Part shown: one piece after another, positions 1-64,000 of the stretch | Layout: each line of letters begins with the position of its first letter | Numbering within the stretch: the stretch's first letter is position 1 | From: Candidatus Uhrbacteria bacterium | GTDB taxonomy: Bacteria; Patescibacteriota; Patescibacteriia; 2-12-FULL-60-25 | NCBI GenBank assembly: GCA_963816085.1 | Contig: CAWFIX010000003.1 | Span: forward strand, 487,167-551,166 | DNA length: 64,000 bases | Direction of reading: 5' to 3' | Notes under the pieces: model-generated | What the model was told of the DNA's origin: nothing | Databases searched by the model: none | The model's input: only the letters and a program-made list of their open reading frames with translations | Program-made: the position numbers and the translations under genes

Positions 1-80
1 CCAGCTAAGAGGTTATTTAGAATTATAAGTTATTTTAGAGCGGATAGCCACTAGGGCCATCCCTACAAAACCAGAAAAAT

Positions 81-113
81 ACGTTACTGCGTTAAGACGT
101 TATGACGTTAAGG
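81..113. repeat. Short-period tandem repeat tract, ACGT-core family (8-nt period)
   Basis: Units acgttact/gcgttaag/acgttatg/acgttaag read directly. Abuts the GtrA stop codon. Same family as 46306-46387 and 46903-46984. Confidence 0.8.
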
Positions 114-593
114 CTATGGTCGTTTAAATGTGTACCATCTGTGGCCGGCGTAGGTGAAGAGTGGGACGGCGAGGCCGGCTAAAAATACCATGTACAGATC
201 GTAAATTTTGATGATGCTGTGGCCAAACCAAAAAATAAAAGCGTTGAGGATTATCGCTAAAACCGCAACAATTGTGTAACGACCAACTGAATTTTTAGGT
301 ATTGCGTGATCTTTAAATGTCCACAAGCGATGAGCTGTGTAATTTTCTGCAACAACAAAACCCATTACCAGATAGTAAACGTAAGTGCGAGAAATATCGG
401 GCATTAAAAAACGTGAAAAAATGAAATAGAGTACAAATTGAAATGCAAAAGTGGAAGCTCCAACCATACCAAACCTAACAAGCTTCCAAAACTCTTTTTT
501 GTATTTTTCTGAATCAGTCGACCTTCGACGTTTGACGTTAGACGTTCGACCTTCGACGTTTGATGTTGGTTGTTTATCTTGGCCAAGTGTCAT
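114..593 (-). CDS. GtrA-family membrane protein (start uncertain; ORF open to 659)
   Basis: Four-TM body with a GtrA-like 'VAENYTAHRLWTFK' segment. The N-terminal part of the long ORF is read through the heptad tract 517-567, so Met at 593 or 467 are candidate starts. Confidence 0.7.
   Translation of the reverse strand: MTLGQDKQPTSNVEGRTSNVKRRRSTDSEKYKKEFWKLVRFGMVGASTFAFQFVLYFIFSRFLMPDISRTYVYYLVMGFVVAENYTAHRLWTFKDHAIPKNSVGRYTIVAVLAIILNAFIFWFGHSIIKIYDLYMVFLAGLAVPLFTYAGHRWYTFKRP
517..567. repeat. Heptad tandem repeat tract (GACGTTn units)
   Basis: cgacgtt/tgacgtt/agacgtt/cgacctt/cgacgtt/tgatgtt. Lies between the S8 stop (574) and the GtrA body. Translated as TSNVEGRTSNVKRRRST in the long ORF. 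Confidence 0.85.
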
Positions 594-1439
594 AGAAAAG
601 TTTCCCCTCCACTCCATCCAGCTTTTCTCCAAGAGGCGCTTGCCTCCATTGCCAAACATTTACTTCTTTTGCTTGCTCAGCGTCTAAGATTTGAATCATG
701 CCATCTTTTTCCATTAAGTACGAAGGCTCACCGCTTTGAACAAATCGTAAAAGCTCACGACTATCGGCAGATAAGGCGCTAATCATTCTTAAACGATCGG
801 GATGCGTAGTCTCGATTATTGTTCCCTCCTCCAAGTTCCAGCGGTTTAGTAAAAACAATTGTGAATCGGTTATACCTCGTTTTAAGATTACAAAAGATTG
901 CAGTGGGCGCTCTAAGCCGATCGCCATCAAGCCATTTGGATTAGCTTCTTCGCCAAAGGTGATTGGATCTGTTTTGGTTTCTTCGGGAGATATGAGCCAA
1001 GCCCGGTTGCCGGATTGTTCCGTAAAAAGGATATTGTCCCAGCCCGAGGCGTTTATATCTTGAGTTGCGATAAGCAGGCCGCCGTTGATTGGCGGGTCGG
1101 ATTGCTCGGCCAGTTGACCGGCTGCAACCAAAACTCCATCGGTGCGGAAAACTCGCCATGCTCCCCTATCATCTCCTTCGGCGGTGACAATGACTTCGGG
1201 GTAGCGATCATCATCCCAGCGGATAAATGCGGCGCGAATTGCACGTTTATCGCCCGGGTTGCCAACCGGAAAAGTAAACAGTTCGTTGCCTTTTATGTCG
1301 GTAATCCAGATTGTTGGTGATTGATATTTTTCGGATGCGTATAAATTCCAGGAGCCGTATTTAAGCGAGCTGGCATCTGTTAGAGCCGCATAAGCATCCA
1401 ACATGCCCGCACCCATGCCGGTGGAATCTATTTCCGGGA
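574..1439 (-). pseudogene. C-terminal continuation of the S8 peptidase (end of subtilase fold plus repeat/propeller-like domain), in a different frame
   Basis: Frame of ORF 574..1662 carries 'GMGAGMLDAYAAL' (typical subtilase C-terminal motif). A bridging piece 'VAAMLKAKYPTWTGEQLAQRILDTAQP' sits in a third frame (ORF 1361..1696). Confidence 0.75.
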
Positions 1440-2537
1440 TTAAATGGTTGCGCTGTATCCAAAATCCTCTGCGCCAGCTGTTCGCCTGTCCAGGTTGGGT
1501 ATTTGGCTTTGAGCATGGCAGCGACATCCGGAGACGAGCGGAGCGGACATGGATGTGCCACTCCAAGCGCCATAGCCCGAAACTTCTTGATGATTGCCAT
1601 CGGGATCGTATGTGGGGCGCGCGGCAAAGATTTCGCCACCGGGTGCGGCGAGGCTGGTGCAAGAGCCGTAATTAGCTGATTCGTATTTTGACCCATCCGG
1701 ATTTGTGCCCGTGACTACAAGCAAACTTTGGCTGGCGGCACCGGGGTGGCATGCCGGGAAGGTTTCGTAGTCATCAAAATTGTGGGCAATGCCATCAAAA
1801 CCATTGCCGGCCGCAATAACAACAAGTACGCCCTCTGATGTGGCTTCGAGGATTGCATCAGCTACGGCTTGATCGAGCATGTCGCCCTCGAGGCTCATAT
1901 TGATAATGTCGGCACGATGGCGAGTTGCATAAATGATAGCCTCGGCTAATTTATCTGTGCCCCCGGAGCCATCACCATCGAGAATCACAAGGGGCATAAT
2001 TTTTACATTCCAAGCCATGCCGGCCATGCCGATATTGTCATTACCACGAGCGGCTATTAGCGAGGAGGTGATTGTTCCATGTTCCCAAGCACCAAACTCA
2101 TCGTTACTGGCATTTTTTATTGGACGCGTATCCGCAGTATCTTCTACAAAGTTCCAACCATGCGCATCATCTATATGACCGTCCGCGTCATTATCTTTTC
2201 CATCGATTGGTTCGTCAGGGTCTGCCCAAAGAGCACCTTTTAGATCGGGGTGAGAATCATCAATACCACCATCAATTACGGCGACAACGATATCGCGCGA
2301 TGAAGAGGTTGGCGCAATAGCCCAAGCTTCGTATGCATTGATAGCATCCAAATACCACTGACTGCGTTGGAATGTATCGTTAATTACCATGCGCTCGGGG
2401 GCTGTGCTGATGAGCGTTGGTACTGCAAAATCCACATAAAGGGTTGGAATTGGTAATTCTGCGGCTAAAGCCGGATTTGCCACCGCAAAAAGCATCAATA
2501 TTAGTGATGACAGAGAGAGGATTTTGTTGAATTTCAT
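1440..2537 (-). pseudogene. Subtilisin-like S8 serine peptidase, N-terminal catalytic fragment (frameshifted after the Ser motif)
   Basis: Signal peptide MKFNKILSLSSLILMLFAVANPALA. Asp 'VAVIDGGID', His 'HGTITSS' and Ser 'SGTSMSAPLVSG' motifs. The frame breaks near 1527 and again near 1443. Confidence 0.85.
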
Positions 2538-2799
2538 GGGGTGATTATAACTTAGTCTAAACTGATTCACAAGCTAATATTGCTAAATCAGATAAGATAT
2601 AAAGAGTATTTTAGTTTAGCCTTCGGCGACTCACTTTTGTGACCAAAAGTAAGCAAAAGTCCTGGGGTCCGCGATGCCCTCTCATTTCATGGGTAGCACT
2701 TTCTCTTTTACCATCCACGGTTACGCTACCCCCAGACCCCTTGGAGATTTAAATCGAAGATTACAACAATGCAATTATCTTTGTTATTTGTAATTCAAT

Positions 2800-4173
2800 C
2801 TAAGTTCCCATCCTCTTTAGTACTATTCGGATTGTTTTTAGTAGGATGGCTACATCTAGCATTAAGGTTCTGTGTTTGATGTAGTAGAGATCGTATTGTA
2901 GTTTTTTTATGTTTTCTTCGAAGGTTGAGGCGTATGGGAATTGGACTTGGGCCCAGCCGGTTAGGCCCGGGCGGGTTAAGTGGCGCAAAGAATAGTATGG
3001 CATCTGTGCAACGAGCTCGGTGACGAATTCGGGGCGTTCGGGGCGGGGGCCAATGAGCGACATATCCCCTTTTAGCACGTTCCAGATTTGTGGAAGTTCA
3101 TCGAGGCGTGTAGCGCGCATAAATTTACCGACTTTGGTTATGCGTGGGTCATCTTTTTGAGCAAACTGCGGGACACCTGGCGCTTCGGCGTCGGCGCGCA
3201 TGGTGCGGAATTTGAAGATACGAAAAGGTTTTTGATTGGCACCGACACGAATTTGAGAATATAAAACACTGCCCGGTGAACTGAGTTTAACAAGCAATGC
3301 CAAGAATGGATAAAGCAGAGCTGTTAGTATTGCGATTGGAATAGCAAGGACGATGTCGACTAGGCGCTTGATACCTTCGTAAGCAACTTTTTCGCCCTCG
3401 TGGATATGCGAGAGGAACCAATTTTGCGAGATATGTTCGAGCGGGATCCTGCCTGTGGCTGATTCTTCGAAACTGGCGCGGTCGACCAGGCTTACGGATG
3501 AGAAAATTGTTTCGTAAAGTGCATCTTGCAAACCCGGGACTTCCTCTGGTTTGTGGCCAACGATGATTGTATCGATAGATCCGCTGGTAATTAGATCTCG
3601 AATAGCTATTGGGGATGCGTGCCAAATAACCGACCCATCATCGAAACGTGTACCAGGCGCTGTTTGAAGCACGGCTTTTAACTCGAAACCAGGCGCAACT
3701 TCTTCGATGAGCTCGGCAATACGGCCGGCATCTTGAGGAGAGCCGATGAAGAGCAAGCGGGTTTTAAAAATAGTTTTGGCAATTATGCGATTGAAAGCTA
3801 TGCGCCAGATATAATCTAAAAGTAATACGATAATGGCGTAGAGGATGAGGTTGCGACGCGGGGCAATGCCAAAGATTGGGAGTAGGTAGAAAAAACCAAA
3901 AGCTAATAGCAGGTTAGCTATCATGCCCTCAAAGTATGTGCGTAGAAACTTAAGGGAGTCTCGACTAAGACGCAAATCGTAAAGGCCGGCAACGTAAAAG
4001 CCAATGAGCCATAAGCAGGAAAGGAAGAGAAATGGCAAAGCATGCTGATCGTATGAGCTGGGAGTTAACTCGCCAAAGCGCAATAAGAGCATGAGGGGGA
4101 CGGAAATTTGGAATACTAAAAAATCGCCTAGGAGTAGGAGTAACTGTTTAAAGCGGGTGCGGTTGTTTAGCAT
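2800..4173 (-). CDS. Polyprenyl-phosphate glycosyl-1-phosphate transferase (bacterial sugar transferase, WbaP/EpsB-like)
   Basis: N-terminal TM helices. C-terminal 'FRIFKFRTMRADAE' and 'DPRITKVGKFMRATRLDELPQIWNVLKGDMSLIGPRPERPEF'. Confidence 0.9.
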   Translation of the reverse strand: MLNNRTRFKQLLLLLGDFLVFQISVPLMLLLRFGELTPSSYDQHALPFLFLSCLWLIGFYVAGLYDLRLSRDSLKFLRTYFEGMIANLLLAFGFFYLLPIFGIAPRRNLILYAIIVLLLDYIWRIAFNRIIAKTIFKTRLLFIGSPQDAGRIAELIEEVAPGFELKAVLQTAPGTRFDDGSVIWHASPIAIRDLITSGSIDTIIVGHKPEEVPGLQDALYETIFSSVSLVDRASFEESATGRIPLEHISQNWFLSHIHEGEKVAYEGIKRLVDIVLAIPIAILTALLYPFLALLVKLSSPGSVLYSQIRVGANQKPFRIFKFRTMRADAEAPGVPQFAQKDDPRITKVGKFMRATRLDELPQIWNVLKGDMSLIGPRPERPEFVTELVAQMPYYSLRHLTRPGLTGWAQVQFPYASTFEENIKKLQYDLYYIKHRTLMLDVAILLKTIRIVLKRMGT

Positions 4174-4177
4174 AGGG

Positions 4178-4295
4178 CTGGCTCTGGGGTGAACTCACCC
4201 CTAACCCCTCTCTTAAGATCAATAGAGGGGGATCTGACCTGACAAATCCTAGAGCACCCTTTCTCTTGATCTTAAGAGAAAGGGCTGGGGATGGA
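4178..4295. mobile_element. MITE/REP-like composite palindrome (GGGGTGAACTCACCCC family)
   Basis: Hairpins ggggtgaactcacccc, cccctctcttaagatcaatagagggg and ccctttctcttgatcttaagagaaaggg. Related copies at 22150-22320 and 59646-59757. Confidence 0.75.
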
Positions 4296-4306
4296 GTTTA
4301 TCGCAG

Positions 4307-5197
4307 CTAAATCCTCTTCCGGATTCTCAAGATTGCTTTGATGGCTTCGATACCGTCCCTAAAATGGCGGATTTGGCTTTTGCGGTTGGGATAGCGGAAT
4401 TCGAGCCATGGGACGGGGACCTCGGTTATCCTTAACCTATCTTGCCTGGCTTTTGCTAAAAATTCAATATCCAAAAACCAACCGTCCTCCTCGCAAGATT
4501 TAAGCACAGCCAAGCCTTTTTCGTTCATTATTTTTAAACCGCATTGTGCGTCCGCTACTTTAAGATTTAAAAAGAGGTCGGCCATGAAGTTAAAGAGTTT
4601 TGAGCTTAGAGTTCGGAGCCAGTTGCGGTTCGTGGTTTTGGTGATGAGCAAGCGTGAGGCAATGACGATGTCGGCTTTGTCTTCGAGCAGTCGCGCGACC
4701 ATGCCGGGGATGGCATCCGGGTCGGCGGAGAGGTCGGCATCGATGAAACCGAAGAGACTGTCGAACGACGAACTTCGAACCACGAACTTCGATTCGGAGG
4801 GCGGAAATCTCCCAATCAACGCTTTGCGTTGATATCCCTCTTTATTAAAGAGGGTTTCAGAAACCTGATTAGATGCAAAACGGATCGCGGAGCCTTTGCC
4901 GACTTTGGGACAATCTAAATAGACAAATTGGTCCTGGGTCCTGGGTACTGAACCAACCGATTGGTCCTGGGTCCTGGGTACATGGTCCTGGTTACTTTTG
5001 TCGGAGCCAGGACTATGGACGTAGGACCATGTACGAATGATTTCTTCAGTAGTTTGTTTAGTGTTATCGGTTGATCCATTATCAGCTACGATTATCTGCC
5101 ATGGGATAGGTAAATCGGCCAGGGTTTTGGCGAGGCGGTGGAGGGTGTTTGTGATGTAGGGGGCTTCGTTGCGGGAAGGGATGACGAGGTGGAGCAT
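4307..5197 (-). CDS. GT2 glycosyltransferase (polyprenol-phosphate hexosyltransferase-like) carrying two repeat-derived in-frame inserts
   Basis: 'VIPSRNEA', 'IVADNGSTDNT', 'GKGSAIRFA' and DXD 'FIDADLSADP'. Inserts VPRTQDQSVGSVPRTQDQ and ETLFNKEGYQRKALIGRFPPSESKFVVRSSSFDS coincide with DNA repeats. Confidence 0.85.
   Translation of the reverse strand: MLHLVIPSRNEAPYITNTLHRLAKTLADLPIPWQIIVADNGSTDNTKQTTEEIIRTWSYVHSPGSDKSNQDHVPRTQDQSVGSVPRTQDQFVYLDCPKVGKGSAIRFASNQVSETLFNKEGYQRKALIGRFPPSESKFVVRSSSFDSLFGFIDADLSADPDAIPGMVARLLEDKADIVIASRLLITKTTNRNWLRTLSSKLFNFMADLFLNLKVADAQCGLKIMNEKGLAVLKSCEEDGWFLDIEFLAKARQDRLRITEVPVPWLEFRYPNRKSQIRHFRDGIEAIKAILRIRKRI
4761..4796. repeat. Heptad tandem repeat tract (GAACTTC/GAACnAC units) inside the GT2 ORF
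   Basis: tcgaacgacgaacttcgaaccacgaacttcgattcg. Same family as 15428-15460. Confidence 0.8.
4800..4853 (-). mobile_element. Hairpin-module element (two small hairpins) inside the GT2 ORF
   Basis: Reverse strand reads ccctctttaataaagaggg, tatcaacgcaaagcgttga, ttgggagatttccgcc. About 80% identical by eye to 22632-22690. Confidence 0.75.
4928..4992. repeat. Heptad tandem repeat tract (TGGTCCT/GGGTCCT units) inside the GT2 ORF
   Basis: tggtcctgggtcctgggtac ... tggtcctgggtcctgggtacatggtcctgg. Confidence 0.85.
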
Positions 5198-5285
5198 GAA
5201 TGTTTGCTTAACAAATACATGAATATGCTATAAGGTATATTGGATAAAAGCAAATAACCACCATGTTGCTTGAATATTAAATGCT

Positions 5286-5981
5286 ATGAAAAAAACCAAT
5301 GAAGAGCTGAAGAAGATTATTTTTGAAAAAAGCGATTTATCCGATGAAGACAAATTAAGAATATTTAATAATAATTACAAAGATTGGCAAACCAAACACG
5401 AATATATTTATAAAAGATTCAATATTAATTTTAACGACAAAATATTGGATATCGGTTGCAGTTTCGGCCACAATTTGATTCATTTTAGCCAAGATTCGGT
5501 TGGTATCGAAATTAACCAAAGCATTATCAACTTTCTCAATGCTTTGGGATTAAATGTTAAATCCATAAACGTGGAGGATGACTTGGGTAAAATGGATGAA
5601 AAATTCGATTTGATTTGGTGCACCGATTTTTTAGTTCATACAATCAGCCCTTATAAATTTTTATATGATTGCCGGCATGTATTAAACGATAACGGAAGAA
5701 TCGTAATCCAAATACCCCTCATGTCAATTTGGAATACGCATCGATCCCCGTGTCATTTTTACGGTTTTAACAAAAAAGCATTGCTTTATCTAATGGAAAT
5801 GTCGGGATATAAAATCATAAAAACATCCGGCCTTATCAGAAAATTACCGAGTTGGTTGAATGCTATTTTGGAACCTGTGCTTCAAATATGGGGTGGTAAT
5901 ATTTGGGTTTTGGCGGAAAAACAGAGTCAGGTGCCTATTAACACAAAAAAAGTTTTTCCACCAAGTTGGTTTAGCCTCTAA
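5286..5981 (+). CDS. Class I SAM-dependent methyltransferase
   Basis: Motif I 'ILDIGCSFGHNLI'; 'FDLIWCTDFLVHT'; 'NGRIVIQIP'. Confidence 0.8.
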   Translation: MKKTNEELKKIIFEKSDLSDEDKLRIFNNNYKDWQTKHEYIYKRFNINFNDKILDIGCSFGHNLIHFSQDSVGIEINQSIINFLNALGLNVKSINVEDDLGKMDEKFDLIWCTDFLVHTISPYKFLYDCRHVLNDNGRIVIQIPLMSIWNTHRSPCHFYGFNKKALLYLMEMSGYKIIKTSGLIRKLPSWLNAILEPVLQIWGGNIWVLAEKQSQVPINTKKVFPPSWFSL

Positions 5982-5989
5982 CCAGTTTT

Positions 5990-6613
5990 ATGTTAAAAAC
6001 AACACCATGGGAAGATTTTTTTAGAGCTAAAATAACCAAAATATTTACGGAAAGTAAAAATGTTTTGGACATAGGCGGAGGTTTGCGAGTTGCTAAAGAT
6101 AAAAATAATCGATATTTGGCCAAAAATGAATGGATTTTGCCATTATTGCAAAATGTAGATTATAAAGTTTTGGATCCTGTGCCGGATTATAATCCGGATA
6201 TTGTTGGGGATATTCACGACCTGCCTTTTACGGATAATTCATTGGATGCGATTATTTGCAATGCTGTTCTAGAGCATGTCAAAAACCCGTTTAAGGCGGT
6301 AGAAGAGATGCATCGAGTATTAAAACCCGGTGGTCATTGTTTTGTTTATGTGCCATTCTTATATTATTATCATCCCATGAAAGGTTATTACGCTGATTAT
6401 TGGAGATTCACCAGCGACGGAATAGATGAGTTGTTTAAACAATTTTCGAGTACGGAAAAACAAAATGTTAGAGGTGCCATTGAGACATGGATGCACCTAT
6501 CCCCTTTGGCAAAATATAAAACACCAAATTATCTGGCGTCACTGCTTGATCGAGCGTTTAATAAAATTACCTCTAATCAAACAAGCGGTTTTAATGTATT
6601 TCTGATTAAATAA
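5990..6613 (+). CDS. Class I SAM-dependent methyltransferase (type 11-like)
   Basis: 'VLDIGGGLRV' and 'LPFTDNSLDAIICNAVLEHVKNPFKAVEEMHRVLKPGGHCFV'. Confidence 0.85.
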   Translation: MLKTTPWEDFFRAKITKIFTESKNVLDIGGGLRVAKDKNNRYLAKNEWILPLLQNVDYKVLDPVPDYNPDIVGDIHDLPFTDNSLDAIICNAVLEHVKNPFKAVEEMHRVLKPGGHCFVYVPFLYYYHPMKGYYADYWRFTSDGIDELFKQFSSTEKQNVRGAIETWMHLSPLAKYKTPNYLASLLDRAFNKITSNQTSGFNVFLIK

Positions 6614-6615
6614 AT

Positions 6616-7305
6616 ATGAACCATCTACAGCAATTAATGATTCATGTGCCAAATTTAGATAAAATGAAATTAGTGGATATTGGCGCGGGTAAAGGTGGTT
6701 TTATGATGCAAGCTTTGGACGCGGGTGTAGATATTTATGGATTGGAGAAAAATGAGGATAATATTAAACTCGCACAACAAAAAATGGCGGAAAAGGGTTA
6801 TGAACAAAATCGTATAATCCAAGGCTTGGTGGAATCTTTGCCGTGGCCGGATGCGGGTTTTGATTTTGCAAATGCTTCCGAGGTTTTGGAGCATGTGGAG
6901 GATCCGGATAAAATGCTACATGAGATTCATCGTATATTAAAAACCGGTGGCCAAGCTTACGTAAGTATTCCCAATAGATTTGGTTTATATGACCCTCACT
7001 TTCATTTGTATTTTATCAACTGGATGCCAAGAAATTGGGCAATGAAAATTTTGAGCCTGCTTAAACAGCACAAAGATTATAATACCGATTCTGGCTATCA
7101 AAGCTTAACTCAAATGCATTATCATACTTATAAGAATGCTATTAAATTATTAACGAACCATGGTTTTGAAGTTACTGACACACGGTTAAGAAAAGTCTTG
7201 AATTTATCAAAAAATTCCCCGCTTAAAAAAATACTGACCATGTCTTATAAATTAACTGCACCATGGACTCTTTCGACTTTTCATTTTTGGTTAGTGAAGA
7301 AATAA
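6616..7305 (+). CDS. Class I SAM-dependent methyltransferase (type 11-like)
   Basis: 'LVDIGAGKGGF' and 'FDFANASEVLEHVEDPDKMLHEIHRILKTGGQAYV'. Confidence 0.85.
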   Translation: MNHLQQLMIHVPNLDKMKLVDIGAGKGGFMMQALDAGVDIYGLEKNEDNIKLAQQKMAEKGYEQNRIIQGLVESLPWPDAGFDFANASEVLEHVEDPDKMLHEIHRILKTGGQAYVSIPNRFGLYDPHFHLYFINWMPRNWAMKILSLLKQHKDYNTDSGYQSLTQMHYHTYKNAIKLLTNHGFEVTDTRLRKVLNLSKNSPLKKILTMSYKLTAPWTLSTFHFWLVKK

Positions 7306-7379
7306 AATATACAAAAAACTTACTACTGTAGCCATATAATAACTATCGAAAAAGTACGAAACCCGCAAACTTAAAAAGT

Positions 7380-8015
7380 ATGAAAAAAATTACACGTATA
7401 AAATTAGATCAAGCGATTTCAGCTTACACGGACGATGGCTTGACTTTGGAGGTTGGTTCTTATGGTACAGCTGATTATAAAAAGTATTTTCCCAACCGAG
7501 TCGGAATTGATATCAGGCCGGGTGAAGGCGTGGATAAGGTGGCGAGTGTTTATGCTTTGCCTTACCCGGACAATCATTTCGATAATGTCCTATGTATTAC
7601 CGTACTGGAACACCTAATCGAACCCCAAAAAGCCATAACCGAAATGAAGCGCGTCCTGAAAAAAAACGGAAAAATCATTGTTTCCGCGCCATTCCTTTAC
7701 CCAACACATGACGCGCCAAATGATTATTGGCGTTTCACTAAATATGGTATGGAACTTTTATTCAAAGATTGGCAAATAATTTATTTAAAAGGAGAAACAA
7801 ATGCCCAAGAAAGTATAGCTTCATTATTACAAAGATTAGGATTTCAATCAGATGTAAAAATGCGTTATTTTTTAAAAACTACGATTTATACAATGTCACA
7901 CATATTATTCAAACTACCCTATCTTTTTAGAAACATATACGGGAATATACAGAAAACTAAAATTGAACAAGATGCTTTTACCAGCTGCTTTTTTCTAGTT
8001 GCAGAGAAAATTTAA
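7380..8015 (+). CDS. Class I SAM-dependent methyltransferase (type 11-like)
   Basis: 'LPYPDNHFDNVLCITVLEHLIEPQKAITEMKRVLKKNGKIIV'. Confidence 0.8.
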   Translation: MKKITRIKLDQAISAYTDDGLTLEVGSYGTADYKKYFPNRVGIDIRPGEGVDKVASVYALPYPDNHFDNVLCITVLEHLIEPQKAITEMKRVLKKNGKIIVSAPFLYPTHDAPNDYWRFTKYGMELLFKDWQIIYLKGETNAQESIASLLQRLGFQSDVKMRYFLKTTIYTMSHILFKLPYLFRNIYGNIQKTKIEQDAFTSCFFLVAEKI

Positions 8016-9133
8016 TGAATATTACTTACATCCACAATTGCAGAATGCCGACCGAAAAAGCGCATGGCTATCAAATGGCTAAAATGTGCGAGGCTTTTGC
8101 GGATAGCAGCGTGAGTGTTGAACTCATCGTACCTGCGAGACACAATCATATTAAAGATGATATTTTTTCTTATTATCACACGAAAAACAATTTTACTATT
8201 CGTTATATAAAATTTGTTGATTTTCTGTCTTGGAGTTGGCTGAATCAGAAAATCAGTTTTACCTTAAACATTTTGGAATTTTTATGGCTCTCTCTTTTTT
8301 TAAAAATTGATAAACAAAATATCATTTACACACGTAGCCCCGAGTTAGCTTGGCTATTTGGAGTACGAGGTTATAAAACTTTTTTCGAGTGTCATCAGTT
8401 GCCGGAAAAAAAATCAAAATTGTTTGGATATTTCATAAAAACAATTCACGGGATTGTAACCATAACCAATGGCTTAAAACAAGACCTTGTTGCAGATTAT
8501 GCCTTTTCTGCCGATAAGATATTGACCGCGCCCGATGGAGTTGATTTGGAAACATTTGATATAAAAATAACACGCCAAGAAGCACGCGGGCAATTAGACA
8601 TACCAAGTGATAAAAAAATCATTTTATATACAGGTCATCTTTATACGTGGAAGGGAGTCGATACCTTGGCCGAAGCTTCAAAAAATTTGCCTGATGATTT
8701 TTTAATTTATGCAGTGGGAGGTGACGCAAAGGAAATAGCGGCATTTACAGAACGCAATCCAAATCATAAAATTATGAATATTCCTGCCGTACCCAGAACA
8801 ACGGTTGCGATTTGGCTCAAGGCCGCTGATTTTTTGATTTTGCCGAATAGCGCCAAAGAAAAAATTTCAGCCAAGTACACTTCACCGCTGAAATTATTTG
8901 AATTCATGGCAAGCGGAACTCCGATTATTGCCAGCGATCTGCCAAGTATCAGAGAAATTTTAGATAATGACAGTTGCTTTTTTTTCTGTGCAGACAGATC
9001 GCAAAGTCTTCAACTAACAATTGCTTCATCAATAAATGACTCTAAAATGCAGCAAAAAGGCGCAAAAGGGTTAGAACGAATCAAACTTTACACTTGGAAA
9101 AAAAGATGTTTAAGCATTATAGGATTCTTCTAA
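8015..9133 (+). CDS. GT4-family glycosyltransferase
   Basis: Two-Rossmann GT-B layout. C-terminal 'KYTSPLKLFEFMASGTPIIASDLPSIREIL'. One-nt overlap with the upstream methyltransferase. Confidence 0.8.
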   Translation: MNITYIHNCRMPTEKAHGYQMAKMCEAFADSSVSVELIVPARHNHIKDDIFSYYHTKNNFTIRYIKFVDFLSWSWLNQKISFTLNILEFLWLSLFLKIDKQNIIYTRSPELAWLFGVRGYKTFFECHQLPEKKSKLFGYFIKTIHGIVTITNGLKQDLVADYAFSADKILTAPDGVDLETFDIKITRQEARGQLDIPSDKKIILYTGHLYTWKGVDTLAEASKNLPDDFLIYAVGGDAKEIAAFTERNPNHKIMNIPAVPRTTVAIWLKAADFLILPNSAKEKISAKYTSPLKLFEFMASGTPIIASDLPSIREILDNDSCFFFCADRSQSLQLTIASSINDSKMQQKGAKGLERIKLYTWKKRCLSIIGFF

Positions 9134-9134
9134 A

Positions 9135-9839
9135 TTAATGCAATAATCCAAGTTTCTTGAGAAACGAACCCAGTTTTTGCATATAAACAAAAAAAGTATT
9201 ATAAATCGCATTACATCCGATATACGGTTCATAATTTCCTACTAAAGATTTTTTTTCAATGCAACTAAAATCATTGCCAAATTTTTCCGCCCATTTTTCT
9301 TTATCCTTTACGGCAATAGCAAAAATATAAACTGAAGCGTTGCGCTGACCATTAAAACTTAAATATTGTAAGTGCATGTTGTTTTTTTCAAACATCTTCT
9401 TAACCGCCAAAGGCGTCATTCTCCAATAATCACCGTAATCCGTATGCATTTGTTGCAAGAAAGGAATAACCAAAATTACAACATCTTTACTCATTAAGCA
9501 AAGGTTTTTAAAAGCTTGTTCAATCTCGAAAACATGTTCCAAAACAGTGTGATTAAAAATCACATCGAACTTTTCCACCAGCTCATTGGGTAATTCTTTT
9601 TCCAAATCCAAAAAAATTTCCCCCTCCATGCCCTGAAAACCCATGGCCTCGGTTTTATAATTGGTAATTGTGTAACTTTTTTTATTCTTAAAATAATTTT
9701 TATATTCATCCCCTTCCTTATCTTTATCTTGCCAACCACTAACATTAACAATATCCCCCTCAAATAAATGGGCGAATTTTTTTAATTCATTATTTGACCA
9801 GATTCTTGGTAATCTAAATTTACGGTCTACTATTTTCAT
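9135..9839 (-). CDS. Class I SAM-dependent methyltransferase
   Basis: 'FDVIFNHTVLEHVFEIEQAFKNLCLMSKDVVILVIPF'. Start moved to the Met at 9839 (ORF open to 9884). Confidence 0.75.
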   Translation of the reverse strand: MKIVDRKFRLPRIWSNNELKKFAHLFEGDIVNVSGWQDKDKEGDEYKNYFKNKKSYTITNYKTEAMGFQGMEGEIFLDLEKELPNELVEKFDVIFNHTVLEHVFEIEQAFKNLCLMSKDVVILVIPFLQQMHTDYGDYWRMTPLAVKKMFEKNNMHLQYLSFNGQRNASVYIFAIAVKDKEKWAEKFGNDFSCIEKKSLVGNYEPYIGCNAIYNTFFVYMQKLGSFLKKLGLLH

Positions 9840-11103
9840 ATTTTTTTGAATTATTAATAAAGAATATAATAAACACTGTTTCAAAGAACCTTACAAACAC
9901 TTTTGCTAAAACGGCACCTAATAAGCCAAAATACACCACACCCACAAAAACAGATAGTATTTGAACAATTGCTACTATACTGTTCCACCAATATAATTTT
10001 TTTGTTTTCATTTGCGCTTGCAATGCGGTGATTGGTAATATGTTTACTATAGTGATTAAGGAGATCGCTAAAATTTGAGTGTACATCACCGACTCTGAAT
10101 AAGCCGGGAATAGAACAGCATATAAATAAGGCGCGGCAATAATATATATAAGACAGATAAAAAACACAACCAAGCCAAATTTAAACATTTTTTTGTAGAG
10201 TGCGCCGGCCGGTATATCTTGTTTTTGCTCCGCGAATTTGGGGAAGGCTAATGGATTAATCATTTTAAAAACAGCCTTTAATTGCTCTGTCGGTGCCAAG
10301 GCTATATTGTAAATAGCCATATTAACAGCACCTAAAAAGTGAAAAACCAATATTTGATCGATCAGAGCCGCACCCATATTTAAAACATTTAAGGCGCTAA
10401 GATGTTTGCCATATTTAACTACATCGGGGTCTTGTTCTTTGTTTAAGTTGATTTTTTTCTTAGTAAGATACAACCATAATCTTTGCAACCAAGAATTAAC
10501 GAATAGATAGGGTATAATTAAAATCCAAACTTGTTGAGTCAATAAAATAACCGGCAACACAAGTATAAAGTTTGTAATTTGGGTAAATATGTTGTACTTA
10601 ACCAATAGATCAAATCTTTTTTTGCCTTGAAGTATTGCATTATATAGATTATAAACATTAAAAAAAGGAATAAATATACAAACTATAAAAAAAGAATTCG
10701 CTAAAATTAAATTATTATTCCACAGATAATATAGCGCCAAAAATAACGTAACCACCCCCCCGATCATTCCCCATTTTATTTCAGTCCTGATAACCAAACC
10801 TAAAGAACCATCTTTATTCTGCGCTGAAGATCTGGCCATGGCCGTGCCCATGCCGGATAATGTAAACAAAGATAATACGCTTATTATTGAAATGACATAC
10901 TTATATGTACCATAAGTTTCTTTGGGCAAGAAGTTTGCGAAGATCAAAGATAATATTATCGTAATAGGAATGGTTACGATCTTATCTAAAAACAACAGGC
11001 TGCCGCCCTTAGCCAGATAGACCATGTCAGTCTTGGTGTATTTTTCAGAATGACGCAGCAAATCGAATACATTGGATTTAATTTTTTTTAACATGATGGA
11101 CAA
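9820..11103 (-). CDS. Wzx-like oligosaccharide flippase (MOP superfamily polysaccharide biosynthesis protein)
   Basis: 427 aa, about 12 hydrophobic helices, located inside a glycan cluster. Confidence 0.75.
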   Translation of the reverse strand: MSIMLKKIKSNVFDLLRHSEKYTKTDMVYLAKGGSLLFLDKIVTIPITIILSLIFANFLPKETYGTYKYVISIISVLSLFTLSGMGTAMARSSAQNKDGSLGLVIRTEIKWGMIGGVVTLFLALYYLWNNNLILANSFFIVCIFIPFFNVYNLYNAILQGKKRFDLLVKYNIFTQITNFILVLPVILLTQQVWILIIPYLFVNSWLQRLWLYLTKKKINLNKEQDPDVVKYGKHLSALNVLNMGAALIDQILVFHFLGAVNMAIYNIALAPTEQLKAVFKMINPLAFPKFAEQKQDIPAGALYKKMFKFGLVVFFICLIYIIAAPYLYAVLFPAYSESVMYTQILAISLITIVNILPITALQAQMKTKKLYWWNSIVAIVQILSVFVGVVYFGLLGAVLAKVFVRFFETVFIIFFINNSKKYENSRP

Positions 11104-11107
11104 GTGT

Positions 11108-11938
11108 TTATTGTTTATTGGATTTTTTATAATTTGAGCGTTGAAAAATGCTGATGCACGACAAAGATTTGCAGATCAAGTTTATATTATTCGACCATTT
11201 TATTAACTCTAAATTTAACGGCAGTCTTTTTTCTCTGTGAAATATAATATTTCTCGCAACCTTATATATCCCACCCAATGTACTGCGTACAACAAAATAA
11301 AACAAATGCAACCAACTTTTGAAAGTTACATCTTTAAATTTTTCCAACTGAATTTTTAAATAATAATCATACTTACTGCGCAACTTGTGAACATCACTTT
11401 CATGAGGCACTAAAAGATAACCCACTAGCCATCCCTTTTCCTCATATGGCAAAACATCAATCCTTTCGTGAACTTTTTTAATAAAAAATTTTACATGTTG
11501 CCTATGGAAAAATCTAACTTGATAGTTTGGATAAGTTGAAGCCCAATCTATCATCTCACCATTTAAAATATATTTACGAGGCACATTAAAAACGAAAAAT
11601 CTATTCTCTTCATCGTTAATAATATTGCAGATTTCATTTTTAAGCTCATTCGAAATAAACTCGTCTGAATCCAAATACAAAAACCAATCGTTTCCAGCAG
11701 CTTTCAACATTTGATTTCTGACACCTGAAAAATCAGCAATGCGGTTATCGGGATATTTAAATTCTTGATTTTGAACGATAATATTACAGTTATACATCTT
11801 GGCTATTTCCAAAGTTCTATCAGTGCTCCCCCCATCGCAAATAATTATTTCCTCAAAATTCTTAACTGAATCCATCGCTTTTTCCAGCGTATTTTCGTTA
11901 TTAAAGGTTAAAATACCTACCGAACAAGGTATCTTCAT
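11108..11938 (-). CDS. GT2 glycosyltransferase
   Basis: 'VGILTFNNENTLEKAMDSV', 'IIICDGGSTDRT', 'LYLDSDEF'. ATGA start/stop overlap with the 11935 gene if the Met at 11938 is used. Confidence 0.8.
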   Translation of the reverse strand: MKIPCSVGILTFNNENTLEKAMDSVKNFEEIIICDGGSTDRTLEIAKMYNCNIIVQNQEFKYPDNRIADFSGVRNQMLKAAGNDWFLYLDSDEFISNELKNEICNIINDEENRFFVFNVPRKYILNGEMIDWASTYPNYQVRFFHRQHVKFFIKKVHERIDVLPYEEKGWLVGYLLVPHESDVHKLRSKYDYYLKIQLEKFKDVTFKSWLHLFYFVVRSTLGGIYKVARNIIFHREKRLPLNLELIKWSNNINLICKSLSCISIFQRSNYKKSNKQ

Positions 11939-12564
11939 ATTTTTTCCAAAACCATTAACCAATGCGCGGGATCATCAGTATGAATTATATCTTTAGTTAT
12001 AATTAAACCCGTTTTAGCTATATCCGTTCTTATTTTATTTTGCGAATACCCTTTTTTACCGCTTTCCCAATAGTGTTCCCCGTTAAATTTATGTTCCTTC
12101 CAGAAAAATGGGATTTTCGTGAATATAACAAAGCGTTTCAAAATGGGTAATTTTACATCTAAACGCAATACAGCGCCTGCGTTTGGTAACCCCAATACAA
12201 TAAATTTCCTCGAAACCCGTTTCAACTCTTTAAGCGCAGGCATAAAATTATCATAAGGTAAGTGCTCTAGAACCTCTGAACACAAGGCCACATCAAATTC
12301 CGAATCCGTAAAAGGCAATTCAGTCACCCCAGCTAAAAAATCCGGCCTAAGATTTGGATCAATATCTACAGTGATTACTTCAATTCCGGCTTTTTTTAGC
12401 ATGTCCGTAACCGTTTTATTTCCGGGGCCGATTTCTAAAACTTTTTTCGCTCCTGTTTGTAATACAAAATTTATCTGATACCAAAAATTCATCCACGTTT
12501 CATTATTGTTGTAATTACTAATATCGTAGTGTTTTTTTTCGACTTGGGGTTTAGCGATGGCCAT
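11935..12564 (-). CDS. Class I SAM-dependent methyltransferase (type 11-like)
   Basis: 'VLEIGPGNKT' and 'LPFTDSEFDVALCSEVLEHLPYDNFMPALKELKRVSRKFIV'. Confidence 0.85.
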   Translation of the reverse strand: MAIAKPQVEKKHYDISNYNNNETWMNFWYQINFVLQTGAKKVLEIGPGNKTVTDMLKKAGIEVITVDIDPNLRPDFLAGVTELPFTDSEFDVALCSEVLEHLPYDNFMPALKELKRVSRKFIVLGLPNAGAVLRLDVKLPILKRFVIFTKIPFFWKEHKFNGEHYWESGKKGYSQNKIRTDIAKTGLIITKDIIHTDDPAHWLMVLEKI

Positions 12565-12565
12565 A

Positions 12566-13204
12566 TTATTGCGTTACTTCTCTTTGAACGCCATCAATTT
12601 TTACCAAAACAGTGTTCACCGGTTCACCTATTTTTTCAGCAACATAAAACACCTGCCATGATAGAGCGGGAAAATTTTTTACTCTGATTTGTATGTTAAT
12701 TTTAGGAAAATGCATATAATAACCTTCGACTTTATCCAGAAAAAAGCCGTTCTTTTTTAACAATCTTTGCATGTCGAGAAAAGTCCAATTTTGTAGATGT
12801 TCGCCAGGATCGGGGTCATTAATCAGGTTGCGAAAAAACCAATTATGTAATGTCGTCCACCAATCATTTGCTTGCGGAGTGGATAGTATGAGTTTGCCAT
12901 TATTTATTAATACACGATTCACTTCTCTTAAAAAATGCGATGGATTTTCAACGTGCTCAATGACATCACCGGCGATAACTACATCAAAACAAGCGTTCTG
13001 AAAAGGCATGTTACTGTTATTCAAATTACAGACAACTGTCTTTGAATAATTTGAAGGGACATTGGAAGGCTCTGCAATATCCAGACCAACGGCGTTTTTA
13101 AGAAATGAATTTGGATTGGCTGCATATCCTATATCTAAAATCCTATCTGTATTTTTACAAAAACCGGCTTGAATTTTTAACTTTCTATTTTTTTTATTAT
13201 TCAT
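12566..13204 (-). CDS. Class I SAM-dependent methyltransferase
   Basis: 'ILDIGYAANPN' and 'FDVVIAGDVIEHVENPSHFLREVNRVLINNGKLIL'. Confidence 0.8.
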   Translation of the reverse strand: MNNKKNRKLKIQAGFCKNTDRILDIGYAANPNSFLKNAVGLDIAEPSNVPSNYSKTVVCNLNNSNMPFQNACFDVVIAGDVIEHVENPSHFLREVNRVLINNGKLILSTPQANDWWTTLHNWFFRNLINDPDPGEHLQNWTFLDMQRLLKKNGFFLDKVEGYYMHFPKINIQIRVKNFPALSWQVFYVAEKIGEPVNTVLVKIDGVQREVTQ

Positions 13205-13220
13205 ACGGTATTAAAAATTC

Positions 13221-14243
13221 TCATAACAATCCTCTCCGCTGTTTTTCCGTCCCAAAGAGGAATAGTAATCTGTTTTTTATTCTATCCATCTTCTTATATG
13301 CATCAAGGATCGTGTCTTTTGTAATACCACCAATTACATTTGTACCTTGTGTTACTGTTATGGGTCTTTCCGTTTCAGTTCTGAGCGTTATGCACGGAGT
13401 TCCAAGGTAGGAAGTTTCTTCCTGCACTCCTCCGGAATCGGTTAAAACCAATTTAGCATTTTTTTGATAGTAAACAGCATCTTTATAGTTTAATGGAGGT
13501 AAAATTTTAAAAACCTTATTTAACCTATCCATCATACCAAACTTTTCAGCCATCTTTTGCGTTCTTGGGTGTAGCGGTAAATATATGGGCGCATCTTGCG
13601 AAATAATTTCCAGTGCATCTAAAATTTCATTAAAAACTTCTTCGTTATCGATGTTTTCCGCCCGATGCAAAGTTGAAAAATAGAATTCCTCATGAGACTC
13701 CGGAACTTGCTCGGCAAATTTTGCCAGTGTGTCTATCATGATATTGCCCACAAGGTGAACATTTTCTGTTATACCTTCGTTGGCCAAATGCTCTATCCCC
13801 TCTTCCATGGTTACAAAAAGCATGTCAGAAATTCGATCTGTTAAAATGCGGTTATGTTCCTCGGGCATTAAGCGGTTAAAGGATCTTAAGCCCGCTTCTA
13901 CGTGCGCGAGTTTGATGCCCATCTTATTAGCCACCATAGCTCCAACCAATGTGGAATTTACATCACCCACAACCATTACCAGATCCGGCTTTTCTTGCAA
14001 AAAGATTTCTTCCAAGCCCAAAGCGATATCCGCAATTTGCTTTATGACAGATTCTCTTCTTGGGCTTAAGTGGTGTGTGGGTTTTATCTCGAATTCATCA
14101 AAAAAATCCTGCGACATGTTTTTATCAAAATGTTGCCCTGTGTTTATCAATATATAATCAATGCCCCGCTTTTCAAATTCATGGCACAATGGCGCCACTT
14201 TCATAAAATTCGGACGCGCACCGCAGATTAATGCAATTTTCAT
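13221..14243 (-). CDS. wecB: UDP-N-acetylglucosamine 2-epimerase (non-hydrolysing)
   Basis: 'ICGARPNFMKVAPL', 'NTGQHFD', 'GDVNSTLVGAMVA', 'HVEAGLRSFNRLMPEEHNR', 'TDSGGVQEETSYLGTPCITLR'. Confidence 0.92.
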   Translation of the reverse strand: MKIALICGARPNFMKVAPLCHEFEKRGIDYILINTGQHFDKNMSQDFFDEFEIKPTHHLSPRRESVIKQIADIALGLEEIFLQEKPDLVMVVGDVNSTLVGAMVANKMGIKLAHVEAGLRSFNRLMPEEHNRILTDRISDMLFVTMEEGIEHLANEGITENVHLVGNIMIDTLAKFAEQVPESHEEFYFSTLHRAENIDNEEVFNEILDALEIISQDAPIYLPLHPRTQKMAEKFGMMDRLNKVFKILPPLNYKDAVYYQKNAKLVLTDSGGVQEETSYLGTPCITLRTETERPITVTQGTNVIGGITKDTILDAYKKMDRIKNRLLFLFGTEKQRRGLL

Positions 14244-14245
14244 AA

Positions 14246-16552
14246 TTAGTTACCGGGTTTTATGTATTTATTCATATTGGCAATTAAAGCCGGCAGACTG
14301 TGCTTTGCCTTAATTATATCTCTTAAGTATTCAATATCATAATCTTTCCACTTTTCAGCAAGTATGAAATCCGCCATTTCCTTGGGATCGTCATTTTGGA
14401 TGGATACTGGCAAGCCGATAGCATTTGAGTTGCCTTTTGTGGTAATGGGGTAAATACCGAACAACATTGCCTCTACCATGGTTTTATCAATTGTCTCTGA
14501 GGCCATGTTGACCATCAATCTGTGCTTAGGATAGACCTGTTTAAGCTGGTGCATGGGGACCGGACCCATGAATTTAACACGCGATTCCAGCGATTCTTTT
14601 GCAACCAGCGCCTTAAGTTCTTCCACATATTCTTTCTCAACATCTCTACCGTAAATTGTTAAGTTGTATTTTTCCGGTAAATGTTTTAATGCTAAAATTC
14701 CCAATTCAAGGCGCTTGGATCTGCATAGGCGATGGACGGTTAGTAAATTATATTTTGTTTCATCGTCTGAACCGCGGATCGTTTCTGCCTCTTGCAGCCA
14801 AAAATCCAAATCGATTCCGTGCCCCAAAACAACTTTCTTGGTTCTCCCCTCATATTGTGGGAGACTTTGTTTTGTTGCAGCGAACATTCTCCGGCAAAGC
14901 AACCCCGACAGGAAAACATGTACATGCATGACGTAATGAGTAAACCAAAGATATATCGGGATTCTCCTTAGTGCCCAATACCACCCACCCAAAGTCACAT
15001 ACTCGGTATTCATGTGAACAAAAACTCTGTTGTATTTTAATGAAATTATTATTTTATAAAATTCAAAAATTCTCCGAATTTTGCCGTAACCCTTTTCTTT
15101 GCCCAGGGAATGAACCGGGAAAGAACCATCAAAAGCCCCCTTCTCCAAACAAATGACTTCGACATCGACTCCTTGCCTAATAAACTCTTTTATCCAAAGA
15201 ATGGTAAAAGCTAAATCATCATCATCTTGATTGATCTTTTGCGTTAAAAAAAGCATTTTAACTTTTTCTTCTGAATTTTGTTGATTTATCATAGATTGTT
15301 TTTCTTCATCGAATCGATTCTCGTGAGCACCCTCACTAAACTTCCAAAAATCTTCATCTTCCTTTTTTTTAGCGGATAGCTGATGGCTGATGGCGGATAG
15401 CAGGAAAACCTTCATGCTCGCTTCGCTCGCGAACATCGAACTTCGAACAACGAACAACGATTTTCCCAAAACAGATACCATTGCATTAGCTAGAGCGACT
15501 ACATCGCCGACGGGGACGATGATGCCGTTTTCGCTGTTTTTGACGACTTCCTCGGCACAGCCGACATCTGTCATTATAACAGGCGTGCTGCAGGCAAGCG
15601 ACTCAACGGCAGTCATGCCAAAGCCTTCGCGATCCGAGGTGATTAGTGTGGCGATAGCGTTGCGATAGAGTTCGGCGAGATCGTTTGTCCAGGGGATTAT
15701 TTCCACTCTGCTATGCAAATCAAAATCAGCGATCCATCTTTTAACTTGATCCTCGAGCGGGCCTGCGCCAACGATTTTTAGGTTAACATCAGGGTTTTGC
15801 TTGGCAAAGATGCTGAAGGCGTGGATTGCGAGGTCGATGCGCTTGATGGGGACGAAGCGGCAGACGACTAAAAAGTATTTTGTATTTTGTATCTCGTATC
15901 TCGCTGATCCCTGAGCGTCGTCCGTCACTGTCCACTGATCACTGTTCACTGCCCCCTGTTCACTGTTCACTAAGTTACTCTTTGCAGTTTGCAGTTTGAA
16001 GTTTTCATTTAGCACGACCGGAAAGCGGACGATTCGCTCCCTCGGCACGCCAAGCTTGATAAGTGCTTCTTCAGTTCTTTGGCTGACGACGCGGATTGCA
16101 TCCGCGCGGGTGACGATGAAGCGAGCAAAGAGATAGCGGAATTGGTTGAGCCAGGATTCTTGGCGGTAATAGTTACCGTGGAAGTGATAGCCGTGGTCTT
16201 GGATAGCGAGTGCTGAGTTTAAGAACTTTGACGCTAAATAGGCGACCAAGCCTGTCTCTGTAGGGTCTTGGGATGTGATGACTGCAAATTTTTGTTTGCG
16301 CAATTTCCAAACGATTCTTAGCGCATCGGTAACGTAAAAAAACTTGTTCCACGAGTTGGTGGAGATGACGCGCAAATTCGGCGTTATTCGCTCGTCAAAC
16401 TTTTGCTTGGCAAAGACGATGATCGTGGATTCAAAGCCCGCCTCTTCGAGTTGTTTGGCAATCCTTCCCCTCGCCGGGTGCCCATCTTGAAAAAGGCCTT
16501 TCTCGAGGCCGATTACCAACAATGGTTTGCGCTTTTCATTTTGATCGGGCAT
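14246..16552 (-). CDS. Tandem double GT4 glycosyltransferase (one ORF; could be two genes, second Met at 15256)
   Basis: First GT-B unit has 'SDREGFGMTAVESLACSTPVIMTDVGCAEEVV'. The second starts 'MLFLTQKINQDDDDLAFTILWIKEF'. Heptad-repeat-coded linkers lie at 15371-15460 and 15875-15971. Confidence 0.75.
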   Translation of the reverse strand: MPDQNEKRKPLLVIGLEKGLFQDGHPARGRIAKQLEEAGFESTIIVFAKQKFDERITPNLRVISTNSWNKFFYVTDALRIVWKLRKQKFAVITSQDPTETGLVAYLASKFLNSALAIQDHGYHFHGNYYRQESWLNQFRYLFARFIVTRADAIRVVSQRTEEALIKLGVPRERIVRFPVVLNENFKLQTAKSNLVNSEQGAVNSDQWTVTDDAQGSARYEIQNTKYFLVVCRFVPIKRIDLAIHAFSIFAKQNPDVNLKIVGAGPLEDQVKRWIADFDLHSRVEIIPWTNDLAELYRNAIATLITSDREGFGMTAVESLACSTPVIMTDVGCAEEVVKNSENGIIVPVGDVVALANAMVSVLGKSLFVVRSSMFASEASMKVFLLSAISHQLSAKKKEDEDFWKFSEGAHENRFDEEKQSMINQQNSEEKVKMLFLTQKINQDDDDLAFTILWIKEFIRQGVDVEVICLEKGAFDGSFPVHSLGKEKGYGKIRRIFEFYKIIISLKYNRVFVHMNTEYVTLGGWYWALRRIPIYLWFTHYVMHVHVFLSGLLCRRMFAATKQSLPQYEGRTKKVVLGHGIDLDFWLQEAETIRGSDDETKYNLLTVHRLCRSKRLELGILALKHLPEKYNLTIYGRDVEKEYVEELKALVAKESLESRVKFMGPVPMHQLKQVYPKHRLMVNMASETIDKTMVEAMLFGIYPITTKGNSNAIGLPVSIQNDDPKEMADFILAEKWKDYDIEYLRDIIKAKHSLPALIANMNKYIKPGN
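15371..15460. repeat. Two adjacent heptad tracts (GATAGCn and GAACnTC units) inside the double-GT4 ORF
   Basis: agcggatagctgatggctgatggcggatagc and gaacatcgaacttcgaacaacgaacaacga. Translated as SLFVVRSSMFAS...LLSAISHQLSA. Confidence 0.85.
15875..15971. repeat. Heptad tracts (GTATnTT/GTATCTC and nnCACTG units) inside the double-GT4 ORF
   Basis: gtattttgtattttgtatctcgtatctcg and cgtcactgtccactgatcactgttcactgccccctgttcactgttcact. They lie in the linker between the two Rossmann halves of the first GT. Confidence 0.85.
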
Positions 16553-16729
16553 GGGATGAAAGATAAGATAAATATGACACACCGGTATCGAGATCTTACA
16601 TTAGATTATAGTAAAAGTCGCCCTTTTGTCCACAAAAATGCAATTTCAACTTTATTTGGAGATTATTGCCGAAAAATAGCCATTTTTGCTTGTAAATTAC
16701 GCTATAACCTGATAATCTTGGTTGGTCTT

Positions 16730-17872
16730 ATGATGAAAAAGATTTTAATGTGTACAGGGATCTTTCCTCCGGATATTGGCGGGCCGGCAACGATGCTTGG
16801 TGCCTTGGCACACGAGTTGGAGCAAGCGGGATTCCAAATCAAAATATTAACTTATTCCGAAAAAGCCGGATCTGAAAAAAATATTATCCGTGTTAGAAAA
16901 AATGGAGTTTTTGGTAAAGCGGTGTATTTTTTACGGATGTTTTTTTTATCTTTTTGGAGTGACGTTTTTTATGTTACGGAAACATACAGCGTTGGTTATT
17001 TTGCATACATTATAAAAAAAATCACCGGTCGAAAATATATTATTCGTTTTGCCGGCGATAGCGCCTGGGAGACTGCCGTAGCCAACGCGTGGACTCAAGA
17101 TTATATTGTGGACTTTCAACATAAAACATATGATGGAAAAATTGAGACCATGAAAAAAAGGCGGAATTTGATTTTGCATAACGCCGATAGAATAATAACT
17201 GTCAGCAATTTTTTAGCGGATTTGTTGACGCAAATGGGCGTAAAAAGGGATGTTATCAAAGTAATTTATAATTCCGTTGAATTTATAAATGATACGGGCC
17301 GTGATCTGAATGAATGCAAAAATAGCGGCAACGGCGATAAAATCATAACCACGATTTGCCGGCTGACTCCTTGGAAGGGGGTGGATGGTATCATTAAAAT
17401 CATACCGTCTATTATAAAAGAATGCGGAGAAGTGAAATTTTTGATACTCGGTGACGGGCCAGAGATGGATCGCCTAAAGAATCTGGCAAAAGAAATGCAG
17501 GTCGAAGACAAAGTTATTTTTTTGGGCAGAGTTAAGCACCAAGATGCCATGCAATGCCTTAAAAATTCGCATTTATTCGTTTTGAATACAAATTACGAAG
17601 GGTTATCTCATGCAATACTCGAGGCAATGCATGCTGACATCCCCGTTGTCTCAACCAATGTTGGCGGAAATCCCGAAACAATCGAGGATGCGAAGGAGGG
17701 CTTGCTCGTGGAGTATAATAACGGGGGACAACTAAAAGATGCCATCGTCAAAATATTATCAAACCCCGAGCTGGCGCAAACCTACACGGAAAATGCCAAG
17801 TCCAAATTACAAAAATTCAACTGGGGCGATAATGTGAAAGAAACGATTAATGTTATTAATGAAATATTATGA
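16730..17872 (+). CDS. GT4-family glycosyltransferase
   Basis: Start at ATGATG 16730 ('MMKKILMCTGIFPPDIGGPATM'); 'NTNYEGLSHAILEAMHADIPVVSTNVGGNPETI'. The ORF upstream of 16730 is antisense overlap. Confidence 0.85.
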   Translation: MMKKILMCTGIFPPDIGGPATMLGALAHELEQAGFQIKILTYSEKAGSEKNIIRVRKNGVFGKAVYFLRMFFLSFWSDVFYVTETYSVGYFAYIIKKITGRKYIIRFAGDSAWETAVANAWTQDYIVDFQHKTYDGKIETMKKRRNLILHNADRIITVSNFLADLLTQMGVKRDVIKVIYNSVEFINDTGRDLNECKNSGNGDKIITTICRLTPWKGVDGIIKIIPSIIKECGEVKFLILGDGPEMDRLKNLAKEMQVEDKVIFLGRVKHQDAMQCLKNSHLFVLNTNYEGLSHAILEAMHADIPVVSTNVGGNPETIEDAKEGLLVEYNNGGQLKDAIVKILSNPELAQTYTENAKSKLQKFNWGDNVKETINVINEIL

Positions 17873-19347
17873 GCAAAGTATTATTGATAAATCCCCCGTT
17901 TAATATTGCCAAAGAGAATTACGACAGCTCAATCTCGGTTGGGCTGTTAAGCATTGCTACGGCGCTCGATGCTCATGGTATATCCGTACAAATTATCGAT
18001 GGAGTAAGGCAAAAGAATTACCTCGAGCTTATAAAAGCCAGTGCTCCGGATTGTGATTATTTGGGAATTTCGGTGATGACTACACAAATACCGGCCGCTT
18101 TGGCCATCAGTAAAATCGTAAAAGAGATTAACCCGGCATGTAAAACGGTTTGGGGCGGTCCGCATCCAACTTTTTTTACGGAAGAAACCGCCATACATCC
18201 CCTGGTGGATATTGTTTGCGTTGGCGAGGGCGAGATAACCCTTCAAGAAATTGCGGAAAATAAAAGTCTTTCCGAGGTATTGGGAATCGCTTATAAACAG
18301 GACGATGGCAGTGTAAAGGTTAACGATATCAGGCCGTTGCACGACCCAACAACAATGCCCTTATTCAATTGGGATCTTGTATCACAAGAGATCTTGGAAA
18401 ATCTTTACATCGTACCATCGCTCACATCCAGAGGTTGCCCTCACCGTTGCACGTTCTGTATTAATGCAATTACCAAAAACAAGTGGCGCACACGCACGGC
18501 CGAGCAAGTCCTAAAAGATTTGGAAATCATTCAGAGCAAACCTTATTTTAAAGGCAAACCTTTGCGGTTTTGGGACGAAAACTTTTTTGTTAACATTTTC
18601 AGAGCCAAAGAAATAATCAATGGCATGCTGGAAAGAGGTTTGTCCATGCCCTGGGAAACAACGGTGAGATGCAATTATTTAAGGCATGGCATGGTTGATG
18701 ATGAGTTTATGGCAAAACTCAAACAATCGGGCTGTTATCTTTTGTCATTCGGAGCTGAATCCGGTTGCCCAAGGATATTATCAAAGATTAAAAAAGATAT
18801 TTCTCCCGAAGATATAATCAATTCCGCCAAGATGAGTTTAAGGCACGGAATAATCCCGCAATTTTCATTTATGATTGGCCTGCCGGGTGAGGAAAAGCAC
18901 GAGATGATGGAGACGTTAAAGGTGATCGATAAATTGGTCAGCTTAAGCGACAAGGTGCAAATCTTAGGCCCTCAAGCTTTTCGCCCATATCCGGGCTCAC
19001 CCTTGTACAATGAATGCTTGGAAGCGGGCTGGAAGGCGCCAAACTCTTTGGAGGAATGGTCGCATTTAATTAAAAACGAGTTGAATTATTTAACGGTAAA
19101 AAACTTTCCCTGGGTAAAAGATAAAGATTTCGTTGAATCCATGGAAGCCTATGTCCGTTTTGGTGCGCACAGTATAAAAAGCGCCATGGGATCGAGTGTT
19201 AAAGCGCAAAAAATTATCAAGCTGGGATTTATTCTTCTGTGCAAATTAAGATGGAAACTAAAATTTTTCAATTGGCCTATTGAGTTTAAGTTAGCTAAGA
19301 AATTCGTAACAAGTAAAGAGAAACCCCAAGAGGAACAGCCGTGGTGA
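17869..19347 (+). CDS. B12-binding-domain radical SAM protein (class B-like)
   Basis: N-terminal B12-like Rossmann 'YLGISVMTTQIPAALAI...VWGGPHPT'. CxxxCxxC in 'LTSRGCPHRCTFCINAI'. ATGA overlap with the upstream GT4. Confidence 0.85.
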   Translation: MSKVLLINPPFNIAKENYDSSISVGLLSIATALDAHGISVQIIDGVRQKNYLELIKASAPDCDYLGISVMTTQIPAALAISKIVKEINPACKTVWGGPHPTFFTEETAIHPLVDIVCVGEGEITLQEIAENKSLSEVLGIAYKQDDGSVKVNDIRPLHDPTTMPLFNWDLVSQEILENLYIVPSLTSRGCPHRCTFCINAITKNKWRTRTAEQVLKDLEIIQSKPYFKGKPLRFWDENFFVNIFRAKEIINGMLERGLSMPWETTVRCNYLRHGMVDDEFMAKLKQSGCYLLSFGAESGCPRILSKIKKDISPEDIINSAKMSLRHGIIPQFSFMIGLPGEEKHEMMETLKVIDKLVSLSDKVQILGPQAFRPYPGSPLYNECLEAGWKAPNSLEEWSHLIKNELNYLTVKNFPWVKDKDFVESMEAYVRFGAHSIKSAMGSSVKAQKIIKLGFILLCKLRWKLKFFNWPIEFKLAKKFVTSKEKPQEEQPW

Positions 19348-19356
19348 TAAAGATAT

Positions 19357-19477
19357 TGTCTTGAACCAAGATTCACTCGATTATTTCGATTATCTTGATT
19401 ATTCATTATATTTCGGATGTCCGTATAAAATAATAATCATGTTAATCCTTTAATCAAGTGAATCAAGGTTCAAGACA
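19357..19477. repeat. Long mismatched inverted repeat built from 7-9 nt units (AATCAAG/CTTGATT family) between convergent genes
   Basis: Left arm is tgtcttgaaccaagattcactcgattatttcgattatcttgattatt. Right arm is aataatcatgttaatcctttaatcaagtgaatcaaggttcaagaca. The right end supplies the stop and last codons of the 19470 gene. Confidence 0.85.
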
Positions 19478-22079
19478 ATGAATTGAACATGTTGCTCATT
19501 TTGTTCGCTATCCCCTCCCAATCATACTGCTCCTCTACGAGCGTTGCGCCCTGGCGGATGAGCTTCTCTCTCAACCCCGGTTCTTCTTGAATGCGCATAG
19601 CTGCTTTCGCGATTGACTCCGGGTTTCTTGGTTCGCAGAAAACTCCGGTTTCACCGTCGACGAGGAAATCAGGAATGCCGCCAACCGGTGTGCCGATGAT
19701 TGGTAAGCCTGCGGACATTGCTTCTAAGAAAGAGTTACCGAGTCCTTCGGAGAGTGATGGGCGGATGAAGATGTCGGCGGATTGGATTAGTGATGGGAGT
19801 TCGTCATGAGATTTTTGACCGAGGAAGACGACACGCGATTGTAAATTCAGCTCCGCCACCAAATCTTCCAGCATCTTGCGATCATCCCCATCACCAATCA
19901 CCAAAATTCTGTTGTTATCAGGCATGCCTGATAATGCCTTAATAATATCGTCTGTGCCGTTTTTTAGGACGAGGCGAGAGGCGGTGACGAGAACTATGTC
20001 GCCATCCGCAAAACCAAAACTTTGGCGTAGTGTTTGACGTTCCTCGGGGCTTATCTGTTTTGAAAAATGTGGGATATTGACGCCATTGGGGATAACTACC
20101 GGTTCACCTTTAAAGCCCATTTCCTTGCCCCAGTTCGCTAGGAACTTACTAATAGCTTGAATGGCATTTGCGCGTTTAAAAATCCTCAGGAAGAGCGGTT
20201 TAAAGGCTCCTACGCGCTTTAAGATGTACTCGGGGGGGTCGCCTTCTTGCAAAGTCAGCATCATCTTGGTTTTGGGGCGGATCCAGGTGTAAATGAGTGC
20301 AGTGAAGCCACCAAAACTGGCCATCATGGGCCACACAATGGGGACGTCTTTGGCTGGCGCGACTCGGATAGCTTTGATGACTCCCAAGATGGGTAAGAGA
20401 TATTTATCGAAAGATTTGCCAAAGCCTACGCGGTGGACTGTGACATTGCCGATTTGCTCGGTAGATGCTAACCCGGGCTGGATGCGGGCGGTTACCATAT
20501 CGAACTTCCAATCGGGTAAGCGGTCTGTAATTTCTTTAATTGCAATTTCCGCTCCACCGACGAGCGGGTAGTAAGCGGTGGAGAAGATGAGTATTTTCTT
20601 TTTTGTATTTTCCACCTCATCCTTTTTTGTTAACTCTTTTAAAATCACGTTATAAACGAATCTGATTTGGTTAGCAAAAACATCTCCGGCTTGATTGGAT
20701 GCGGTAAGCCTGGCGCGAGTTGCAACCTTTGATGCATAGCGCAATTGATTGCCGGATGCGGCGCTGATTTGGTCTGCGTTTTTTAGGATGTATTTCAAAA
20801 TCACCCGCGCATACCAAGGTACTCGCTCTATACGCTGGTCGGCGAGAGTAATCAAAAGTGGCGTGTTTGTTTTTCGGCGCCAGAGAATTGAGGCTATGGC
20901 CGCATAGCTCGCCATGACAGACCATGCAAAAAGATATTTGTGATTTTGTGATAGTTCTTTGGCTTTTTTCATGCCCAAAATCGGCAAGAGATATTTATTA
21001 CTAATTCTGCCCTTGCCCAAGCGATGAATCGTTGCATTTGGAAGCGGCGATTGTACATCTTTAGCTGCCGATGAAAAAGCCGTTGTGATTACATCAAAAT
21101 GCACATCAGGCATTTTTTCCATTAACAATCGCAAAGCTTTTTCTGCCAAACCTTCGATTGGATGAAAAGTTGTAGAGAAAACCAAAACTCGCTTTTCATT
21201 TGACTTTTCTTGAACGGCCTCGCGTTTAAGCTCGGTGATGAAATCCGGGAGGTTGTGCTTCTGTGTCCAACCAAGTTCCGCCACACGAGTCGTGTCCGCG
21301 TTTGAGGTTTGGCGATTACCACGACGCTCCGGGAGCATCACAATATTATCGCTGAACATTTTGGCGACTTCGAGAATGGAAAAATTTTCTTTGGCACCGA
21401 TTCCAAATTCATCACCCTCCCCTTTTTCGCCAACCAGCATCAAGCCGTCGACTATATCATCAATGTGTGTGAAGTTTCTTGATTGAGTCCCGGGTGCAAC
21501 CACTGTGAGTGGTTGGCCGTGGCGATATTCTTCTTTGAAGATGCCAACGAGGGTTGAGTAAGGGCCAAAAGAAATTTCACCCGGTCCGTAGACGTTATAG
21601 AAATAAGTAATCGCAAAAGGGACGCCATACCAAGCGCCGTAGTTTTTAACAAGTTCTGTGTTGGTGGCTTTTGTCCAGGTGTAAGGAGTTAAATCTCGCC
21701 CTCTGCCATCGTCTGAAAATTTTGTGGATGAACCCGCGTATAAAATTTTACATCCGCGTTTACGGCAAAATTCCAAAACCGCAAAAGTCCCTATCTTATT
21801 TAAATCCCAAACCAGCTCGGGAGGATCTTCTAAACTTTTTTCGACGCGAGAATATTCGCCAAGATGAAAAACAATATCCGGAGTTTCTGTGATTATTTCT
21901 TCAATATCTTTTGTATGACCATCTCGATATTCAACTCCATCAATATGCTTATCACGCGAGCCGGTGAAGTAATTATCGAGCGAGATGACGCGGACTCCGG
22001 AATCTTTTAAACGACGACAAAGATGGGATCCAATAAATCCCGCACCACCGGTTACAACAGCAAGTTTAATCTGCGTCAT
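19470..22079 (-). CDS. Three-domain fusion: NAD-dependent sugar epimerase/dehydratase (SDR) plus two GT4 glycosyltransferase units
   Basis: 'VVTGGAGFIGSHLCRRL' and 'YTWTK' (YxxxK) at the N-terminus, then two GT-B units. The last has 'PSLSEGLGNSFLEAMSAGLPIIGTPVGGIPDFL'. Confidence 0.85.
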   Translation of the reverse strand: MTQIKLAVVTGGAGFIGSHLCRRLKDSGVRVISLDNYFTGSRDKHIDGVEYRDGHTKDIEEIITETPDIVFHLGEYSRVEKSLEDPPELVWDLNKIGTFAVLEFCRKRGCKILYAGSSTKFSDDGRGRDLTPYTWTKATNTELVKNYGAWYGVPFAITYFYNVYGPGEISFGPYSTLVGIFKEEYRHGQPLTVVAPGTQSRNFTHIDDIVDGLMLVGEKGEGDEFGIGAKENFSILEVAKMFSDNIVMLPERRGNRQTSNADTTRVAELGWTQKHNLPDFITELKREAVQEKSNEKRVLVFSTTFHPIEGLAEKALRLLMEKMPDVHFDVITTAFSSAAKDVQSPLPNATIHRLGKGRISNKYLLPILGMKKAKELSQNHKYLFAWSVMASYAAIASILWRRKTNTPLLITLADQRIERVPWYARVILKYILKNADQISAASGNQLRYASKVATRARLTASNQAGDVFANQIRFVYNVILKELTKKDEVENTKKKILIFSTAYYPLVGGAEIAIKEITDRLPDWKFDMVTARIQPGLASTEQIGNVTVHRVGFGKSFDKYLLPILGVIKAIRVAPAKDVPIVWPMMASFGGFTALIYTWIRPKTKMMLTLQEGDPPEYILKRVGAFKPLFLRIFKRANAIQAISKFLANWGKEMGFKGEPVVIPNGVNIPHFSKQISPEERQTLRQSFGFADGDIVLVTASRLVLKNGTDDIIKALSGMPDNNRILVIGDGDDRKMLEDLVAELNLQSRVVFLGQKSHDELPSLIQSADIFIRPSLSEGLGNSFLEAMSAGLPIIGTPVGGIPDFLVDGETGVFCEPRNPESIAKAAMRIQEEPGLREKLIRQGATLVEEQYDWEGIANKMSNMFNSLS

Positions 22080-22149
22080 ATGGGCTACATTACGTTAATG
22101 AAGCGAAAAAGGCAATAAAAAGAGGTTTGGAGTTGTTATATTGGCTTTG

Positions 22150-22320
22150 TGTGAACTCACCCCCTGCCCCCTCTCTTAAGATCAATAGAGGGGGTACTTA
22201 AAAACTGTTTTCCGAAGTCTCTCTCTTGATCTTATCACCGCCCCGGGCGTGATCCCGCATACAATAATACTTATTAAATAATTGTTGCGGGAAGAGAGAG
22301 ATTTAGAGTGAGTTCACCCT
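22150..22320. mobile_element. MITE-like element of the GTGAACTCACCCC family with terminal inverted repeats
   Basis: gtgaactcaccccctgccccctctcttaagatcaatagaggggg ... atcaccgccccgggcgtgat ... gagtgagttcaccc. The ends are reverse complements. Confidence 0.75.
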
Positions 22321-22382
22321 TTGCTTTTTAGCCTTTTTATGCTAAAACTACCATTGTGGATAATTTACCTAAACAAGCGGTA

Positions 22383-23692
22383 ATGCTCATGATTACCAGC
22401 CAAGATTGGGGCGGAGCTCAGCTCTATGTTTTTGAATTGGCCAAGGAACTGAAAGGCGCGAGGTGAGGAGGTTATCGTGGTGGCTGGGAGTAACGGAAAT
22501 CCTCTGTCTCTTCGAGACATCTCCTTTGACAAGGAGACTTTACCAAAGCGCCCCCTCGTCTCCGCCATAGGCGGATCCGCCTATGGCGGAAAAGGGGGAT
22601 ATTCAATGCAAAGCATTGAATCGGGGGATTTGAGCCCTCTTGTCAAAGAGGGACATTTAACGCAAAGCGTTAATTGGAGATATCCGCCGGGCCATGAATT
22701 GGGCCAAAGATGCCGAGAAGAAGGCATCAATTTTATCGAGCTGAAAAATGTGGCTCGTGATATTAATCCAATTGCAAATGTTATTGTCGATGATCGAGCT
22801 CATAAAACTTTTTAGACAACTAAAACCACGGGTCGTGCATCTAAACTCTACGATGATGGGTGTGGTGGGTTCTCTTGCCGCGACTTTGACCAGAGTCCCC
22901 AAGAGGATTTATTGTATTGGAGGTTGGGTTTTTAATGAAGATTTACCAACCTGGAAAAAGAATTTGTATATTTGGATAGAGAGACTTAGCGCAAGATGGA
23001 AAGATGTGATTATTGTTGTGCATCCGGGTGATGAGGAGTTGGCGAAAAAGTTAAAGATAGAACCGCAAAAAAAACTGGTTACCATCCCCAATGGAATTGC
23101 AATCGAAGAATTTGAATCTAAATTACTGAGTCGGAACGAAGCAAGAGAAAAACTTGGCATTGATCCTGAAGCGATAATAATTGGAAATATCGCAAATGCT
23201 TATCCACCTAAGAATCTTTTTTGGTATTTGGAAGTTTGTAAAAAGATCCACGACGCAGATAAGAGAATCTGCTTCGTAATAATTGGCGAGGGGCCGCAAT
23301 TTGCGGATTTAAAGAAAAAAAGAGATGCCTTGGGTGCAGGGAGCTATGTTATGCTGGCCGGGCGTAGGATGGATGCACCAACTTTGTACAAGGCTTTTGA
23401 TTTATTTGTACTCCCCTCTTCTAAAGAAGGTATGAGTATTACATTGCTCGAGGCCATGGCTGCAAAAGTCCCAATCGTTGCCACGGATGTTGGCGCGGCA
23501 AAGTGGATGCTTGGTAGTGGTGGTGTGATAGTCCCATCCGGTAATGCAGATGCGATGCAATCTGCGATCTTGGATTTAGTGTTTAATTCCGAAAAACAAA
23601 AAAACATCTCGCAGATGGCCCACGAGATGCTTTTAAATAATTTTGATTTGCAAAAACTTTTTGATTCTACAATAGAGATTATAAATCAATAG
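22383..23692 (+). pseudogene. GT4 glycosyltransferase split over three frames and carrying a 192-nt hairpin-module insert
   Basis: 'MLMITSQDWGGAQLYVFELAKELKG' (frame 0, TGA at 22464), 'VVAGSNG...EEGINFIELKNVARDINP' (frame 1), 'LIKLFRQLKPRVVHLNS...' to the end (frame 2). Confidence 0.8.
22501..22692 (+). mobile_element. Cluster of five small hairpins (64 codons, stop-free) inserted in the GT4 gene
   Basis: tctcctttgacaaggaga; ccgccataggcggatccgcctatggcgg; attcaatgcaaagcattgaat; ccctcttgtcaaagaggg; ttaacgcaaagcgttaa. Confidence 0.8.
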
Positions 23693-23693
23693 T

Positions 23694-26081
23694 TTAGCGG
23701 CGCGGGCCTTTGTAAACCGCTTCGGGTTCCGATTCTTGGGTTGCGGTAGCTATGGTGGAATCCGTGTTAACCACAGAAGGAGTTGGTGCGGGGGCGGCAG
23801 CTTGGGCTTTTGTGATTGTTAAAGCCTCATTAATTGTTTCTACATCACCATTGATTAATGGCAACAGTGCGGCTTTTGTGGCCGGGTCCATTTGCGCAAC
23901 TGCGTTAATAATCAAATCTCTTTCGGCAATAAGATCCAAACTTTCGGCCGCTTGTGCTATTTGAACGTATGTTTGTGGTTGCGATGCGGGTAGGTTGGGT
24001 AATAGCAAAATTAATTTTTGCATGTTCTCCTTATCATCCAAAATCACATAAGCCTGAGCAACTATCATCGCATCTTGTGCATTTTGTAATCTTTGTGGAT
24101 ATTTTACGGTCATGGCTTTACGGAAATACTCGGCTGCAACCTCGGGTTGATTTTTGTTAAACATGTAAGTAATACCCACATACCACCAAGGTTCGCCGAT
24201 TTCCTCATCAAATGAAGCGGCAGATTGATATGCTTGCAATGCTTCATCTACTCTGCCGGTAGCTTTTAACAACTCGGCTAGGCCAAAAAACAATTGCTGG
24301 CGCTTGGGACTCAATACAATAGCCTTTCTGTATGCGTCTTCGGCTTTAGCTAATATTTCAGGGTCCTTGGCGGCGTTGCCAACTGATGCCAACATACTTG
24401 AGTAAACAAATAATCCATGCGCGTCGTGATCGTGTGTTTTTAATCTTTTTTCCGTTACATCCACTGTTTCATTATAGAACAAACGCCAATCGGGCCATTT
24501 CTCGAAACTGCCACTATTTGCCAAGCTGATTAAGTTTCGCGAATAAAGGAATGACTGCTCATCAAGATACGGAGTTTGTTTGGTTTTGATCTTCCCAATA
24601 AGGCTCATCATCGTGTTTACATCACCTCTCGCAAAAGCCGTATTAGCATCAATGACCATCATGGATGTGTAAAAAGGAACTACCGAGGCTAGATAAACCA
24701 ATAGAAGAAAAGCGGCTTGTAATACAGCAAAAGAAATCCAGGGTACGGGTTTCTTACCGGTTACATGCTCCGCTTCACCATCCTTAAAGGCTTTAAAGCC
24801 CACACAAATTACCAAAGCGTAAAGAAGATAGCTCATGCTGAATGCGGCAGGGTGGTCGAAAACAAATAGATTCTGCAAGAAGTATCCAGCCGGTAATCCC
24901 AGGAGAACTGCGGTTGTAGGAATGTCGATATATCTTTTACGACGTGAATAAATAACCGTGTAATAAATACCAATCCAAATTCCCAAGAAAGTTAGCGCAC
25001 CAAAAAGACCGGTCATACTAATCACATCCATTACCGTGTTATGCGCTCTGTCGAACCAGGTTTCGTAATAGCCGGATCTGAGTGAATTGGGATTGTAGTG
25101 TTTATTGAAAGCAATGTGGAAGTTATCCAATCCGTAACCGGTTGGCGGCCTTTCCAAAAAGCTTTGCCAGGCGATATCCCAAGCTATAAAGCGCCCCGCA
25201 GTTCCGGTTTGCAGAGAGAAGATACGGGTTGCAGTTGGGTAGGATTTTTGTAGAGATTGAAATGTAGCAGTATTAACACCTACCGTTACTATGCCTACAT
25301 ATATTAAAGCAGCAAGACCGATACCTCCAAAAAGTACGGCTCTGACTTTGGTGTTTTTATACATGACACCCACGGCAATAGTCGATATAACCGCCCCAAA
25401 CATAAGACCCATAAATGGTCCACGTGAACCCGCTGCGAACATGGCAGACATGGACACAATCGCAGCAATTACATACCAAGCTCTTAAATCGTTTCGCTTG
25501 GTTTTAAACCAAAGTAAAACAAGGAAAAAAAGTATGAACATCTGGTACGCGCCTTGGTAAATAGGATTATCCAGAAGGCCGCCAACACGGCTGGTGGCAG
25601 GGAATTTCAGTAAATTAGGGAACGGCTTTTGCAAAAGCGCCACGATTCCCATAAAAACTCCCAGAACAATCAGATAGTTTAATAAATAATGCCATTGTTT
25701 CCAGGTTTTTAAGACGGCTGTTGCCATCGTTAACCAAGCGAAGAAATGCAGTAAAGTAAAAAGGCCGTTCATGCGCTCTTGATTGCCCCACCAAGCGCGG
25801 AGAGGGTCGATGGCAAAAACCATGGATAAAAAGAGGGCAACAAAATATGCTATGAACGCAAAATACAAGAATGATTTGCGAGGCCGATATTCGGGTTCGA
25901 CCCAGGCTAAAATCAGATAAGCCGGGAAGGTTAGGCCAATAATTACCTGGAAAAATATTAGTTTGGAAAATACAAAGGGAAAGATAACCACCGGCAGAAA
26001 CATAAGGGGCATTAACAGCCCACCATAAATACCCGCATAAGCGATGTATTTAAGTATTTTTATAGCTTGAGTACGTTGCAT
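23694..26081 (-). CDS. O-antigen ligase/polymerase-like (Wzy_C-type) membrane protein with C-terminal TPR domain
   Basis: More than 10 TM helices, 'AAGSRGPFMGLMFGAVIS' loop, C-terminal TPR-like 'AEDAYRKAIVLSPKRQQLFFGLAELLKATGRVDEALQAYQSA'. Confidence 0.8.
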   Translation of the reverse strand: MQRTQAIKILKYIAYAGIYGGLLMPLMFLPVVIFPFVFSKLIFFQVIIGLTFPAYLILAWVEPEYRPRKSFLYFAFIAYFVALFLSMVFAIDPLRAWWGNQERMNGLFTLLHFFAWLTMATAVLKTWKQWHYLLNYLIVLGVFMGIVALLQKPFPNLLKFPATSRVGGLLDNPIYQGAYQMFILFFLVLLWFKTKRNDLRAWYVIAAIVSMSAMFAAGSRGPFMGLMFGAVISTIAVGVMYKNTKVRAVLFGGIGLAALIYVGIVTVGVNTATFQSLQKSYPTATRIFSLQTGTAGRFIAWDIAWQSFLERPPTGYGLDNFHIAFNKHYNPNSLRSGYYETWFDRAHNTVMDVISMTGLFGALTFLGIWIGIYYTVIYSRRKRYIDIPTTAVLLGLPAGYFLQNLFVFDHPAAFSMSYLLYALVICVGFKAFKDGEAEHVTGKKPVPWISFAVLQAAFLLLVYLASVVPFYTSMMVIDANTAFARGDVNTMMSLIGKIKTKQTPYLDEQSFLYSRNLISLANSGSFEKWPDWRLFYNETVDVTEKRLKTHDHDAHGLFVYSSMLASVGNAAKDPEILAKAEDAYRKAIVLSPKRQQLFFGLAELLKATGRVDEALQAYQSAASFDEEIGEPWWYVGITYMFNKNQPEVAAEYFRKAMTVKYPQRLQNAQDAMIVAQAYVILDDKENMQKLILLLPNLPASQPQTYVQIAQAAESLDLIAERDLIINAVAQMDPATKAALLPLINGDVETINEALTITKAQAAAPAPTPSVVNTDSTIATATQESEPEAVYKGPRR

Positions 26082-26141
26082 ATGAGAAAAAGAGTACCAT
26101 AAGAGTGTAGATATTTGTAGAGATGCATCTTCCGTGGTTTG

Positions 26142-26205
26142 TGTAGGGATAATCCCTTGCGGCGCCCCTCGCAGTCGAATGACGAAGTGGGGTGGTTATC
26201 CGTAC
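26142..26205 (+). mobile_element. REPIN type I (about 64 nt), left flank of RAYT-1
   Basis: tgtagggataatcccttgcggcgcccctcgcagtcgaatgacgaagtggggtggttatccgtac. Reverse complement of 26814-26877. Overlaps the RAYT stop codon. Confidence 0.85.
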
Positions 26206-26783
26206 TTATCACCTCCTTTTAACCATTGGTTTGGGTTATAAATTATATATTCTGCGATATTATCATAATCTTTCTCGTTATCAACGATTCGTTCGTAATA
26301 ATTTTTTTGCCATAATTTACCTGGAAACGGTAAGCATAATTTATTTTTAACCATTTTTATATATTCTCCGGTAGTTCTTGATTTAAAGGCTCCAACTACA
26401 TCTCCAAGCGATGTCGTATTTCTTACGTAGGGATAACCCTTGTGGTTATCCGTACTATTTCTATTGCTTAATATGCACGGGCGATCACAAGGATACGCCC
26501 CTACGACAGGTTGTAGACTTTTGTTACGCAGCTCGATTATCCCATGAATATGATTCGGCATAACAATGAATTCTTGTGGGATGACGATATCAAATTCTTT
26601 TTCGAGATTCTCCCAATTACGATAAAGCATGCACCCCGCCTCATTTAAAAACATGTAATGATTTTTTATTTCACCAAAATAATGCTTAAAATCATTTGTG
26701 CAAATTGTAATGAAATAAAAACCGGATTCTGAATAATCAAAACCTTTTAATCGTTTGGTTTTGCGATAGGGTAGTTTTTCCAT
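26196..26783 (-). CDS. HUH/Y1 transposase-like protein (IS200-like fold, REP-associated RAYT type), copy 1
   Basis: 'GFYFITICT' and HUH 'MPNHIHGII'. Conserved C-terminal region GDVVGAFKSRTTGEYIK, no catalytic Tyr assigned. Start at the Met at 26783. Flanked by inverted REPINs. Confidence 0.85.
   Translation of the reverse strand: MEKLPYRKTKRLKGFDYSESGFYFITICTNDFKHYFGEIKNHYMFLNEAGCMLYRNWENLEKEFDIVIPQEFIVMPNHIHGIIELRNKSLQPVVGAYPCDRPCILSNRNSTDNHKGYPYVRNTTSLGDVVGAFKSRTTGEYIKMVKNKLCLPFPGKLWQKNYYERIVDNEKDYDNIAEYIIYNPNQWLKGGDKYG
26425..26507. repeat. REP-like hairpins embedded in frame inside RAYT-1
   Basis: acgtagggataacccttgtggttatccgtac and gcacgggcgatcacaaggatacgcccctacgac. Translated as VVGAYPCDRPCILSNRNSTDNHKGYPYV. 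Confidence 0.8.
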
Positions 26784-26813
26784 GTTGTAATGATAGCATA
26801 GACAGTGTAGTAA

Positions 26814-26877
26814 GCACGGATAACCACCACACTTCACTCTCCGAGTTGCGAGTGGCACAGCAAGGGTTATCCCTACA
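26814..26877 (-). mobile_element. REPIN type I, right flank of RAYT-1 (inverted)
   Basis: gcacggataaccaccacacttcactctccgagttgcgagtggcacagcaagggttatccctaca. Confidence 0.85.
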
Positions 26878-26896
26878 AAGATACTTGAAAATATAC

Positions 26897-26930
26897 AAAA
26901 TCCCCCCGCATTTCTGCGGGGGGATTTTTC
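26897..26930. terminator. Bidirectional rho-independent terminator downstream of the surface-protein gene
   Basis: aaaatccccccgca-tttc-tgcggggggatttt, a GC-rich stem flanked by A and T runs. Confidence 0.8.
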
Positions 26931-27018
26931 GTTCCAGACGAATCCGGAACGTAGAACTTCTAATCCATCATCTTGATCTGCAAGGCTTGCGCGATGCAGA
27001 GAGCAAGAGAGCGGGGTG

Positions 27019-30000
27019 TTAGTTGCTCAATGACTGGCTCTGGGTTAGATCTTCGACGTAAACGTCGTTGGTCCAATCGCGAGAGGTCTGGCTGGCTGAG
27101 GAGTGTGGTACCTCAGAGTTGTCGGACCAGACAAATGTACCTACGTTGTCACCTGCACCATCTGGTGCGACTGCGGTGTCAATGCTGTAGATATCTGCAC
27201 TGGCACCAAGGGCGCCAACTGCAGTTGCATTGTCCAAGTAACCTGTAACGATCGCTGTTGCAGGATCTGTGTAGAGGTTAGTTGTTACGTTGTTTCCAGT
27301 ACCTGTGTAAGAAACTGATGCGCGGAGCGAGTAAACATTACCCGTGCCACCTACTGAATCTTCGTTGGTAAAGGATACGACTACGTAAGCCTGGTTAACA
27401 CCCGCTGGGATGCTACCTGCTTCGAGGTCGCCTGTGCTGGTACCGTTTACGATTGCAATGTCAGCTAGAGGGATCTGTGTGGATCCGCGATAGAGACGGA
27501 AGTTTGCAAGCGCTGTAGCTGCTGTCTTTGAGATGTTGAATACCATCTGTTTCAAAGCAGCATTGCCGGCTGAGTCAGCACCAACCTGTACGCGATACAA
27601 TTCGCGTTCACCAGCGGAAAGCGTGGTGTTCGAGAGTGATTGCATTGTTACTACAGGTTTTGTCTTGCGAAGAACCATAGCATTGCCATCAGTTGCGCCC
27701 TGAGCTGCGTATACACGCTCGCCGGATGCTTCACCGATAGTTTGCATGTTCAACATGGCTGCATAGTTAGCATCCCAGTTACCGGTTTGAATATTTTCAT
27801 CAATACCGAGAGCAGGTGTCATACCCGAGCGAGTTACGCCGGTTGTTGCACCACTTACAGACGATGAAGCCTGTACGGAAGCTAATTTAGCCCATACTTC
27901 GAAAGTGGCCGAGCCATCCTTAGGAATTGTGATCTTGTTTCCTGCGAGGCTGACGTCTACAGCACCGGTTGCACCGGCTGGTAATACGCTAGCACCCTTA
28001 ACTGCACCTCCTGCTGCTACTGCAACCTGAGTGTAGTTAGAGTTATCGCCGGAGATTGATTCTACACGCATTAAGTCAACGAGCATGTTTTCGTACTGTG
28101 CTGTTGCTTTATAACGTGCCATTGGTACCCATACATCTTTACCTGCTACAACGATTGTTGCGGCCGGGTGAGCATCTTGGGACACTGTGAGTGTACCTCT
28201 AGCCAAGATTGTTTGGAATACGCTTGGTGTGTTGCTGAGCTGAGTTGTGCCAAGAGCTGTTGTGATGGTTGGAGTAAGTGTGTTTGCATCGTCATCCTGA
28301 GCTGTAATGCTGGAAGCACCTACGGCTACGCGATCATTGTTTGGAGCAGCAGTTGCAGCAGAGCTGAATGTTGCTTTAACGGTTAAGTTCTTGGTTGTAC
28401 CGGCTGGGATATCAAGATTCATGTTAGTGATCTGAGCCTTACCGGTTACTGTGTCAGGAGCCTGTGGAGTACCAACCAATGTGTCGCCATCATAGAGAGC
28501 GAGTTTGGTGATACGTTGTGAACAGTCGGCTGCCAAGTATGTACCTGTCATGCCGATATCAGCCTTACAATCAAGAGTCATATTGGTGATCTTGATGTCG
28601 GACTGTGAACCTGCGTCAAGCGAGATACCTACAACCGGTTTGTCTTGCGACTTCTTAACAACTGTTCCGGAAACCGGAGTGGAAGCTAAGTCGGCTGTGA
28701 GATCTGATTGCTTAACTGTTTGTGCATTACCAACTGTGTTGGCATTAGGAACGATCTTGGACAATGCCAAGCTTTCACCTGTGTCAACAACTTTTACGTC
28801 GCCATCCAAGAAAGCGAGCCAGGTTGCGCGGTATTGGTTGTTACCATCACCGTAGAATTCGTTAGCCGCATCCTCTGTATTGGAGAGATCTGCAACGATA
28901 GCGAGATTCATTGTTTCACCTGCATCGATGTTGAATGTGTCGTTGAAAGTTAAGTTTTCGGTAGTTGCACCATTAGCACCTGTAAGTTCTTTTGGACCCA
29001 TTACAGTTGTGCCTGTGTCCATGTTCTTAATCTTGATGTTGCGGAAGTACTTTGTACCGGCTGAACCGATGATCTTATCTGTACCTGCAACGCCTGCCAA
29101 TGTTGTGCGCAAGTTGCGGATTTCGAGGTCGTTATCTGAGGAGGTCAAAGAGAACTCATAGAGAACAACGCCGAGTTTACCTTTAGCAACTGAACCTGAT
29201 GCCGGGCCATTGAAAGCGAATGTAAGGTTACCACCTTGTGTGGTTACTGTTACACCCTCAGCTGATGTGTCAAAAGCTGTGATATCAATAGCTGCACCCG
29301 AGTTGTAAACTGAATCTACAGCCATAACGTCCGAGTTGTATTCGAGGTAAGTGATGATTGTGCGACCTGCACGACCGGATACATCTGCCTTAAGATCGAA
29401 AACGCGTGTGACGCCATTTGGTAGCAAGTAAGGAGTATCGAATGTTAATACGATTTGACCCTTAGCATTTACGCCAGCTACGGAAGCAATCTTTGTGGAA
29501 CCCTGGAAGAGTTCGAAGTTTGCCAAGTCCGAGTTGTCGATGCCACCGGCTTGATACAAAGCTACACGGTGGACATAGATGTCGTTGGTGTTAGCTGTAA
29601 GTTTGAAGCTCGAGATAGGAGCTGCCTTTTGGCCGATAACCGGGTTTGCCGGTGCTGGGCCTGGTTGAACTGTAAGTGTACCAGCGGAAGCTGTTCCTAC
29701 TACGAAGACGTTGCCGCGTACTGGGAAGCTGCCCGAGATAGTACCTGAACCGGAGAGAACAACTGAAGCTGCATCCATAAGCTCGAAAGCGTGGTTGCCG
29801 CCGGTTGTTGCCGGGTTGCTGAAGTCAGCATAAACGTAGTAAGACTTCATGCTGTTTGCAGCCAAAGTCTGGTTTAAGCTGTTGAATTCAACTGTGTTTG
29901 ATGATGAGTTTACCGAGCGGCCTGTTGTGAGGCGGTTGCCTTCCATGTCATACAAGTAGACATTTGCGAAATCGCTGGTTGAACCAACGCCTACGCGGTG

Positions 30001-30837
30001 GAAGTGTAAACCTTCAAGCATAGCACCTTGGGCGCCAGCCTGAACGATAACTTTGACCATAGGAACGCCCATGGCATTCTTAGGAACTGTTGCACCTGCC
30101 GGGGTGTCGGATGCTAGTGAGACTGTTACGTCGCCACCAACTACTTGGCCTGGGCAAGCTACATTCCAGAAGTTTGAGTCAACACCGGTTACGTTTGCAC
30201 CATCAGTATAAGTGATAGCGGTTTCGACGGCATTGATCATGTTCCAATGATTTGCGTTAAATGCTGCATCATCGGCAATCATGCGCTTCATGCCATTCTC
30301 CACTACATAGCGGTTGCTATCACCTGCATAGGTGATGAGCTGGCCATCAGGGTGAACGTTAGAAGATACTGAAGAACCGATTTCATAGTTTACAAAGAAA
30401 CTATCCGGTACATCAATTACGCGAGTTGCCCATGCATCGCCCCAAAGTGCCTTGGCGATTGCTTCGGATTCGATCCAATGCAATGTGCCGCATTTGGTGA
30501 CAGCATAGGTTTTCGGATCGGTTGTAATTTTCACCAGTTTTGTACCTGGGCGAACTGTTACATTACCGCCGATTTGAATGGCTGCGAGTTCTGCATCTGT
30601 GATGGTTACTACAGACGAGAAATCGTTAAACCATGAGAAATATGTTTTCTCATTTGGGAATACGTAGCGCTTGCCATCTGTGTTATAGAAATACACAGCT
30701 GGTCCGGAAGCTTTGATTAAGTCGCCAGCAGCGAGTGTGGCGGCCTGAGCTGTTACCGGGAACGCTAATGCGCCTGCTCCTACTGACCAGAGAACGGTCA
30801 AAAAGGTAACAAACGTTGAAAAAGCTTTTCTTAACAT
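27019..30837 (-). CDS. Large secreted surface protein (S-layer/adhesin-like, Ig-like repeats)
   Basis: Signal peptide 'MLRKAFSTFVTFLTVLWSVGAGALAFPVTAQA'. 1272 aa, rich in Thr/Ala/Gly/Val/Asn, with repeated beta-rich segments. Strong terminator downstream. No specific family recognised. Confidence 0.7.
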   Translation of the reverse strand: MLRKAFSTFVTFLTVLWSVGAGALAFPVTAQAATLAAGDLIKASGPAVYFYNTDGKRYVFPNEKTYFSWFNDFSSVVTITDAELAAIQIGGNVTVRPGTKLVKITTDPKTYAVTKCGTLHWIESEAIAKALWGDAWATRVIDVPDSFFVNYEIGSSVSSNVHPDGQLITYAGDSNRYVVENGMKRMIADDAAFNANHWNMINAVETAITYTDGANVTGVDSNFWNVACPGQVVGGDVTVSLASDTPAGATVPKNAMGVPMVKVIVQAGAQGAMLEGLHFHRVGVGSTSDFANVYLYDMEGNRLTTGRSVNSSSNTVEFNSLNQTLAANSMKSYYVYADFSNPATTGGNHAFELMDAASVVLSGSGTISGSFPVRGNVFVVGTASAGTLTVQPGPAPANPVIGQKAAPISSFKLTANTNDIYVHRVALYQAGGIDNSDLANFELFQGSTKIASVAGVNAKGQIVLTFDTPYLLPNGVTRVFDLKADVSGRAGRTIITYLEYNSDVMAVDSVYNSGAAIDITAFDTSAEGVTVTTQGGNLTFAFNGPASGSVAKGKLGVVLYEFSLTSSDNDLEIRNLRTTLAGVAGTDKIIGSAGTKYFRNIKIKNMDTGTTVMGPKELTGANGATTENLTFNDTFNIDAGETMNLAIVADLSNTEDAANEFYGDGNNQYRATWLAFLDGDVKVVDTGESLALSKIVPNANTVGNAQTVKQSDLTADLASTPVSGTVVKKSQDKPVVGISLDAGSQSDIKITNMTLDCKADIGMTGTYLAADCSQRITKLALYDGDTLVGTPQAPDTVTGKAQITNMNLDIPAGTTKNLTVKATFSSAATAAPNNDRVAVGASSITAQDDDANTLTPTITTALGTTQLSNTPSVFQTILARGTLTVSQDAHPAATIVVAGKDVWVPMARYKATAQYENMLVDLMRVESISGDNSNYTQVAVAAGGAVKGASVLPAGATGAVDVSLAGNKITIPKDGSATFEVWAKLASVQASSSVSGATTGVTRSGMTPALGIDENIQTGNWDANYAAMLNMQTIGEASGERVYAAQGATDGNAMVLRKTKPVVTMQSLSNTTLSAGERELYRVQVGADSAGNAALKQMVFNISKTAATALANFRLYRGSTQIPLADIAIVNGTSTGDLEAGSIPAGVNQAYVVVSFTNEDSVGGTGNVYSLRASVSYTGTGNNVTTNLYTDPATAIVTGYLDNATAVGALGASADIYSIDTAVAPDGAGDNVGTFVWSDNSEVPHSSASQTSRDWTNDVYVEDLTQSQSLSN

Positions 30838-31160
30838 AATAATCCTAGTGGATTTGCCTTTAAGGACAGTTTTACCTGTCCGGATACAGGAGTCATCCTT
30901 GCGAATGATTTCCTGTGAATGTGATTAATGAAGAGTTCTGGCGTACCTACCCGAGTTTAAACCCGAGTTCGACCTTTTTAGATAGCCGTGGCGAGGATTT
31001 TGTATCGCCGGGCGTTAGAGTTCGAGATCCCTGCTAGATTTGGGGACCCCGTACAAATAACTTTCAGGGCATTTGCCGAGTTAGTTGTTTATACGATTCC
31101 CCCGCCCGTCAGGGCATCCGTCAGTTAAGACAGGTGACCTGTGACATGGGGGAATGAACT
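30838..31160 (-). promoter_or_regulatory. Long, hairpin-rich 5' leader/promoter region of the surface-protein gene
   Basis: 437 nt without an ORF between the anti-sigma stop and the 30837 start. Nested stems such as attccccc...gggggaat, acaggtgacctgt and ggacagttttacctgtcc. Confidence 0.4.
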
Positions 31161-31227
31161 AATTACCAATTACCAATTACCAATTAAGAATTAACAATTA
31201 CCAATTACCAATTACCAATTAAGAATT
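31161..31227. repeat. Heptad tandem repeat (AATTACC x3, AATTAAG, AATTAAC, AATTACC x3, AATTAAG)
   Basis: Nine near-perfect 7-nt units read directly. Confidence 0.9.
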
Positions 31228-31274
31228 ATTTATACTTATTTAACTGCCAAATACTATATACAAGATACTAGATA

Positions 31275-32528
31275 CTAATTTGTTTTTGGTGCCGGTGTTG
31301 TTCCGCTGTCTGAGTCGCTGGTGTTTACCGTACCAGCCGGTTGAGCAGAAGTGCCAGGTAGCGGGTTAGTCGTGGTGCCGGATCCTGAATTTTGCTGTTG
31401 TGGATTAGTGAGTAAATCTTGTTCCGCTTGTTTGGTTACCGCTTCCTGTTTTACCACACCCTCTTCTACGGTTTTTTGGGCGGCAAATGCTTGCTGGGTG
31501 CCAACCTTTATAAGTTGCACCGCTCCGTCGAGATCTTTATCGGCAACCATCTTATCGGCTTCGTTGAAAGATTTGGCCGCATCGCTAAGTTGCTCTTTTG
31601 GCGTACCTTCGCTACCTGTTTTTAAATCCGGAGTAGATGTGGAATTTGTTGCGGCAGTAGAAGTTGTGGTTGATTCGGTGGTTGTGGATTTGGTTGATGT
31701 GGTTACCTCAACTTTAAGACCGGTAGACTGGTTGATGGTTTTGGCGACTTTTTCATTGTGAGTTTTTAACACAATGATTACCTCTTGCTCGGTTACAACT
31801 TCAGCATCTTCTTCGTGAGTTTTTATCAAAAGCTCTAAAGCTTTTACAGATGTATCTGATGCGGCGGCTTGAGCTTCTGAGACTTTGACTATTTCCGTTG
31901 CGGAAAGCTTGGATTTTGATTCTTGCAGATCGGCCATTACGGATGTTGTTTTTTCATCTACGATGCGAGCCGCTTCTTTTGCTTTTGCCGGGGATGCCGT
32001 ATTTTGCACTTCGTCCAATTGATTCTTAATTGTATCCATGTCGCGTTTTAAAACCTCCGCCGCCTGCATGACACGCTCGGATTTATCGGCCAGAGGGCTA
32101 TCGATCACTTGTTTCATTTCTGTGACTCGGCGCTCCGTAAATTCAGTTTTGAGTTTGACGCGATCTTCGGGGGCTTTAATCATGGCTATGCGAGCCTGCT
32201 CGGTTACGAGTTTAATACTGTAGAGAAGATCACCCGGCAAGGCACGTTCTGCGGCGGAGACAGAGAATAGCGAGCCACTAAAAAGAGCCACAATGATCGC
32301 AATGGCTATGGCTGCCGGAGCTCGCATCCATTTAAAGGATATGACCGGTACAAAAATCTTAAAGCTGCGGCTAATAGCTGTTTTGGTTTTAGCCGGGGCG
32401 GGTTGTGAGTTCTTAACTTGCATGAGCAGTGTTTGGCGCGTTTCGGCAACCCAAAGAGCATCAGGCTTCATCTGCTTGGCGGCAGACCTGATGTTTCTGG
32501 TTCTTTTGAATAAGTGATAACTGCTCAT
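31275..32528 (-). CDS. Membrane-anchored putative anti-sigma factor (DUF5667-like ectodomain, low-complexity tail)
   Basis: Single TM 'APAAIAIAIIVALFSGSLFSV', then 'LPGDLLYSIKLVTEQARIAM'. Four nt downstream of the ECF sigma gene. Ser/Thr-rich C-terminus. Confidence 0.65.
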   Translation of the reverse strand: MSSYHLFKRTRNIRSAAKQMKPDALWVAETRQTLLMQVKNSQPAPAKTKTAISRSFKIFVPVISFKWMRAPAAIAIAIIVALFSGSLFSVSAAERALPGDLLYSIKLVTEQARIAMIKAPEDRVKLKTEFTERRVTEMKQVIDSPLADKSERVMQAAEVLKRDMDTIKNQLDEVQNTASPAKAKEAARIVDEKTTSVMADLQESKSKLSATEIVKVSEAQAAASDTSVKALELLIKTHEEDAEVVTEQEVIIVLKTHNEKVAKTINQSTGLKVEVTTSTKSTTTESTTTSTAATNSTSTPDLKTGSEGTPKEQLSDAAKSFNEADKMVADKDLDGAVQLIKVGTQQAFAAQKTVEEGVVKQEAVTKQAEQDLLTNPQQQNSGSGTTTNPLPGTSAQPAGTVNTSDSDSGTTPAPKTN

Positions 32529-32532
32529 TGTA

Positions 32533-33084
32533 TTATTTTTGCTCCTTAAGAGCTTTCATGCCGCGATAGTAGATAATGCGGACGTTGCCGGGGGTTTTAT
32601 CTAGGATGCTGGCGATATCCGCGAAGCTTAGGTCATCTATTAGGCGGAGGGCTAAAACATCACGATAGGAATCTTTTAGCTTATCTAACTGCCCAAGGAT
32701 GAGGGAGAGCTCGGTACGAGCCTCCATGTAAGCACGCCCATGGCTGGCCTCGTGTATAGATGTAGACGTGTCATCCGCCTCAAATGTTACAACTTCCAAA
32801 GATTCCGTATCTTTACGGGTTCTATAAAAGTCTGCGATTTGGTTACGGGCTATTTGATATAGGTAAGCGCGGACGCTCTTAACTTTCTTTTGTGACTGTA
32901 AGTGTTGCCAAAATCTGGTAAAAGTCTCGGCCGTGATATCTTCCGCATCTTGTTTTCTGGGCAACTTTAAAATAACAAACCGGTAAATGGCTGTTACATA
33001 TTTATCATATATTTTCGCAAATGCCTCCGGATCCTGCTTGACCTGAACCCGATAGAGCAAGTAGCGATCTAGGAGTTCTGCCAT
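32533..33084 (-). CDS. ECF-type sigma-70 family RNA polymerase sigma factor
   Basis: Region 2 'YDKYVTAIYRFVILKL...DAEDITAETFTRFW'. Region 4 'RDVLALRLIDDLSFADIASILDKTPGNVRIIYYRGMKALKE'. Confidence 0.9.
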   Translation of the reverse strand: MAELLDRYLLYRVQVKQDPEAFAKIYDKYVTAIYRFVILKLPRKQDAEDITAETFTRFWQHLQSQKKVKSVRAYLYQIARNQIADFYRTRKDTESLEVVTFEADDTSTSIHEASHGRAYMEARTELSLILGQLDKLKDSYRDVLALRLIDDLSFADIASILDKTPGNVRIIYYRGMKALKEQK

Positions 33085-33127
33085 GGCAAAAATAATGTTG
33101 AGAAAAGCTGAGCTATTCGCTCAATAA

Positions 33128-33154
33128 ACATAAAAAGGCAAGACTTAGCTTGCC
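33128..33154 (-). terminator. Terminator-like hairpin just upstream of the sigma gene
   Basis: ggcaag-ctaagt-cttgcc followed by tttttatg on the minus strand. Confidence 0.35.
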
Positions 33155-33297
33155 ATAAAAACCGAATTTTGTCGAGTGTAGACGTCAATACCCACTAACA
33201 GAGCAATAAATATAATAAATTCAAAGAAATGATAGATCCGGAGCTTTGGACCGAGTGGATGTCCGGATAATGTTCTAAGGACTACTGACTTAATGCT

Positions 33298-33333
33298 TTT
33301 ATTGGTTATTGGAGTTTGGTTATTGGTTATTAT
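33298..33333. repeat. Heptad tandem repeat (GGTTATT units)
   Basis: ttattggttattggagtttggttattggttattat. Confidence 0.8.
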
Positions 33334-33355
33334 CAACAGTTTGTCTAATCTATCG

Positions 33356-33384
33356 TTGACAAGTTATTACTAAATTGAAATAAT
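33356..33384 (+). promoter_or_regulatory. Sigma-70-like promoter for the HTH gene
   Basis: TTGACA (33356-61), 17-nt spacer, AATAAT (33379-84). This would make the mRNA near-leaderless (ATG at 33385 or 33397). Confidence 0.4.
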
Positions 33385-33696
33385 ATGGTTAATCACATGC
33401 CAGATACCGCAACCCAACCAGCTCCAGTAATTCGCTTGTATATTTCAGAAGCGGCGAAGCTTTTTGGCGTGTCAGATCGAACAGTGCGCAGGGCCATAGC
33501 CCGTAAAGAGATCCGCTACATCATTGTTCGCAACCGTTATCAAATCCACTTTGACTCCATGCTCAATTGGTCACAAAAAATGCCAAGACTCCAAAAAAAG
33601 CGCGACCAAGCGGGCTTGGGGCAATGGGTTTCAAAATGGAAAATAACAAACCCAAAATTTTCACCACGACCACCGCGTAAAAAATCGATAGAGTAA
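33385..33696 (+). CDS. Helix-turn-helix DNA-binding protein (excisionase/MerR-like HTH)
   Basis: 'ISEAAKLFGVSDRTVRRAIARKEIRY'; basic C-terminus. Confidence 0.65.
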   Translation: MVNHMPDTATQPAPVIRLYISEAAKLFGVSDRTVRRAIARKEIRYIIVRNRYQIHFDSMLNWSQKMPRLQKKRDQAGLGQWVSKWKITNPKFSPRPPRKKSIE

Positions 33697-33797
33697 AAAA
33701 ATAGATTTTTAGCGCCCCGTGAACAGCAGAGCTGTTTTTACGGGGCACGGATATCTAAAAAACGATTTCACGCGGTACCACCACAAGACAAAAAATA

Positions 33798-33954
33798 ACC
33801 AAATCTCAAGATACAAATACAAAAATTCAAATTTCCAAATCACAAGATACAAGATCCAAACAATCCAGAAATTACAGACTTAAATTAAGATATTTGATTT
33901 TTCTTATTTGAAAGTTGATATTTGTTTGTTCCTTGGAAATTGTATCCTTGGAGC
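33798..33954. repeat. Long mismatched inverted repeat built from heptads (CAAGATA/CAAATnC family)
   Basis: Left arm is ccaaatctcaagatacaaatacaaaaattcaaatttccaaatcacaagatacaagatccaaaca. Right arm is gatatttgatttttcttatttgaaagttgatatttgtttgttccttggaaattgtatccttgg. Confidence 0.8.
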
Positions 33955-34058
33955 TTTCAATGAGAATAGCAAAAAAACTCCCGAGCGCGTTTCGGGAGTT
34001 TTAAAAATAATATACCGGGACGTATCTCTCAAGATCGAGCGATATCCGGCAGTTTTTT

Positions 34059-34190
34059 CGTAGGGATAAACCCTTGTGGTTATCCGTGCTTTATCACCAG
34101 ATATCCATTTCCGCCTACGACAACAGCGCGGGCGATCACCTCACTTCGTCACTCGACTACGAGGGGCGCCGCAAGGATACGCCCCTACGC
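34059..34190. mobile_element. REP cluster (GGATAAAC hairpin plus inverted REPIN type I)
   Basis: tcgtagggataaacccttgtggttatccgtgc ... gcgggcgatcacctcacttcgtcactcgactacgaggggcgccgcaaggatacgcccctacgc. The reverse complement aligns with 26142-26205. Confidence 0.8.
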
Positions 34191-34248
34191 TAATATTATT
34201 TAAATCAACTCCTACAGGAATCAAGATAATTTGATCGAGAAGCTGAGT

Positions 34249-34368
34249 GGTAATCAAGGCTCTGCCCATAGGGCTCTGCCCGGAGGGTTCAGACAAATGG
34301 TAATCAAGGCAAATCATGGTAAATCAAGTTTAATCAAGGTTCAGACAATAAGTTTCGGTTCAGACAGT
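34249..34368. repeat. Degenerate direct repeats (GGTAATCAAGG / AATCAAGGTTCAGACA family)
   Basis: ggtaatcaaggc x2, aaatcaag, taatcaaggttcagaca, ggttcagaca. Related to 19445-19477. Its end supplies the stop codon of the GT4 gene tail. Confidence 0.8.
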
Positions 34369-35573
34369 ATAAATTTTTTCCAGATTCTCCAGATGACTTT
34401 CCCAACCGAAATTTTTGATGACTTGATCACGTCCGTAGTCGCCAAGTTCTAGGCGTTGCTCATTTGTGAAAGTTTCCATTTGTCCAAAGCTTCGATCCAG
34501 GATTCGATGGAGTCGGGTTTGGCGAGGAAGCCACTTACACCGTCTGTGACAAGCTCGGGTAAGCCGCCGATGTCTGAGGCGATTAGAGGCACACCTTCGG
34601 CCATAGCTTCGAGCGCGGTAAGAGGTGCATTTTCGTACCAGACGGATGGAATGCAAAGTGCTTTGGCTTCGCGACGGATGCGTTTTAGTTCTTCGCCGGT
34701 TTGGAATCCCACAAAGTTTATACGACCTTGCGCGATTTGGTTTGCGAGTGACTCTAACTTGTTGCGATCCGGACCTTCGCCAACTATGTCGAGTTTTACA
34801 GATGGCACACGTGCCACGGCACGGATTAGAGTTTCAATTCCTTTCTCGGGATAGAGGCGACCTATAACAGCATAAGCCCCATGTCCGCGATTGCCAGATA
34901 CTTGCGTTGGGATCTCGACAGGGTTTGGTAAGTATGTGAGTTTTCCGGGCGGATCTCCCCAGTCTACCATCTTATCCAGCATGAATTTTGATGGGCAGAT
35001 AAAAGCTTTAACCGTCCGCTCGTAGGAATGCGTGATTTTGGTGAGACTCATTTCTGCGGCGGCCAGGATGTTGGGTGCGAGGCCGGGAAAAAGACATTTG
35101 TGTAAAATTGCGTTGTAGTACTTTCCTCCTTTGCAACGCTCACAGACGGAGCCTTGGGTGTACATTTTGTAATTAGGGCAAGCGAGTTTGTAATCGTGAA
35201 GAGTTTGGACGCATGGGATTTTGTGTTTGCGGATAACGGAGAGAATGCTGGATGAGAGATGGTGATAGATGTTGTGCAAGTGGATGACGTCGGGTTTAAT
35301 TTCCGTGACTTGCGATTCCAACGCTTCTTTTGCTTCGCGATTCCAAATGAAGTTAATAGCCTTTTTAGCATCCTTGCTTATCCCCTCTTTGCGATCGTAA
35401 TTGTAGCGATGTACAAAAAAATCCTTATCAGCAGATTGTAGGTTTTTTGGCGATCTTGTGGAAAACGCGTGAACTTCGTGGCCACGCTCCGTAAGCCTAC
35501 GCGAGAGTTCGTGCATGTAGACCTCGGCGCCACCGCGAAGATCGAAGAATTTGTTTATTTGAAGGATTTTCAT
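34360..35573 (-). pseudogene. GT4 glycosyltransferase with one frameshift in an A3/T3 run (34479-34481) near the 3' end
   Basis: Main frame ends 'EALDKWKLSQMSNA*'. The adjacent frame continues with a typical GT4 tail 'METFTNEQRLELGDYGRDQVIKNFGWESHLENLEKIYTV*'. One extra A would restore it. Confidence 0.8.
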
Positions 35574-35583
35574 ATGTTACGAA

Positions 35584-37344
35584 TTACGAATCAGTCGCGA
35601 ATCTGACCGAATATGTTTTTTTTATCAATGAATCATACAATGCGACGTGATCGGTTGCCATTTTGTCGATGGAATATTTGGAAAAATCTTGTGATGATAT
35701 TTGTTGAGCTTGATTAATGGCTTCAGCGGGGCGGTCTAAGATATCCTCTATTGCTCTGGCGAGATCTTCCTCACTGCCGGGTTTTACCATTTTTACTTTT
35801 TCGTTAAACAACTCACGCATTACCGGTAAATCTGTAACCACCATGGGAATACCGGCAACAGCGGCTTCGACTGCGACCAAGCCAAATCCCTCCCATGCCG
35901 AAGGCAAGATGAAGATATCGTGATTTGCATAAACATCGTGAGTGCTATCGACCACGCCATTCCAATAAATTCGCGGCAAAATGCCCAACTCATCAGCTAA
36001 ATGTTTGAGATCGTTTTCCATTGAGCCTTCGCCATAGATAGAACACTCGAACCGTCCACGAACGTCCGCAAGGGCGCGTAAGAAAATGTCGGGGTTTTTT
36101 TGAGGCTCAAGGCGGCCGATAAACAATAGACGCGGAACATCGTAAAAAGGACGATTTTGCCTTTTTACTATTTTGTTGATTTCGACTCCGTTAGGAATTG
36201 TTTTTATTTTATCTTTAGCTATATGAAGTTCACTTTGGATATAGCGAGCTACATCATTAGAAATAGCAATGTAAGTTTGGGAATAGGATTTTAAGGCGCG
36301 CATGAAGAAGATGCCAAGTTGACCATAATGATTTTGCACATTGTGGATTGTAGTTACGATATTTTTACATCCGGCCATACGTGCCGAGATGCGGCCCCAG
36401 AAATCTGCGGCAAAAAGATTGGTGTGTACAACATTCGGTTCCAAATCCATGAGAAGATTTTTTAGACGCGTGATGTTTTTGAACCTGCCAAAAATGCCTT
36501 CGCGATCGAGAACTGTGAACGTGATGTTTTGCCTGCGAAGCGAATCCTCCAGCCCGCCTCCGCGAACGTTGGTGATGATGTGGGCTTCGTAACCCGAATC
36601 AGGCATGCGCGCCGCGAGTTGCATCACCAAACGCTCTGCACCTCCGCCTGCGGATAATGTTGGCAAAATATAAGCAACCAAATTAGATGACAACTTTTTG
36701 CGACATTCAAAAACCCAAGATGAGGCTCTTTTTTTGGAGATAATTCCCGATAATAATCCATCCAGTGAATCTAAAAAGTGAAATAACGAACTGCCTTTTT
36801 TTATGCGTGATGCATGTTTGGTAAAAATTCCCGAAAACCAAAAACCGGAGGATTTTGAAGAATAGATACGCAAGTCCGCATCTTTAATCTTATTGCGAAT
36901 TTCTTGATAGTTAGTATCTTTTTTATCCGTGCCGATGAGGATGATGCCGTGCGATTTGATTTTATCCAGCATCAAATTACATAGGTCGGTTATTTCTTCC
37001 GTAGTTATAACCGCGGGGTTTAACACAATGTCGTATTTTCCAGATAATTCTTCAGAAAGCTTTGTTGTTTTGGAGTTGATGGAAATTCCCAGCTCGGATG
37101 ATAATTTTTGGGTTTTTTCGGCTTGGGTTTCCGATAGGTGGAGATTGGTGACTTGGAATCCGAGCGTTGCAATGGGTAAAGCAAAATTTGCATGCTCATC
37201 CCCTGTTACCAAAATGTTAAATTCTTGATCCGGATGCTCATCCGCAAAGTCAGTAATGCGCTCAATAAAAAGATCGAGCGCTCGAAGCCCACCGGGAACG
37301 CGATGCAAGGATGTTGTTGCGTGATGAGGTAAACTTGGCTTCAT
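35584..37344 (-). CDS. Fusion of a Rossmann/methyltransferase-like N-domain (degenerate SAM motif) and a GT4 glycosyltransferase
   Basis: N-domain 'FNILVTGDEHANFALPIATLGFQVTNLHLSE...YDIVLNP'. GT4 part 'LPTLSAGGGAERLV' and 'PSAWEGFGLVAVEAAVAGIPMVVTDLPVMRELF'. Confidence 0.75.
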   Translation of the reverse strand: MKPSLPHHATTSLHRVPGGLRALDLFIERITDFADEHPDQEFNILVTGDEHANFALPIATLGFQVTNLHLSETQAEKTQKLSSELGISINSKTTKLSEELSGKYDIVLNPAVITTEEITDLCNLMLDKIKSHGIILIGTDKKDTNYQEIRNKIKDADLRIYSSKSSGFWFSGIFTKHASRIKKGSSLFHFLDSLDGLLSGIISKKRASSWVFECRKKLSSNLVAYILPTLSAGGGAERLVMQLAARMPDSGYEAHIITNVRGGGLEDSLRRQNITFTVLDREGIFGRFKNITRLKNLLMDLEPNVVHTNLFAADFWGRISARMAGCKNIVTTIHNVQNHYGQLGIFFMRALKSYSQTYIAISNDVARYIQSELHIAKDKIKTIPNGVEINKIVKRQNRPFYDVPRLLFIGRLEPQKNPDIFLRALADVRGRFECSIYGEGSMENDLKHLADELGILPRIYWNGVVDSTHDVYANHDIFILPSAWEGFGLVAVEAAVAGIPMVVTDLPVMRELFNEKVKMVKPGSEEDLARAIEDILDRPAEAINQAQQISSQDFSKYSIDKMATDHVALYDSLIKKTYSVRFATDS

Positions 37345-37347
37345 AAA

Positions 37348-38829
37348 TTATGTAACTCCAAACAAATTATTCTCTTTTTGCAAACGCTTTTCGCGGATGT
37401 GATACATCTCGGCAGTGGCTAAAAGCAGACCAATAGGTAGCCAGAGATGAGATGTCCAGTAAGCCGTATTAAATAGTTGATATACGACGGCACCTGATGC
37501 TGATGCTGCGAGAAGATAACAAACAACGAGCGGTTTGCCGTGAAGATCTTTCATACGAATCCAGGCATATCTGGCGGACATGGCAAGTACAAGAAGATAA
37601 GCCAAGAGACCGAACCCGCCGACTTCGGCAATAAGTTTTTGGATAAAGCCATGAGCATCAAGCGGAGCGCCAAACTCGATTAGGAAAACTTGAGCGTTGC
37701 CAACTCGCCAGATAAAAGTTCCTGCGCCACTGCCGATAATTGGGTGCTCGGTAAAAGCCGTCCAGGCGATTTCGGTCAGCATCCAACGGGTGGTGTTGGA
37801 GTTTTCGGCTGTTGTTGAAAAACTAAATTGAACTTGATATAAGGCCAAGGGAATCATGATGATGCCGAGGCCGATTATTGCGCCGATATATTTTTTTATA
37901 AAAGGGCGCCAAATAGTTAGAAGCAAAAAACCGAGTTGAAAAGCAAAGACAATCCAGGCCGTGCGAGCAAAAGTAAGCAGAGCCGCTAAAATTTGTGCTG
38001 CGCTCAAAAATATCAAAACCGTTTGCATGCGATATTTTTTTGATAAAATCGCAAGAGCGATTGTTGCCGGTGCTGCAAACATTAAAAGTTCGGCAAGTAG
38101 ATTGTGATTATCGCCGATGGCATTGATTCCAAACATTGGAATTGGATGCGCGCGTCGCACGGCCCAAGCGTAGGGCTCGATATCTAAAAGAGAAACATAA
38201 GCGTTTAAAGCCGCGAGAGCCCCAACAAAAGCCAGCACTCCAAATACTGCGCGAAGGCGACGCTCGGAACGGATGAGGTTGGCGGGTAATGCGATAAATG
38301 CAACGTAACAAAAAATTACAGGACGCAATACAAATTTGCCAATCAAGACAGGATCCGGGCCGTAGGAGCTGAAGATTGTGATTAGATGAGCAACCGCCAG
38401 AGTTGCGTATGATTTCCAGACCGGCAGGATGGGTCGCCAGTTTACATCGTGGCGCTTAAACCAGAGCAAGATAACTTTAACAGCCCAAGCTGTGATGAGT
38501 GCCATCAAAACAACATCTCCTAAAAATATATCGATAGATCCACCAAAAGCACGTTCGCCAATGTTTAGCGCGCCGGTGTCGAGGGAGACGGTAAGGCCAA
38601 GAAAAAGAGATAAGAATATTGATAAGTAAAAAGTTGTGTAAGTTGCGCGGTAGGCGAAAACCAGGAGGATGATGGCGATGGTGATAGCGATTGGGCCAAA
38701 AGGAATTCCAAAAACCACAAGAATACTGCCAACAAAGAGTAACAAGAAAAGACCCCAGGATAATATTGGCCAACTTGAGGCTTTATTCTCCGGTTTTGTG
38801 TGCTTATGTGAAAGGTGTTTTTCCTCCAT
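37348..38829 (-). CDS. O-antigen ligase/polymerase-family membrane protein
   Basis: 493 aa, polytopic; 'LTFARTAWIVFAFQLGFLL' Wzy_C-like loop region. Confidence 0.7.
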   Translation of the reverse strand: MEEKHLSHKHTKPENKASSWPILSWGLFLLLFVGSILVVFGIPFGPIAITIAIILLVFAYRATYTTFYLSIFLSLFLGLTVSLDTGALNIGERAFGGSIDIFLGDVVLMALITAWAVKVILLWFKRHDVNWRPILPVWKSYATLAVAHLITIFSSYGPDPVLIGKFVLRPVIFCYVAFIALPANLIRSERRLRAVFGVLAFVGALAALNAYVSLLDIEPYAWAVRRAHPIPMFGINAIGDNHNLLAELLMFAAPATIALAILSKKYRMQTVLIFLSAAQILAALLTFARTAWIVFAFQLGFLLLTIWRPFIKKYIGAIIGLGIIMIPLALYQVQFSFSTTAENSNTTRWMLTEIAWTAFTEHPIIGSGAGTFIWRVGNAQVFLIEFGAPLDAHGFIQKLIAEVGGFGLLAYLLVLAMSARYAWIRMKDLHGKPLVVCYLLAASASGAVVYQLFNTAYWTSHLWLPIGLLLATAEMYHIREKRLQKENNLFGVT

Positions 38830-38847
38830 GAACTAGGTAGTCTATCA

Positions 38848-38924
38848 AGTTTAAAGTTTGTAAAGTTCATAAAGTTGGCTTTCTTGCATCTTTATGAACT
38901 TTAAACTTTATGAACTTTATGAAC
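38848..38924. repeat. Inverted repeat built from 7-9 nt units (AAAGTTn / CTTTATGAA)
   Basis: agtttaaagtttgtaaagttcataaagttgg / ctttatgaactttaaactttatgaactttatgaac. Confidence 0.85.
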
Positions 38925-39020
38925 TATATTATAGCATATGTGAGAATGGCAAAAAAGTGCGCAATCAAGGGAAATTTCACCCTTTGCTAGATGTGAAACG
39001 ATATTTTGCTCCGTCATCCC

Positions 39021-39049
39021 TTGACAAAAAGCGCATTTTAGTGATAAGA
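39021..39049 (+). promoter_or_regulatory. Sigma-70-like promoter upstream of the first GC-rich gene
   Basis: TTGACA, 17 nt, (TG)ATAAGA. A strong SD GGAGGAG precedes the ATG at 39144. Confidence 0.45.
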
Positions 39050-39143
39050 AGCACGTATCTGTGCACACTTTCGTGCACTGAAAACACGACCTTTCACAAC
39101 GCAATAGCGTGTTTCTAAGCCCTTTGGGAGGAGAAGAGGAAAA

Positions 39144-40997
39144 ATGAGAATTCGATCGATGTCCAGTGGGTTGGTTTTGGTATTTTTGTTCGGTGCGACC
39201 GCGGTGAACTGCGGCGGGATGAATGATCCCGGGCAGGAGCCGGTGCGGAGCAGTAAGGCAGCCCTGTGTGAAAACTCGGGGTACTGCACTTCCGAACAAT
39301 CAGCGATCAACGACACCTGCTACAACAACGCATCTCAGACAATCTTGACGTGTTGGAGGTGCTTGCGAGTCCCCGCGAACGAGATTCCGGGACTCGAACA
39401 AGCCTTCCCCGATTTCGACAACTGCGAACACCCCGATGCGGGTAGTGCAGGATCGGCTGGTTCGGCAGGCTCCGCAGGGAGCGCAGGATCAGCCGGAGTC
39501 GGAGGAGCCGATGCAGGTGTGGATGCCCTCGTTTGCAACGATGGCGATACACTCAACTGTTCGCCGAGCTGTCCAGCGGAGCACACCGGCACACAGACAT
39601 GCGCGAACAATGCATTCGGTTCTTGCGTCTGTGTCCCTTGGGGCTCAGATGCGGGCGCGGATGCAACCCCAGACGCCGAACCCGACGCAGAACCGGATGC
39701 TGCACCTGATGCGGAACCGGATGCTGAGGTGGATGCTGCACCTGATGCGGAACCAGACGCTGCGCCCGACGCAGAACCGGATGCGGGCGCGGATGCAACC
39801 CCAGACGCCGAACCCGACGCAGAACCGGATGCTGCACCTGATGCGGAACCGGATGCTGAGGTGGATGCGGGTGTGGATGCGCCACTCTGTCCTGAGACGA
39901 AGGGTGGCTACTGTTCGCCTCCTGGTGAATACGCCTGTAGCGATACCCTGCGATGCAGCTGTGTGCTGGATCTTTCAAAGGACGACGCCGGAGAGAACTA
40001 CCAGAGCATCTGGTCGGACCCAACGGCGACCGGCCTTTGGGCATGCTTGGGTGAATGCCAGTGGTCCAATCCATGCACAGAGGAATGCGCCACTTGCGTT
40101 GGCCCTGCACTGGGTGGCGTGTTGGGTGACACCGAGACATTCCAATGTCGGGGTGGATACTTGTTCCGGCCGGATATGGAATTGACCGGAGTGCCCACGT
40201 GCCCCGACACCGATGGTGGAACGGGTGGTGCGGGCGGATCAGCTGGTAGCGCGGGCTCCGCAGGGAGCGCGGGCGCGGCTGGAACGGCGGGATCAGCAGG
40301 AACCGCTGGCACTGGTGGAACTGGTGGTACGGGTGGCGCGGGCGGAAGCTCGGGCAGTGCCGGAACCGCTGGCACTGGTGGAACTGGAGGTACGGCAGGC
40401 ACCGGTGGATTCGCGGGCAACACACAAGTCGCCTGCGATGAGACCGAGGTCTATACGACCAGCTTGTCGGCAATCCCGGCAACAGGGTTGTACCTGGAGT
40501 ATCTCACTCCTTCCTACCCCGATCCGCTCCATGCGGCGTTCTACAACTGGACGGATTACGGGGACAACGGACCTGCTGGATACGGCGGATACTTCGATAC
40601 TGATTGGCAGATGCGATGTGTGACGGAATCGTCACAGCAATCGCCCATCATCTGCCCGCTCGAGGATACGGTCACGTATCTCCTCGAGGTCATGCCTAAG
40701 TTGGTCCTCACGGAAACGGCGGACCAGACCACCACTCCTCCGGGCTGCACCATCTACACGGACGACAGCGCCTTGTACTGGGGCAACGCTGTTGCGACGG
40801 AAGCAGAGAAGAGTGCACTCTTCTATCCCGGTACTTGGAGGCTCTGGTACAACGGCGTCATGCTCGAAGAGTATGTGGACGCCGCCGGTGCAACTCCTCC
40901 TCCGGGATCATACTTCGTCAAGATCTACAAAGATCCGGGTGACCCCGTTGGCACCACGACCTATCGTGTGAACATGGCAGTTCGCTGGGTCAAGTGA
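39144..40997 (+). CDS. Secreted Cys-rich, Gly/Ser/Ala- and Pro/Asp/Ala/Glu-repeat protein (possible lipoprotein), GC-rich foreign-looking gene
   Basis: Signal peptide 'MRIRSMSSGLVLVFLFGATAVNCGG'. (GSA)n, (PDAE)n and (GTGG/GSAG)n arrays and many Cys. Own terminator at 41023-41052. Confidence 0.8.
   Translation: MRIRSMSSGLVLVFLFGATAVNCGGMNDPGQEPVRSSKAALCENSGYCTSEQSAINDTCYNNASQTILTCWRCLRVPANEIPGLEQAFPDFDNCEHPDAGSAGSAGSAGSAGSAGSAGVGGADAGVDALVCNDGDTLNCSPSCPAEHTGTQTCANNAFGSCVCVPWGSDAGADATPDAEPDAEPDAAPDAEPDAEVDAAPDAEPDAAPDAEPDAGADATPDAEPDAEPDAAPDAEPDAEVDAGVDAPLCPETKGGYCSPPGEYACSDTLRCSCVLDLSKDDAGENYQSIWSDPTATGLWACLGECQWSNPCTEECATCVGPALGGVLGDTETFQCRGGYLFRPDMELTGVPTCPDTDGGTGGAGGSAGSAGSAGSAGAAGTAGSAGTAGTGGTGGTGGAGGSSGSAGTAGTGGTGGTAGTGGFAGNTQVACDETEVYTTSLSAIPATGLYLEYLTPSYPDPLHAAFYNWTDYGDNGPAGYGGYFDTDWQMRCVTESSQQSPIICPLEDTVTYLLEVMPKLVLTETADQTTTPPGCTIYTDDSALYWGNAVATEAEKSALFYPGTWRLWYNGVMLEEYVDAAGATPPPGSYFVKIYKDPGDPVGTTTYRVNMAVRWVK
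39648..39867 (+). repeat. 132-bp in-frame tandem duplication (second copy about 88 nt identical) within (PDAE)n coding repeats
   Basis: gatgcgggcgcggatgcaaccccagacgccgaacccgacgcagaaccggatgctgcacctgatgcggaaccggatgctgaggtggatgc occurs at 39648 and 39780. Confidence 0.9.
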
Positions 40998-41022
40998 TCC
41001 GGATCTGACTCCTACCTACCTT

Positions 41023-41052
41023 AACCGAGGCAATTCTTGCCTCGGTTTTTTC
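41023..41052 (+). terminator. Rho-independent terminator of the 39144 gene
   Basis: aaccgaggcaa-ttc-ttgcctcggtt followed by ttttttc. Confidence 0.85.
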
Positions 41053-41130
41053 ATACTCGAACCAGGGTTTACCAGGATTAAAAACTACAAATTTGCAGGA
41101 TTATTCCTTAATATTTTTAATAAACAATCC

Positions 41131-41230
41131 TCGTAGGGGCGTATCCTTGTGATCGCCCGCACCATGGCTACAGCTGATTAAGCTACGCCTTTGGCGACAG
41201 AACTGGCGAACACGAGGTATCACCCCTACG
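41131..41230 (+). mobile_element. REPIN type II (about 100 nt, TCGTAGGGG...CCCCTACGA ends)
   Basis: Near-identical over about 100 nt to the sequence embedded in RAYT-2 (48388-48490). Sits between the two GC-rich genes. Confidence 0.85.
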
Positions 41231-41233
41231 AAG

Positions 41234-41272
41234 ACAAAAAGAAAAACACCCTGAGTTCCTAGTTCAGGGTGT
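41234..41272 (-). terminator. Rho-independent terminator of the 41294 gene
   Basis: Minus strand acaccctga-actaggaac-tcagggtgt followed by ttttctttttg. Confidence 0.8.
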
Positions 41273-41293
41273 GTTAGAGGTTGAAAGAGCTGG

Positions 41294-43543
41294 TTAGTTG
41301 GTCAGCGAATTCTCCGAGATGTACCGATGGCAGGAATTCTGCGTCGGCACCTTGGAAAGGCTGACGGGGATTGGCGTGGAGGTGGATTGGCCGAAGCCGT
41401 ATCCACGAGCGCTGATGTTACTCAGCTCGTGGCAAGTTCCACCCCAGTAGGAGTTATCCCATTCGGTGGGGTTGCCCCACTCGAAGTAGAACTCGCGGGG
41501 GGCATAGTAACCAGTGAACGACTTCTCGAAGCATGAGCTGTTGTAGCTCATGGTGTGAGGCTGCCATTCGGGAGCCACTTCCCAAAGCGTGGGCTTCGGG
41601 TGGACATACTCAGACGGACCACATAGCGTGACGACCACAGTTGCAAACGGATCCTTGCCGTTGCAATTTTGGTCTTCACCGTCGCCCCAGATTTCAACAG
41701 CATTGGGGCGGACGCGCGGGTCAGAATCGAGGCAGTCACCCTCGGCAACCGTGTAGCCATCGCCATCAACATCACTTGAGGTGATGAGATGTGAAGGCTC
41801 TGCGATTACCTCGAGGTTGTACCAGCCGCCGCCATTGTCTTTGGCGTAAGGCGGTACAGTCCAGGTGACAATACCATTGCTCTCGACAAAACAGTAGGTA
41901 TTCATCTGATATACAGGTGAGCCGTACTGCTCTGTGGATGAGATCGCGGAGAACGACCAGAAATCGTTTGTGTTCGGGTCGTAATTCACGGGGTCGGTTG
42001 CTGCGTTCCACTCGAAGGCAGTTCCTTCTTTGATCTGAACACTGAACTTGGCCCAGTGCACAGCGTGAGTATTGTTGTACTCACCAAGGAAGTCGCCCCA
42101 TTCAACCGGATTCTGTGACTCGTGATCCACATCCTTTCCGAGGATGTAGTAATCGTGAGCCAATCCATCCGGGTGGCGGAGGAAGCAAGTCAGAGTCGCT
42201 TCGTTTGCCGGCTGTTGCGGAGGATCTGCGATGTAACCATCACAGTTTTCATCCACGTCATTTCCGGCCACTTCCGCGACTCCGGGGTTGATGTCGTATC
42301 GACTGTCGTTGCAGTCACTAGCCTGATCCGCATAGCTCGCGGGCTTTGAGCACGCTTGCGTGGTGACGCTGTCGACGCCGTAACCATCCTTGTCGGCGTC
42401 GCGGTAGAAGGTGGTTTTGACACCTTCGTCAATAACGCCGTCGCAGTTGTCATCATATCCATTACAGGTTTCGGTTGCATTGGGATGAACGTTGAAGTTT
42501 TGGTCGTTGCAATCGCCTTCGGCGACTGTGTAACCATCCTTGTCGATGTCATCAACAATCCCGCCACCCGAGCCACCAGTGCCAGAGGTGCCACCGGTTC
42601 CGGCAGTTCCTCCGCTTCCGGCAGTGCCGCCAGTACCCGATGTGCCACCAGTACCAGACGTTCCGCCCGATCCAGCAACTCCACCAGTTCCCGAGGTTCC
42701 ACCAGACCCGGCAACTCCGCCGGTTCCTGCAGTTCCACCCGTGCCCGAGCTTCCGCCCGTGCCTGAACTTCCACCGGTTCCGGATGCTCCTGCGGCACCA
42801 GCCGTGCCATTCCACTCGCAACTACAGACATGGCTCCAGTCATTATTGATACATTTTTCAGTACCAACGTAATCCGGATCACAGTCGCAACTACGAGATT
42901 CATCGCTTTGGCAGGTTTCGATGAGATAGCAGTTACACATTTCGGACAATTGTCCGTTGATGCACTCTTGCGTTCCATTGAAACCGGAGCCGCAGCGATA
43001 GGAGCAGTCGACAACGGCAGTACAAGAATTGCTTGTTCCACCGGTGCCCGACGTACCACCGGAACCAGATGCTCCACCTGACCCAGATGTTCCGCCCGTG
43101 CCTGCAGTTCCACCGGTTCCGGATGTGCCACCCGTGCCCGAGCTTCCGCCCGTGCCAGATGTTCCACCGGTTCCTGCGGATCCACCTGTACCAGCTGTTC
43201 CACCGGAGCCAGAAGCTCCTGCGGATCCACCGGTGCCTTGGGAATCGGGGCACTTGCACCCCTCAGCCCATGTATTATCGGGCTGGCAGAGCAATTTTCC
43301 GTCGTTGCTATCAGGGCAGTCGCACCACTTCCACGCACCTATTGGTGCGCAATGGTTGGGATCGACCGCAGCTCCAGCGGCACCGGCTTCGCCGGATTCG
43401 CCAGCAGAGCCGGCCGAGCCGGACCCTCCTGCTGCCCCTGCCGCCGAAAGCGGTTGGGGGGAGGTAGTGTCTTCGATGCAACCCGTACCAAATACTCCAA
43501 ATACAAACAAGATACAAGAAACAAACAATTTCCGGCTATACAT
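41294..43543 (-). CDS. Secreted Cys-rich protein with (GTGGxS)n arrays and three Asp/Cys 'putative metal-binding' (MopE-like) motifs; possible lipoprotein; GC-rich
   Basis: Start at 43543 with SD AAGGAG 7 nt upstream. 'MYSRKLFVSCILFVFGVFGTGC'. Motifs 'DKDGYTVAEGDCNDQNFNVHPNATETCNGYDDNCDG', 'DADKDGYG...DCNDSRYDINPG...DENCDG' and 'DVDGDGYTVAEGDCLDSDPRVRPNAVE...DQNCNG'. Confidence 0.8.
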   Translation of the reverse strand: MYSRKLFVSCILFVFGVFGTGCIEDTTSPQPLSAAGAAGGSGSAGSAGESGEAGAAGAAVDPNHCAPIGAWKWCDCPDSNDGKLLCQPDNTWAEGCKCPDSQGTGGSAGASGSGGTAGTGGSAGTGGTSGTGGSSGTGGTSGTGGTAGTGGTSGSGGASGSGGTSGTGGTSNSCTAVVDCSYRCGSGFNGTQECINGQLSEMCNCYLIETCQSDESRSCDCDPDYVGTEKCINNDWSHVCSCEWNGTAGAAGASGTGGSSGTGGSSGTGGTAGTGGVAGSGGTSGTGGVAGSGGTSGTGGTSGTGGTAGSGGTAGTGGTSGTGGSGGGIVDDIDKDGYTVAEGDCNDQNFNVHPNATETCNGYDDNCDGVIDEGVKTTFYRDADKDGYGVDSVTTQACSKPASYADQASDCNDSRYDINPGVAEVAGNDVDENCDGYIADPPQQPANEATLTCFLRHPDGLAHDYYILGKDVDHESQNPVEWGDFLGEYNNTHAVHWAKFSVQIKEGTAFEWNAATDPVNYDPNTNDFWSFSAISSTEQYGSPVYQMNTYCFVESNGIVTWTVPPYAKDNGGGWYNLEVIAEPSHLITSSDVDGDGYTVAEGDCLDSDPRVRPNAVEIWGDGEDQNCNGKDPFATVVVTLCGPSEYVHPKPTLWEVAPEWQPHTMSYNSSCFEKSFTGYYAPREFYFEWGNPTEWDNSYWGGTCHELSNISARGYGFGQSTSTPIPVSLSKVPTQNSCHRYISENSLTN

Positions 43544-43675
43544 GATTTTCTCCTTGTCTTTAGTCCATAATCCTGGATACATAAATCCTGGCGTTGAATT
43601 AGCTGGGATTGTGTACGGAGGAAATGGACGTTTTTCGAGGTTCGATGGGCGTTCTCCTCCATTGGAAAACATATA

Positions 43676-43704
43676 AATATAGCATAAAAATGCCATTTTG
43701 TCAA
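43676..43704 (-). promoter_or_regulatory. Sigma-70-like promoter of the 41294..43543 gene
   Basis: Minus strand TTGACA (43704-43699), 17 nt, TATATT (43681-43676). Confidence 0.5.
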
Positions 43705-43810
43705 TGGTAGCTGGACAGAGTTTTTGTCTATAGTCAAATAAAATTAGAAATATCTTAATTAACGGCTTAACAAAGCTAAAAATATTATACGTGTGGATTG
43801 ATAGGAACTA

Positions 43811-43839
43811 TTGACAACTTAGCCAAATACTGTTACAGT
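43811..43839 (+). promoter_or_regulatory. Sigma-70-like promoter with extended -10 for an orphan plus-strand transcript
   Basis: TTGACA (43811-16), 17-nt spacer ending TGt, TACAGT (43834-39). Confidence 0.5.
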
Positions 43840-44232
43840 CCAAATGTCCTAATCGACAAGCGCGCTTATAGAGACAGGACGCAGAACCCCCTCACTCCAA
43901 GCAATTAAGGAGAAGGAAATGCGTACCAACATACTGAATCATGGTGAATATTATCGTGTAACACAGGGACTGTGAGCTCCAAGAGTCCACGCTGTACACC
44001 TTGTGTATATATTAGGAAATAGCGCCATGAATACGAAGCGCACTATCGATCGAAATCGATCGAATGGAATCGGACCTTCAGACTCAAAAAGGCTATATAC
44101 TCCCAGTGAGCTACAGCCACACATGCACTGCCCGTTTGGTGGTTAGGTTGGGGCCTCTGAGCCCAGTAATACCTTTTCGTTTTATACCACCATAGTGTTA
44201 GGCTCCCATACAGAGCCTTGATCTGCGAGACG

Positions 44233-44264
44233 GAAAAAATTAAAACACGACTTACAGCCGTGTT
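44233..44264 (-). terminator. Rho-independent terminator for the TrmB-like gene
   Basis: Minus strand aacacg-gctgtaagt-cgtgtt followed by ttaatttttt. Confidence 0.7.
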
Positions 44265-44275
44265 CCCTAAGCGAA

Positions 44276-44306
44276 AGCGCCAACCTACTCAGGCGCTCTT
44301 TTTTAT
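44276..44306 (+). terminator. Rho-independent terminator of the orphan plus-strand unit
   Basis: agcgcc-aacctactca-ggcgct followed by cttttttatttt. Confidence 0.75.
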
Positions 44307-44307
44307 T

Positions 44308-45063
44308 TTACGGATTTAATTGCGCCCCTCTCCAGATGAGCTCGAACATGGCACGCAACATATCGCGAGTTTCTTTATTTTCGAATAAAAATACAACCGG
44401 CTTGGCTTTAGGTAAGATTATCGCCACTTTTTCATCGAATAAAGTCATCTCCCCTGTAAACTGATATTGTTCGTATGGTATGAATTTTACCTGCCAATTT
44501 TCTTTATTATAGATTGGTAATTTTAAACCCGGCTTTAATGCAACAAGTACACGGCCGCGTAACTGCCTAGTTAAAAGCATCCTTTGTGTTTCATCTATCT
44601 TAGACATTTTTTCGATCTCCTCATCAAGTGCGGAAATGGTTAATATCTCTCCCCTGGTTTGCAAATAGATTTCACGAACCGTACGCAAGCCCTCCTCACC
44701 CTCAAAAAATCTGACATTTGGTTTATCTTCTGAGGCAGAATTATATAGTGCCAAAAATGATGGCAATGCTTCTTTAAGCCTGTCTTCCTTTTCTTGGATC
44801 AGACGGACATCTTTTTCAATGAGACGTTTTAAGCGTTCGGGAGACTCGGCAACAAACATCGTTTTCTTGCCTTTATCAAAAGTCGACATCAAGCCGCGGC
44901 GTTTTAGCGACTCAATCATGACATATGTTGTTGCGCGATTTACACCGGATTTTTTGGCAATATCTTGCACGCTGGCCGGGCCAAGCTCGAGCATGGACAG
45001 GTAGACAAGGGATTCTTTGTCCGAGAGGCCATATTCGGCCAAGCATTCATTTAAGTCTTTCAT
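44308..45063 (-). CDS. TrmB-family transcriptional regulator
   Basis: N-terminal wHTH 'YGLSDKESLVYLSMLELGPASVQDIAKKSGVNRATTYVMIESLKRRGLMS'. Confidence 0.85.
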   Translation of the reverse strand: MKDLNECLAEYGLSDKESLVYLSMLELGPASVQDIAKKSGVNRATTYVMIESLKRRGLMSTFDKGKKTMFVAESPERLKRLIEKDVRLIQEKEDRLKEALPSFLALYNSASEDKPNVRFFEGEEGLRTVREIYLQTRGEILTISALDEEIEKMSKIDETQRMLLTRQLRGRVLVALKPGLKLPIYNKENWQVKFIPYEQYQFTGEMTLFDEKVAIILPKAKPVVFLFENKETRDMLRAMFELIWRGAQLNP

Positions 45064-45070
45064 ATTTATT

Positions 45071-45137
45071 TACGTCAAAAGTCGAATGTCTAACGTCGAA
45101 CGCATTTCGGACATTTGACGTTTGACGTTTGACGAGG
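45071..45137. repeat. Mismatched inverted repeat of heptads (ACGTCnn / nnGACGT)
   Basis: acgtcaa/aagtcga/atgtcta/acgtcga - loop - ggacatt/tgacgtt/tgacgtt/tgacgag. Confidence 0.9.
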
Positions 45138-45148
45138 TTGTTAGTGAG

Positions 45149-46276
45149 TTACCATTGTGTTAGAACGGGGAGAGTTAGTTCGGCGGTGTTGCGCCAGGTG
45201 TATTTGGAAGCTTGGGCTATGCCGGCGGTTTGGAGTTTTTTTGCGAGGCCGGATTCATCTTGAATACGCGTCATGGCGTGTGCCATACCTTCGAGTTCAC
45301 CCGGGGGGAAGTAGATAGCTGCGTCTTTGCCAATTATTTCGGGAAGAGATGCGGCGTCTGATGAGAGTACCGGGCAACCACAGGCCATTGCTTCTACAGG
45401 CGGAATGCCAAATCCTTCATACCAAGATGGATGGATGAGCGCTTGTGCACCATTTAGAATCGCCGGTTTATCGGCCTCGGGGACGTAACCGAGCTGTAAA
45501 ATGTCTTGTTTAGCGCTTGAATCCGCAATGGCTTTTTTGATTTCCTCATAACCAAAACCCGGGTTGCCTATGAGGACAAGTTTGGTTGGATCTCCCAAGC
45601 CTCGGCGAGCTTTGAATAAAGTAAAAGCTTTGACCAAATTGGCAATATTCTTTTTAGCTTCGAGGCGGCCAACGGAAACAAAATATGGTTTAGAAATACG
45701 ATAGCGAGTTAAGCGTTCTTCGATTTCAGCCAAATCGGAAATTGGGCGATAACGATCGTGATCTATTCCATTTGGGGTTATTGCGATTTTTGATGGATCT
45801 ATACCATAAGTTTCCGCGATTTCACGGCCGGAGAATTCGGATACGGTTATAACTCTTTCGGCGCGTTTAGCGATATCTTTTGTGCTCCACTCGTGGAATT
45901 TGCGATCACGGGGTTTGTATAATTGCGGTAAGCGCTTAAAACCAACATCGTGGACTGTGACTACGGATTTTTTTGGTGAGACCCGAGGGAGCACATGCGC
46001 CGGAATAAAAAAGACATCCGTGGGGCGGCGCCAAAGCTCGTAAGAGAGACGAACTTGAGTCCAGCCTTTACCGATTGGCCAATGCGCGCGAACCTCGTAC
46101 CAATTTTTAGGAAGCTTTTCCAAACCGTTTTGCAATACTTCGTTGGAATACAAAACCCAAGAATGCTCGCTATCTTTGGTAAGTTCTTTTAAATTCTGAA
46201 TAACGTGCCACGCATACCACTCTACACCGGTTTTATTGGTTTTATTGGCACGAGAAGCATCAATACCGATTAACAT
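45149..46276 (-). CDS. GT4-family glycosyltransferase (mannosyltransferase-like)
   Basis: Start at the Met at 46276 ('MLIGIDASRANKTNKTGVEWY'); 'PSWYEGFGIPPVEAMACGCPVLSSDAASLPEI'. Confidence 0.85.
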   Translation of the reverse strand: MLIGIDASRANKTNKTGVEWYAWHVIQNLKELTKDSEHSWVLYSNEVLQNGLEKLPKNWYEVRAHWPIGKGWTQVRLSYELWRRPTDVFFIPAHVLPRVSPKKSVVTVHDVGFKRLPQLYKPRDRKFHEWSTKDIAKRAERVITVSEFSGREIAETYGIDPSKIAITPNGIDHDRYRPISDLAEIEERLTRYRISKPYFVSVGRLEAKKNIANLVKAFTLFKARRGLGDPTKLVLIGNPGFGYEEIKKAIADSSAKQDILQLGYVPEADKPAILNGAQALIHPSWYEGFGIPPVEAMACGCPVLSSDAASLPEIIGKDAAIYFPPGELEGMAHAMTRIQDESGLAKKLQTAGIAQASKYTWRNTAELTLPVLTQW

Positions 46277-46305
46277 GTCAACATTATAACATATTACAAA
46301 CCTGA

Positions 46306-46387
46306 GGTCATAACGTCGTAACGTCGTAACGTACAAACCACCTCCAACTCCGTTACGACATTAAGACGTTATGACTTTACGACTTTC
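46306..46387. repeat. Mismatched inverted repeat of 8-nt units (GTCGTAAC / CGTTAnGA)
   Basis: gtcataacgtcgtaacgtcgtaacgtaca...ccgttacgacattaagacgttatgactttacgac. Confidence 0.9.
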
Positions 46388-46412
46388 CAGTTGAGATGAT
46401 AACCTTTGCGTT

Positions 46413-46910
46413 ATGGGTTATTACATAATTATCCGCGGGCCGCTGGGTTGCGGAAAAACGACGATAGCAAAAGCACTGGCCGCGAGGTTAAGCGCTGAGT
46501 ATTTATCTGTGGATGAGATTTTAGATGAAAATAAACTTGAAGATAATATGGGGGATGGATTTATCTCACAGGAAAGTTTTAAGAAGGCTGATAATTACTT
46601 ATCGGAAAAAGCTAAAGAGTTTTTGGATAAAAAAATACCGGTTGTTATTGATGGTAATTTTTATTGGAAATCGCAAATTGATGATTTAGCGGAAAAGCTC
46701 ATTTATCCGCATGCGATATTTACCTTGGATGCGCCGCTTGAGGTTTGTATCGAAAGAGACGCTAAGCGCGAGAATCCACTTGGCGAAGATGCGACCAGAG
46801 TAATATACGAAAAAACCACCTCAGTTGAGGCGGGCAAAAAAATTGATGCCACAAAAGACACCGAAGTGGTGATTACTGAGATTATTGATGTGTTATTGAT
46901 GAAGTCTTAA
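46413..46910 (+). CDS. P-loop NTPase / small kinase-like ATP-binding protein
   Basis: Walker A 'IRGPLGCGKTTIAKALA'; 165 aa. Bracketed by two homologous repeat hairpins. Confidence 0.7.
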   Translation: MGYYIIIRGPLGCGKTTIAKALAARLSAEYLSVDEILDENKLEDNMGDGFISQESFKKADNYLSEKAKEFLDKKIPVVIDGNFYWKSQIDDLAEKLIYPHAIFTLDAPLEVCIERDAKRENPLGEDATRVIYEKTTSVEAGKKIDATKDTEVVITEIIDVLLMKS

Positions 46911-46984
46911 AGTCTTAACGTCATAACGTCCTAATGTACAAAAAAACACCCCGTTAAGACGTTACGACTTTATGACGTTAAGAC
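46903..46984. repeat. Mismatched inverted repeat of 8-nt units between convergent genes
   Basis: aagtcttaaagtcttaacgtcataacgtcctaatgtaca...ccgttaagacgttacgactttatgacgttaagact. The loop and arms are homologous to 46306-46387. Confidence 0.9.
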
Positions 46985-46995
46985 TATAGAGTTGT

Positions 46996-48003
46996 TTACG
47001 AGTTCCCCAAAATAGACCTCTTGTAAGAGTCTAAATTTTCGAGGGCGATGCCTGTTCCTTTGGCCACGCAGTATTGGGGTTCGTCGGCTACGAAGGCCGG
47101 GATACCGGTAGCTTCGGAGATTATGCGATCTAAGTTTCTTAATTGTGATGAACCGCCGGAGAGGACGACACCTTTTTCCATAACGTCTGCCGATAGTTCC
47201 GGAGGAGTGTTGCGGAGAACTTCTTTCATGGTGTCGATCATGCCTTGGAGTTCGTGCTGAATTGCGTCTGTAATATCGTCGGAATTGATGGAGACGATTC
47301 TTGGCAAGCCGTTGATCATATCGCGGCCTTTTATTTCCATTACCAATTTATTTTCCAAATAAAGTGCTGATCCGATGCGGATTTTAGCTTCCTCTGCTGT
47401 ACGCTCGCCAATGGCCAGGCCGTATTTGCGGCGGATATGTTCTTGAATTGCGAGATCGAGTTTAGTACCACCTATGCGAACTGATGCGGAAGAGACTATG
47501 CCGCCCAAAGAGATGACAGCAATTTCGGATGTGCCGCCGCCAATATCTGTGATCATGTGGCCGGATGCGGAGCCGATGGGGATATCTGCGCCGATGGCGG
47601 CAACGATTGGTTCTTTAATGATATATGCGGCGCGTGCACCGGCTGCGATTGTTGCATCGATAACTGCACGACGCTCTGTTGATGTGATGCCCCCGGGGAC
47701 GGCGACCATAACCTCGGGGCGGAAGAAACGGATGGATCCTAAAGCTTTATTCAAAAAGTAACGAAGCATGGCTTCGGTTGTGTGATAATCGGCGATGACT
47801 CCATCTTTTAGTGGGCGGCGTGCAACGATTGTATCCGGTGTGCGCCCAATCATATCTTTCGCTTCTTTACCAACAGCAAGCACGCGCTTATCTGCGATTG
47901 AGACTGCCACAACAGAAGGCTCATTAATAACAATCCCCTTTTTAGGGATGTAAACGAGTACCGTTGTTGTACCCAGGTCGATAGCCACCTTTTTACCAAA
48001 CAT
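46996..48003 (-). CDS. mreB: Rod-shape-determining actin homologue MreB
   Basis: 'VAIDLGTTTVLVY', 'NEPSVVAV', 'RPLKDGVIADY', 'VPGGITSTERRAV', 'TDIGGGTSEIAVISLGG'. Confidence 0.93.
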   Translation of the reverse strand: MFGKKVAIDLGTTTVLVYIPKKGIVINEPSVVAVSIADKRVLAVGKEAKDMIGRTPDTIVARRPLKDGVIADYHTTEAMLRYFLNKALGSIRFFRPEVMVAVPGGITSTERRAVIDATIAAGARAAYIIKEPIVAAIGADIPIGSASGHMITDIGGGTSEIAVISLGGIVSSASVRIGGTKLDLAIQEHIRRKYGLAIGERTAEEAKIRIGSALYLENKLVMEIKGRDMINGLPRIVSINSDDITDAIQHELQGMIDTMKEVLRNTPPELSADVMEKGVVLSGGSSQLRNLDRIISEATGIPAFVADEPQYCVAKGTGIALENLDSYKRSILGNS

Positions 48004-48090
48004 AATTCTTGCCTATCTCATCACCAATGCGGACTTTTCGCAAGAGCTTAATTGAGCAATAAAATTACTCAAACAAACCCTTAAACACCT

Positions 48091-48121
48091 CGTAGGGATA
48101 AACTTAGTGTTTATCCGTGCC
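48091..48121. repeat. REP hairpin (GGATAAAC type), left flank of RAYT-2
   Basis: cgtagggataaacttagtgtttatccgtgcc. Confidence 0.75.
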
Positions 48122-48128
48122 AAATCAA

Positions 48129-48788
48129 CTATTTTAATTCCTTATTATTTTCATCCTTATCCCACTGCATCGGATTGTAGCTTATATACTCCGAGATTTT
48201 CTCATAATCTTCTTCATCACGGATAACATGCTCATAATAGTTTCTTTGCCAAAGCTTTCCTTGGAAAGGCTTCCATGAATTCTTTTTAACGTTCTTAATA
48301 TACTCAACTGAAGTTCTTGATTTAAAAGCCTGCACGATTCTTCCAAGCGTGTCTTGTTTTGTACCGCTATGTCTACTTGTTTCAACTCGTAGGGGCGTAT
48401 CCTTGTGATCGCCCTCACTAAGGCTACAGCTAATCAAGTTACGCCTTTGGCGACAGAACGGGCGAACACTATGTTCGCGCCCTACGATCGAAAACTGGCG
48501 AATGCTAGGCATCGTCCCTACGCGGTCATTTTGAATTTCGATAATCCCGTGAATGTGATTTGGCATTACGATAAATTCATCCAGAATAATTTGAGGAAAT
48601 TGTTTTTCTAGATTCCGCCATTCGGCATAAAGCATGCAACCGGCATGATTTAATATTATCTTGTGATTTTGAATTTTGCCAAAATAATTTTCGGAGTCAT
48701 TTGTGCAGATAGTGATAAAATAAGAGCCGGAATCGGCGTAATCAAAACCAGGGATACGAATTGATTGTCGGTTTGGCAATTTATTCAT
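48129..48788 (-). CDS. HUH/Y1 transposase-like protein (RAYT type), copy 2, with an approximately 100-nt REPIN read through in frame
   Basis: 'GSYFITICT' and 'MPNHIHGII'. Conserved C-terminal region GRIVQAFKSRTSVEYIK, no catalytic Tyr assigned. The central 'VGREHSVRPFCRQRRNLISCSLSEGDHKDTPLRVE' is coded by REP DNA. Confidence 0.85.
   Translation of the reverse strand: MNKLPNRQSIRIPGFDYADSGSYFITICTNDSENYFGKIQNHKIILNHAGCMLYAEWRNLEKQFPQIILDEFIVMPNHIHGIIEIQNDRVGTMPSIRQFSIVGREHSVRPFCRQRRNLISCSLSEGDHKDTPLRVETSRHSGTKQDTLGRIVQAFKSRTSVEYIKNVKKNSWKPFQGKLWQRNYYEHVIRDEEDYEKISEYISYNPMQWDKDENNKELK
48388..48533. mobile_element. REPIN type II copy embedded inside the RAYT-2 ORF
   Basis: tcgtaggggcgtatccttgtgatcgccctcactaaggctacagctaatcaagttacgcctttggcgacagaacgggcgaacactatgttcgcgccctacga, aligning with 41131-41230. 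Confidence 0.85.
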
Positions 48789-48826
48789 GTATCAATAAGA
48801 TAATGATTGTGATGGTGATTATTTAG

Positions 48827-48896
48827 CGAAGGCGAACACCACAAGGTCGTCTGGTTTATTAGGTGCGGGCGATCACAAGGATGCGCCCCTACGAGA
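48827..48896 (-). mobile_element. REPIN type II-related element, right flank of RAYT-2 (inverted)
   Basis: The reverse complement starts ctcgtaggggcgcatccttgtgatcgcccgcacc. Confidence 0.75.
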
Positions 48897-48898
48897 GT

Positions 48899-51097
48899 TT
48901 ATTGCAATTTCACGGTAAACACTTGATCGTACAGCGACCCGGCCTGCGCTTCGTAGTTTGTGTCGCCCCATTTTTCCTCGGGCTCGGGTGGCTCGGCGGT
49001 GGCGATACTTTGTGGGAAGAGAATTTTAACGTTGAGTTCTGCGTTATCGACACCGGGTTGTTTGGGCCAATCGAGGCGATAGGTGCCATCTAAAATTGAT
49101 GCGACGGACGATTTGGGGAGCTCGTAGGTGAAAGCAAGTTTACCTGTTTTGCCAGGTTCGATAGCCCAGAATGCACCGAACACGGTTTTGCCAAGTTCTT
49201 TCATGACGTCGACGGTACCCGGAGCAAAACGACCGCCGGTTTGAGTGAGGTCGCCTGCCATGGCGCCGGTAGATGAGATGAGTTGGCTACCCTCGGGAAC
49301 ATAGACGCGAGTGTAACTGCGGTAACGAGTGTAACGCCAAGTGATTTGCCTGTTTGTGTTTTGATACGTGAAGGTGACGTTGGCTTTCGGATGCTCGAGA
49401 TCGCGTGCATCAAGAGTATATTGAATTGATTTTGACATCACGCCATCCGTTTTTAGTGCTGCGAGATTGGCATCGATTATCCAAAGAAAGTCTCCATCTG
49501 TTGGTTTAGTTCTACCACTCCAATTGCGAGCGTCTACAACAGATTGAATCTTGGGATTGCGATTGTAGATGAGGATTTGTTTTTGATCGAGTGCTGTGGT
49601 GATGATGCTGATAATTTTTGGCCATTCGGACCTTGGTAGAGCTTGGATTTTAGCCAGAATCTCATCCCCTACTTTGCCCATTAAATCTTTGCGATTTTCT
49701 TGAGTGATATCGGGCGCGACTTCGACTTCGTATTGAAGCACATCCATGAAGTTTGAAGTATTAAATGTTTTACCTTCCACGATGACCGGGCCGGTGAAAG
49801 CTAGGAGGGATTCGAAAAATCCCGGTTCCAAGGCGATAAAACCATCTTGATGCGGTGCGGGCTTGCCAAGTGGGACCGCGCGCTCACGTTCGTAGAAATC
49901 CAGAATCCTCTCGGCGGAAGTTGGGAAATCGGGCGACCAGTTAGCATCGCGCATAAACCATTTGGTAACACCGAGATTTTTTTGGATGGGTGCGGGCGGT
50001 ACTTCGCTCCAAACTCCTGAGGCTGGATTATCGATGTCGTAAATATCAAAAAATTCGTATGATTCGATATTGCCCGCATCCAGCTCCGCTGTGACGATAC
50101 TTCCGATAAAACCTCCAGCCGGGCGAATCTCGTCGGCATTTTGAGTTGCTATCACATAATTTTGTGGATCCGGATAGCCAAGCAAAGGAATGAATACTTC
50201 GATTAAAGGGACTCCTTGTTCGAGAGATTGTTGCAAAATTGGCAAGTAAACAGTCATTGGCTCGAGCGCGTCGCGGATTGGGCCGGCGAGTTGATCTTTG
50301 GGCAAATCGTTCCACATGGCAAGAGCGATATCGATTTTATCACGAGCAAGGCGGATCTCGGGTAAAGATCTGTAAAGTGATTCCAACAATGCCAAACGCT
50401 CTTCCTTGGTTAGATCTTGCAGGCGCTCGGAAGCATCGACATCCACCTGGGTCGCACCGGTTGTTTTTGTGGCAAGGAACATTGCTTCTTGCAATGCGCC
50501 GGCAACATTTAAAATATCTTGTACGCCATCTAATGTTTGTGAGCTGACTTGAGCAGTATCTTGTAATCCACGGATTTGAGTACCAAGGTAAGGCATATCG
50601 CGCCAAAAGCCAACGCCGTTTAGATAGCTCTGCATGGCATCAAACTGTTCTTGCGCTGTGCCGGCTTCGGATTTAGCGGAATCGAACTCGCCTGCCTCCA
50701 GCATGTTTTGCATGCTCTCGAGCGAGAGTTTAGCTTGATAGCCAGACCAACCGGCACGACCCAAGGCGATAAGCGGCGGGATAAAGAAAATTCCCAAAAT
50801 AATTACTACCGCAAGAATTGCATATCTGAGTTTACGGTTTTTCTTAACTTTTCCTCGTCCCACGTCGCTCGTCCCACGTCCTACGTCGGCTGCGTTGCGT
50901 TCAATATCATCATCCGGGCGGAGAGGAATGAAGGGTTTACCTACGTCAACGCGTCCCACGTCGCTCGTCCCACGTCCCGCGTCAGCAACACCAATAACGT
51001 TATTGGGTACAACTTCGGAAACTGAAGAATCCAGCTCGTGGGGAGGCGGTAGTGAGGGGACGCTTGGGCAAGTTAGAAAATTCGGTGATTGCACCAT
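48899..51097 (-). CDS. DUF4012-like membrane-anchored protein
   Basis: N-terminal TM 'YAILAVVIILGIFFIPPLIAL'. 'NYVIATQNADEIRPAGGFIGSIVTAEL' matches the DUF4012 core as I recall it. The N-terminal tail carries heptad-coded 'GRGTSDVGR' repeats. Confidence 0.7.
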   Translation of the reverse strand: MVQSPNFLTCPSVPSLPPPHELDSSVSEVVPNNVIGVADAGRGTSDVGRVDVGKPFIPLRPDDDIERNAADVGRGTSDVGRGKVKKNRKLRYAILAVVIILGIFFIPPLIALGRAGWSGYQAKLSLESMQNMLEAGEFDSAKSEAGTAQEQFDAMQSYLNGVGFWRDMPYLGTQIRGLQDTAQVSSQTLDGVQDILNVAGALQEAMFLATKTTGATQVDVDASERLQDLTKEERLALLESLYRSLPEIRLARDKIDIALAMWNDLPKDQLAGPIRDALEPMTVYLPILQQSLEQGVPLIEVFIPLLGYPDPQNYVIATQNADEIRPAGGFIGSIVTAELDAGNIESYEFFDIYDIDNPASGVWSEVPPAPIQKNLGVTKWFMRDANWSPDFPTSAERILDFYERERAVPLGKPAPHQDGFIALEPGFFESLLAFTGPVIVEGKTFNTSNFMDVLQYEVEVAPDITQENRKDLMGKVGDEILAKIQALPRSEWPKIISIITTALDQKQILIYNRNPKIQSVVDARNWSGRTKPTDGDFLWIIDANLAALKTDGVMSKSIQYTLDARDLEHPKANVTFTYQNTNRQITWRYTRYRSYTRVYVPEGSQLISSTGAMAGDLTQTGGRFAPGTVDVMKELGKTVFGAFWAIEPGKTGKLAFTYELPKSSVASILDGTYRLDWPKQPGVDNAELNVKILFPQSIATAEPPEPEEKWGDTNYEAQAGSLYDQVFTVKLQ
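50855..50986. repeat. Two heptad tracts (CGTCCCA/CGTCGCT units) inside the DUF4012 ORF
   Basis: tcgtcccacgtcgctcgtcccacgtcctacgtcgg and cctacgtcaacgcgtcccacgtcgctcgtcccacgtcccgcgtcagc. Same family as 58514-58550. Confidence 0.85.
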
Positions 51098-51103
51098 GAT
51101 ACT

Positions 51104-51982
51104 TTAAAGCACCTGGCGTATTTCGATATGGGGATTTTTTACGCCACGGTACTTCCAGAAATAGTATACCGCACTTCCTATATGTTTGCGTGTTAACTTG
51201 TGGGTAAAAATCTGCCATGGCCAAGTAATCATGCTTTCGCGAGCATGATAATGAACCAAGCTTGCATGTGGTGCGTAAACCACGCGCCAATTATATTTCC
51301 AGGCACGGCGGCAAATATCCACCTCTTCAAAGTACATGAAAAAGTTTTCATCAAATAATCCGATCTCATCTAAAGCTTTTTTTCTGATTAAAATCGCCGA
51401 ACCCATTAAGGCATCAACTTCGATAGCGCGGTTTTGATCTAAAAGCTCCTTCATTAAGTAATGATGGATAGCGCGCCTGCCCCAAGGAGTGAGACCCAGT
51501 GGTGATCTGCGATAAATAGGAATGAGAGGATTGGGAAAACGGTAGCAAGAATCTTGCCGTGTGCCATCCGGGTTTAAAAGCTTGGGACCAACCAACCCAA
51601 CATCAGGGTGTTCGTCCATAAATTTTACAAGCTTTTCCAACTCTCCGGGGAAGATTACCAAATCCGGATTCACAAGCATTATGTATTCGCCGCGCGCTCT
51701 GCGGAGAGCGAAATTGTTGCCCGCACCAAAGCCCACGTTTCTGGGAGTGTCGATAAGATCTACCCAAGGATATTTATTGCGCACCAAATCCCCTGTTTCG
51801 TCGCCGGGGGCATTGTTAACTAAAAAATATTCGTGAGGGAACTCGATTTTTGAATCTTCAAAACCTTTCAAAAGCAATCTGATTAAATTTGGTGTTTTAT
51901 AACAAACCGTCACAAAAGAGACCTTGGGATCCCCGGCTTTTATGTTTTCTTGATTGTATTTAATATTATTCTCCTTACTCAT
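51104..51982 (-). CDS. GT2 glycosyltransferase
   Basis: 'VSFVTVCYKT', 'FLVNNAPGDET', 'GFGAGNNFALRRARGEYIMLVNPDLVI'. Confidence 0.85.
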   Translation of the reverse strand: MSKENNIKYNQENIKAGDPKVSFVTVCYKTPNLIRLLLKGFEDSKIEFPHEYFLVNNAPGDETGDLVRNKYPWVDLIDTPRNVGFGAGNNFALRRARGEYIMLVNPDLVIFPGELEKLVKFMDEHPDVGLVGPKLLNPDGTRQDSCYRFPNPLIPIYRRSPLGLTPWGRRAIHHYLMKELLDQNRAIEVDALMGSAILIRKKALDEIGLFDENFFMYFEEVDICRRAWKYNWRVVYAPHASLVHYHARESMITWPWQIFTHKLTRKHIGSAVYYFWKYRGVKNPHIEIRQVL

Positions 51983-53031
51983 ACCAAAGCCCCTCGGATT
52001 TGTGCAGAGGAAACTTTTTCCTTTTGCTTCAAGTTCTTACGCTTTTTCCACATTTTTGGCAAGCCCCTGATGGCCGAGAAATAGCCTTTGACGCTAGCCC
52101 AAGAAAAGATGGAAGCAACCAGTTTTGCGCTTTCATAAGGCAAAATCCAGAGGCCGTGGATAAAAATATCCGACAATGCGAGGTGCTTTGCGAGAACCCA
52201 AGTATGATTACGGGTTGAGAAATAGTTGATATGAGCCGGTTTTTTACGGCGATATGCAAAAGCTGTGAGCCAATTATTTTTTGCTGTAGATGGAGCGGCT
52301 CTGTGATGCCAAACTAAAGCCTGTGGAACATAGGCACATTTCATACCCAAACGTTTTAAGCGCCAAGCCACATCTATATCTTCTTGATAAGCAAAAAAGT
52401 CTTCATCATAAAATTGATCGCCGGCTTCGCGCGCTCCAATCAAAGATGATGCACGGAAGCAACTGAATGCTCCGCAGACGCCGAAGATTTCGCGATCGTT
52501 GTCGTATTGATTTTCATCAATCTCCCCAGCTCCTCTATCATATGCTCGACGAGCTTTTGTGAGTACGAGGCCGGTAGCATCAAGAAGATTGGAACGCTCG
52601 GTTTTTATGTGCTCGGTTTCTGTCATGCGCAAATAGGCACGGCGGAGTTTGGGCATGCAAGCATCTACATCAGGGTGAGAATCCATGAACTCTTGCAGGT
52701 TTGCGAGGCAACCAGGGTCGAGCTCCGTATCCGGGTTGCAGATGATGATGTAGCAAGTTGAAAGATCAACTTCCTTCCAGCGCGAAAGTGCTAATGTGAT
52801 ACCTTGATTATGTGCGCGGGAGAATCCTTGATTATTCATGTTGCGCAAAACCGTGACAGTTGGGCGTTCGGCCGCAATCATTGCCGGAGCTCCATCGTTT
52901 GAGGCGTTGTCTACAACTATTGTTCTAAAAGGGATAATTTGCTCATCTAATGACTCAAAAAGAGCCGGCAAGTAAGCCATCGAGTTCCAGCTGACAATGT
53001 TGAGTGATAATCTTTCGGGGGTGTTATCCAT
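51979..53031 (-). CDS. GT2 glycosyltransferase
   Basis: 'LSLNIVSWNS', 'IVVDNASNDGA', 'NQGFSRAHNQGITLA'. ATGA-type 4-nt overlap with the downstream GT2. Confidence 0.85.
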   Translation of the reverse strand: MDNTPERLSLNIVSWNSMAYLPALFESLDEQIIPFRTIVVDNASNDGAPAMIAAERPTVTVLRNMNNQGFSRAHNQGITLALSRWKEVDLSTCYIIICNPDTELDPGCLANLQEFMDSHPDVDACMPKLRRAYLRMTETEHIKTERSNLLDATGLVLTKARRAYDRGAGEIDENQYDNDREIFGVCGAFSCFRASSLIGAREAGDQFYDEDFFAYQEDIDVAWRLKRLGMKCAYVPQALVWHHRAAPSTAKNNWLTAFAYRRKKPAHINYFSTRNHTWVLAKHLALSDIFIHGLWILPYESAKLVASIFSWASVKGYFSAIRGLPKMWKKRKNLKQKEKVSSAQIRGALV

Positions 53032-53080
53032 AGATTGGGATTATGACGGCTACGCAACGATAGGGCAACCCGATATTTAT

Positions 53081-54580
53081 TTATTTTTTATCAAGTTCCG
53101 TAGTCCTCTTGGGCGAAACATTAAAACCAAGATACTTCCCGATCATCAACCGTGTTTGCGAATCAATAGCCGGGATTGCGCCAAAGAGAACGAAGGTGAT
53201 TGGTAAAAGTGCCCATTGTAGGACGACTACGATGATTGTTTGCCAACGTGGGATGTATTTGGGGCGTGGAGGCAGTAATGTTGCGGATAAAGCTGCGGAT
53301 ACTAGAACGCCGATCATAGCGAAGCGCATGAGCCATTCGAGTGTGAACGGAGTATTTTGAAAAATTGCGTAAGAGCGGAATTGCTCGGGGGCGAACCAGA
53401 ATGGGAGTTGGCCAAGTAAGAAGATGAGGAGCGGGACTGTGGCCCAGGTGTACATGCCTTCGAGTTGTTTAAATAGAAAACGGATTTTTAGACCCAGTGG
53501 CATGATTTTATCGCGTGAGAAACTCATGGCCATGAACGGGAAATTTTCCACTCCCCAAGCCCAGCGACGTAATTGTTTGTAGAGAGCGAATAAAGCATCT
53601 TTGTAGGAGCCGGACATTACGGTGTCCATGGAGACGGGCAAGTAAATTGCTTCGACTCGGTAATCGCCGTGATAGTGGTTAAATGCTTGCAGGAAGATGC
53701 GAGAATCTTCGCTCACAATGTCTTTTTGCCAAAAGCCGACATCTAAGAGCATGCGCCAAGTCATGCTATGCGAGGAGAAAGTCATCATTGTCTCTGGGCG
53801 GGCAAGCTCGGTCATGAGCCAAAAGGTTGTGCCGAACATGGCGACGCGAACTGCGGCCGGAGATTCCCAGAGATTGTTATTGTAGAGAACCACCGGTTGA
53901 TAGGAACAGCGGAGGGGTTGTTCGACAGTGAGGAATTTGTAGGTGATGCAGGCGAAGTATTGCGGGTGCGCGATGGTGTCCACATCAAAAGCTGTAACCA
54001 TGATTTTATCGGGGTCGATATCCAAAGCCTCGATTTTTGGAATCAACTGATGGCCCATGTAATTCATGTTTGAGCCTTTGCCGATAATCTCACCGGGTAA
54101 ATCTGCTGGATGGATGGTGGTATAAAATGCAAAAAACTTGGATCCGAATTCACTTTTAATGATTTCCACCTTCTCCTCGAATGCTTCCTTGGCACGGCCT
54201 TCACCACCCAAAACGATTATCATCTTGTCTTTTGGATATGTGGATTGAATCAATGAATTTAAAGAATCTCTAAGAACTACAATATCTTCTTTAACCGTGG
54301 GCAACATTATTATGTGGTAAACCTCATTAAACCCGGGCATGGCTTTAGCCATTGTTAGCCAATCTTTTTTGATGTCAGAGCGGTAGGAGAACCAGGAAAG
54401 GATGAGGTATGGCAAAAAATAAGCGACGCGGAAGAGCCAGTATAAATCGTAAATGATAATAAAATAAACCACCCAAAGCGGGCGAATGAAAGAAAGGGTG
54501 ATACTGAGGATGATGGTGAGCCAAACCAAAAGTGCCGGGATGATTTCGTAAAATCTTTTTTCTAGTCTTTCTTTGTTCAT
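53081..54580 (-). CDS. Membrane-embedded processive GT2 synthase (cellulose/chitin-synthase-like)
   Basis: N- and C-terminal TM bundles, 'IIMLPTVKED', 'VTAFDVDT', and the Q(R/Q)xRW signature 'QLRRWAWG'. Confidence 0.8.
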   Translation of the reverse strand: MNKERLEKRFYEIIPALLVWLTIILSITLSFIRPLWVVYFIIIYDLYWLFRVAYFLPYLILSWFSYRSDIKKDWLTMAKAMPGFNEVYHIIMLPTVKEDIVVLRDSLNSLIQSTYPKDKMIIVLGGEGRAKEAFEEKVEIIKSEFGSKFFAFYTTIHPADLPGEIIGKGSNMNYMGHQLIPKIEALDIDPDKIMVTAFDVDTIAHPQYFACITYKFLTVEQPLRCSYQPVVLYNNNLWESPAAVRVAMFGTTFWLMTELARPETMMTFSSHSMTWRMLLDVGFWQKDIVSEDSRIFLQAFNHYHGDYRVEAIYLPVSMDTVMSGSYKDALFALYKQLRRWAWGVENFPFMAMSFSRDKIMPLGLKIRFLFKQLEGMYTWATVPLLIFLLGQLPFWFAPEQFRSYAIFQNTPFTLEWLMRFAMIGVLVSAALSATLLPPRPKYIPRWQTIIVVVLQWALLPITFVLFGAIPAIDSQTRLMIGKYLGFNVSPKRTTELDKK

Positions 54581-54969
54581 ATTTTTTTGGACATGGTTAT
54601 GTTGGGCTCGCTATCGTAGATTGGATCTGCGTATTTTAATTTTTTTAGTTTACCTGATGTAATTTTTTTGATGACGCTTGCGAGACTCCCCGACTCTTCC
54701 ACTGTGATGCCATAAAGAGGTTTGGTGAAAATGCGTGATAATAAGTTGGCAACGAGGACGCCGGCACGGATTGCGGAGAAAGAGCCCGGGCCTTGCACTA
54801 CCACTATACCATCTGCGCTAGCGATTTTGTCTTTGGAGAATTTGTGAGCGATAGTACCAACGAGTGCGCCGGGTTTTATATCGAAAGATTTGATTGTGTT
54901 TTTTTGTTCATCCAAAAATCCCAGGCTTGCCAACCCGCGCGCGTGAGTATCGATGTAGAACAAATTCAT
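54577..54969 (-). CDS. tsaB: Short TsaB-like protein (tRNA t6A biosynthesis, N-terminal ASKHA half)
   Basis: 'IVVVQGPGSFSAIRAGVLVANLL' resembles the TsaB 'GPGSFTGLRIG' motif. Only 130 aa. Confidence 0.65.
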   Translation of the reverse strand: MNLFYIDTHARGLASLGFLDEQKNTIKSFDIKPGALVGTIAHKFSKDKIASADGIVVVQGPGSFSAIRAGVLVANLLSRIFTKPLYGITVEESGSLASVIKKITSGKLKKLKYADPIYDSEPNITMSKKI

Positions 54970-54983
54970 GATAAAGTTAATTG

Positions 54984-55060
54984 ATCGTCAAATGTTGAAC
55001 TTCTAACGTTAAACTGCATTGAAATGACGTAGGACGTTTGACGTGCGACGTGCGACGATC
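54984..55060. repeat. Mismatched inverted repeat of 7-8 nt ACGT-core units
   Basis: atcgtcaaatgttgaacttctaacgttaaa - loop - atgacgtaggacgtttgacgtgcgacgtgcgacgatc. Confidence 0.8.
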
Positions 55061-55068
55061 CATCTACA

Positions 55069-55671
55069 TTATGCCACAGGTTTCTTGATTCGTTTATCGA
55101 CAGCTATGTGTTGCTCGGTATTTAGGACGGATGCGAGGAAACGGTCGGCGATATCTTGGCGGTATGAGTACTCGCTTGGAGTGAGGCATGTGTAGTTGAT
55201 ATCGAACCCAAGGGCGGTTTCGGATTTTTGGACAATGCGGCGTAATTCATCTTTATCCGCGATCTCACCAATAATGAACAAATCCACAGGTGCGGTTTTG
55301 CCTAAAAATGTGCCCATGAATGCCAAGTAGGTAATATCACCCAAAGTTGTAATTTCTTTATCCAGCTTGCGATCCATGAGAAAATGGGATTTGCCCAAAA
55401 GCGATTGCATCTCTTTAAGAAGTGGAAAGCCTTTGTTAACAATGTAGTATTTGCGCTTTAAACCCGGCCTTTTTGCACTGTCATCATCTTTATCCTCGGC
55501 CTCAATGATTAAGCCAACCTTGATAAGATTGTCGATTTCGCGGCGTACGGCGTTTATCTGCGTATCGATCTCACGAGTAAGCTCACGAATAAAATAAGCC
55601 TCATCCGGTTTGGTTAAGAACAAATTTAGGAGCTTTACGCGGGTCTTTGACCCAAAAAGGTGTTCAAGCAT
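55069..55671 (-). CDS. Winged-helix (ArsR-like) transcriptional regulator
   Basis: Start at the Met at 55671: 'MLEHLFGSKTRVKLLNLFLTKPDEAYFIRELTREIDTQINAVRREIDNLIKVGLI'. Confidence 0.75.
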   Translation of the reverse strand: MLEHLFGSKTRVKLLNLFLTKPDEAYFIRELTREIDTQINAVRREIDNLIKVGLIIEAEDKDDDSAKRPGLKRKYYIVNKGFPLLKEMQSLLGKSHFLMDRKLDKEITTLGDITYLAFMGTFLGKTAPVDLFIIGEIADKDELRRIVQKSETALGFDINYTCLTPSEYSYRQDIADRFLASVLNTEQHIAVDKRIKKPVA

Positions 55672-55792
55672 ATCGTCTTCCACTATCCTGCCCTTTTCGA
55701 GCGAGCTTGACAAGAGGTGCCGCATTTTGTACTCAGATACTATCCCCCATAGACGAAATAGCTATAAATTGCGTATACTTTTAAATAATCCC

Positions 55793-56698
55793 ATGTCTGA
55801 TAAATTCTTCCGCTTCGCGGACATCGAGTTTGGCAATAGCCCAACAAATGAAAACATCGTTGGGGTGTTTCGTTTTGAGCAAGGGCGCCAGAACCGCCAA
55901 GGCCCATATCATATAGTTGTGGCCGAGATTGATTCGGCTTTGTATGCATATGAGCAATTACTCGACACAATTAATGCCACCGTCGAACAATCGCGCACAC
56001 TGATGGCCGGAATGGCTCTCGATCCGTTCGCGAGATTTGAAAAGATTATCGAAAGAGTGAATGAGGCGATAACGGTTTTCCAGGAAAAGGAACCAACACC
56101 AATTAATTGGGATAGGTTGAATATTTATATAATTGAATGCTCGGGCGATCAGCTTTGCGTATCGGGACATGGCAAACTGATGAATATTTTTCTAAAGAAA
56201 CAAACCGATGGATATCAAAGCTTTGATTTGTGTGGCTCACTGGAACAGCCCGAGGTGACAGATCCTAAGAAAGTTTTTGCGTCGCTAATTTGCGGTGACA
56301 TGAATCCTGGTGATGTTTTCTTTATTGGTACAAATAATTTTGAAAGAACAAAAGAGAAGCTTAGAATAAAGGAGCGTTTTTCAGAACTGCCTATGGTGTC
56401 GGCCGCAACCGAGATAAAACGCGACCTGGAAAAAGAGAACCTGTTAGATGATTTTGTTGCATTGTCGATTTCTCTTAGTGAAGATGAATCCCCCAATTTT
56501 GTAGATAGAAAGCCAAAAAAACAGGCCGAAGAATCTTTAAGAAATTTACACGCGAATGAAAACGATGTTCAGCAGACTTTAGCACCATCTATCAGCCCAC
56601 TTAAAGAATCGCAAGCAAGACTCGGAAACAATGGCCAAGCCGCAAATACCATCGCCGGTTGCATCTTTGCAAAAATCTTGGCAGAAGGTTTTACATAA
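55793..56698 (+). CDS. Hypothetical protein (probable cytoplasmic N-part of a longer broken gene)
   Basis: Start at the ATG at 55793 ('MSDKFFRFADIEFGNS'). No family recognised. The 3' end overlaps the next ORF by 68 nt in another frame. Confidence 0.55.
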   Translation: MSDKFFRFADIEFGNSPTNENIVGVFRFEQGRQNRQGPYHIVVAEIDSALYAYEQLLDTINATVEQSRTLMAGMALDPFARFEKIIERVNEAITVFQEKEPTPINWDRLNIYIIECSGDQLCVSGHGKLMNIFLKKQTDGYQSFDLCGSLEQPEVTDPKKVFASLICGDMNPGDVFFIGTNNFERTKEKLRIKERFSELPMVSAATEIKRDLEKENLLDDFVALSISLSEDESPNFVDRKPKKQAEESLRNLHANENDVQQTLAPSISPLKESQARLGNNGQAANTIAGCIFAKILAEGFT

Positions 56699-57284
56699 AA
56701 TAACAAAAAAGCGCATTAAGGCGACTCCCACATCAGAAACTGCTTTGCGCGGTTTGCATGCCGGGCGAGGAAGCTTTTTTACAACCAAACGAAAAATAAT
56801 GGCTGGCGTTGTTGCAGTTGCCCTGATTCTAATACTTGTAGCGTTTTCGAGCTGGCAAAGAGGTAAGCGCATAGCTGCCGAACAGGCTGCTTGGGAGCAA
56901 AGTTTTGCGGAGGTTACGGATCTCAGAAATCGAGCTGAGAATGATCTTTTATATGCAAAAGATTCTCAGGCATCAACAAAAATAACACAAGCCGAACAAA
57001 TTATTGCTTCATTGGATGTCGCAACGGACGACAGAAAGACAAGAATCGAGTCATTAAACAATGAATTCGATCAGCTGAAGAACCGATTACGCAAAGTTGT
57101 GGCGGTAAGCGGAATTACAGAGTTATATTCTTTGCCCGTGGTGGCGCAAGATGGGATGCTGACAGCCCCGGTTCTAACCGAAACGAAGGCTTATGTTGTT
57201 GATAATCAAAACCGAAAGATAATTGTTATCAATTTAGTATCACGCGAAAAAAATGAGATAACTCTGCCCAGACCCGGCCGGTAA
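56631..57284 (+). CDS. Hypothetical membrane-anchored protein (TM plus coiled-coil-like segment)
   Basis: TM 'IMAGVVAVALILILVAFSSW'. The frame is +1 relative to the preceding ORF. Confidence 0.5.
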   Translation: MAKPQIPSPVASLQKSWQKVLHKITKKRIKATPTSETALRGLHAGRGSFFTTKRKIMAGVVAVALILILVAFSSWQRGKRIAAEQAAWEQSFAEVTDLRNRAENDLLYAKDSQASTKITQAEQIIASLDVATDDRKTRIESLNNEFDQLKNRLRKVVAVSGITELYSLPVVAQDGMLTAPVLTETKAYVVDNQNRKIIVINLVSREKNEITLPRPGR

Positions 57285-57285
57285 G

Positions 57286-57886
57286 TTGGTTGGGGGGTCG
57301 CTCGGAGATAAATCCGTTGTGTTTATGGATGACAAAGGTAAATTTTATGCAGTAGCTATAGCTGACGATGATTTTACTCCACTCAACGCTTTTACAGGCG
57401 CCAGCTCTACCAGCGACTTTTTACTCTACAATAAACGTGCTTATGTGTTGGATGGTTCAGCCGGTCAAATTTATAGATTAGGCCAGACAAACTCGGGCTT
57501 TAGCGGACCAAGTACATATTTGGATAATGCTGATGATTTGATACGCGGTGGAGTCAGCCTAGCGATTGATAGCAATGTATATGTCGCTAAATCCAATGGC
57601 ACAATTACCAAGTACTTATCGGGTGAGCAACAAGCCTTTGGACTTGGGCACAGTTGACCCGGCACTTCGATCGATTTCCGCGCTTTGGACCGATACTGAT
57701 GACGCAAGACTCATGGTTACAGACCCCGCAGAAAAGAGATTATTACTATTCGATAAAAATGGACTCCTAACAGCTCAACTTACCTCGAATGAGTTTGGAA
57801 CTCTAAGAGATGTTTCCTCTCGTCTAAACGCAAAACAAGCGCTCGTAGTGAGTGATAATAGGCTGCTACTGGTGCCGCTTCCCTAA
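57286..57886 (+). pseudogene. Continuation of the same protein in two further frames (beta-rich repeats)
   Basis: '...EITLP|DPAGKLVGGSLGDKSVVFMDDKGKFYAV' is continuous across the 57284 stop if one nt is removed. A second shift near 57640-57660 joins 'GEQQAF' to 'LDLGTVDPALRSISALW'. Confidence 0.55.
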
Positions 57887-57888
57887 CC

Positions 57889-57922
57889 AGCTGATAGCGG
57901 ATAGCCGATGTCTGATAGCGGG
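57889..57922. repeat. Heptad tract (GATAGCn units)
   Basis: agctgatagcggatagccgatgtctgatagcggg. Same family as 15371-15401. Confidence 0.8.
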
Positions 57923-57957
57923 AAACAAATGAAAGAATTGAATAATGAAAAAATGAA

Positions 57958-57992
57958 ATAAAAACGCTCCGATTGCTCGGAGCGTTTTTTTG
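57958..57992. terminator. Bidirectional rho-independent terminator between the 57886 gene and rplL
   Basis: aaaaacgctccga-ttgc-tcggagcgttttttt. Confidence 0.9.
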
Positions 57993-57994
57993 TT

Positions 57995-58038
57995 GTACGA
58001 AGTACGAAGTACGAAGTACGATGTACGACGTACGTCGA
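57995..58038. repeat. Heptad tandem repeat (GTACGAA x3, GTACGAT, GTACGAC, GTACGTC)
   Basis: Read directly. Lies immediately 3' of rplL. Confidence 0.9.
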
Positions 58039-58046
58039 TTTGATAG

Positions 58047-58469
58047 TTATTTGAGTTCGCAAGAACCACCGGCATCTTCGATCTTTTTCTTGATCTCTTC
58101 CGCCTCGGCTTTTGAAGCGCCTTCTTTGATAACTTTAGGAGCGCCGTCTACCATGTCTTTAGCTTCTTTCAAGCCCTGGCCTGTGACTTCGCGAACAACT
58201 TTGATGACACCAATTTTATTGCCACCTGCTGCTGTTAGCTCTACATCAAATGAAGATTTCTCTTCAGCTGCTTCGGCACCACCTGCTGCACCACCGGCCA
58301 TCATGACAGGAGCTGCTGCGCTAACACCGAATTTCTCTTCGAGAACTTTTACAAGTTCGGATAAATCGAGAACCGAGAGTTTCTCTACGCTTTCTACGAT
58401 TGTTTTAAATTTTTCAGGCACTACAACTTCTTTCTTCTCCTCTGTTGCCTGTGTATTCTCATCGGACAT
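58047..58469 (-). CDS. rplL: 50S ribosomal protein L7/L12
   Basis: '[24 protein letters not shown]', '[53 protein letters not shown]'. Confidence 0.95.
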
Positions 58470-58513
58470 AAACTTATTTTAATTAATAAATAATAGATAA
58501 TAAATAATAAAGA

Positions 58514-58586
58514 TTCGTCGCTCGTCGCACGTCCTACGTCCCACGTCTTAACTCGTGATAAACGTTATGAACGTTACAAACGTAAT
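58514..58586. repeat. Mismatched inverted repeat of heptads (CGTCnnn / AACGTnn) between rplJ and rplL
   Basis: cgtcgct/cgtcgca/cgtccta/cgtccca/cgtctta - aactcgtgat - aaacgttatgaacgttacaaacgtaa. Confidence 0.85.
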
Positions 58587-58587
58587 C

Positions 58588-59277
58588 TTATTCCTTAGGA
58601 GCTTCTTCTGCTGGAGTTTCCTCTGCTTTAGGAGCTTCTTCTGCTTTTGGTTCTTCAGCTGGTGCTGGAGTTTCGGCAGGTGCTTCTGTTGTTTCTACCG
58701 GGGCTTCTGCAGGTTTTTCCTCATCTGGTGCTACGGCGACCTCTGCTTCGGCTTTAGGAGCTTCGGGAGCTGGTGCTGGCGCACCTTCTTCTTCCTCTTT
58801 CTTGGTGCGGATTGCATCCAAGGCGCGGACGAATCCGGAAGTTGGACCGTTGATGACATTTAGGAACATGCCATACAGTTGTGTGCGGCCAGGGAGTTTG
58901 GAAAGAGTAACAACATATTCTTGTGTTACAACCGATCCGTTGAACAAACCACCGACTAATTGTAATGTGGTTGATTTGGTCATGTCGCCCAAAATCTTTG
59001 CCGGTGCTACCTCGTCATCTGTTCCGAAAGCTAGACCGAGCATTCCCGGGAATTCTTTGGAATTGATCTCGAAGCCGGCTTCTTTGGCTGCGCGGTTGAT
59101 GAGAGTCTTTTTAGCAACAACATAAGGAATCTTACTTTCGAACATTTTGTCGCGAAGTTCATCAACTTGCGGCACTGTAAGACCTTGGTAGTTCGCAAAA
59201 ACAACTGAAGGACTATCTTTAAAGAGCTGAGTAAGTGAATTTATGATCACTTCTTTTTCTTGACGTGTTTTTGGCAT
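58588..59277 (-). CDS. rplJ: 50S ribosomal protein L10 with an approximately 70-aa Pro/Ala/Glu-rich C-terminal extension
   Basis: 'MPKTRQEKEVIINSLTQLFKDSPSVVFANYQGLTVPQVDELRDKM'. The tail is 'KKEEEEGAPAPAPEAPKAEAEVAVAPDEEKPAEAP...'. Confidence 0.92.
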   Translation of the reverse strand: MPKTRQEKEVIINSLTQLFKDSPSVVFANYQGLTVPQVDELRDKMFESKIPYVVAKKTLINRAAKEAGFEINSKEFPGMLGLAFGTDDEVAPAKILGDMTKSTTLQLVGGLFNGSVVTQEYVVTLSKLPGRTQLYGMFLNVINGPTSGFVRALDAIRTKKEEEEGAPAPAPEAPKAEAEVAVAPDEEKPAEAPVETTEAPAETPAPAEEPKAEEAPKAEETPAEEAPKE

Positions 59278-59284
59278 AAAACTT

Positions 59285-59330
59285 AACGTACTTATTTAAC
59301 TCGTACTAAGTACTGCGTACTACGAGCTAT
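59285..59330. repeat. Heptad-like tract (CGTACTn units), complement family of 57995-58038
   Basis: aacgtacttatttaactcgtactaagtactgcgtactacgagc, just 5' of rplJ. Confidence 0.7.
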
Positions 59331-59359
59331 TGTAATATTTAACGACCTTTGACACTGAA

Positions 59360-59489
59360 ATAACCAATCACCAAGCTCCAATCATCAATAAATATCCAAT
59401 CACACAATTTTCAATCACCAAATTGATCATTTGAGTTGAATCGGTTATTGGTTATTTATTGGTTATTGTTTTGTTGGTTATTGGTTATT
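59360..59489. repeat. Long mismatched inverted repeat of heptads (CCAATnA / GGTTATT)
   Basis: ataaccaatcaccaagctccaatcatcaataaatatccaatcaca... / ...cggttattggttatttattggttattgttttgttggttattggttatt. Confidence 0.85.
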
Positions 59490-59645
59490 AAAGTACCCAC
59501 AGCATCCTGTGGGTAAAATCGCTAAATTAAGCGATATTTACAGCCTCGGCAGGGGATCTTTTAACTCCTTTTTAGGTGGAGCCCTGCTGTCTTTGGATGT
59601 GTGATGGACACAATATAAACCGAATAGAACATTGTGTCAACATAG

Positions 59646-59757
59646 CTCTGGGATGAACTCCATCCCTACCCTTCCTCTTAATTAAGAGGAAGGATGGTTT
59701 AAGAAACTGTAATTCAGCCCCTCTAATGACTTTAAGAGAGGGGGAAGGGGGTGAGTC
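59646..59757. mobile_element. MITE/REP-like composite palindrome (same family as 4178-4295)
   Basis: ctctgggatgaactccatccctacccttcctcttaattaagaggaagg...cccctctaatgactttaagagaggggg...gggggtgagtc. Confidence 0.75.
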
Positions 59758-59772
59758 AAAACCAGGCTACAG

Positions 59773-60175
59773 TTAACTAGGCTTAAACCCGGATTTGATC
59801 AGATTCTGCACCGGAATAAAAAGTGGCTCCGGCAAATTGTCCCAATCGTGCCATTGCCAGCATTCGCATTTATCGGGTTCCATGATTTGTGGTTCCCCTG
59901 CCGGTGCATCTGCGAGCATGTAGATTGTGATGTAGTGCTTGTCTTCATCAGGCATTTTATCGTTGGTTGCAGTTGAGAAGCGGATGTTCTCGATATCTAA
60001 ACCGCACTCTTCTTTTGTCTCGCGAGCAGCGCACTCTTCCCAAGTTTCCATCCACTCCAAGTGACCGCCCGGGAAACTCCAATGCCCGGAGCCGTGTGCG
60101 CCTTTGCGTTTGTGCAAAAGGACTTTATGCTTCGCGTATGATGATGACTCCGAGGCCGACACGGACTTCGCTCAT
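59773..60175 (-). pseudogene. NUDIX hydrolase with a frameshift after codon 16
   Basis: NUDIX box 'GGHLEWMETWEECAARETKEECGL' in the main frame. The true-looking N-terminus 'MSEVRVGLGVIIIREA' (ATG at 60175) is in another frame and stops at 60125. Confidence 0.8.
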
Positions 60176-60211
60176 ATTAATTATCAATTACGAATTAACA
60201 ATTAACAATTT
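60176..60211. repeat. Heptad-like AT-rich tract (AATTAnC units)
   Basis: ttaattatcaattacgaattaacaattaacaattt. Confidence 0.7.
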
Positions 60212-60267
60212 AGGAATCGCTGCCCTTCGACTTCGCTCAGGACGAGACGCGATATTTATTTTATTTG

Positions 60268-60336
60268 AGAAGCTAAGAATCTGGGAATCTAAGCGGGCTG
60301 CTCAGATTTTCAGATTCTTAGTAGCTTAGATTCTCA
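60268..60336. repeat. Mismatched inverted repeat of heptads (AAGAATC / GATTCTT)
   Basis: gagaagctaagaatctgggaatctaagc - gggctgc - tcagattttcagattcttagtagcttagattctc. Confidence 0.8.
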
Positions 60337-60370
60337 ATGAGCTAATTGTTGCGCTAGCGGAGGAATGAGT

Positions 60371-60430
60371 CAAATAAAAAAATGGGGCTTCTGCAACCAA
60401 AGTCCAAAGACCAAGGTTACAAAAGCCCCA
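60371..60430 (-). terminator. Rho-independent terminator downstream of the 60565 gene
   Basis: Minus strand ggggctttt...agaagcccc followed by atttttttatttg. Confidence 0.65.
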
Positions 60431-60564
60431 AGAGCCAACTATCGAGAGCCGGGTGACTCCCGAAAGAACGATGGCACTCCCCCGTACGGGCTGTGGTGGC
60501 CGTGCCAGTAGCCGCCCAAATTGATTCCGCGTTCATCCTGATAGAAGTCCAGATCCGGTACGAC

Positions 60565-61266
60565 CTACCACGGATCCTCGCTTTTGATGTTGACCTCGTA
60601 ACCAGGTATCCAGACATATGGCACCTCGCAGTCGGCCATGGCCTTGACCCACTCTGGGTGAAGTGCGGCCGTGGCCAGAATGCCGGCATGGGGCGAAGTA
60701 TCGGGATCACGAATGTCAATCGGTGCGCGGTCGCGATTGCAACCCAAGTTGATCACCTCCCAACGCAAGACTGGCTCATCCTTGGCCGGGTGTTCGATGC
60801 CCTTAAGGAGGCGGAGCTTATCCGAGCCAGCATCGTCGTAATCTGCCAAACGCGATCTGGCGTGCTGGAGAGAAGCCGCGATCTGCCAGAGCTCTTGGAA
60901 AGTGTACTCCACTCCGCCCATATCGGCTCCATCAGGAAAGTAAGGCACGAGCGTGAGAGCTACCAGCTCACGATCCGGCCACTTGGGAACAGACTGTTCG
61001 ATGAGTGTGAAGTCCTCGTCCGTGAAGTACCAGGAGCGCTGGATGTTGAGCTCGCGGATGCGCATGATCTGCTTCTCGATGGGAGTGAAGTATCCGTTGA
61101 TAAGTTTTTCTTTACTCGGTAACCGCCCTTCTATACACCCCTGCAGTACAGCTGAAAGTTGATCCGGATCGTACGGATAGCCATCCTTTTGCCGAAGCTG
61201 CCGTTTGATCTCTGCGAGTTGCCCGTCAAGCTTGTAATACATTTCGCCTTCGACTCTGGTAGCCAT
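60565..61266 (-). CDS. Hypothetical protein (no family recognised), moderately GC-rich
   Basis: Strong SD GAAGGAG 7 nt upstream of the ATG at 61266. 233 aa. The TAG stop is followed by 64 further sense codons. Confidence 0.6.
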   Translation of the reverse strand: MATRVEGEMYYKLDGQLAEIKRQLRQKDGYPYDPDQLSAVLQGCIEGRLPSKEKLINGYFTPIEKQIMRIRELNIQRSWYFTDEDFTLIEQSVPKWPDRELVALTLVPYFPDGADMGGVEYTFQELWQIAASLQHARSRLADYDDAGSDKLRLLKGIEHPAKDEPVLRWEVINLGCNRDRAPIDIRDPDTSPHAGILATAALHPEWVKAMADCEVPYVWIPGYEVNIKSEDPW

Positions 61267-61417
61267 GACGAATCTCCTTCTGCTTGGATTATCTTTGCCG
61301 GTGCACCATGCACCGACAAAGCCTCACCATCTACTTAAGTGATAAGTGCAAAGTGTAAAGTACAAAGAGTTATAATGGTTAACGTAGCAGAAATTTGGGG
61401 ATTTGTCAAGGGGCATC

Positions 61418-61505
61418 GGACTATCCTCCCAACCTCCTTATTAAGGAGGTGCTTTGGTGTAAGCTGCCTGAAAACAACCCCTTAATAAGGGGCGGGGGGA
61501 TGTGC
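61418..61505. mobile_element. REP-like double hairpin (related to the CCCCTCT...AGAGGGG family)
   Basis: acctccttattaaggaggt and ccccttaataagggg hairpins. Confidence 0.6.
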
Positions 61506-61715
61506 TGTAAAACACACTAACTCGACTTAAGCCCAATCTCGTGCCATACTTACCCCATGGAAACACAAATAATAAAGGCTCCATCGGCGGAGCTTAGGGT
61601 GGTGGATTTGGGTAAAACCAGGCAAATAATGACCAAAGGGAAGGCTTATCACCGCGGTAAGCTTGTTAAGTTTTTGAATACAATGGAGACTCCGCTTAAA
61701 TAAACTCAACTCGAT

Positions 61716-62633
61716 ATGGAGAAGCCTGTTATTGAAGAAAAAAATATTAGGGATTTAGAAAACTTATCAAGATTTCAAGATGAGGTTTTAGTCAACGGTG
61801 TATGCGAAAAATTTGGCATCTCAAGCGTCAGATTAAAAACGATGCAACCCAACATTATATTAGTTGAGGGTGTTGCGGATGACGGAGTGAAAAAAGAGTA
61901 TGTTGCAAAAAAATTACGAAACCAAAGCCAGTTGCTCGATTCCAGCATCAACCGAGAGGTTATGTTTTATGAAGGTTTGTCCCGAAAAATAGATATCCAT
62001 GTCCCCTCATACCTTGGTATGGTTGAGGGATTTGAAATTTTTGAAAAATTAACAAACCACACAGAAAATGTAAATAAAGTTCGTTTAGCACATGAGCTAC
62101 CAAAAATACAAAGTGCCGTTTTAACGACCTCGGAACGCTCTGCTCTTGAGGGTGAATTTTCGAACAAAGCTAATGTGGCACAGAACGTCAAGAAGTTGAT
62201 AACCGAAGTATCTCAATCAACCGTACCCACAAAACTAAAAGAATCATTAACTGGTTGCGCCTCGATTACAATTGAAGCCGTTGATTACCTGAACGGATTA
62301 CCCCAAGTATTAACTCATGGCGACTATTGGAGAGGCAATGCAATTTTTAGCGATGGAGACTTGTATATTATAGATTGGGAAAATTGCCAAGTTAACAATA
62401 GTTATTATGATTTAGCAACGCTTTATTATACGGAAAAATTAATGTTTGGCAGCCAAGATGAAGAGTGGACTGAGGTTAATTTTGATGATCAAAAAGCTAT
62501 GGAATATAATTTTATATTGCAGACAATTTTCCAGATCCTTCCTGAGTTATTGTTAGAGGAAAGAGCTGAACCCGTATGGAGGAAACAATGGCTTGATACT
62601 TTTTGTTCAGTAATCGATAAATACCATCAATAA
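61716..62633 (+). CDS. Aminoglycoside/choline-kinase-like phosphotransferase (APH fold)
   Basis: 'LTHGDYWRGNAIF' (HGDxxxxN) and 'YIIDWENCQVNNSYYDLA'. Confidence 0.8.
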   Translation: MEKPVIEEKNIRDLENLSRFQDEVLVNGVCEKFGISSVRLKTMQPNIILVEGVADDGVKKEYVAKKLRNQSQLLDSSINREVMFYEGLSRKIDIHVPSYLGMVEGFEIFEKLTNHTENVNKVRLAHELPKIQSAVLTTSERSALEGEFSNKANVAQNVKKLITEVSQSTVPTKLKESLTGCASITIEAVDYLNGLPQVLTHGDYWRGNAIFSDGDLYIIDWENCQVNNSYYDLATLYYTEKLMFGSQDEEWTEVNFDDQKAMEYNFILQTIFQILPELLLEERAEPVWRKQWLDTFCSVIDKYHQ

Positions 62634-62643
62634 TTACCCTGCT

Positions 62644-63381
62644 ATGAAAAAAATAGAAAAGATAACCGCCAGCTACTATGGAGAAAATGGTACTTATCTA
62701 GAAGACCATGCCCGGTTCTTAACCAAAGAAAGACTGAAAAATGATATACATTTCATATCAAAAATTTTAAGTCTGAAAAAAACAGATAAAATATTGGATA
62801 TAGCATGTGGTCAAGGACGCCATACGTTAACTTTGGCAGAAAAAGGTTATTCGGTAGATGGTTTGGATTTTTCCGAGTATCTATTAGATATTGCCAAGAA
62901 GGTGGCTTCAAAAACCACAAACCACAAACCATTTTTTTATAAAGAAAATTTGGAAAACATGGAATTGAAACAAAAGTATGATAAAGCTTATTGGTTTTTT
63001 ACCGACTTGGCGCAAATAGATTTACGCAAGGCTCTTCATTCAATAAGTAATTCGATGAAACGCGGTGGATTGGTATTAATTGATACAGACAATATATTCC
63101 GCATATTAACATATCTTTTACAAAATCCCGGTTCTGCATATACTTTTGATGCAAAGCGATTAATGCTCGTAGATAAAAAAAGAGGCTTAGAAGTGCCATA
63201 TCCAGTTTTATTTATGTGGGAAGAATGGATAAAAGCTGCCGGGTTTTCACTTGTTTCAACTTATGGAGACTATAAGCTTGAAGAATATTCTATTAAAAGT
63301 CCACGTCTTATAATGTTAATTAAAAAAAACGGGCAAGGTTGCCCGTTGAGTAGTTCAAATTCATGCCGATGCGGCATGTGA
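62644..63381 (+). CDS. Class I SAM-dependent methyltransferase
   Basis: 'ILDIACGQGRHTLTLAEKGYSVDGLDFSEYLLDIAKK'. The last roughly 15 codons run through the terminator hairpin, so the true stop may differ. Confidence 0.8.
   Translation: MKKIEKITASYYGENGTYLEDHARFLTKERLKNDIHFISKILSLKKTDKILDIACGQGRHTLTLAEKGYSVDGLDFSEYLLDIAKKVASKTTNHKPFFYKENLENMELKQKYDKAYWFFTDLAQIDLRKALHSISNSMKRGGLVLIDTDNIFRILTYLLQNPGSAYTFDAKRLMLVDKKRGLEVPYPVLFMWEEWIKAAGFSLVSTYGDYKLEEYSIKSPRLIMLIKKNGQGCPLSSSNSCRCGM
63322..63347 (-). terminator. Rho-independent terminator of the radical SAM gene
   Basis: aacgggcaa-gg-ttgcccgtt preceded on the plus strand by an A8 run (a U-run on the minus strand). Confidence 0.75.
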
Positions 63382-64000
63382 GTTTATAGTTTCGTATAGT
63401 TTAGTGATCTTTCCTACGAAAAGGTCCGGTTTTTCAGTTAGTATCCACATCATCTCAAGGATTGAGTCGTGAATTTCTTCACATTTAAAATGTGGGCAAT
63501 TGATATCTTTTGTTGTTTGGTAGTTTTCACCACGGCAATTACCTGCACAAACATACCGAACGTCGCATGCCGCGCATTTGACATTCATCGAGTCTATATG
63601 GAGTGATCGAAGTTTTTTTAAGATGGTGGAGTTTTCCCAGATATCGGACAAGTCCTCGTTTAGCAGGTTGCCTAGGTGAAATGCAGATATCGCGGTGTCA
63701 GCACATGGATAAAGGCTCCCATCGGCTTTAACATACACCGCCCTATTCGTACCAATGCCACAACCATAGCTTTTTACTCCAGCCGTAATACCCATGATTT
63801 GGTTAGCGAAGGTTGAGTTTAGCATTAACTCCTGATACCTTTCACTATGGCGTATAGTATCAAAGATTTTACGGTAAAACTTCGCCAATGGAACGGCAAT
63901 CAATTGTTTTTTAGCTGCTGGGCTGTTACCACGGCCTACGTGCATCATGTTTAAACAATTGAAACCCTGTACCCCAAGAGTATCCACCAATCGCAATGTT
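63361..64000 (-). CDS. Radical SAM protein, C-terminal SPASM/twitch domain (5' part lies beyond the window)
   Basis: 'YPCADTAISAFHLGNL' and 'CAACDVRYVCAGNCRGENY'. The ORF is open at the window edge. Confidence 0.75.
   Translation of the reverse strand, partial: TLRLVDTLGVQGFNCLNMMHVGRGNSPAAKKQLIAVPLAKFYRKIFDTIRHSERYQELMLNSTFANQIMGITAGVKSYGCGIGTNRAVYVKADGSLYPCADTAISAFHLGNLLNEDLSDIWENSTILKKLRSLHIDSMNVKCAACDVRYVCAGNCRGENYQTTKDINCPHFKCEEIHDSILEMMWILTEKPDLFVGKITKLYETINSHAASA

Follow-up and report, generated by a model that had tools for sequence, protein, structure and literature searches.

The 64,000-nt stretch of DNA analysed here (the window) comes from a CPR-like genome, as the first-pass annotation had supposed, belonging to the Patescibacteria (Uhrbacteria-like). 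It is a glycan-biosynthesis region in which glycosyltransferase genes are found together with rplJ, rplL and genes for MreB, DUF4012 and NUDIX proteins. The annotation had described mostly 7-nt tandem repeats between these genes, many of them paired as inverted arms. This observation was partly confirmed as a whole, and its interpretation is partly supported.

The tracts are present where they had been reported, as seen with TRF and by reading of the sequences, and period 7 is indeed dominant. At a lag-match threshold of 0.7 the window has 28 period-7 tracts versus 0.85 expected and 7 period-8 tracts versus 0.4 expected from local-composition shuffles; the count against dinucleotide shuffles is 13 period-7 tracts versus 0. 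In the window and its close relatives, the autocorrelation of intergenic DNA peaks at lags 7, 14 and 21, an excess that is absent from E. coli intergenic DNA, and TRF detects higher-order periods of 14 and 21 nt. In the 79 related loci surveyed, 183 tracts have period 7, 65 have period 6 and 32 have period 8, with dozens of unrelated cores within one genome. Tract density per 10 kb is 3.4 in the window, 0.6 in a Nostoc plasmid and 0 in E. coli. Of the window's intergenic DNA, 19.6% consists of tracts and hairpins, compared with 0.86% of its coding DNA. Only weak periodicity is found at 33798-33873, another of the reported tracts. At 39.4-43.4 kb the period-9 tracts encode collagen-like Gly-X-Y repeats and do not belong to the heptad phenomenon.

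The source is probably a metagenome-assembled genome, which could favour an assembly artefact. The probability of such an artefact is close to nil: independent assemblies from other studies hold the same tracts and hairpins at orthologous sites (100% identity over 66 nt in the related locus L001, 91.5% over 130 nt in L005), and the units are imperfect in a way that assemblers do not invent.

Direct arrays and in-frame copies

Several arrays are direct. One, (AATTAmC) with 9.7 copies, is intergenic at 31161-31228 (TRF score 101) and gives no fold on the plus strand. Six (GTACGAn) units occupy 57995-58038, between the rplL stop codon and a canonical terminator at 57960-57989; most relatives examined have a tract at the orthologous position, with a drifting unit (TCGTACn, TCGAATn, TCGTATn). 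The intergenic (GATAGCn) array at 57889-57921 corresponds to AGCTATn in L023 and AGCTAGn in L002. Between rplJ and rplL lie (TAAATAA)n, (CGTCnCn)n and (AACGTTAnn)n tracts at 58480-58586 without a significant hairpin; they are identical in L001 and replaced in L002 and L016 by a GAATCTn hairpin and (TTGTTAA)n. An (AGTACnn) array at 59302-59324 is found 25 nt upstream of the rplJ start, its orthologous tract being (AGCTAGn)n in L002, L003 and L005, and an (AATTAnC) array at 60179-60210 is found 12 nt upstream of the NUDIX gene start. Seven TCGACGT/TTGACGT units at 517-567 directly follow the upstream stop codon and belong to a GtrA-like gene, either as its 5' leader or as an N-terminal extension.

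The tract position is kept near start codons while the unit drifts, and a function could also be involved. The arrays might be RNA or single-stranded DNA platforms that bind a protein, perhaps with an OB-fold of the Csp or S1 type. With a 5-nt core recognised once per 7 nt, the arrays would control translation of leaders lacking a Shine-Dalgarno (SD) motif. For TAACTGA arrays this had already been proposed, and CspB is a heptamer-binding protein (PMC4679880). Tracts directly upstream of rplL, rplJ and the NUDIX gene would fit, as would the scarcity of SD-like motifs (21% versus 12% background). The core-plus-wobble layout noticed at first reading is also real, variation falling mostly in two adjacent columns and leaving a 5-nt core with 2 wobble positions (8 of 22 window arrays at p<0.05), but it is weak in arrays outside the window. 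Such platforms are nevertheless very improbable, given the many unrelated cores per genome, the lack of orientation bias relative to transcription, the equal density in convergent gaps, which have no start codon, and the arrays within coding linkers.

These coding copies correct the earlier statement that the tracts sit exactly between stop and start codons, which is wrong for 490 of 1839 repeat bases. About a quarter of the repeat bases are in frame inside coding linkers (4761-4792, 4928-4991, 15371-16004, 50853-50984 and 62912-62931). On the minus strand, TCGAACn (4761-4792) and GGTCCTG (4928-4991) arrays run in frame through a GT2 glycosyltransferase gene whose ORF is uninterrupted and whose Pfam GT2 domain falls into two stretches. 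Five further minus-strand arrays (GATAGCn, CGAACnn, GTATnTn, TCACTGn and TTTGCAG; 15371-16004) form inter-domain linkers of a long GT4 ORF, between the Pfam domains (amino acids 188-232 and 372-458). In the DUF4012 gene two in-frame GACGnGn arrays (50853-50984, minus strand) encode DVGRGTS-like linkers on either side of a conserved KPFIPLRP motif. In 10 genomes the DUF4012 protein is conserved at its N-terminus, beginning with the ATG at 51097; the arrays are found in the window, L001 (expanded) and L023, while the remaining relatives have non-repeat linkers.

Heptamer arrays in glycosyltransferase genes could act as contingency loci, switching surface glycans by frameshifts of one 7-nt unit. 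The glycan-biosynthesis context, the arrays in GT2 and GT4 ORFs and a unit length that is not a multiple of 3 speak for this idea. It is scarcely probable: the short, imperfect arrays in coding DNA have 2-3 perfect units and would therefore mutate slowly, no frameshifted allele was found among relatives, and most arrays are intergenic or in housekeeping contexts (rplJ, rplL, MreB, DUF4012).

Hairpin elements between genes

Ten loci had been claimed to form hairpins. Fold z-scores against dinucleotide shuffles uphold seven of them (19357-19477, 38848-38924, 45071-45137, 46306-46387, 46903-46984, 59360-59489 and 60268-60336), which fold far better than shuffles and whose mismatches are phased as predicted. 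The hairpin at 54984-55060 is marginal (z -2.3/-0.5), while those at 33798-33954 (z -1.6) and 58514-58586 (z +0.1/-2.1) are no more than chance.

Two hairpins with ACGTCnTA arms flank a kinase gene. The first, with 8-nt units, is in the divergent gap to a GT4 gene (46306-46387; z -6.9/-5.7) and its family has copies at three other gaps of L001. The second fills the convergent gap to MreB (46903-46984; z -7.0/-5.9), where AAGTTCATA-type hairpins are found in L001, L005 and L006, an AATAACC-type in L023 and nothing in L020. At 81-112, beyond the 3' end of the GtrA-like gene, is a solo arm of this family (ACGTTAnG units, TRF period 8/16) whose sequence matches both right arms. The GACGTTT-armed hairpin at 45071-45137 (7-nt units; z -3.8/-3.3) lies between the GT4 stop codon and a TrmB-like start; the site carries an ACGTCnTA-type hairpin in L001 and gaps of 33-43 nt in L004, L006 and L023. 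A long hairpin with 9-nt TCGATTATT arms fills the convergent gap at 19357-19477 (z -8.7/-11.5; TRF period 9). The AAGTTCATA-armed hairpin at 38848-38924 (9-nt units; z -5.0/-7.1) is located between divergent genes, 19 nt upstream from where a Wzy-like gene starts; in L001 its unit also builds the hairpin between MreB and the kinase gene. Upstream of the NUDIX gene is a GAATCTn-armed hairpin with 8-nt units (60268-60336; z -5.7/-5.9) that has look-alikes in the rplJ-rplL gap of L002 and L016 (z -8.9 and -6.2). The weak GACGTnn inverted arrays at 54984-55060 separate o218 from a TsaB-like gene; the orthologous gap measures 8-13 nt in L002, L005 and L023, while other hairpins occupy it in L001, L006 and L016. 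The AATAACC-armed element, of about 125 nt, lies on the minus strand at 59360-59489 in the rplJ 5' UTR (z -6.2), directly after the L10 leader (RF00557; 59478-59614). A solo right arm of its family (GGTTATT units, 33299-33331), where TTATTGGTTATTGGAGTTTGGTTATTGGTTATT matches the family's right arm, has no left arm nearby.

A terminator-like role had been put forward for these structures. They might be selected RNA elements, either unusual terminators without a U-tract or 3' mRNA stabilisers at gene ends. E. coli REP elements have a stabilising role of this kind. The high stability of the window hairpins (-22 to -52 kcal/mol) and the fact that some, including 19357-19477 and 46903-46984, exactly fill convergent gaps are in keeping with it. 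This reading is quite improbable. The tracts are not terminator-like, because their density per kb is the same in co-directional (0.98), convergent (0.80) and divergent (0.85) gaps. The hairpins at 38848, 45071 and 59360 are in 5' UTRs, 8-25 nt from start codons, and the last stands between the L10 leader and the rplJ start. Canonical stem-plus-U-tract terminators are present separately, none being a heptad hairpin, and the rplL tract precedes a conserved one after the stop codon. No strand bias relative to transcription was found (A 0.378, T 0.370; 42 tracts positive, 44 negative), the family alignment has no detectable covariation, and close relatives have empty sites or replaced hairpin families.

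Dispersed families and the PF05635 cassette

The arrays had been described as locus-specific, with one architecture but not one sequence. Comparison of genomes contradicts this, for the same families are found at several loci, in different genomes and at non-orthologous sites. Empty gaps of 8-13 nt exist at some orthologous positions, and other sites have turned over between close relatives; families are replaced between the window and L001 despite flanking proteins that are 77-98% identical. Copies of AATAACC and ACGTCnTA elements at non-orthologous sites of different genomes have in common a specific order of degenerate units and the loop sequence, so independent slippage cannot be their source. 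Neither a target-site duplication nor a mobilising enzyme was found. It was not anticipated at first reading that the hairpins behave as insertable elements, nor that one family is tied to a gene cassette.

That gene belongs to PF05635/TIGR02436, a four-helix-bundle family, Avd-like, that includes S23p of 23S rRNA intervening sequences. Judging from its sequence, the AATAACC hairpin at 59360-59489 is an ORF-less form of a cassette with a PF05635 gene between the same arms. L002 and L023 carry homologues of this hairpin at non-orthologous sites, and others are found on Ga0265297 contigs, with 3-4 copies on contigs of one metagenome. In L088 a PF05635 ORF is flanked by two AATAACC arms, and both arms of the window hairpin align to S23p-flanking arms in L092 and L088 (left arm, 44/47 identity). 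The same arm type surrounds 11 further homologues from CPR, Deltaproteobacteria, Nitrospirota and others, with stem z-scores down to -16.5. AATAACC arms are degenerate heptads (lag-7 match 0.57-0.76; one of nine passes a strict two-sided test), so the link for this subfamily is one of sequence homology and pairing, not of clean periodicity.

The association extends to plasmid homologues, 22 of 26 records being from filamentous cyanobacteria. Period-7 arrays lie on both sides of 8 of 10 plasmid homologues versus 0 of 129 control genes (Fisher p 1.6e-11). Inverted arms that pair are found in at least 6 of the 10, while in some cassettes (Bernardetia, Pseudanabaena, Treponema) the flanking arrays are direct. 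The arm unit co-varies with the gene subfamily; N. punctiforme and Nostoc N6, for instance, both have AATTCGC. The window and the 79 related loci (1.37 Mb) contain no PF05635 gene, and the cargo gene is tied to only one of at least six window hairpin families. Causality could also run the other way, PF05635 genes landing preferentially in loops of pre-existing heptad hairpins.

Alternatively, the tracts could be pure simple-sequence repeats, neutral filler generated in situ through slippage of the polymerase and template switching within the strand, with PF05635 genes as unrelated guests. Heptanucleotides are the most abundant long simple-repeat class in many bacteria, for which slippage was proposed (Mrazek 2007, in the summary of PMC4679880). 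The concerted drift of units at orthologous sites, the 14- and 21-nt periods, the lack of strand bias, the copies in coding linkers and the 79 loci without a PF05635 gene all agree with such an origin. We consider it unlikely, though deserving of some weight, since it leaves aside the unit order and loop common to dispersed AATAACC and ACGTCnTA copies, the same arms around related PF05635 genes in three phyla and unrelated contexts, and the co-variation of arm unit and gene subfamily.

It is fairly probable, instead, that the tracts are selfish or neutral STRR-type heptanucleotide arrays, some with units drifted to 8-9 nt, and that the paired ones are small insertable hairpins of dispersed families, of which at least the AATAACC family would be a miniature, ORF-less derivative of the cassette. 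PF05635 genes across phyla are bracketed by inverted heptamer arrays with a unit specific to each cassette, giving one architecture with many sequences as in the window. The other hairpin families and the direct arrays may have the same origin, and the PF05635 protein may have some role. After insertion, arrays would lengthen, shorten and homogenise through replication slippage, a step suggested by the units drifting in concert at orthologous sites; slippage, already named as an origin in the first-pass annotation, probably contributes. Arms could persist alone as direct arrays, and elements would stay where tolerated, in all gap orientations, UTRs, intercistronic spacers and in-frame disordered protein linkers. 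Once transcribed, the arms would form a long mismatched stem. Given the analogous case of rRNA intervening sequences, RNase III is predicted to process this stem, which would not act as a terminator.

Comparison with known systems

The likeness to the STRR heptamers of heterocystous cyanobacteria, noted from the start, holds; the arrays are the same kind of thing. Like these and the long simple repeats of 5-11 nt units (Mrazek 2007), they have 7-nt units with wobble positions, are mostly intergenic and come in many different units in one genome. A control plasmid, from Nostoc PCC 7120, has an inverted-arm heptamer hairpin (L082, 25920-25997; z -7.7), so that the hairpin form is not unique to CPR. 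The unit TCACTGn is common to Nostoc and the window, while the overlap of their unit repertoires is not beyond chance. The window differs by its host, of another phylum and with a small genome, by a density ~3-6x that of the Nostoc plasmid sample, by having a quarter of its repeat bases in frame and by the drift to 8-9 nt in some hairpins.

Intervening sequences of 23S rRNA (Coxiella, Leptospira, Xanthomonas and others; PMC4990558) also have an inverted-repeat stem around a PF05635 ORF, and ORF-less hairpin versions exist. In Coxiella the terminal stem is cut by RNase III and the element carries an S23p ORF and variable-copy tandem heptamers. The cassettes and ORF-less forms described here lie instead between protein-coding genes or in mRNA UTRs, not in helices 25 or 45; their arms are long heptad arrays, and RNase III cleavage is only predicted.

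TAACTGA direct repeats of marine Beggiatoaceae, cyanobacteria and Bacteroidetes (PMC4679880) are likewise heptamer arrays with a patchy cross-phylum spread, many of them a few nucleotides upstream of start codons. They have one dominant unit and are almost only direct, whereas the window has many units and frequent inverted pairs. REPINs and REPs with RAYT transposases (PMC3116915) resemble the window hairpins as multi-copy extragenic hairpins of ~100 nt, with conserved ends and a variable centre, that insert beside or replace one another. The window has its own true REP/RAYT system, in which GTAGGG...CCGTGC REPs flank a RAYT gene at 48129..48788. These REPs are unrelated in sequence to the heptad hairpins, whose arms are not short GTAG-ended palindromes.

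Rickettsia palindromic elements are selfish or fast-evolving repeats tolerated in frame within genes, where they add disordered segments. Borg tandem repeats are described in the same terms (PMC9879509). The window arrays share with both the tolerance of in-frame copies and differ in unit structure and hosts.

Heptanucleotide arrays and hairpins in the window

The window covers a glycan-biosynthesis region, in which the genes of MreB, L10 and L7/L12 are also found. A scan with its DUF4012 protein returned 79 loci, all from Patescibacteria-type MAGs (best match 87% identity), and several of these closest relatives are labelled Candidatus Uhrbacteria, in agreement with the CPR-like genome assumed in the first-pass annotation. 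An exact look-up found no protein on record identical to the L7/L12 of the window. Genes outside the window are heuristic ORF calls.

Tandem Repeats Finder reports dozens of rows of period 7, 8 and 9 where short-period tracts had been claimed, and their sequences are as described. A scan for stretches in which each base matches the base p positions further on gave 28 period-7 tracts in the window against 0.85 in shuffles preserving local composition, and 7 period-8 tracts against 0.4; with dinucleotide shuffles as control the period-7 figures are 13 and 0. The autocorrelation of intergenic DNA, which had been proposed as a check, is positive with peaks at lags 7, 14 and 21 (0.291 at lag 7 versus 0.268 at lag 6; 0.277 at lag 14 versus 0.243 at lag 13). 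Close relatives display the same peaks, which are absent in E. coli and, at bulk level, in a Nostoc plasmid sample. Across the 1.37 Mb of the 79 related loci there are 183 period-7 tracts, compared to 65 of period 6 and 32 of period 8. They are patchily spread and occur also in Shapirobacteria and Microgenomates loci, while none occurs in 50 kb of E. coli DNA. Their density is 3.4 per 10 kb in the window versus 0.6 per 10 kb in 150 kb of Nostoc PCC 7120 plasmid. The feature is genuine, and its density is high for a streamlined genome. Differences between units of the window arrays fall mostly in two adjacent columns (e.g. AATTAnn, GACGTnn, GTACGnn), significantly so in 8 of 22 arrays; this core-plus-wobble pattern is weak in other loci (4/78 and 10/105 arrays).

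The period-9 rows at 39.4-43.4 kb were set aside as coding and unrelated. They come from two large convergent genes, 39144-40997 (+) and 41294-43696 (-), whose collagen-like Gly-X-Y repeats have periods of 9, 18 and 36 nt. CRISPR-like arrays were dropped for lack of spacers. Rfam at gathering threshold and a tRNA scan gave no match in the window, which has no rRNA.

Ten tracts had been predicted to form long hairpins. RNAfold energies compared on both strands to those of 100 dinucleotide shuffles support seven of them (z for + / -): 19357-19477 (-8.7 / -11.5), 38848-38924 (-5.0 / -7.1), 45071-45137 (-3.8 / -3.3), 46306-46387 (-6.9 / -5.7), 46903-46984 (-7.0 / -5.9), 59360-59489 (-6.2 / -6.2) and 60268-60336 (-5.7 / -5.9). 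The hairpin at 54984-55060 is marginal (-2.3 / -0.5), and those at 33798-33954 (-1.6 / -1.4) and 58514-58586 (+0.1 / -2.1) are not supported. The stems have one mismatch per 7-9 nt, phased as had been described. The window hairpins belong to families with arm units AATAACC (59360-59489), ACGTCnTA (46306-46387 and 46903-46984), GACGTTT (45071-45137), GAATCTn (60268-60336), AAGTTCATA and TCGATTATT. Direct arrays lacking a partner are also common, e.g. at 31161, 57995, 4928, 15923 and 50855.

Position and turnover of the arrays

Tracts and hairpins occupy 19.6% of the intergenic DNA of the window, which amounts to 10.8% of its length (curated genes), and 0.86% of the coding DNA. They do not lie exactly between stop and start codons as first proposed, 490 of the 1839 repeat bases being inside ORFs. 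In 80 sequences the tract density is 0.98 per kb in co-directional gaps, 0.80 in convergent gaps, 0.85 in divergent gaps and 0.051 in ORFs, which corresponds to a ~18-fold preference for non-coding DNA and to none for sites where terminators are expected. No bias in orientation relative to the flanking genes was found. Canonical U-tract terminators of the window (57960-57989, 26897-26928, 23600-23634 and 33974-34002) are separate from the heptad hairpins, none of which was called in the terminator scan or coincides with such a signal. The terminator-like role that had been considered is thus not borne out, and the heptad arrays and hairpins are not a terminator system.

The L10 leader (RF00557) is matched over its full length at 59478-59614 (-), with 43 bits and E 1.3e-5, below the gathering score of 44. 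The 59360-59489 hairpin follows it directly and is thus inside the rplJ 5' UTR. The U-tract expected after the terminator stem of the leader is replaced by the start of this AATAACC hairpin. The rplJ and rplL leaders are AU-rich and devoid of a Shine-Dalgarno sequence; Shine-Dalgarno-like motifs precede 21% of the ATG-called genes in the window and in the related loci L001-L024, versus 12% at a control position.

Some arrays are found within reading frames. The amino terminus of the DUF4012 protein is conserved among ten genomes from the ATG at 51097. Two GACGnGn arrays occupy the variable linkers flanking its conserved KPFIPLRP motif in the window, in its closest relative L001, where they are expanded, and in L023, while the linkers of other relatives have unrelated sequence. 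In a GT2 gene two arrays split the Pfam domain, and a long GT4 ORF has five arrays between its domains. The 778-aa ORF at 14246-16582 (-) codes for two glycosyltransferase modules joined by a stop-free linker of 80 codons composed largely of heptamer arrays; this ORF could be a fusion made or maintained via repeats.

The gene order from rplJ to a TrmB-like gene is kept in nine relatives. Most relatives examined have a tract between the rplL stop codon and a conserved canonical terminator, with the unit TCGTACn, TCGAATn or TCGTATn according to lineage. The site just upstream of rplL has TTATTnA in the window, L001 and L023, TTCTTAA in L003 and L004, and TTGTTAA in L005 and L016; upstream of rplJ the unit is AGTACnn in the window, L016 and L023 and AGCTAGn in L002, L003 and L005. 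These tracts keep their place and their period but change unit in concert, as would be expected of arrays continually homogenised by slippage.

At other orthologous sites the turnover is complete. The gap between the MreB and kinase genes accommodates an ACGTCnTA hairpin in the window, AAGTTCATA-type hairpins in L001, L005 and L006, an AATAACC-type hairpin in L023 and just 8 nt in L020. In three genomes o218 and TsaB are separated by 8-13 nt, and four others have four different hairpins in this gap. The hairpins had been described as locus-specific, which they are not; they form dispersed families with copies at non-orthologous gaps. The ACGTCnTA hairpin, its loop sequence included, is found again at three other gaps of L001. 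The AATAACC hairpin is ~125 nt long and varies in its central part, its ends being conserved. Orthologous copies are found in L005 and L023; further copies lie in the DUF4012-MreB gap (L002 and L023), in the MreB-kinase gap (L023) and, three to four in number, on three long contigs from a single metagenome. Hairpin potential is kept in most of these copies. A consensus fold of nine of them has 10 pairs with no compensatory change, the repeated arms permitting several registers. Solo arms are present in the window at 33299-33331 (AATAACC family) and 81-112 (ACGTCnTA family). A search with the end of the AATAACC element found no copy in viral contigs. The small P-loop kinase gene at 46413-46910 (+) is bracketed by the two ACGTCnTA hairpins; it is absent at the syntenic position in L002, L003 and L004 and may therefore be a cassette that is gained or lost.

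The AATAACC hairpin and PF05635 cassettes

In the metagenome copy L088 the AATAACC arms are ~450 nt apart and bracket an ORF of 117 aa. Its product belongs to PF05635/TIGR02436 ("23S rRNA intervening-sequence protein" or "four helix bundle protein"); 2rld is its closest solved structure, and its homologues number more than 5000. PF05635 resembles the DGR accessory protein Avd (DGR review, PMC10053308). The DNA surrounding eleven homologues was inspected, two from the genome of L001, one from that of L023 and others including a Parcubacteria contig, a Deltaproteobacterium and a Nitrospirota MAG. Arms of AATAACC/GGTTATT type abut the ORF ends in all eleven loci and pair with each other, with stems reaching z values of -16.5, -10.8 and -7.4. 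These arms are degenerate heptads, a strict periodicity test being passed by one of nine. In reverse complement, the window hairpin can be aligned with both cassette arms (44/47 for the left arm), showing that the hairpin corresponds to the cassette minus its ORF. Its arms align to those of the ORF-bearing copies L088 and L092, and the window copy is thus classed as a derivative lacking the ORF, not as a complete cassette. Searches with tblastn and phmmer found no PF05635 gene in the window or in the 79 related loci. No target-site duplication is visible at the ends of AATAACC elements; a mobilising enzyme was not found, and the cargo protein does not correspond to any known transposase.

The association extends to plasmids of other phyla. 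PF05635 homologues are encoded on 26 of 72,556 plasmids, 22 of them from filamentous cyanobacteria and the rest from Bernardetia, Chlorohelix (two) and Treponema. Period-7 arrays at a distance of at most 130 nt are present on both sides of 8 of the 10 plasmid homologues fetched, versus 0 of 129 Nostoc plasmid genes (Fisher p 1.6e-11) and 18 of 1054 genes in CPR loci. The two arrays are reverse-complementary and pair in at least 6 of these 10 cassettes (z -10.5 to -2.8). The array unit varies among cassettes, being AATTCGC in N. punctiforme and Nostoc N6, AATTCGT in N. flagelliforme, ATCCCCA together with AATCGTA in Planktothrix, GATGAAG in Chlorohelix and CGCTCTC in Treponema. Flanking arrays might also result from the gene landing in pre-existing hairpins, but related genes have the same arms in different surroundings, which makes it more likely that arms and gene move together. 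Cassettes lie mostly between co-oriented genes. The four-helix-bundle gene of Nostoc PCC 7120 (L080, 3776..4126) is accompanied by a one-sided array, and no pairing is seen between its flanks (z +1.6). No convincing second type of cassette was found, inverted arrays 200-2500 nt apart being just arrays in successive gaps. Several PF05635 cassettes of cyanobacterial and Chloroflexota plasmids are located in defence loci (L102 292-648, L104 292-639, L100 301-660 and L106 283-648), at cas2|cas1, DrmD|MmeI and helicase|N-6 methylase junctions.

The cassette link is established for one hairpin family of the window, and we infer that it may hold for the remaining families and the direct arrays as well. 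A much wider proposal, which we consider rather unlikely, is that the heptanucleotide arrays of bacteria (cyanobacterial STRRs, CPR, Bacteroidota) are largely arms, solo arms and miniatures of one widespread class of selfish cassettes with PF05635 (S23p/Avd-like four-helix-bundle) genes. The pentameric product would recognise the heptad arms of its own cassette and promote the spread of the cassette or its excision at the RNA level. If true, a single class would explain both the period of 7 and the unit differences between cassettes.

The new element is the tie of heptad-armed hairpins to PF05635 cassettes, which offers a testable origin for such arrays. It joins two questions, the origin and role of heptanucleotide arrays, posed since the cyanobacterial STRRs, and the function and mobility of S23p/IVS proteins. 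In several phyla PF05635 genes are regularly flanked by inverted heptamer arrays, and the same arms are found on the ORF-less hairpin of the window, so that both questions can be put to concrete tests in Nostoc and other tractable organisms. Selfish repeats are tolerated in ~20% of the intergenic DNA of a streamlined CPR genome, even in the L10-operon leader and in frame within enzymes, which bears on gene calling, on operon and terminator prediction and on ideas about genome streamlining in Patescibacteria.

Relation to known repeat systems

The window also codes for a RAYT at 48129-48788 (-) (NF047646; E 8e-21, 74 bits versus a cut-off of 80), flanked by GTAGGG-type REPs and not by heptad arms. 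GTAGGG...CCGTGC REP hairpins are found at 26427-26455, 34060-34089, 48092-48120 and ~48862-48890, and the family is present in L001-L006. Gene and repeats appear to form a genuine REP/RAYT system, here in a genome of Patescibacteria. Two inverted REP-like sequences (GTAGGGCGCGAAC... and ...CGCCCCTAC) at ~48395-48500 in the RAYT ORF split its NCBIfam match in two, as would result from in-frame insertion of a REPIN into the gene for its own transposase. A REPIN made of two inverted GTAGGGGCG-type REPs lies at ~41130-41235 between the convergent collagen-like genes and adjoins a canonical terminator at ~41023-41050. A third, G/C-rich palindromic family (CCCTTTCTCTTAAG...CTTAAGAGAGGGG) is found at 4174-4306 and ~59660-59772 (-56 kcal/mol, z -4.2), with look-alikes in gaps of L002, L004, L005 and L016. 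A REPIN is a hairpin of two inverted REPs, with conserved ends and a variable spacer; the ends of the AATAACC element, which are conserved around a variable centre, are heptad arrays instead of REP palindromes.

The window arrays are STRR-type heptanucleotide arrays, a known kind whose inverted form is also found in Nostoc. They consist of head-to-tail 7-nt units above chance, in many dispersed, mainly non-coding copies; the original definition of STRRs specifies a heterocystous cyanobacterial host, whereas the host here belongs to Patescibacteria. Heptamer units are not shared between CPR and Nostoc above chance (2/9 exact matches). In the literature covered, largely outside subscription journals, no heptamer repeats, SSRs or REPINs were found for Patescibacteria, and no PF05635-heptamer array link, or its generalisation, beyond the description of the Coxiella IVS. 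Some attributes of a MITE are shown for the AATAACC family alone: it is short, non-coding and multi-copy, with terminal inverted repeats in common with a longer coding element. The target-site duplication and cognate transposase of MITEs were not found. Like an IVS, the window hairpin has terminal inverted repeats that form a stem (z -6.2), but an IVS is inserted in helix 25 or 45 of 23S rRNA whereas the cassette copies described here are all between protein-coding genes. The Coxiella IVS unites the same three ingredients as the cassettes in a single element (PMC4990558): a stem of terminal inverted repeats, which in Coxiella is cleaved by RNase III, an S23p ORF and strain-variable tandem heptamers.

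What the first reader, a model, noticed from the sequence alone, without database searches (positions are those of the whole stretch)
4761..4992. Heptad tracts are read through in frame inside a GT2 gene, and the same tract is read in the same frame in an unrelated GT4 gene
ORF 4307..5197 is uninterrupted. It carries extra segments between canonical GT2 landmarks. 'VPRTQDQSVGSVPRTQDQ' (TGGTCCT heptads, 4928-4992) lies between 'ADNGSTDNT' and 'GKGSAIRFA'. '...SESKFVVRSSSFDS' (GAACTTC heptads, 4761-4796) lies between 'GKGSAIRFA' and the DXD motif. The same GAACTTC family at 15428-15460 inside the double GT4 gene is translated as 'SLFVVRSSMFAS', which is the same frame. Seven-nt DNA periodicity gives 7-aa peptide periodicity. 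The caveat is that these units contain no stop codon in any of the three sense frames I checked by hand. Staying open may therefore be intrinsic to the sequence; only the multiple-of-3 length would need selection. Either these are tolerated loop insertions, as with Rickettsia palindromic elements, or the genes are decaying.
Basis: partly seen in the sequence, partly recalled or inferred. Interest (0 to 1): 0.7.

Follow-up and report, generated by a model that had tools for sequence, protein, structure and literature searches.

The report
Seven-base repeats translated inside enzyme loops
In one lineage of tiny uncultured bacteria (Patescibacteria), short 7-base tandem repeats and a small double-hairpin repeat litter the genome, and some sit inside working sugar-transferase genes, where they are translated as floppy surface loops. 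This is real and lineage-wide, but it belongs to a kind of thing already known from other bacteria.

Summary
ORF 4307..5197(-) is an intact GT2 gene with two extra segments at the stated places, and both contain period-7 DNA. Period-7 tracts are far above chance in the window: 30 observed against 1.1 in shuffles.

Distant homologues (232-240 aa) lack both segments. Relatives in the same Patescibacteria clade carry different heptad tracts at the same two sites.

The gene is not decaying. Core dN/dS is 0.04-0.12. AlphaFold places both inserts in disordered helix-to-strand loops, while the core is confident and resembles ArnC, DPMS and GtrB.

The "same frame in GT4" point is true but empty. Because 7 and 3 are coprime, a heptad tract read in any of the three frames of a strand gives the same cyclic 7-residue peptide. 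It is therefore open in all three frames or in none.

Selection shows elsewhere. Where a unit contains a stop, the repeat is broken exactly at the codon that would have been the in-frame stop.

A 56-nt double-hairpin dispersed element, mostly intergenic elsewhere and with 10 compensating stem variants, lies next to the heptads. That makes the comparison with Rickettsia palindromic elements apt.

Not every genic tract is an insertion. One in a methyltransferase replaces a native loop with no change in length.

Verdict: a new member of a known kind, of moderate interest.

The parts
4307..5197 (-). Host gene: a GT2 glycosyltransferase of the polyprenyl-phosphate type. It is intact at 296 aa, against about 235 aa in homologues without inserts.
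   Evidence: ORF. PF00535 match. Foldseek hits to ArnC, DPMS and GtrB at E about 1e-12. Core dN/dS 0.04-0.12.
4928..5026 (-). Site-1 insert, residues S58-Q90, in the loop between helix 46-60 and strand 91-95. It is predicted to be disordered.
   Evidence: Absent from distant homologues in alignment A1. pLDDT is below 50 for residues 62-70 and 74-86. Among the orthologous loci aligned, only L001 (= P0002) shares this insert, at 89% nt identity.
4927..4991 (-). Heptad tracts with sense-strand unit CAGGACC. They form a 22-nt direct repeat (4927-4948 and 4960-4981) 33 nt apart and encode VPRTQDQ twice.
   Evidence: Tandem Repeats Finder rows 4930-4950 and 4963-4991. Direct-repeat family D1.
5007..5038 (-). 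Decayed inverted partner of the CAGGACC tract (TCCTACG TCCATAG TCCTGGC ...). Together they form an imperfect hairpin with arms 4960-4991 and 5007-5038.
   Evidence: Inverted repeat I1: 32 nt arms, 75% complementary, 15 nt between the arms.
4760..4864 (-). Site-2 insert, residues about V112-D146, in the loop between helix 101-117 and strand 148-151. It is composite: a double-hairpin element followed by a heptad tract.
   Evidence: Alignment A1. pLDDT below 50 for residues 117-144. As RNA it folds into three consecutive hairpins, z-score -3.15.
4800..4858 (-). Copy of a dispersed double-hairpin element of about 56 nt, translated as TLFNKEGYQRKALIGRFP. It has hairpin 1 (CCCTCTTTA-a-TAAAGAGGG, 4836-4854), hairpin 2 (ATCAACGC-aaa-GCGTTGAT, 4815-4833) and a tail TGGGAGATTTCC.
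   Evidence: Perfect stems of 9 and 8 bp. The pattern CCCTCT..AGAGGG occurs 5 times in the window against 0.03 expected. There are 17 copies in related genomes, mostly intergenic, with 10 distinct stem sequences, all but one fully complementary. Only one of the three sense frames is open.
4761..4796 (-). Heptad tract with sense-strand units TTCGNNG (TTCGTGG TTCGAAG TTCGTCG TTCGAC), encoding SKFVVRSSSFDS.
   Evidence: Tandem Repeats Finder: period 7 at 72% matches, period 14 at 94%. Lag-14 score 15. The tract has the same length in 5 orthologues but different, internally uniform units.
14246..16582 (-). Double-module GT4 gene. The two-module fusion is conserved in relatives and was not created by the repeats.
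   Evidence: Pfam match. Homologues of 690-1280 aa have two or three modules. Alignment A2.
15370..15460 (-). Two heptad tracts at the end of GT4 module 1 and in the linker between modules: 15370-15398 (AISHQLSA) and 15428-15460 (SLFVVRSSMFAS). They align with native segments of relatives rather than forming a clean insertion.
15875..16004 (-). Block of four heptad tracts (units AAAATAC, GTGAACA, CTGCAAA on the sense strand) in the linker between the two domains of GT4 module 1. This is an insert of about 26 aa relative to P0142-P0145. Would-be in-frame TGA codons are mutated to GGG and TGG.
62912..62931 (+). AAACCAC x2.9 (100% matches in Tandem Repeats Finder) inside the methyltransferase gene 62644..63381, encoding KTTNHKP, which is exactly one 7-codon cycle. 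It occupies a native variable loop with no length change.
50852..50983 (-). Two near-identical 32-nt heptad tracts (sense unit GACGTGG) 96 nt apart. They lie in the N-terminal tail, before the hydrophobic stretch, of the DUF4012 protein 48899..51097. Peptides: DVGRGTSDVGR.
22601..22690 (+). Second window copy of the double-hairpin element, inside a GT4-like gene. It is read in the same strand and frame as in GT2 (LSPLVKEGHLTQSVNWRYPPG) and is part of an open array of at least 6 small hairpins. The host gene needs three reading frames.

Best explanation
The source is a Patescibacteria (CPR) genome from a clade, with relatives labelled Uhrbacteria and Parcubacteria. DNA in this clade is seeded with two kinds of small repeat.

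The first kind is imperfect tandem tracts of 7-nt units, 2-10 copies long. They resemble the heptameric simple-sequence repeats of cyanobacteria (STRR) and Xanthomonas. The second kind is small perfect hairpins, including a double-hairpin element of about 56 nt.

Both kinds are concentrated between genes. They also persist inside genes wherever the protein tolerates them: helix-to-strand loops on the side of a Rossmann-like sheet away from the active site, linkers between domains, and terminal tails.

In GT2 4307..5197 they form two disordered loops of about 33 residues each in an otherwise conserved, functional enzyme, and the ribosome reads through them.

Heptads survive in ORFs because of arithmetic plus selection. 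A 7-nt unit read in triplets uses all seven of its cyclic trinucleotides in every frame. A unit without TAA, TAG or TGA on the sense strand is therefore open in all three frames. Units that do contain a stop persist only with the periodicity broken at the would-be stop codon. Net length must stay a multiple of 3.

The tracts turn over in place by slipped-strand or transient-misalignment events that make neighbouring units alike. The segments are also shuffled between lineages by homologous recombination.

Shown: presence of the repeats, restriction to the clade, loop location, purifying selection on the core, purging of stops, compensating variation in the hairpin stems, and mosaicism. Inferred: the slippage mechanism, that the inserted peptides have little or no effect on function, and actual translation (there are no proteomic data).
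For: Real and clade-specific:
- Lag-7 tracts number 30 against 1.1 in shuffles.
- Density per 10 kb is 2.7 in the window, 5.7 in orthologue loci and 4.1 in unrelated loci of related genomes, against 0.12 in outgroups. Period 7 dominates periods 5-11.

The GT2 segments are extras:
- Homologues of 232-240 aa lack both segments. Clade members carry different inserts at the same two sites.
- In L001-L010, nine of the ten orthologues have 1-5 period-7 tracts within or at the ends of the gene, with other units such as ATTTCGT, AAATTCG, TGTACGA, CAATTAC, AAGAATT and CCGGACT. L006 has none at this threshold. Outgroups have none.

Functional host gene:
- dN/dS is 0.04-0.12 over 140 core codons, at dS from 0.36 to saturation.
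- All orthologous ORFs are intact.

Loop location:
- The AlphaFold2 model has a core pLDDT above 90. The inserts score below 50 and have no secondary structure. They lie between H46-60 and E91-95, and between H101-117 and E148-151.
- The fold matches ArnC, DPMS and GtrB.

Arithmetic and selection:
- The three frames of a heptad tract give the same cyclic peptide.
- The tracts are open in all three sense frames.
- Units containing a stop are broken at the in-frame stop position: GT4 TGA to GGG and to TGG; L009 and L010 TAA to GAC and to TAT.
- Stop-containing units on the sense strand are 9 of 51 genic tracts, against 13 of 30 per strand for intergenic tracts.

Turnover:
- The site-2 tract has identical length in 5 orthologues, but the units are alike within a genome and differ between genomes.
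- Units are more related to each other than random heptamers: 255 pairs at distance <=1 against 65 expected.

Hairpin element:
- There are 17 copies, 10 stem variants, all but one fully complementary, mostly in intergenic positions.

Mosaicism:
- Different segments of the gene have different nearest relatives.
Against: - No expression or proteomic data. Read-through is inferred from ORF conservation only.
- Only 64 kb of a 1.32-Mb contig, plus about 125 kb of related loci, could be surveyed.
- Persistence of heptad tracts at the same two GT2 sites in nine of ten orthologues is more than simple tolerance requires. So is the 93% nt conservation of the hairpin element between the window and L030. 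Both could mean selection at the DNA or RNA level.
- The heptad units are enriched in 4-nt palindromes (48 of 81 against 29.8 expected). This is unexplained and hints at a sequence-specific process rather than generic slippage.
- Why the unit is 7 nt rather than 5, 6 or 8 is not explained.
Confidence: 0.72

Rival explanations
1. The inserts are kept for a function at the nucleic-acid level. The hairpins and self-pairing heptad tracts inside the mRNA or DNA would act as pause, stability, processing or protein-binding sites, and the encoded peptide would be a by-product.
For: Hairpin 2 keeps full (in one copy near-full) complementarity through 10 different stem sequences. The whole site-2 insert folds as three hairpins with z-score -3.15. 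The element is 93% identical between the window and L030, similar to or above neighbouring core segments. Heptad tracts persist at the same sites across saturated dS. Units are enriched in palindromic 4-mers.
Against: Distant homologues work without any insert. Related orthologues replace hairpins 1 and 2 with unrelated, non-hairpin sequence (type Y in L001 and L003). Compensating stems can equally reflect the element's own propagation or its intergenic role, since most copies are intergenic. No Rfam family matches at gathering score.
Confidence: 0.14
2. The heptad tracts are contingency loci. Gain or loss of one 7-nt unit would shift the frame and switch these surface-glycan genes on and off.
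For: The unit length is not a multiple of 3. The host genes are glycosyltransferases in a large surface-polysaccharide locus, the classical setting for phase variation. Some related genomes have perfect genic tracts, for example AATGCCA x4.5 in L031. A neighbouring GT4-like gene is frameshifted.
Against: The GT2 tracts are short and imperfect, at 72-92% matches and no more than 3 perfect units. All 12 orthologous genes are in frame. Tract length at site 2 is identical in 5 orthologues. The same tracts are commoner between genes and also occur in a methyltransferase and in protein tails. I saw no heptad tract at the two frameshifts of the GT4-like gene, by eye only.
Confidence: 0.07
3. The genes are decaying pseudogenes that merely stay open because the repeat units lack stop codons.
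For: The tracts are intrinsically open in all three frames. One nearby GT4-like gene (22382-23692), which carries the hairpin array, needs three frames.
Against: GT2 core dN/dS is 0.04-0.12. All catalytic motifs are invariant. The core is modelled with confidence. Outside the tracts, the inserts have stops in the other two sense frames, so the open frame is maintained.
Confidence: 0.03
4. Assembly or binning artefact in a metagenome-assembled genome.
For: The source is a MAG, and repeats are a known cause of misassembly.
Against: The same architecture appears in more than 15 independent assemblies from different studies. An identical protein is on record from a 1.32-Mb contig.
Confidence: 0.01

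Closest known systems
STRR (short tandemly repeated repetitive sequences) of heterocystous cyanobacteria, and the heptameric simple-sequence repeats of Xanthomonas and Nostoc (Rehm et al. 2015, PMC4692102)
   Same: Tandem 7-nt units in short runs, dispersed over the genome, over-represented between genes and under-represented (but present) inside genes. Heptamers are noted there as an over-represented repeat class in many bacteria.
   Different: The host phylum differs (Patescibacteria). The unit repertoire is different and much more diverse: no G-rich quadruplex motif, and many units have ACGT, GTAC, TTCGAA or AATT cores. Here the genic copies are documented as translated loop segments at conserved sites across orthologues.
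Rickettsia palindromic elements (Ogata et al. 2000; reviewed in PMC10969869)
   Same: A dispersed palindromic repeat family that inserts in frame into unrelated metabolic genes. It adds a peptide at positions compatible with the fold, and the host gene stays functional.
   Different: The element here is about 56 nt, against about 100-150 nt for the Rickettsia elements. It consists of two tiny perfect hairpins, and most copies are intergenic. Only two genic copies were seen in the window. No sequence relationship was tested. The heptad tracts themselves are tandem repeats, not palindromic elements.
Tandem repeats of Borg elements that create amino-acid repeats and disordered regions (PMC9879509)
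   Same: Nucleotide tandem repeats inside ORFs that do not break the frame, evolve fast, and create disordered regions at similar places in homologous proteins.
   Different: Genic units in Borgs are all divisible by 3 and the repeats are perfect. Here the unit is 7 nt, the tracts are short and imperfect, and the peptide period is 7 aa only through the 21-nt super-unit.
Phase-variable contingency loci (for example the tetranucleotide repeats in Haemophilus lic and lgtC, PMC2651432)
   Same: Repeat unit not divisible by 3, inside glycan-biosynthesis genes.
   Different: No long perfect tract, and no out-of-frame alleles among 12 orthologues. The tracts are also common in non-switch contexts.

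Membership tests
Heptameric simple-sequence repeats / STRR-like | Tandem repeats with a 7-nt unit, many loci dispersed over the genome, in excess of chance | tested here: met
   30 tracts against 1.13 in shuffles. Period 7 dominates periods 5-11.
Heptameric simple-sequence repeats / STRR-like | Enriched in intergenic DNA, under-represented in coding DNA | tested here: met
   About 12-14 of 30 window tracts lie in real genes, although about 85-89% of the window is ORF. That gives roughly 9-fold higher density between genes.
Heptameric simple-sequence repeats / STRR-like | Cyanobacterial host and the STRR consensus units (from memory: CCCCAGT-like and TTGGTCA-like) | tested here: not met
   The host is Patescibacteria. 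Units are ACATCGT, AATTACC, AAGTACG, ACGTCCC and others. So it works like STRR but is not a member of that named set.
In-frame palindromic dispersed element (like Rickettsia palindromic elements / MITE / REP) | Multi-copy dispersed family with conserved sequence | tested here: met
   2 copies in the window, 2 in L023, 1 in L002 and 12 in eight metagenome loci.
In-frame palindromic dispersed element (like Rickettsia palindromic elements / MITE / REP) | Palindromic (hairpin) structure maintained across copies | tested here: met
   Hairpin 1 is invariant. Hairpin 2 has 10 distinct stems of 7-12 bp; all are fully complementary except one copy with a mispair near the loop.
In-frame palindromic dispersed element (like Rickettsia palindromic elements / MITE / REP) | Inserted in frame in protein genes that stay functional | tested here: met
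   GT2 of the window, of L030 and of L002. A second genic copy at 22630-22690 is in the same frame, but its host gene is frameshifted.
In-frame palindromic dispersed element (like Rickettsia palindromic elements / MITE / REP) | Terminal inverted repeats, target-site duplication, or an associated transposase (RAYT or IS) | not tested
   Flanks were not analysed for duplications. No transposase was looked for beyond the window.
In-frame palindromic dispersed element (like Rickettsia palindromic elements / MITE / REP) | Sequence homology to Rickettsia palindromic elements | not tested
Given the host and the size (56 nt against about 100-150 nt), homology is not expected.
Phase-variable contingency locus | Repeat unit not divisible by 3, inside an ORF or promoter | tested here: met
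   7-nt units inside the GT2 and GT4 ORFs.
Phase-variable contingency locus | Long, perfect repeat tract | tested here: not met
   The GT2 tracts have 3-4.6 copies at 72-92% matches.
Phase-variable contingency locus | Alleles that differ by unit number and are out of frame | tested here: inconclusive
   12 of 12 orthologues are in frame, and the site-2 tract length is constant in 5 of them. No within-population read data were available.
Borg-type amino-acid tandem repeats | Genic repeat unit length divisible by 3, perfect repeats | tested here: not met
   The unit is 7 nt and the tracts are imperfect, against PMC9879509.
GT2 polyprenyl-phosphate glycosyltransferase (host gene) | GT-A fold with a DXD motif; PF00535; structural similarity to DPMS, GtrB and ArnC | tested here: met
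   PF00535 at E 7e-21. D153-A-D155 is invariant. Foldseek E about 1e-12 to 9asc and 5mlz.

The most novel reading that the evidence does not exclude
This Patescibacteria clade has an active, sequence-specific process, not generic slippage, that keeps writing 7-nt tandem tracts and small perfect hairpins into its DNA. The process would overwrite native loops without changing their length. These repeats would then serve as recombination joints that remodel enzyme loops in modules, giving a built-in generator of variation in surface-glycan genes. Three observations point this way: the limited and inter-related unit repertoire shared between genomes, its enrichment in 4-nt palindromes, and persistence at orthologous sites despite saturated synonymous divergence.
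Probability: 0.15. Interest if true: 0.75.

Novelty: new member of a known kind. Interest (0 to 1): 0.45.

Why it matters
- It documents that a CPR/Patescibacteria lineage, usually described as having a streamlined genome, is peppered with heptameric tandem repeats and a hairpin element. My literature searches found no description of this.
- It shows that such DNA is routinely absorbed into proteins as disordered loops, linkers and tails.
- For annotators, it explains odd low-complexity peptides with a 7-aa period (KFEIRNS, NYQLPIT, YDVRCTM, RTSYVVHRT) and length variation among Patescibacteria proteins.
- It gives a simple rule: a 7-nt tract is open or closed in all three frames together. This cautions against reading 'same frame' as a signal.
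- Spurious ORFs can arise where heptad tracts stay open, for example 57973..58482, which lies antisense to the ORF 58047..58469. C-terminal extensions arise in the same way.
- It offers a natural experiment on which loops of GT-A, GT-B and Rossmann-fold enzymes tolerate insertions of about 30 residues.

Tried and rejected
- Rfam at gathering threshold over the whole window: 0 matches. The hairpin element is not a described RNA family.
- tRNA and tmRNA scan: none. No integration-site clue.
Tract ends are fuzzy, and any insert in an intact gene must be a multiple of 3.
- Single-linkage clustering of heptad units at distance <=1 chained 68 of 81 units into one cluster and could not define families. 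I used pair counts against a null instead.
- My first hairpin script mis-reported stem and loop sizes and dropped small-loop palindromes. I rewrote it.
- 'The GT4 fusion was created by a stop-free heptad spacer' was rejected. Two- and three-module fusions are conserved in relatives at 37-56% identity.
- 'All genic tracts are insertions' was rejected. The methyltransferase tract and parts of the GT4 tracts align with native segments without gaps.
- Shared specific origin of the GT2 and GT4 TTCGNNG tracts was rejected. The 28/36 identity equals what the family consensus predicts.
- Searching the short motifs AACGCAAAGCGTT and TTGGGAGATTTCCGCC with mismatches in the window gave counts near chance and added only the 22.6-kb copy.
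Full report
**1. The observation**

ORF 4307..5197 on the minus strand is uninterrupted and encodes 296 aa. It matches Pfam PF00535 (Glycos_transf_2) in two stretches, that is, with an interruption.

Tandem Repeats Finder reports three arrays in the gene:
- GGTCCTG at 4930-4950: 3.0 copies, 92% matches.
- GGTCCTG at 4963-4991: 4.1 copies, 72% matches.
- TCGAACT at 4761-4792: 4.6 copies, 72% matches, and better as period 14 at 94%.

One correction is needed. The '4928-4992 tract' is two short tracts forming a 22-nt direct repeat 33 nt apart. VPRTQDQ therefore recurs with an 11-aa spacing, not a 7-aa spacing.

Period-7 repetition is far above chance in the window. A lag-7 scan finds 30 tracts at score >=8, against 1.13 in dinucleotide shuffles. 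At score >=10 it finds 20 against 0.03. Lags 14 and 21 appear as harmonics, and lags 5 and 6 show nothing.

The GT4 tract at 15428-15460 reads SLFVVRSSMFAS. It is on the same strand and in the same codon phase as SKFVVRSSSFDS in GT2, with 28 of 36 nt identical.

**2. Source organism and extent of the phenomenon**

The GT2 protein is identical to a database protein from a 1,323,527-bp contig. Its relatives are annotated as Patescibacteria, Uhrbacteria or Parcubacteria MAGs.

The window is a large surface-glycan locus. It holds a GtrA-like protein, a sugar transferase, the GT2, several methyltransferases, a flippase, many GT4 genes, epimerases and a Wzy-like ligase.

Period-7 tracts (score >=10) per 10 kb:

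| Sequence set | Tracts per 10 kb |
|---|---|
| Window | 2.7 |
| Orthologue loci L001-L010 and L023 | 5.7 |
| Eight unrelated loci from related metagenomic genomes | 4.1 |
| Outgroup loci (Dehalococcoidia, Saccharibacteria, Bacteroidota, Firmicutes, archaea) | 0.12 |

So this is a property of the clade, not of this gene or of one assembly.

**3. The GT2 segments are lineage-specific inserts in loops of a working enzyme**

In a 36-sequence alignment, distant homologues (232-240 aa) have neither segment. Clade members (260-330 aa) have inserts of different length and sequence at the same two sites, plus variable C-terminal tails.

- Site 1 lies between the DNGSTDxT helix and the strand before GKG.
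- Site 2 lies between the GKGxAIRxA helix and FGFIDADLS.

At the DNA level, nine of the ten orthologous loci carry 1-5 period-7 tracts within or at the ends of the gene. L006 has none at this threshold. The units differ between genomes: ATTTCGT, AAATTCG, TGTACGA, CAATTAC, AAGAATT, CCGGACT and GACGCGG. This accounts for relatives' peptides such as KFEIRNS, NYQLPIT, YDVRYTM and NEFRISY.

An AlphaFold2 model built on this alignment has a confident core: 151 residues with pLDDT >=90. Residues 62-70, 74-86 and 117-144 score below 50 with no secondary structure. They fall between helix 46-60 and strand 91-95, and between helix 101-117 and strand 148-151.

Both inserts are helix-to-strand loops. By the general rule for Rossmann-like sheets (established knowledge, not tested here), such loops lie opposite the ligand-binding edge.

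The fold matches ArnC, dolichyl-phosphate mannose synthase and GtrB.

Over 140 core codons, dN/dS against 7 orthologues is 0.04-0.12, at dS from 0.36 to about 4. Three further pairs are saturated. The 'decaying gene' alternative is therefore rejected for GT2.

**4. Why 'same frame' carries no information**

Because 7 and 3 are coprime, a heptad tract read in triplets visits all seven cyclic trinucleotides of the unit in each frame. The three frames give the same 7-aa cycle, only phase-shifted. The tract is open in all three frames or closed in all three (demonstrated).

The three tracts indeed have no stop in any sense frame.

'Same frame' reduces to 'same strand', which is a 1-in-2 event. For this family even that is weak, because the TTCGAA core is its own reverse complement.

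The 28/36 identity between the GT2 and GT4 tracts equals what the shared consensus TTCGNNG predicts: 5 of 7 positions fixed, plus chance matches. No common origin beyond family membership is indicated.

**5. Where selection does show**

Some genic tracts have a consensus unit that contains a stop. In these the periodicity is broken exactly at the codon that would have been the stop.
- In GT4, unit GTGAACA should read GTG AAC AGT GAA CAG TGA ACA. The two turns actually read ...CAG GGG GCA and ...CAG TGG ACA.
- In L009 and L010, AAGAATT tracts read ...AAT GAC GAA and ...AAT TAT GAA where TAA was due.

Stop-containing consensus units are 9 of 51 on the sense strand of genic tracts, against 13 of 30 per strand in intergenic tracts.

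Outside the tracts proper, the inserts do have stops in the other two sense frames. Openness of the whole insert is therefore maintained, not intrinsic.

**6. The second insert is composite**

Immediately 5' of the TTCGNNG tract (on the sense strand) lie three parts:
- a perfect hairpin, CCCTCTTTA-a-TAAAGAGGG (4836-4854);
- a second perfect hairpin, ATCAACGC-aaa-GCGTTGAT (4815-4833);
- the tail TGGGAGATTTCC.

This unit of about 56 nt is a dispersed repeat.
- The pattern CCCTCT..AGAGGG occurs 5 times in the window, against 0.03 expected.
- A second full copy lies at 22630-22690.
- In L023, which comes from the same MAG as L001, two tandem copies lie between convergent genes. They carry a compensating G:C to A:T change in hairpin 2.
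- A pattern scan of metagenome contigs found eight more loci. Seven look intergenic and one is the GT2 orthologue L030.

Across 17 copies, hairpin 2 has 10 different stem sequences of 7-12 bp. All are fully complementary except one copy with a mispair near the loop. L002's GT2 has hairpin 1 followed by a different 12-bp hairpin at the same place.

By reading the element sequence in triplets by hand, I find only one frame per strand open. This explains why both genic copies in the window use the same frame: TLFNKEGYQRKALIGRFP and PLVKEGHLTQSVNWRYP.

The whole site-2 insert folds as three consecutive hairpins, with a z-score of -3.15.

This part of the insert is the real counterpart of in-frame Rickettsia palindromic elements.

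Site 1 also has palindromic character. The CAGGACC tract pairs with a decayed inverted partner at 5007-5038. Several intergenic hairpins in the window have arms made of tandem 7-9-nt units.

**7. Turnover and mosaicism**

The site-2 heptad tract has exactly the same length in the window, L030, L001, L002 and L003. Its units are alike within a genome and differ between genomes:
- GTTCGNN variants in the window;
- three or four perfect ATTCGAA units in L030 and L003;
- ATACGAA and ATTCGAA alternating in L001.

That is the signature of concerted evolution without net length change. I infer slipped-strand or transient-misalignment copying under selection for frame.

Different segments of the gene have different nearest relatives:

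| Segment | Nearest relative of the window | Other orthologues |
|---|---|---|
| Helix alpha-2 plus site 1 | L001, 89% | 41-43% |
| Hairpin element | L030, 93% | L002 65%; L001 and L003 37% |
| Site-2 heptad tract | L002, 84% | L030 58% (L030's tract matches L003's) |

All four combinations of the site-1 and site-2 states occur. Recombination between lineages has therefore shuffled the segments.

Heptad units across 11 genomes are more related to each other than random heptamers: 255 pairs at distance <=1, against 65 expected. They are enriched in palindromic 4-mers (48 of 81, against 29.8 expected) and in CG. The GTACGAT family occurs at 10 places in 5 genomes. I have no explanation for this, and it is the main reason to keep a sequence-specific mechanism open.

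**8. Other genes**

- **GT4 gene 14246..16582.** It has a block of four tracts (15875-16004) in the linker between the two Rossmann domains of module 1. This is an insert of about 26 aa relative to P0142-P0145. Relatives have other heptad-like inserts there, for example PGARSPE...PGARSPE. Two more tracts (15370-15460) lie at the junction between modules. The two-module fusion itself is conserved.
- **DUF4012 protein.** It has two near-identical 32-nt tracts in its N-terminal tail.
- **GtrA-like ORF.** It has a tract in an N-terminal extension that may not be translated.
- **Methyltransferase 62644..63381.** It contains AAACCAC x2.9 (100% matches in Tandem Repeats Finder), encoding KTTNHKP. In 13 homologues the aligned segment has the same length and there is no gap. 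Here the tract has overwritten a variable loop rather than been inserted.
- **Related genomes.** Further genic tracts occur in unrelated proteins. The C-terminal tails of GT2 orthologues, such as RTSYVVHRTNFK, are encoded by heptad tracts at the 3' end of the gene.

**9. Comparison with what is known**

- **Closest kind.** The closest kind is the heptameric simple-sequence repeats, STRR-like, described in cyanobacteria and Xanthomonas. These are mostly intergenic and under-represented in genes. The unit sequences and the host differ, so this is not a member of the named STRR set.
- **Hairpin element.** It behaves like in-frame palindromic elements or MITEs. Terminal repeats, target duplications and a transposase were not examined.
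- **Borg tandem repeats.** They also create disordered regions in ORFs, but their units are divisible by 3 and their repeats are perfect.
- **Phase-variable loci.** They share the unit length not divisible by 3 and the glycan-gene setting. The tracts here are short and imperfect, and no out-of-frame orthologue was seen.
- **Literature.** Two full-text searches found no paper on heptanucleotide or simple-sequence repeats in Patescibacteria or the Candidate Phyla Radiation. That is weak negative evidence, given the library's limits.

**10. Verdict**

'Tolerated loop insertions' is supported, 'decay' is rejected for GT2, and the frame coincidence is an arithmetic necessity.

The finding is best described as a new lineage showing a known kind of repeat biology. 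It adds three useful details: purging of stops at predictable codons, a translated double-hairpin element, and overwriting of loops in place.

Confidence in the main explanation is 0.72, and interest is 0.45.

Noticed in passing
window 22382-23692 (+): A GT4-like gene needs three reading frames. The N-terminus MLMITSQDWGGAQLYVFELAKELK is in one frame, ARGEEVIVVAGSNG... to 22815 is in a second, and ...LIKLFRQLKPRVVHLNS... from 22748 is in a third. It could be a pseudogene, an assembly indel or recoding. Between the two shifts lies an open run of about 65 codons made of at least 6 small perfect hairpins, including the second copy of the double-hairpin element.
   Followed up: partly
window 38838-38926, 46307-46375, 46908-46988, 59354-59494: Intergenic hairpins whose two arms are themselves tandem arrays of 7-9-nt units (for example GTCGTAAC and its complement). 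They lie between divergent or convergent genes. Their function is unknown.
   Followed up: no
L004 3865-3894, L007 3895-3921, L008 1017-1043, L030 861-888: In GT2 orthologues the ORF runs on into a stop-free heptad tract at the 3' end. This gives C-terminal tails such as RTSYVVHRTNFK that the window protein lacks.
   Followed up: partly
window 4700-5090 against L030, L001, L002, L003: The gene is mosaic. The nearest relative changes between the site-1 region (L001), the hairpin element (L030) and the site-2 heptad tract (L002). This implies recombination breakpoints at or near the repeats.
   Followed up: partly
window 62912-62931: An AAACCAC x2.9 tract (100% matches in Tandem Repeats Finder) in a methyltransferase occupies a variable loop with no length difference from 13 homologues. 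The tract arose in place or overwrote native sequence rather than being inserted.
   Followed up: yes
window, and L001-L010 (81 tract units): Heptad units are enriched in palindromic 4-mers (48 of 81 against 29.8 expected; largest of 500 random sets 44) and in CG. The GTACGAT family recurs at 10 places in 5 genomes. This is unexplained.
   Followed up: partly
window 57973-58482 (+): A 169-aa ORF with no Pfam match, starting in the GTACGAA x5.7 tract, is almost certainly spurious. It lies antisense to ORF 58047-58469, which follows the L10 gene and is probably rplL (not checked). Stop-free heptads can seed false ORF calls.
   Followed up: partly
window 26897-26928, 33974-34002, 41023-41047, 57960-57989: Classical bidirectional terminator-like hairpins (an A-run, a perfect 11-14-bp stem, then a T-run) are also present. 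The heptad and CCCTCT hairpins are therefore not the only terminator-like structures.
   Followed up: no
window 39144-40997 (+) and 41294-43696 (-): Two large Gly/Ser/Thr/Ala-rich proteins with 9-, 18-, 36- and 54-nt repeats (GTGGSAGTGG...) sit in a local block of 53-57% GC. The second has MopE-type metal-binding motifs.
   Followed up: no
window 58588-59277 (-): Ribosomal protein L10 carries a C-terminal tail of about 70 aa rich in acidic residues, Pro and Ala (EAPKAEAE...), encoded by 15- and 18-nt repeats.
   Followed up: no
window about 6000-13000: A low-GC block (0.33-0.37, against about 0.45 elsewhere) lies inside the glycan locus and covers methyltransferases, a GT4 and the flippase. 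It may be a horizontally acquired cassette. It contains almost no heptad tracts.
   Followed up: no
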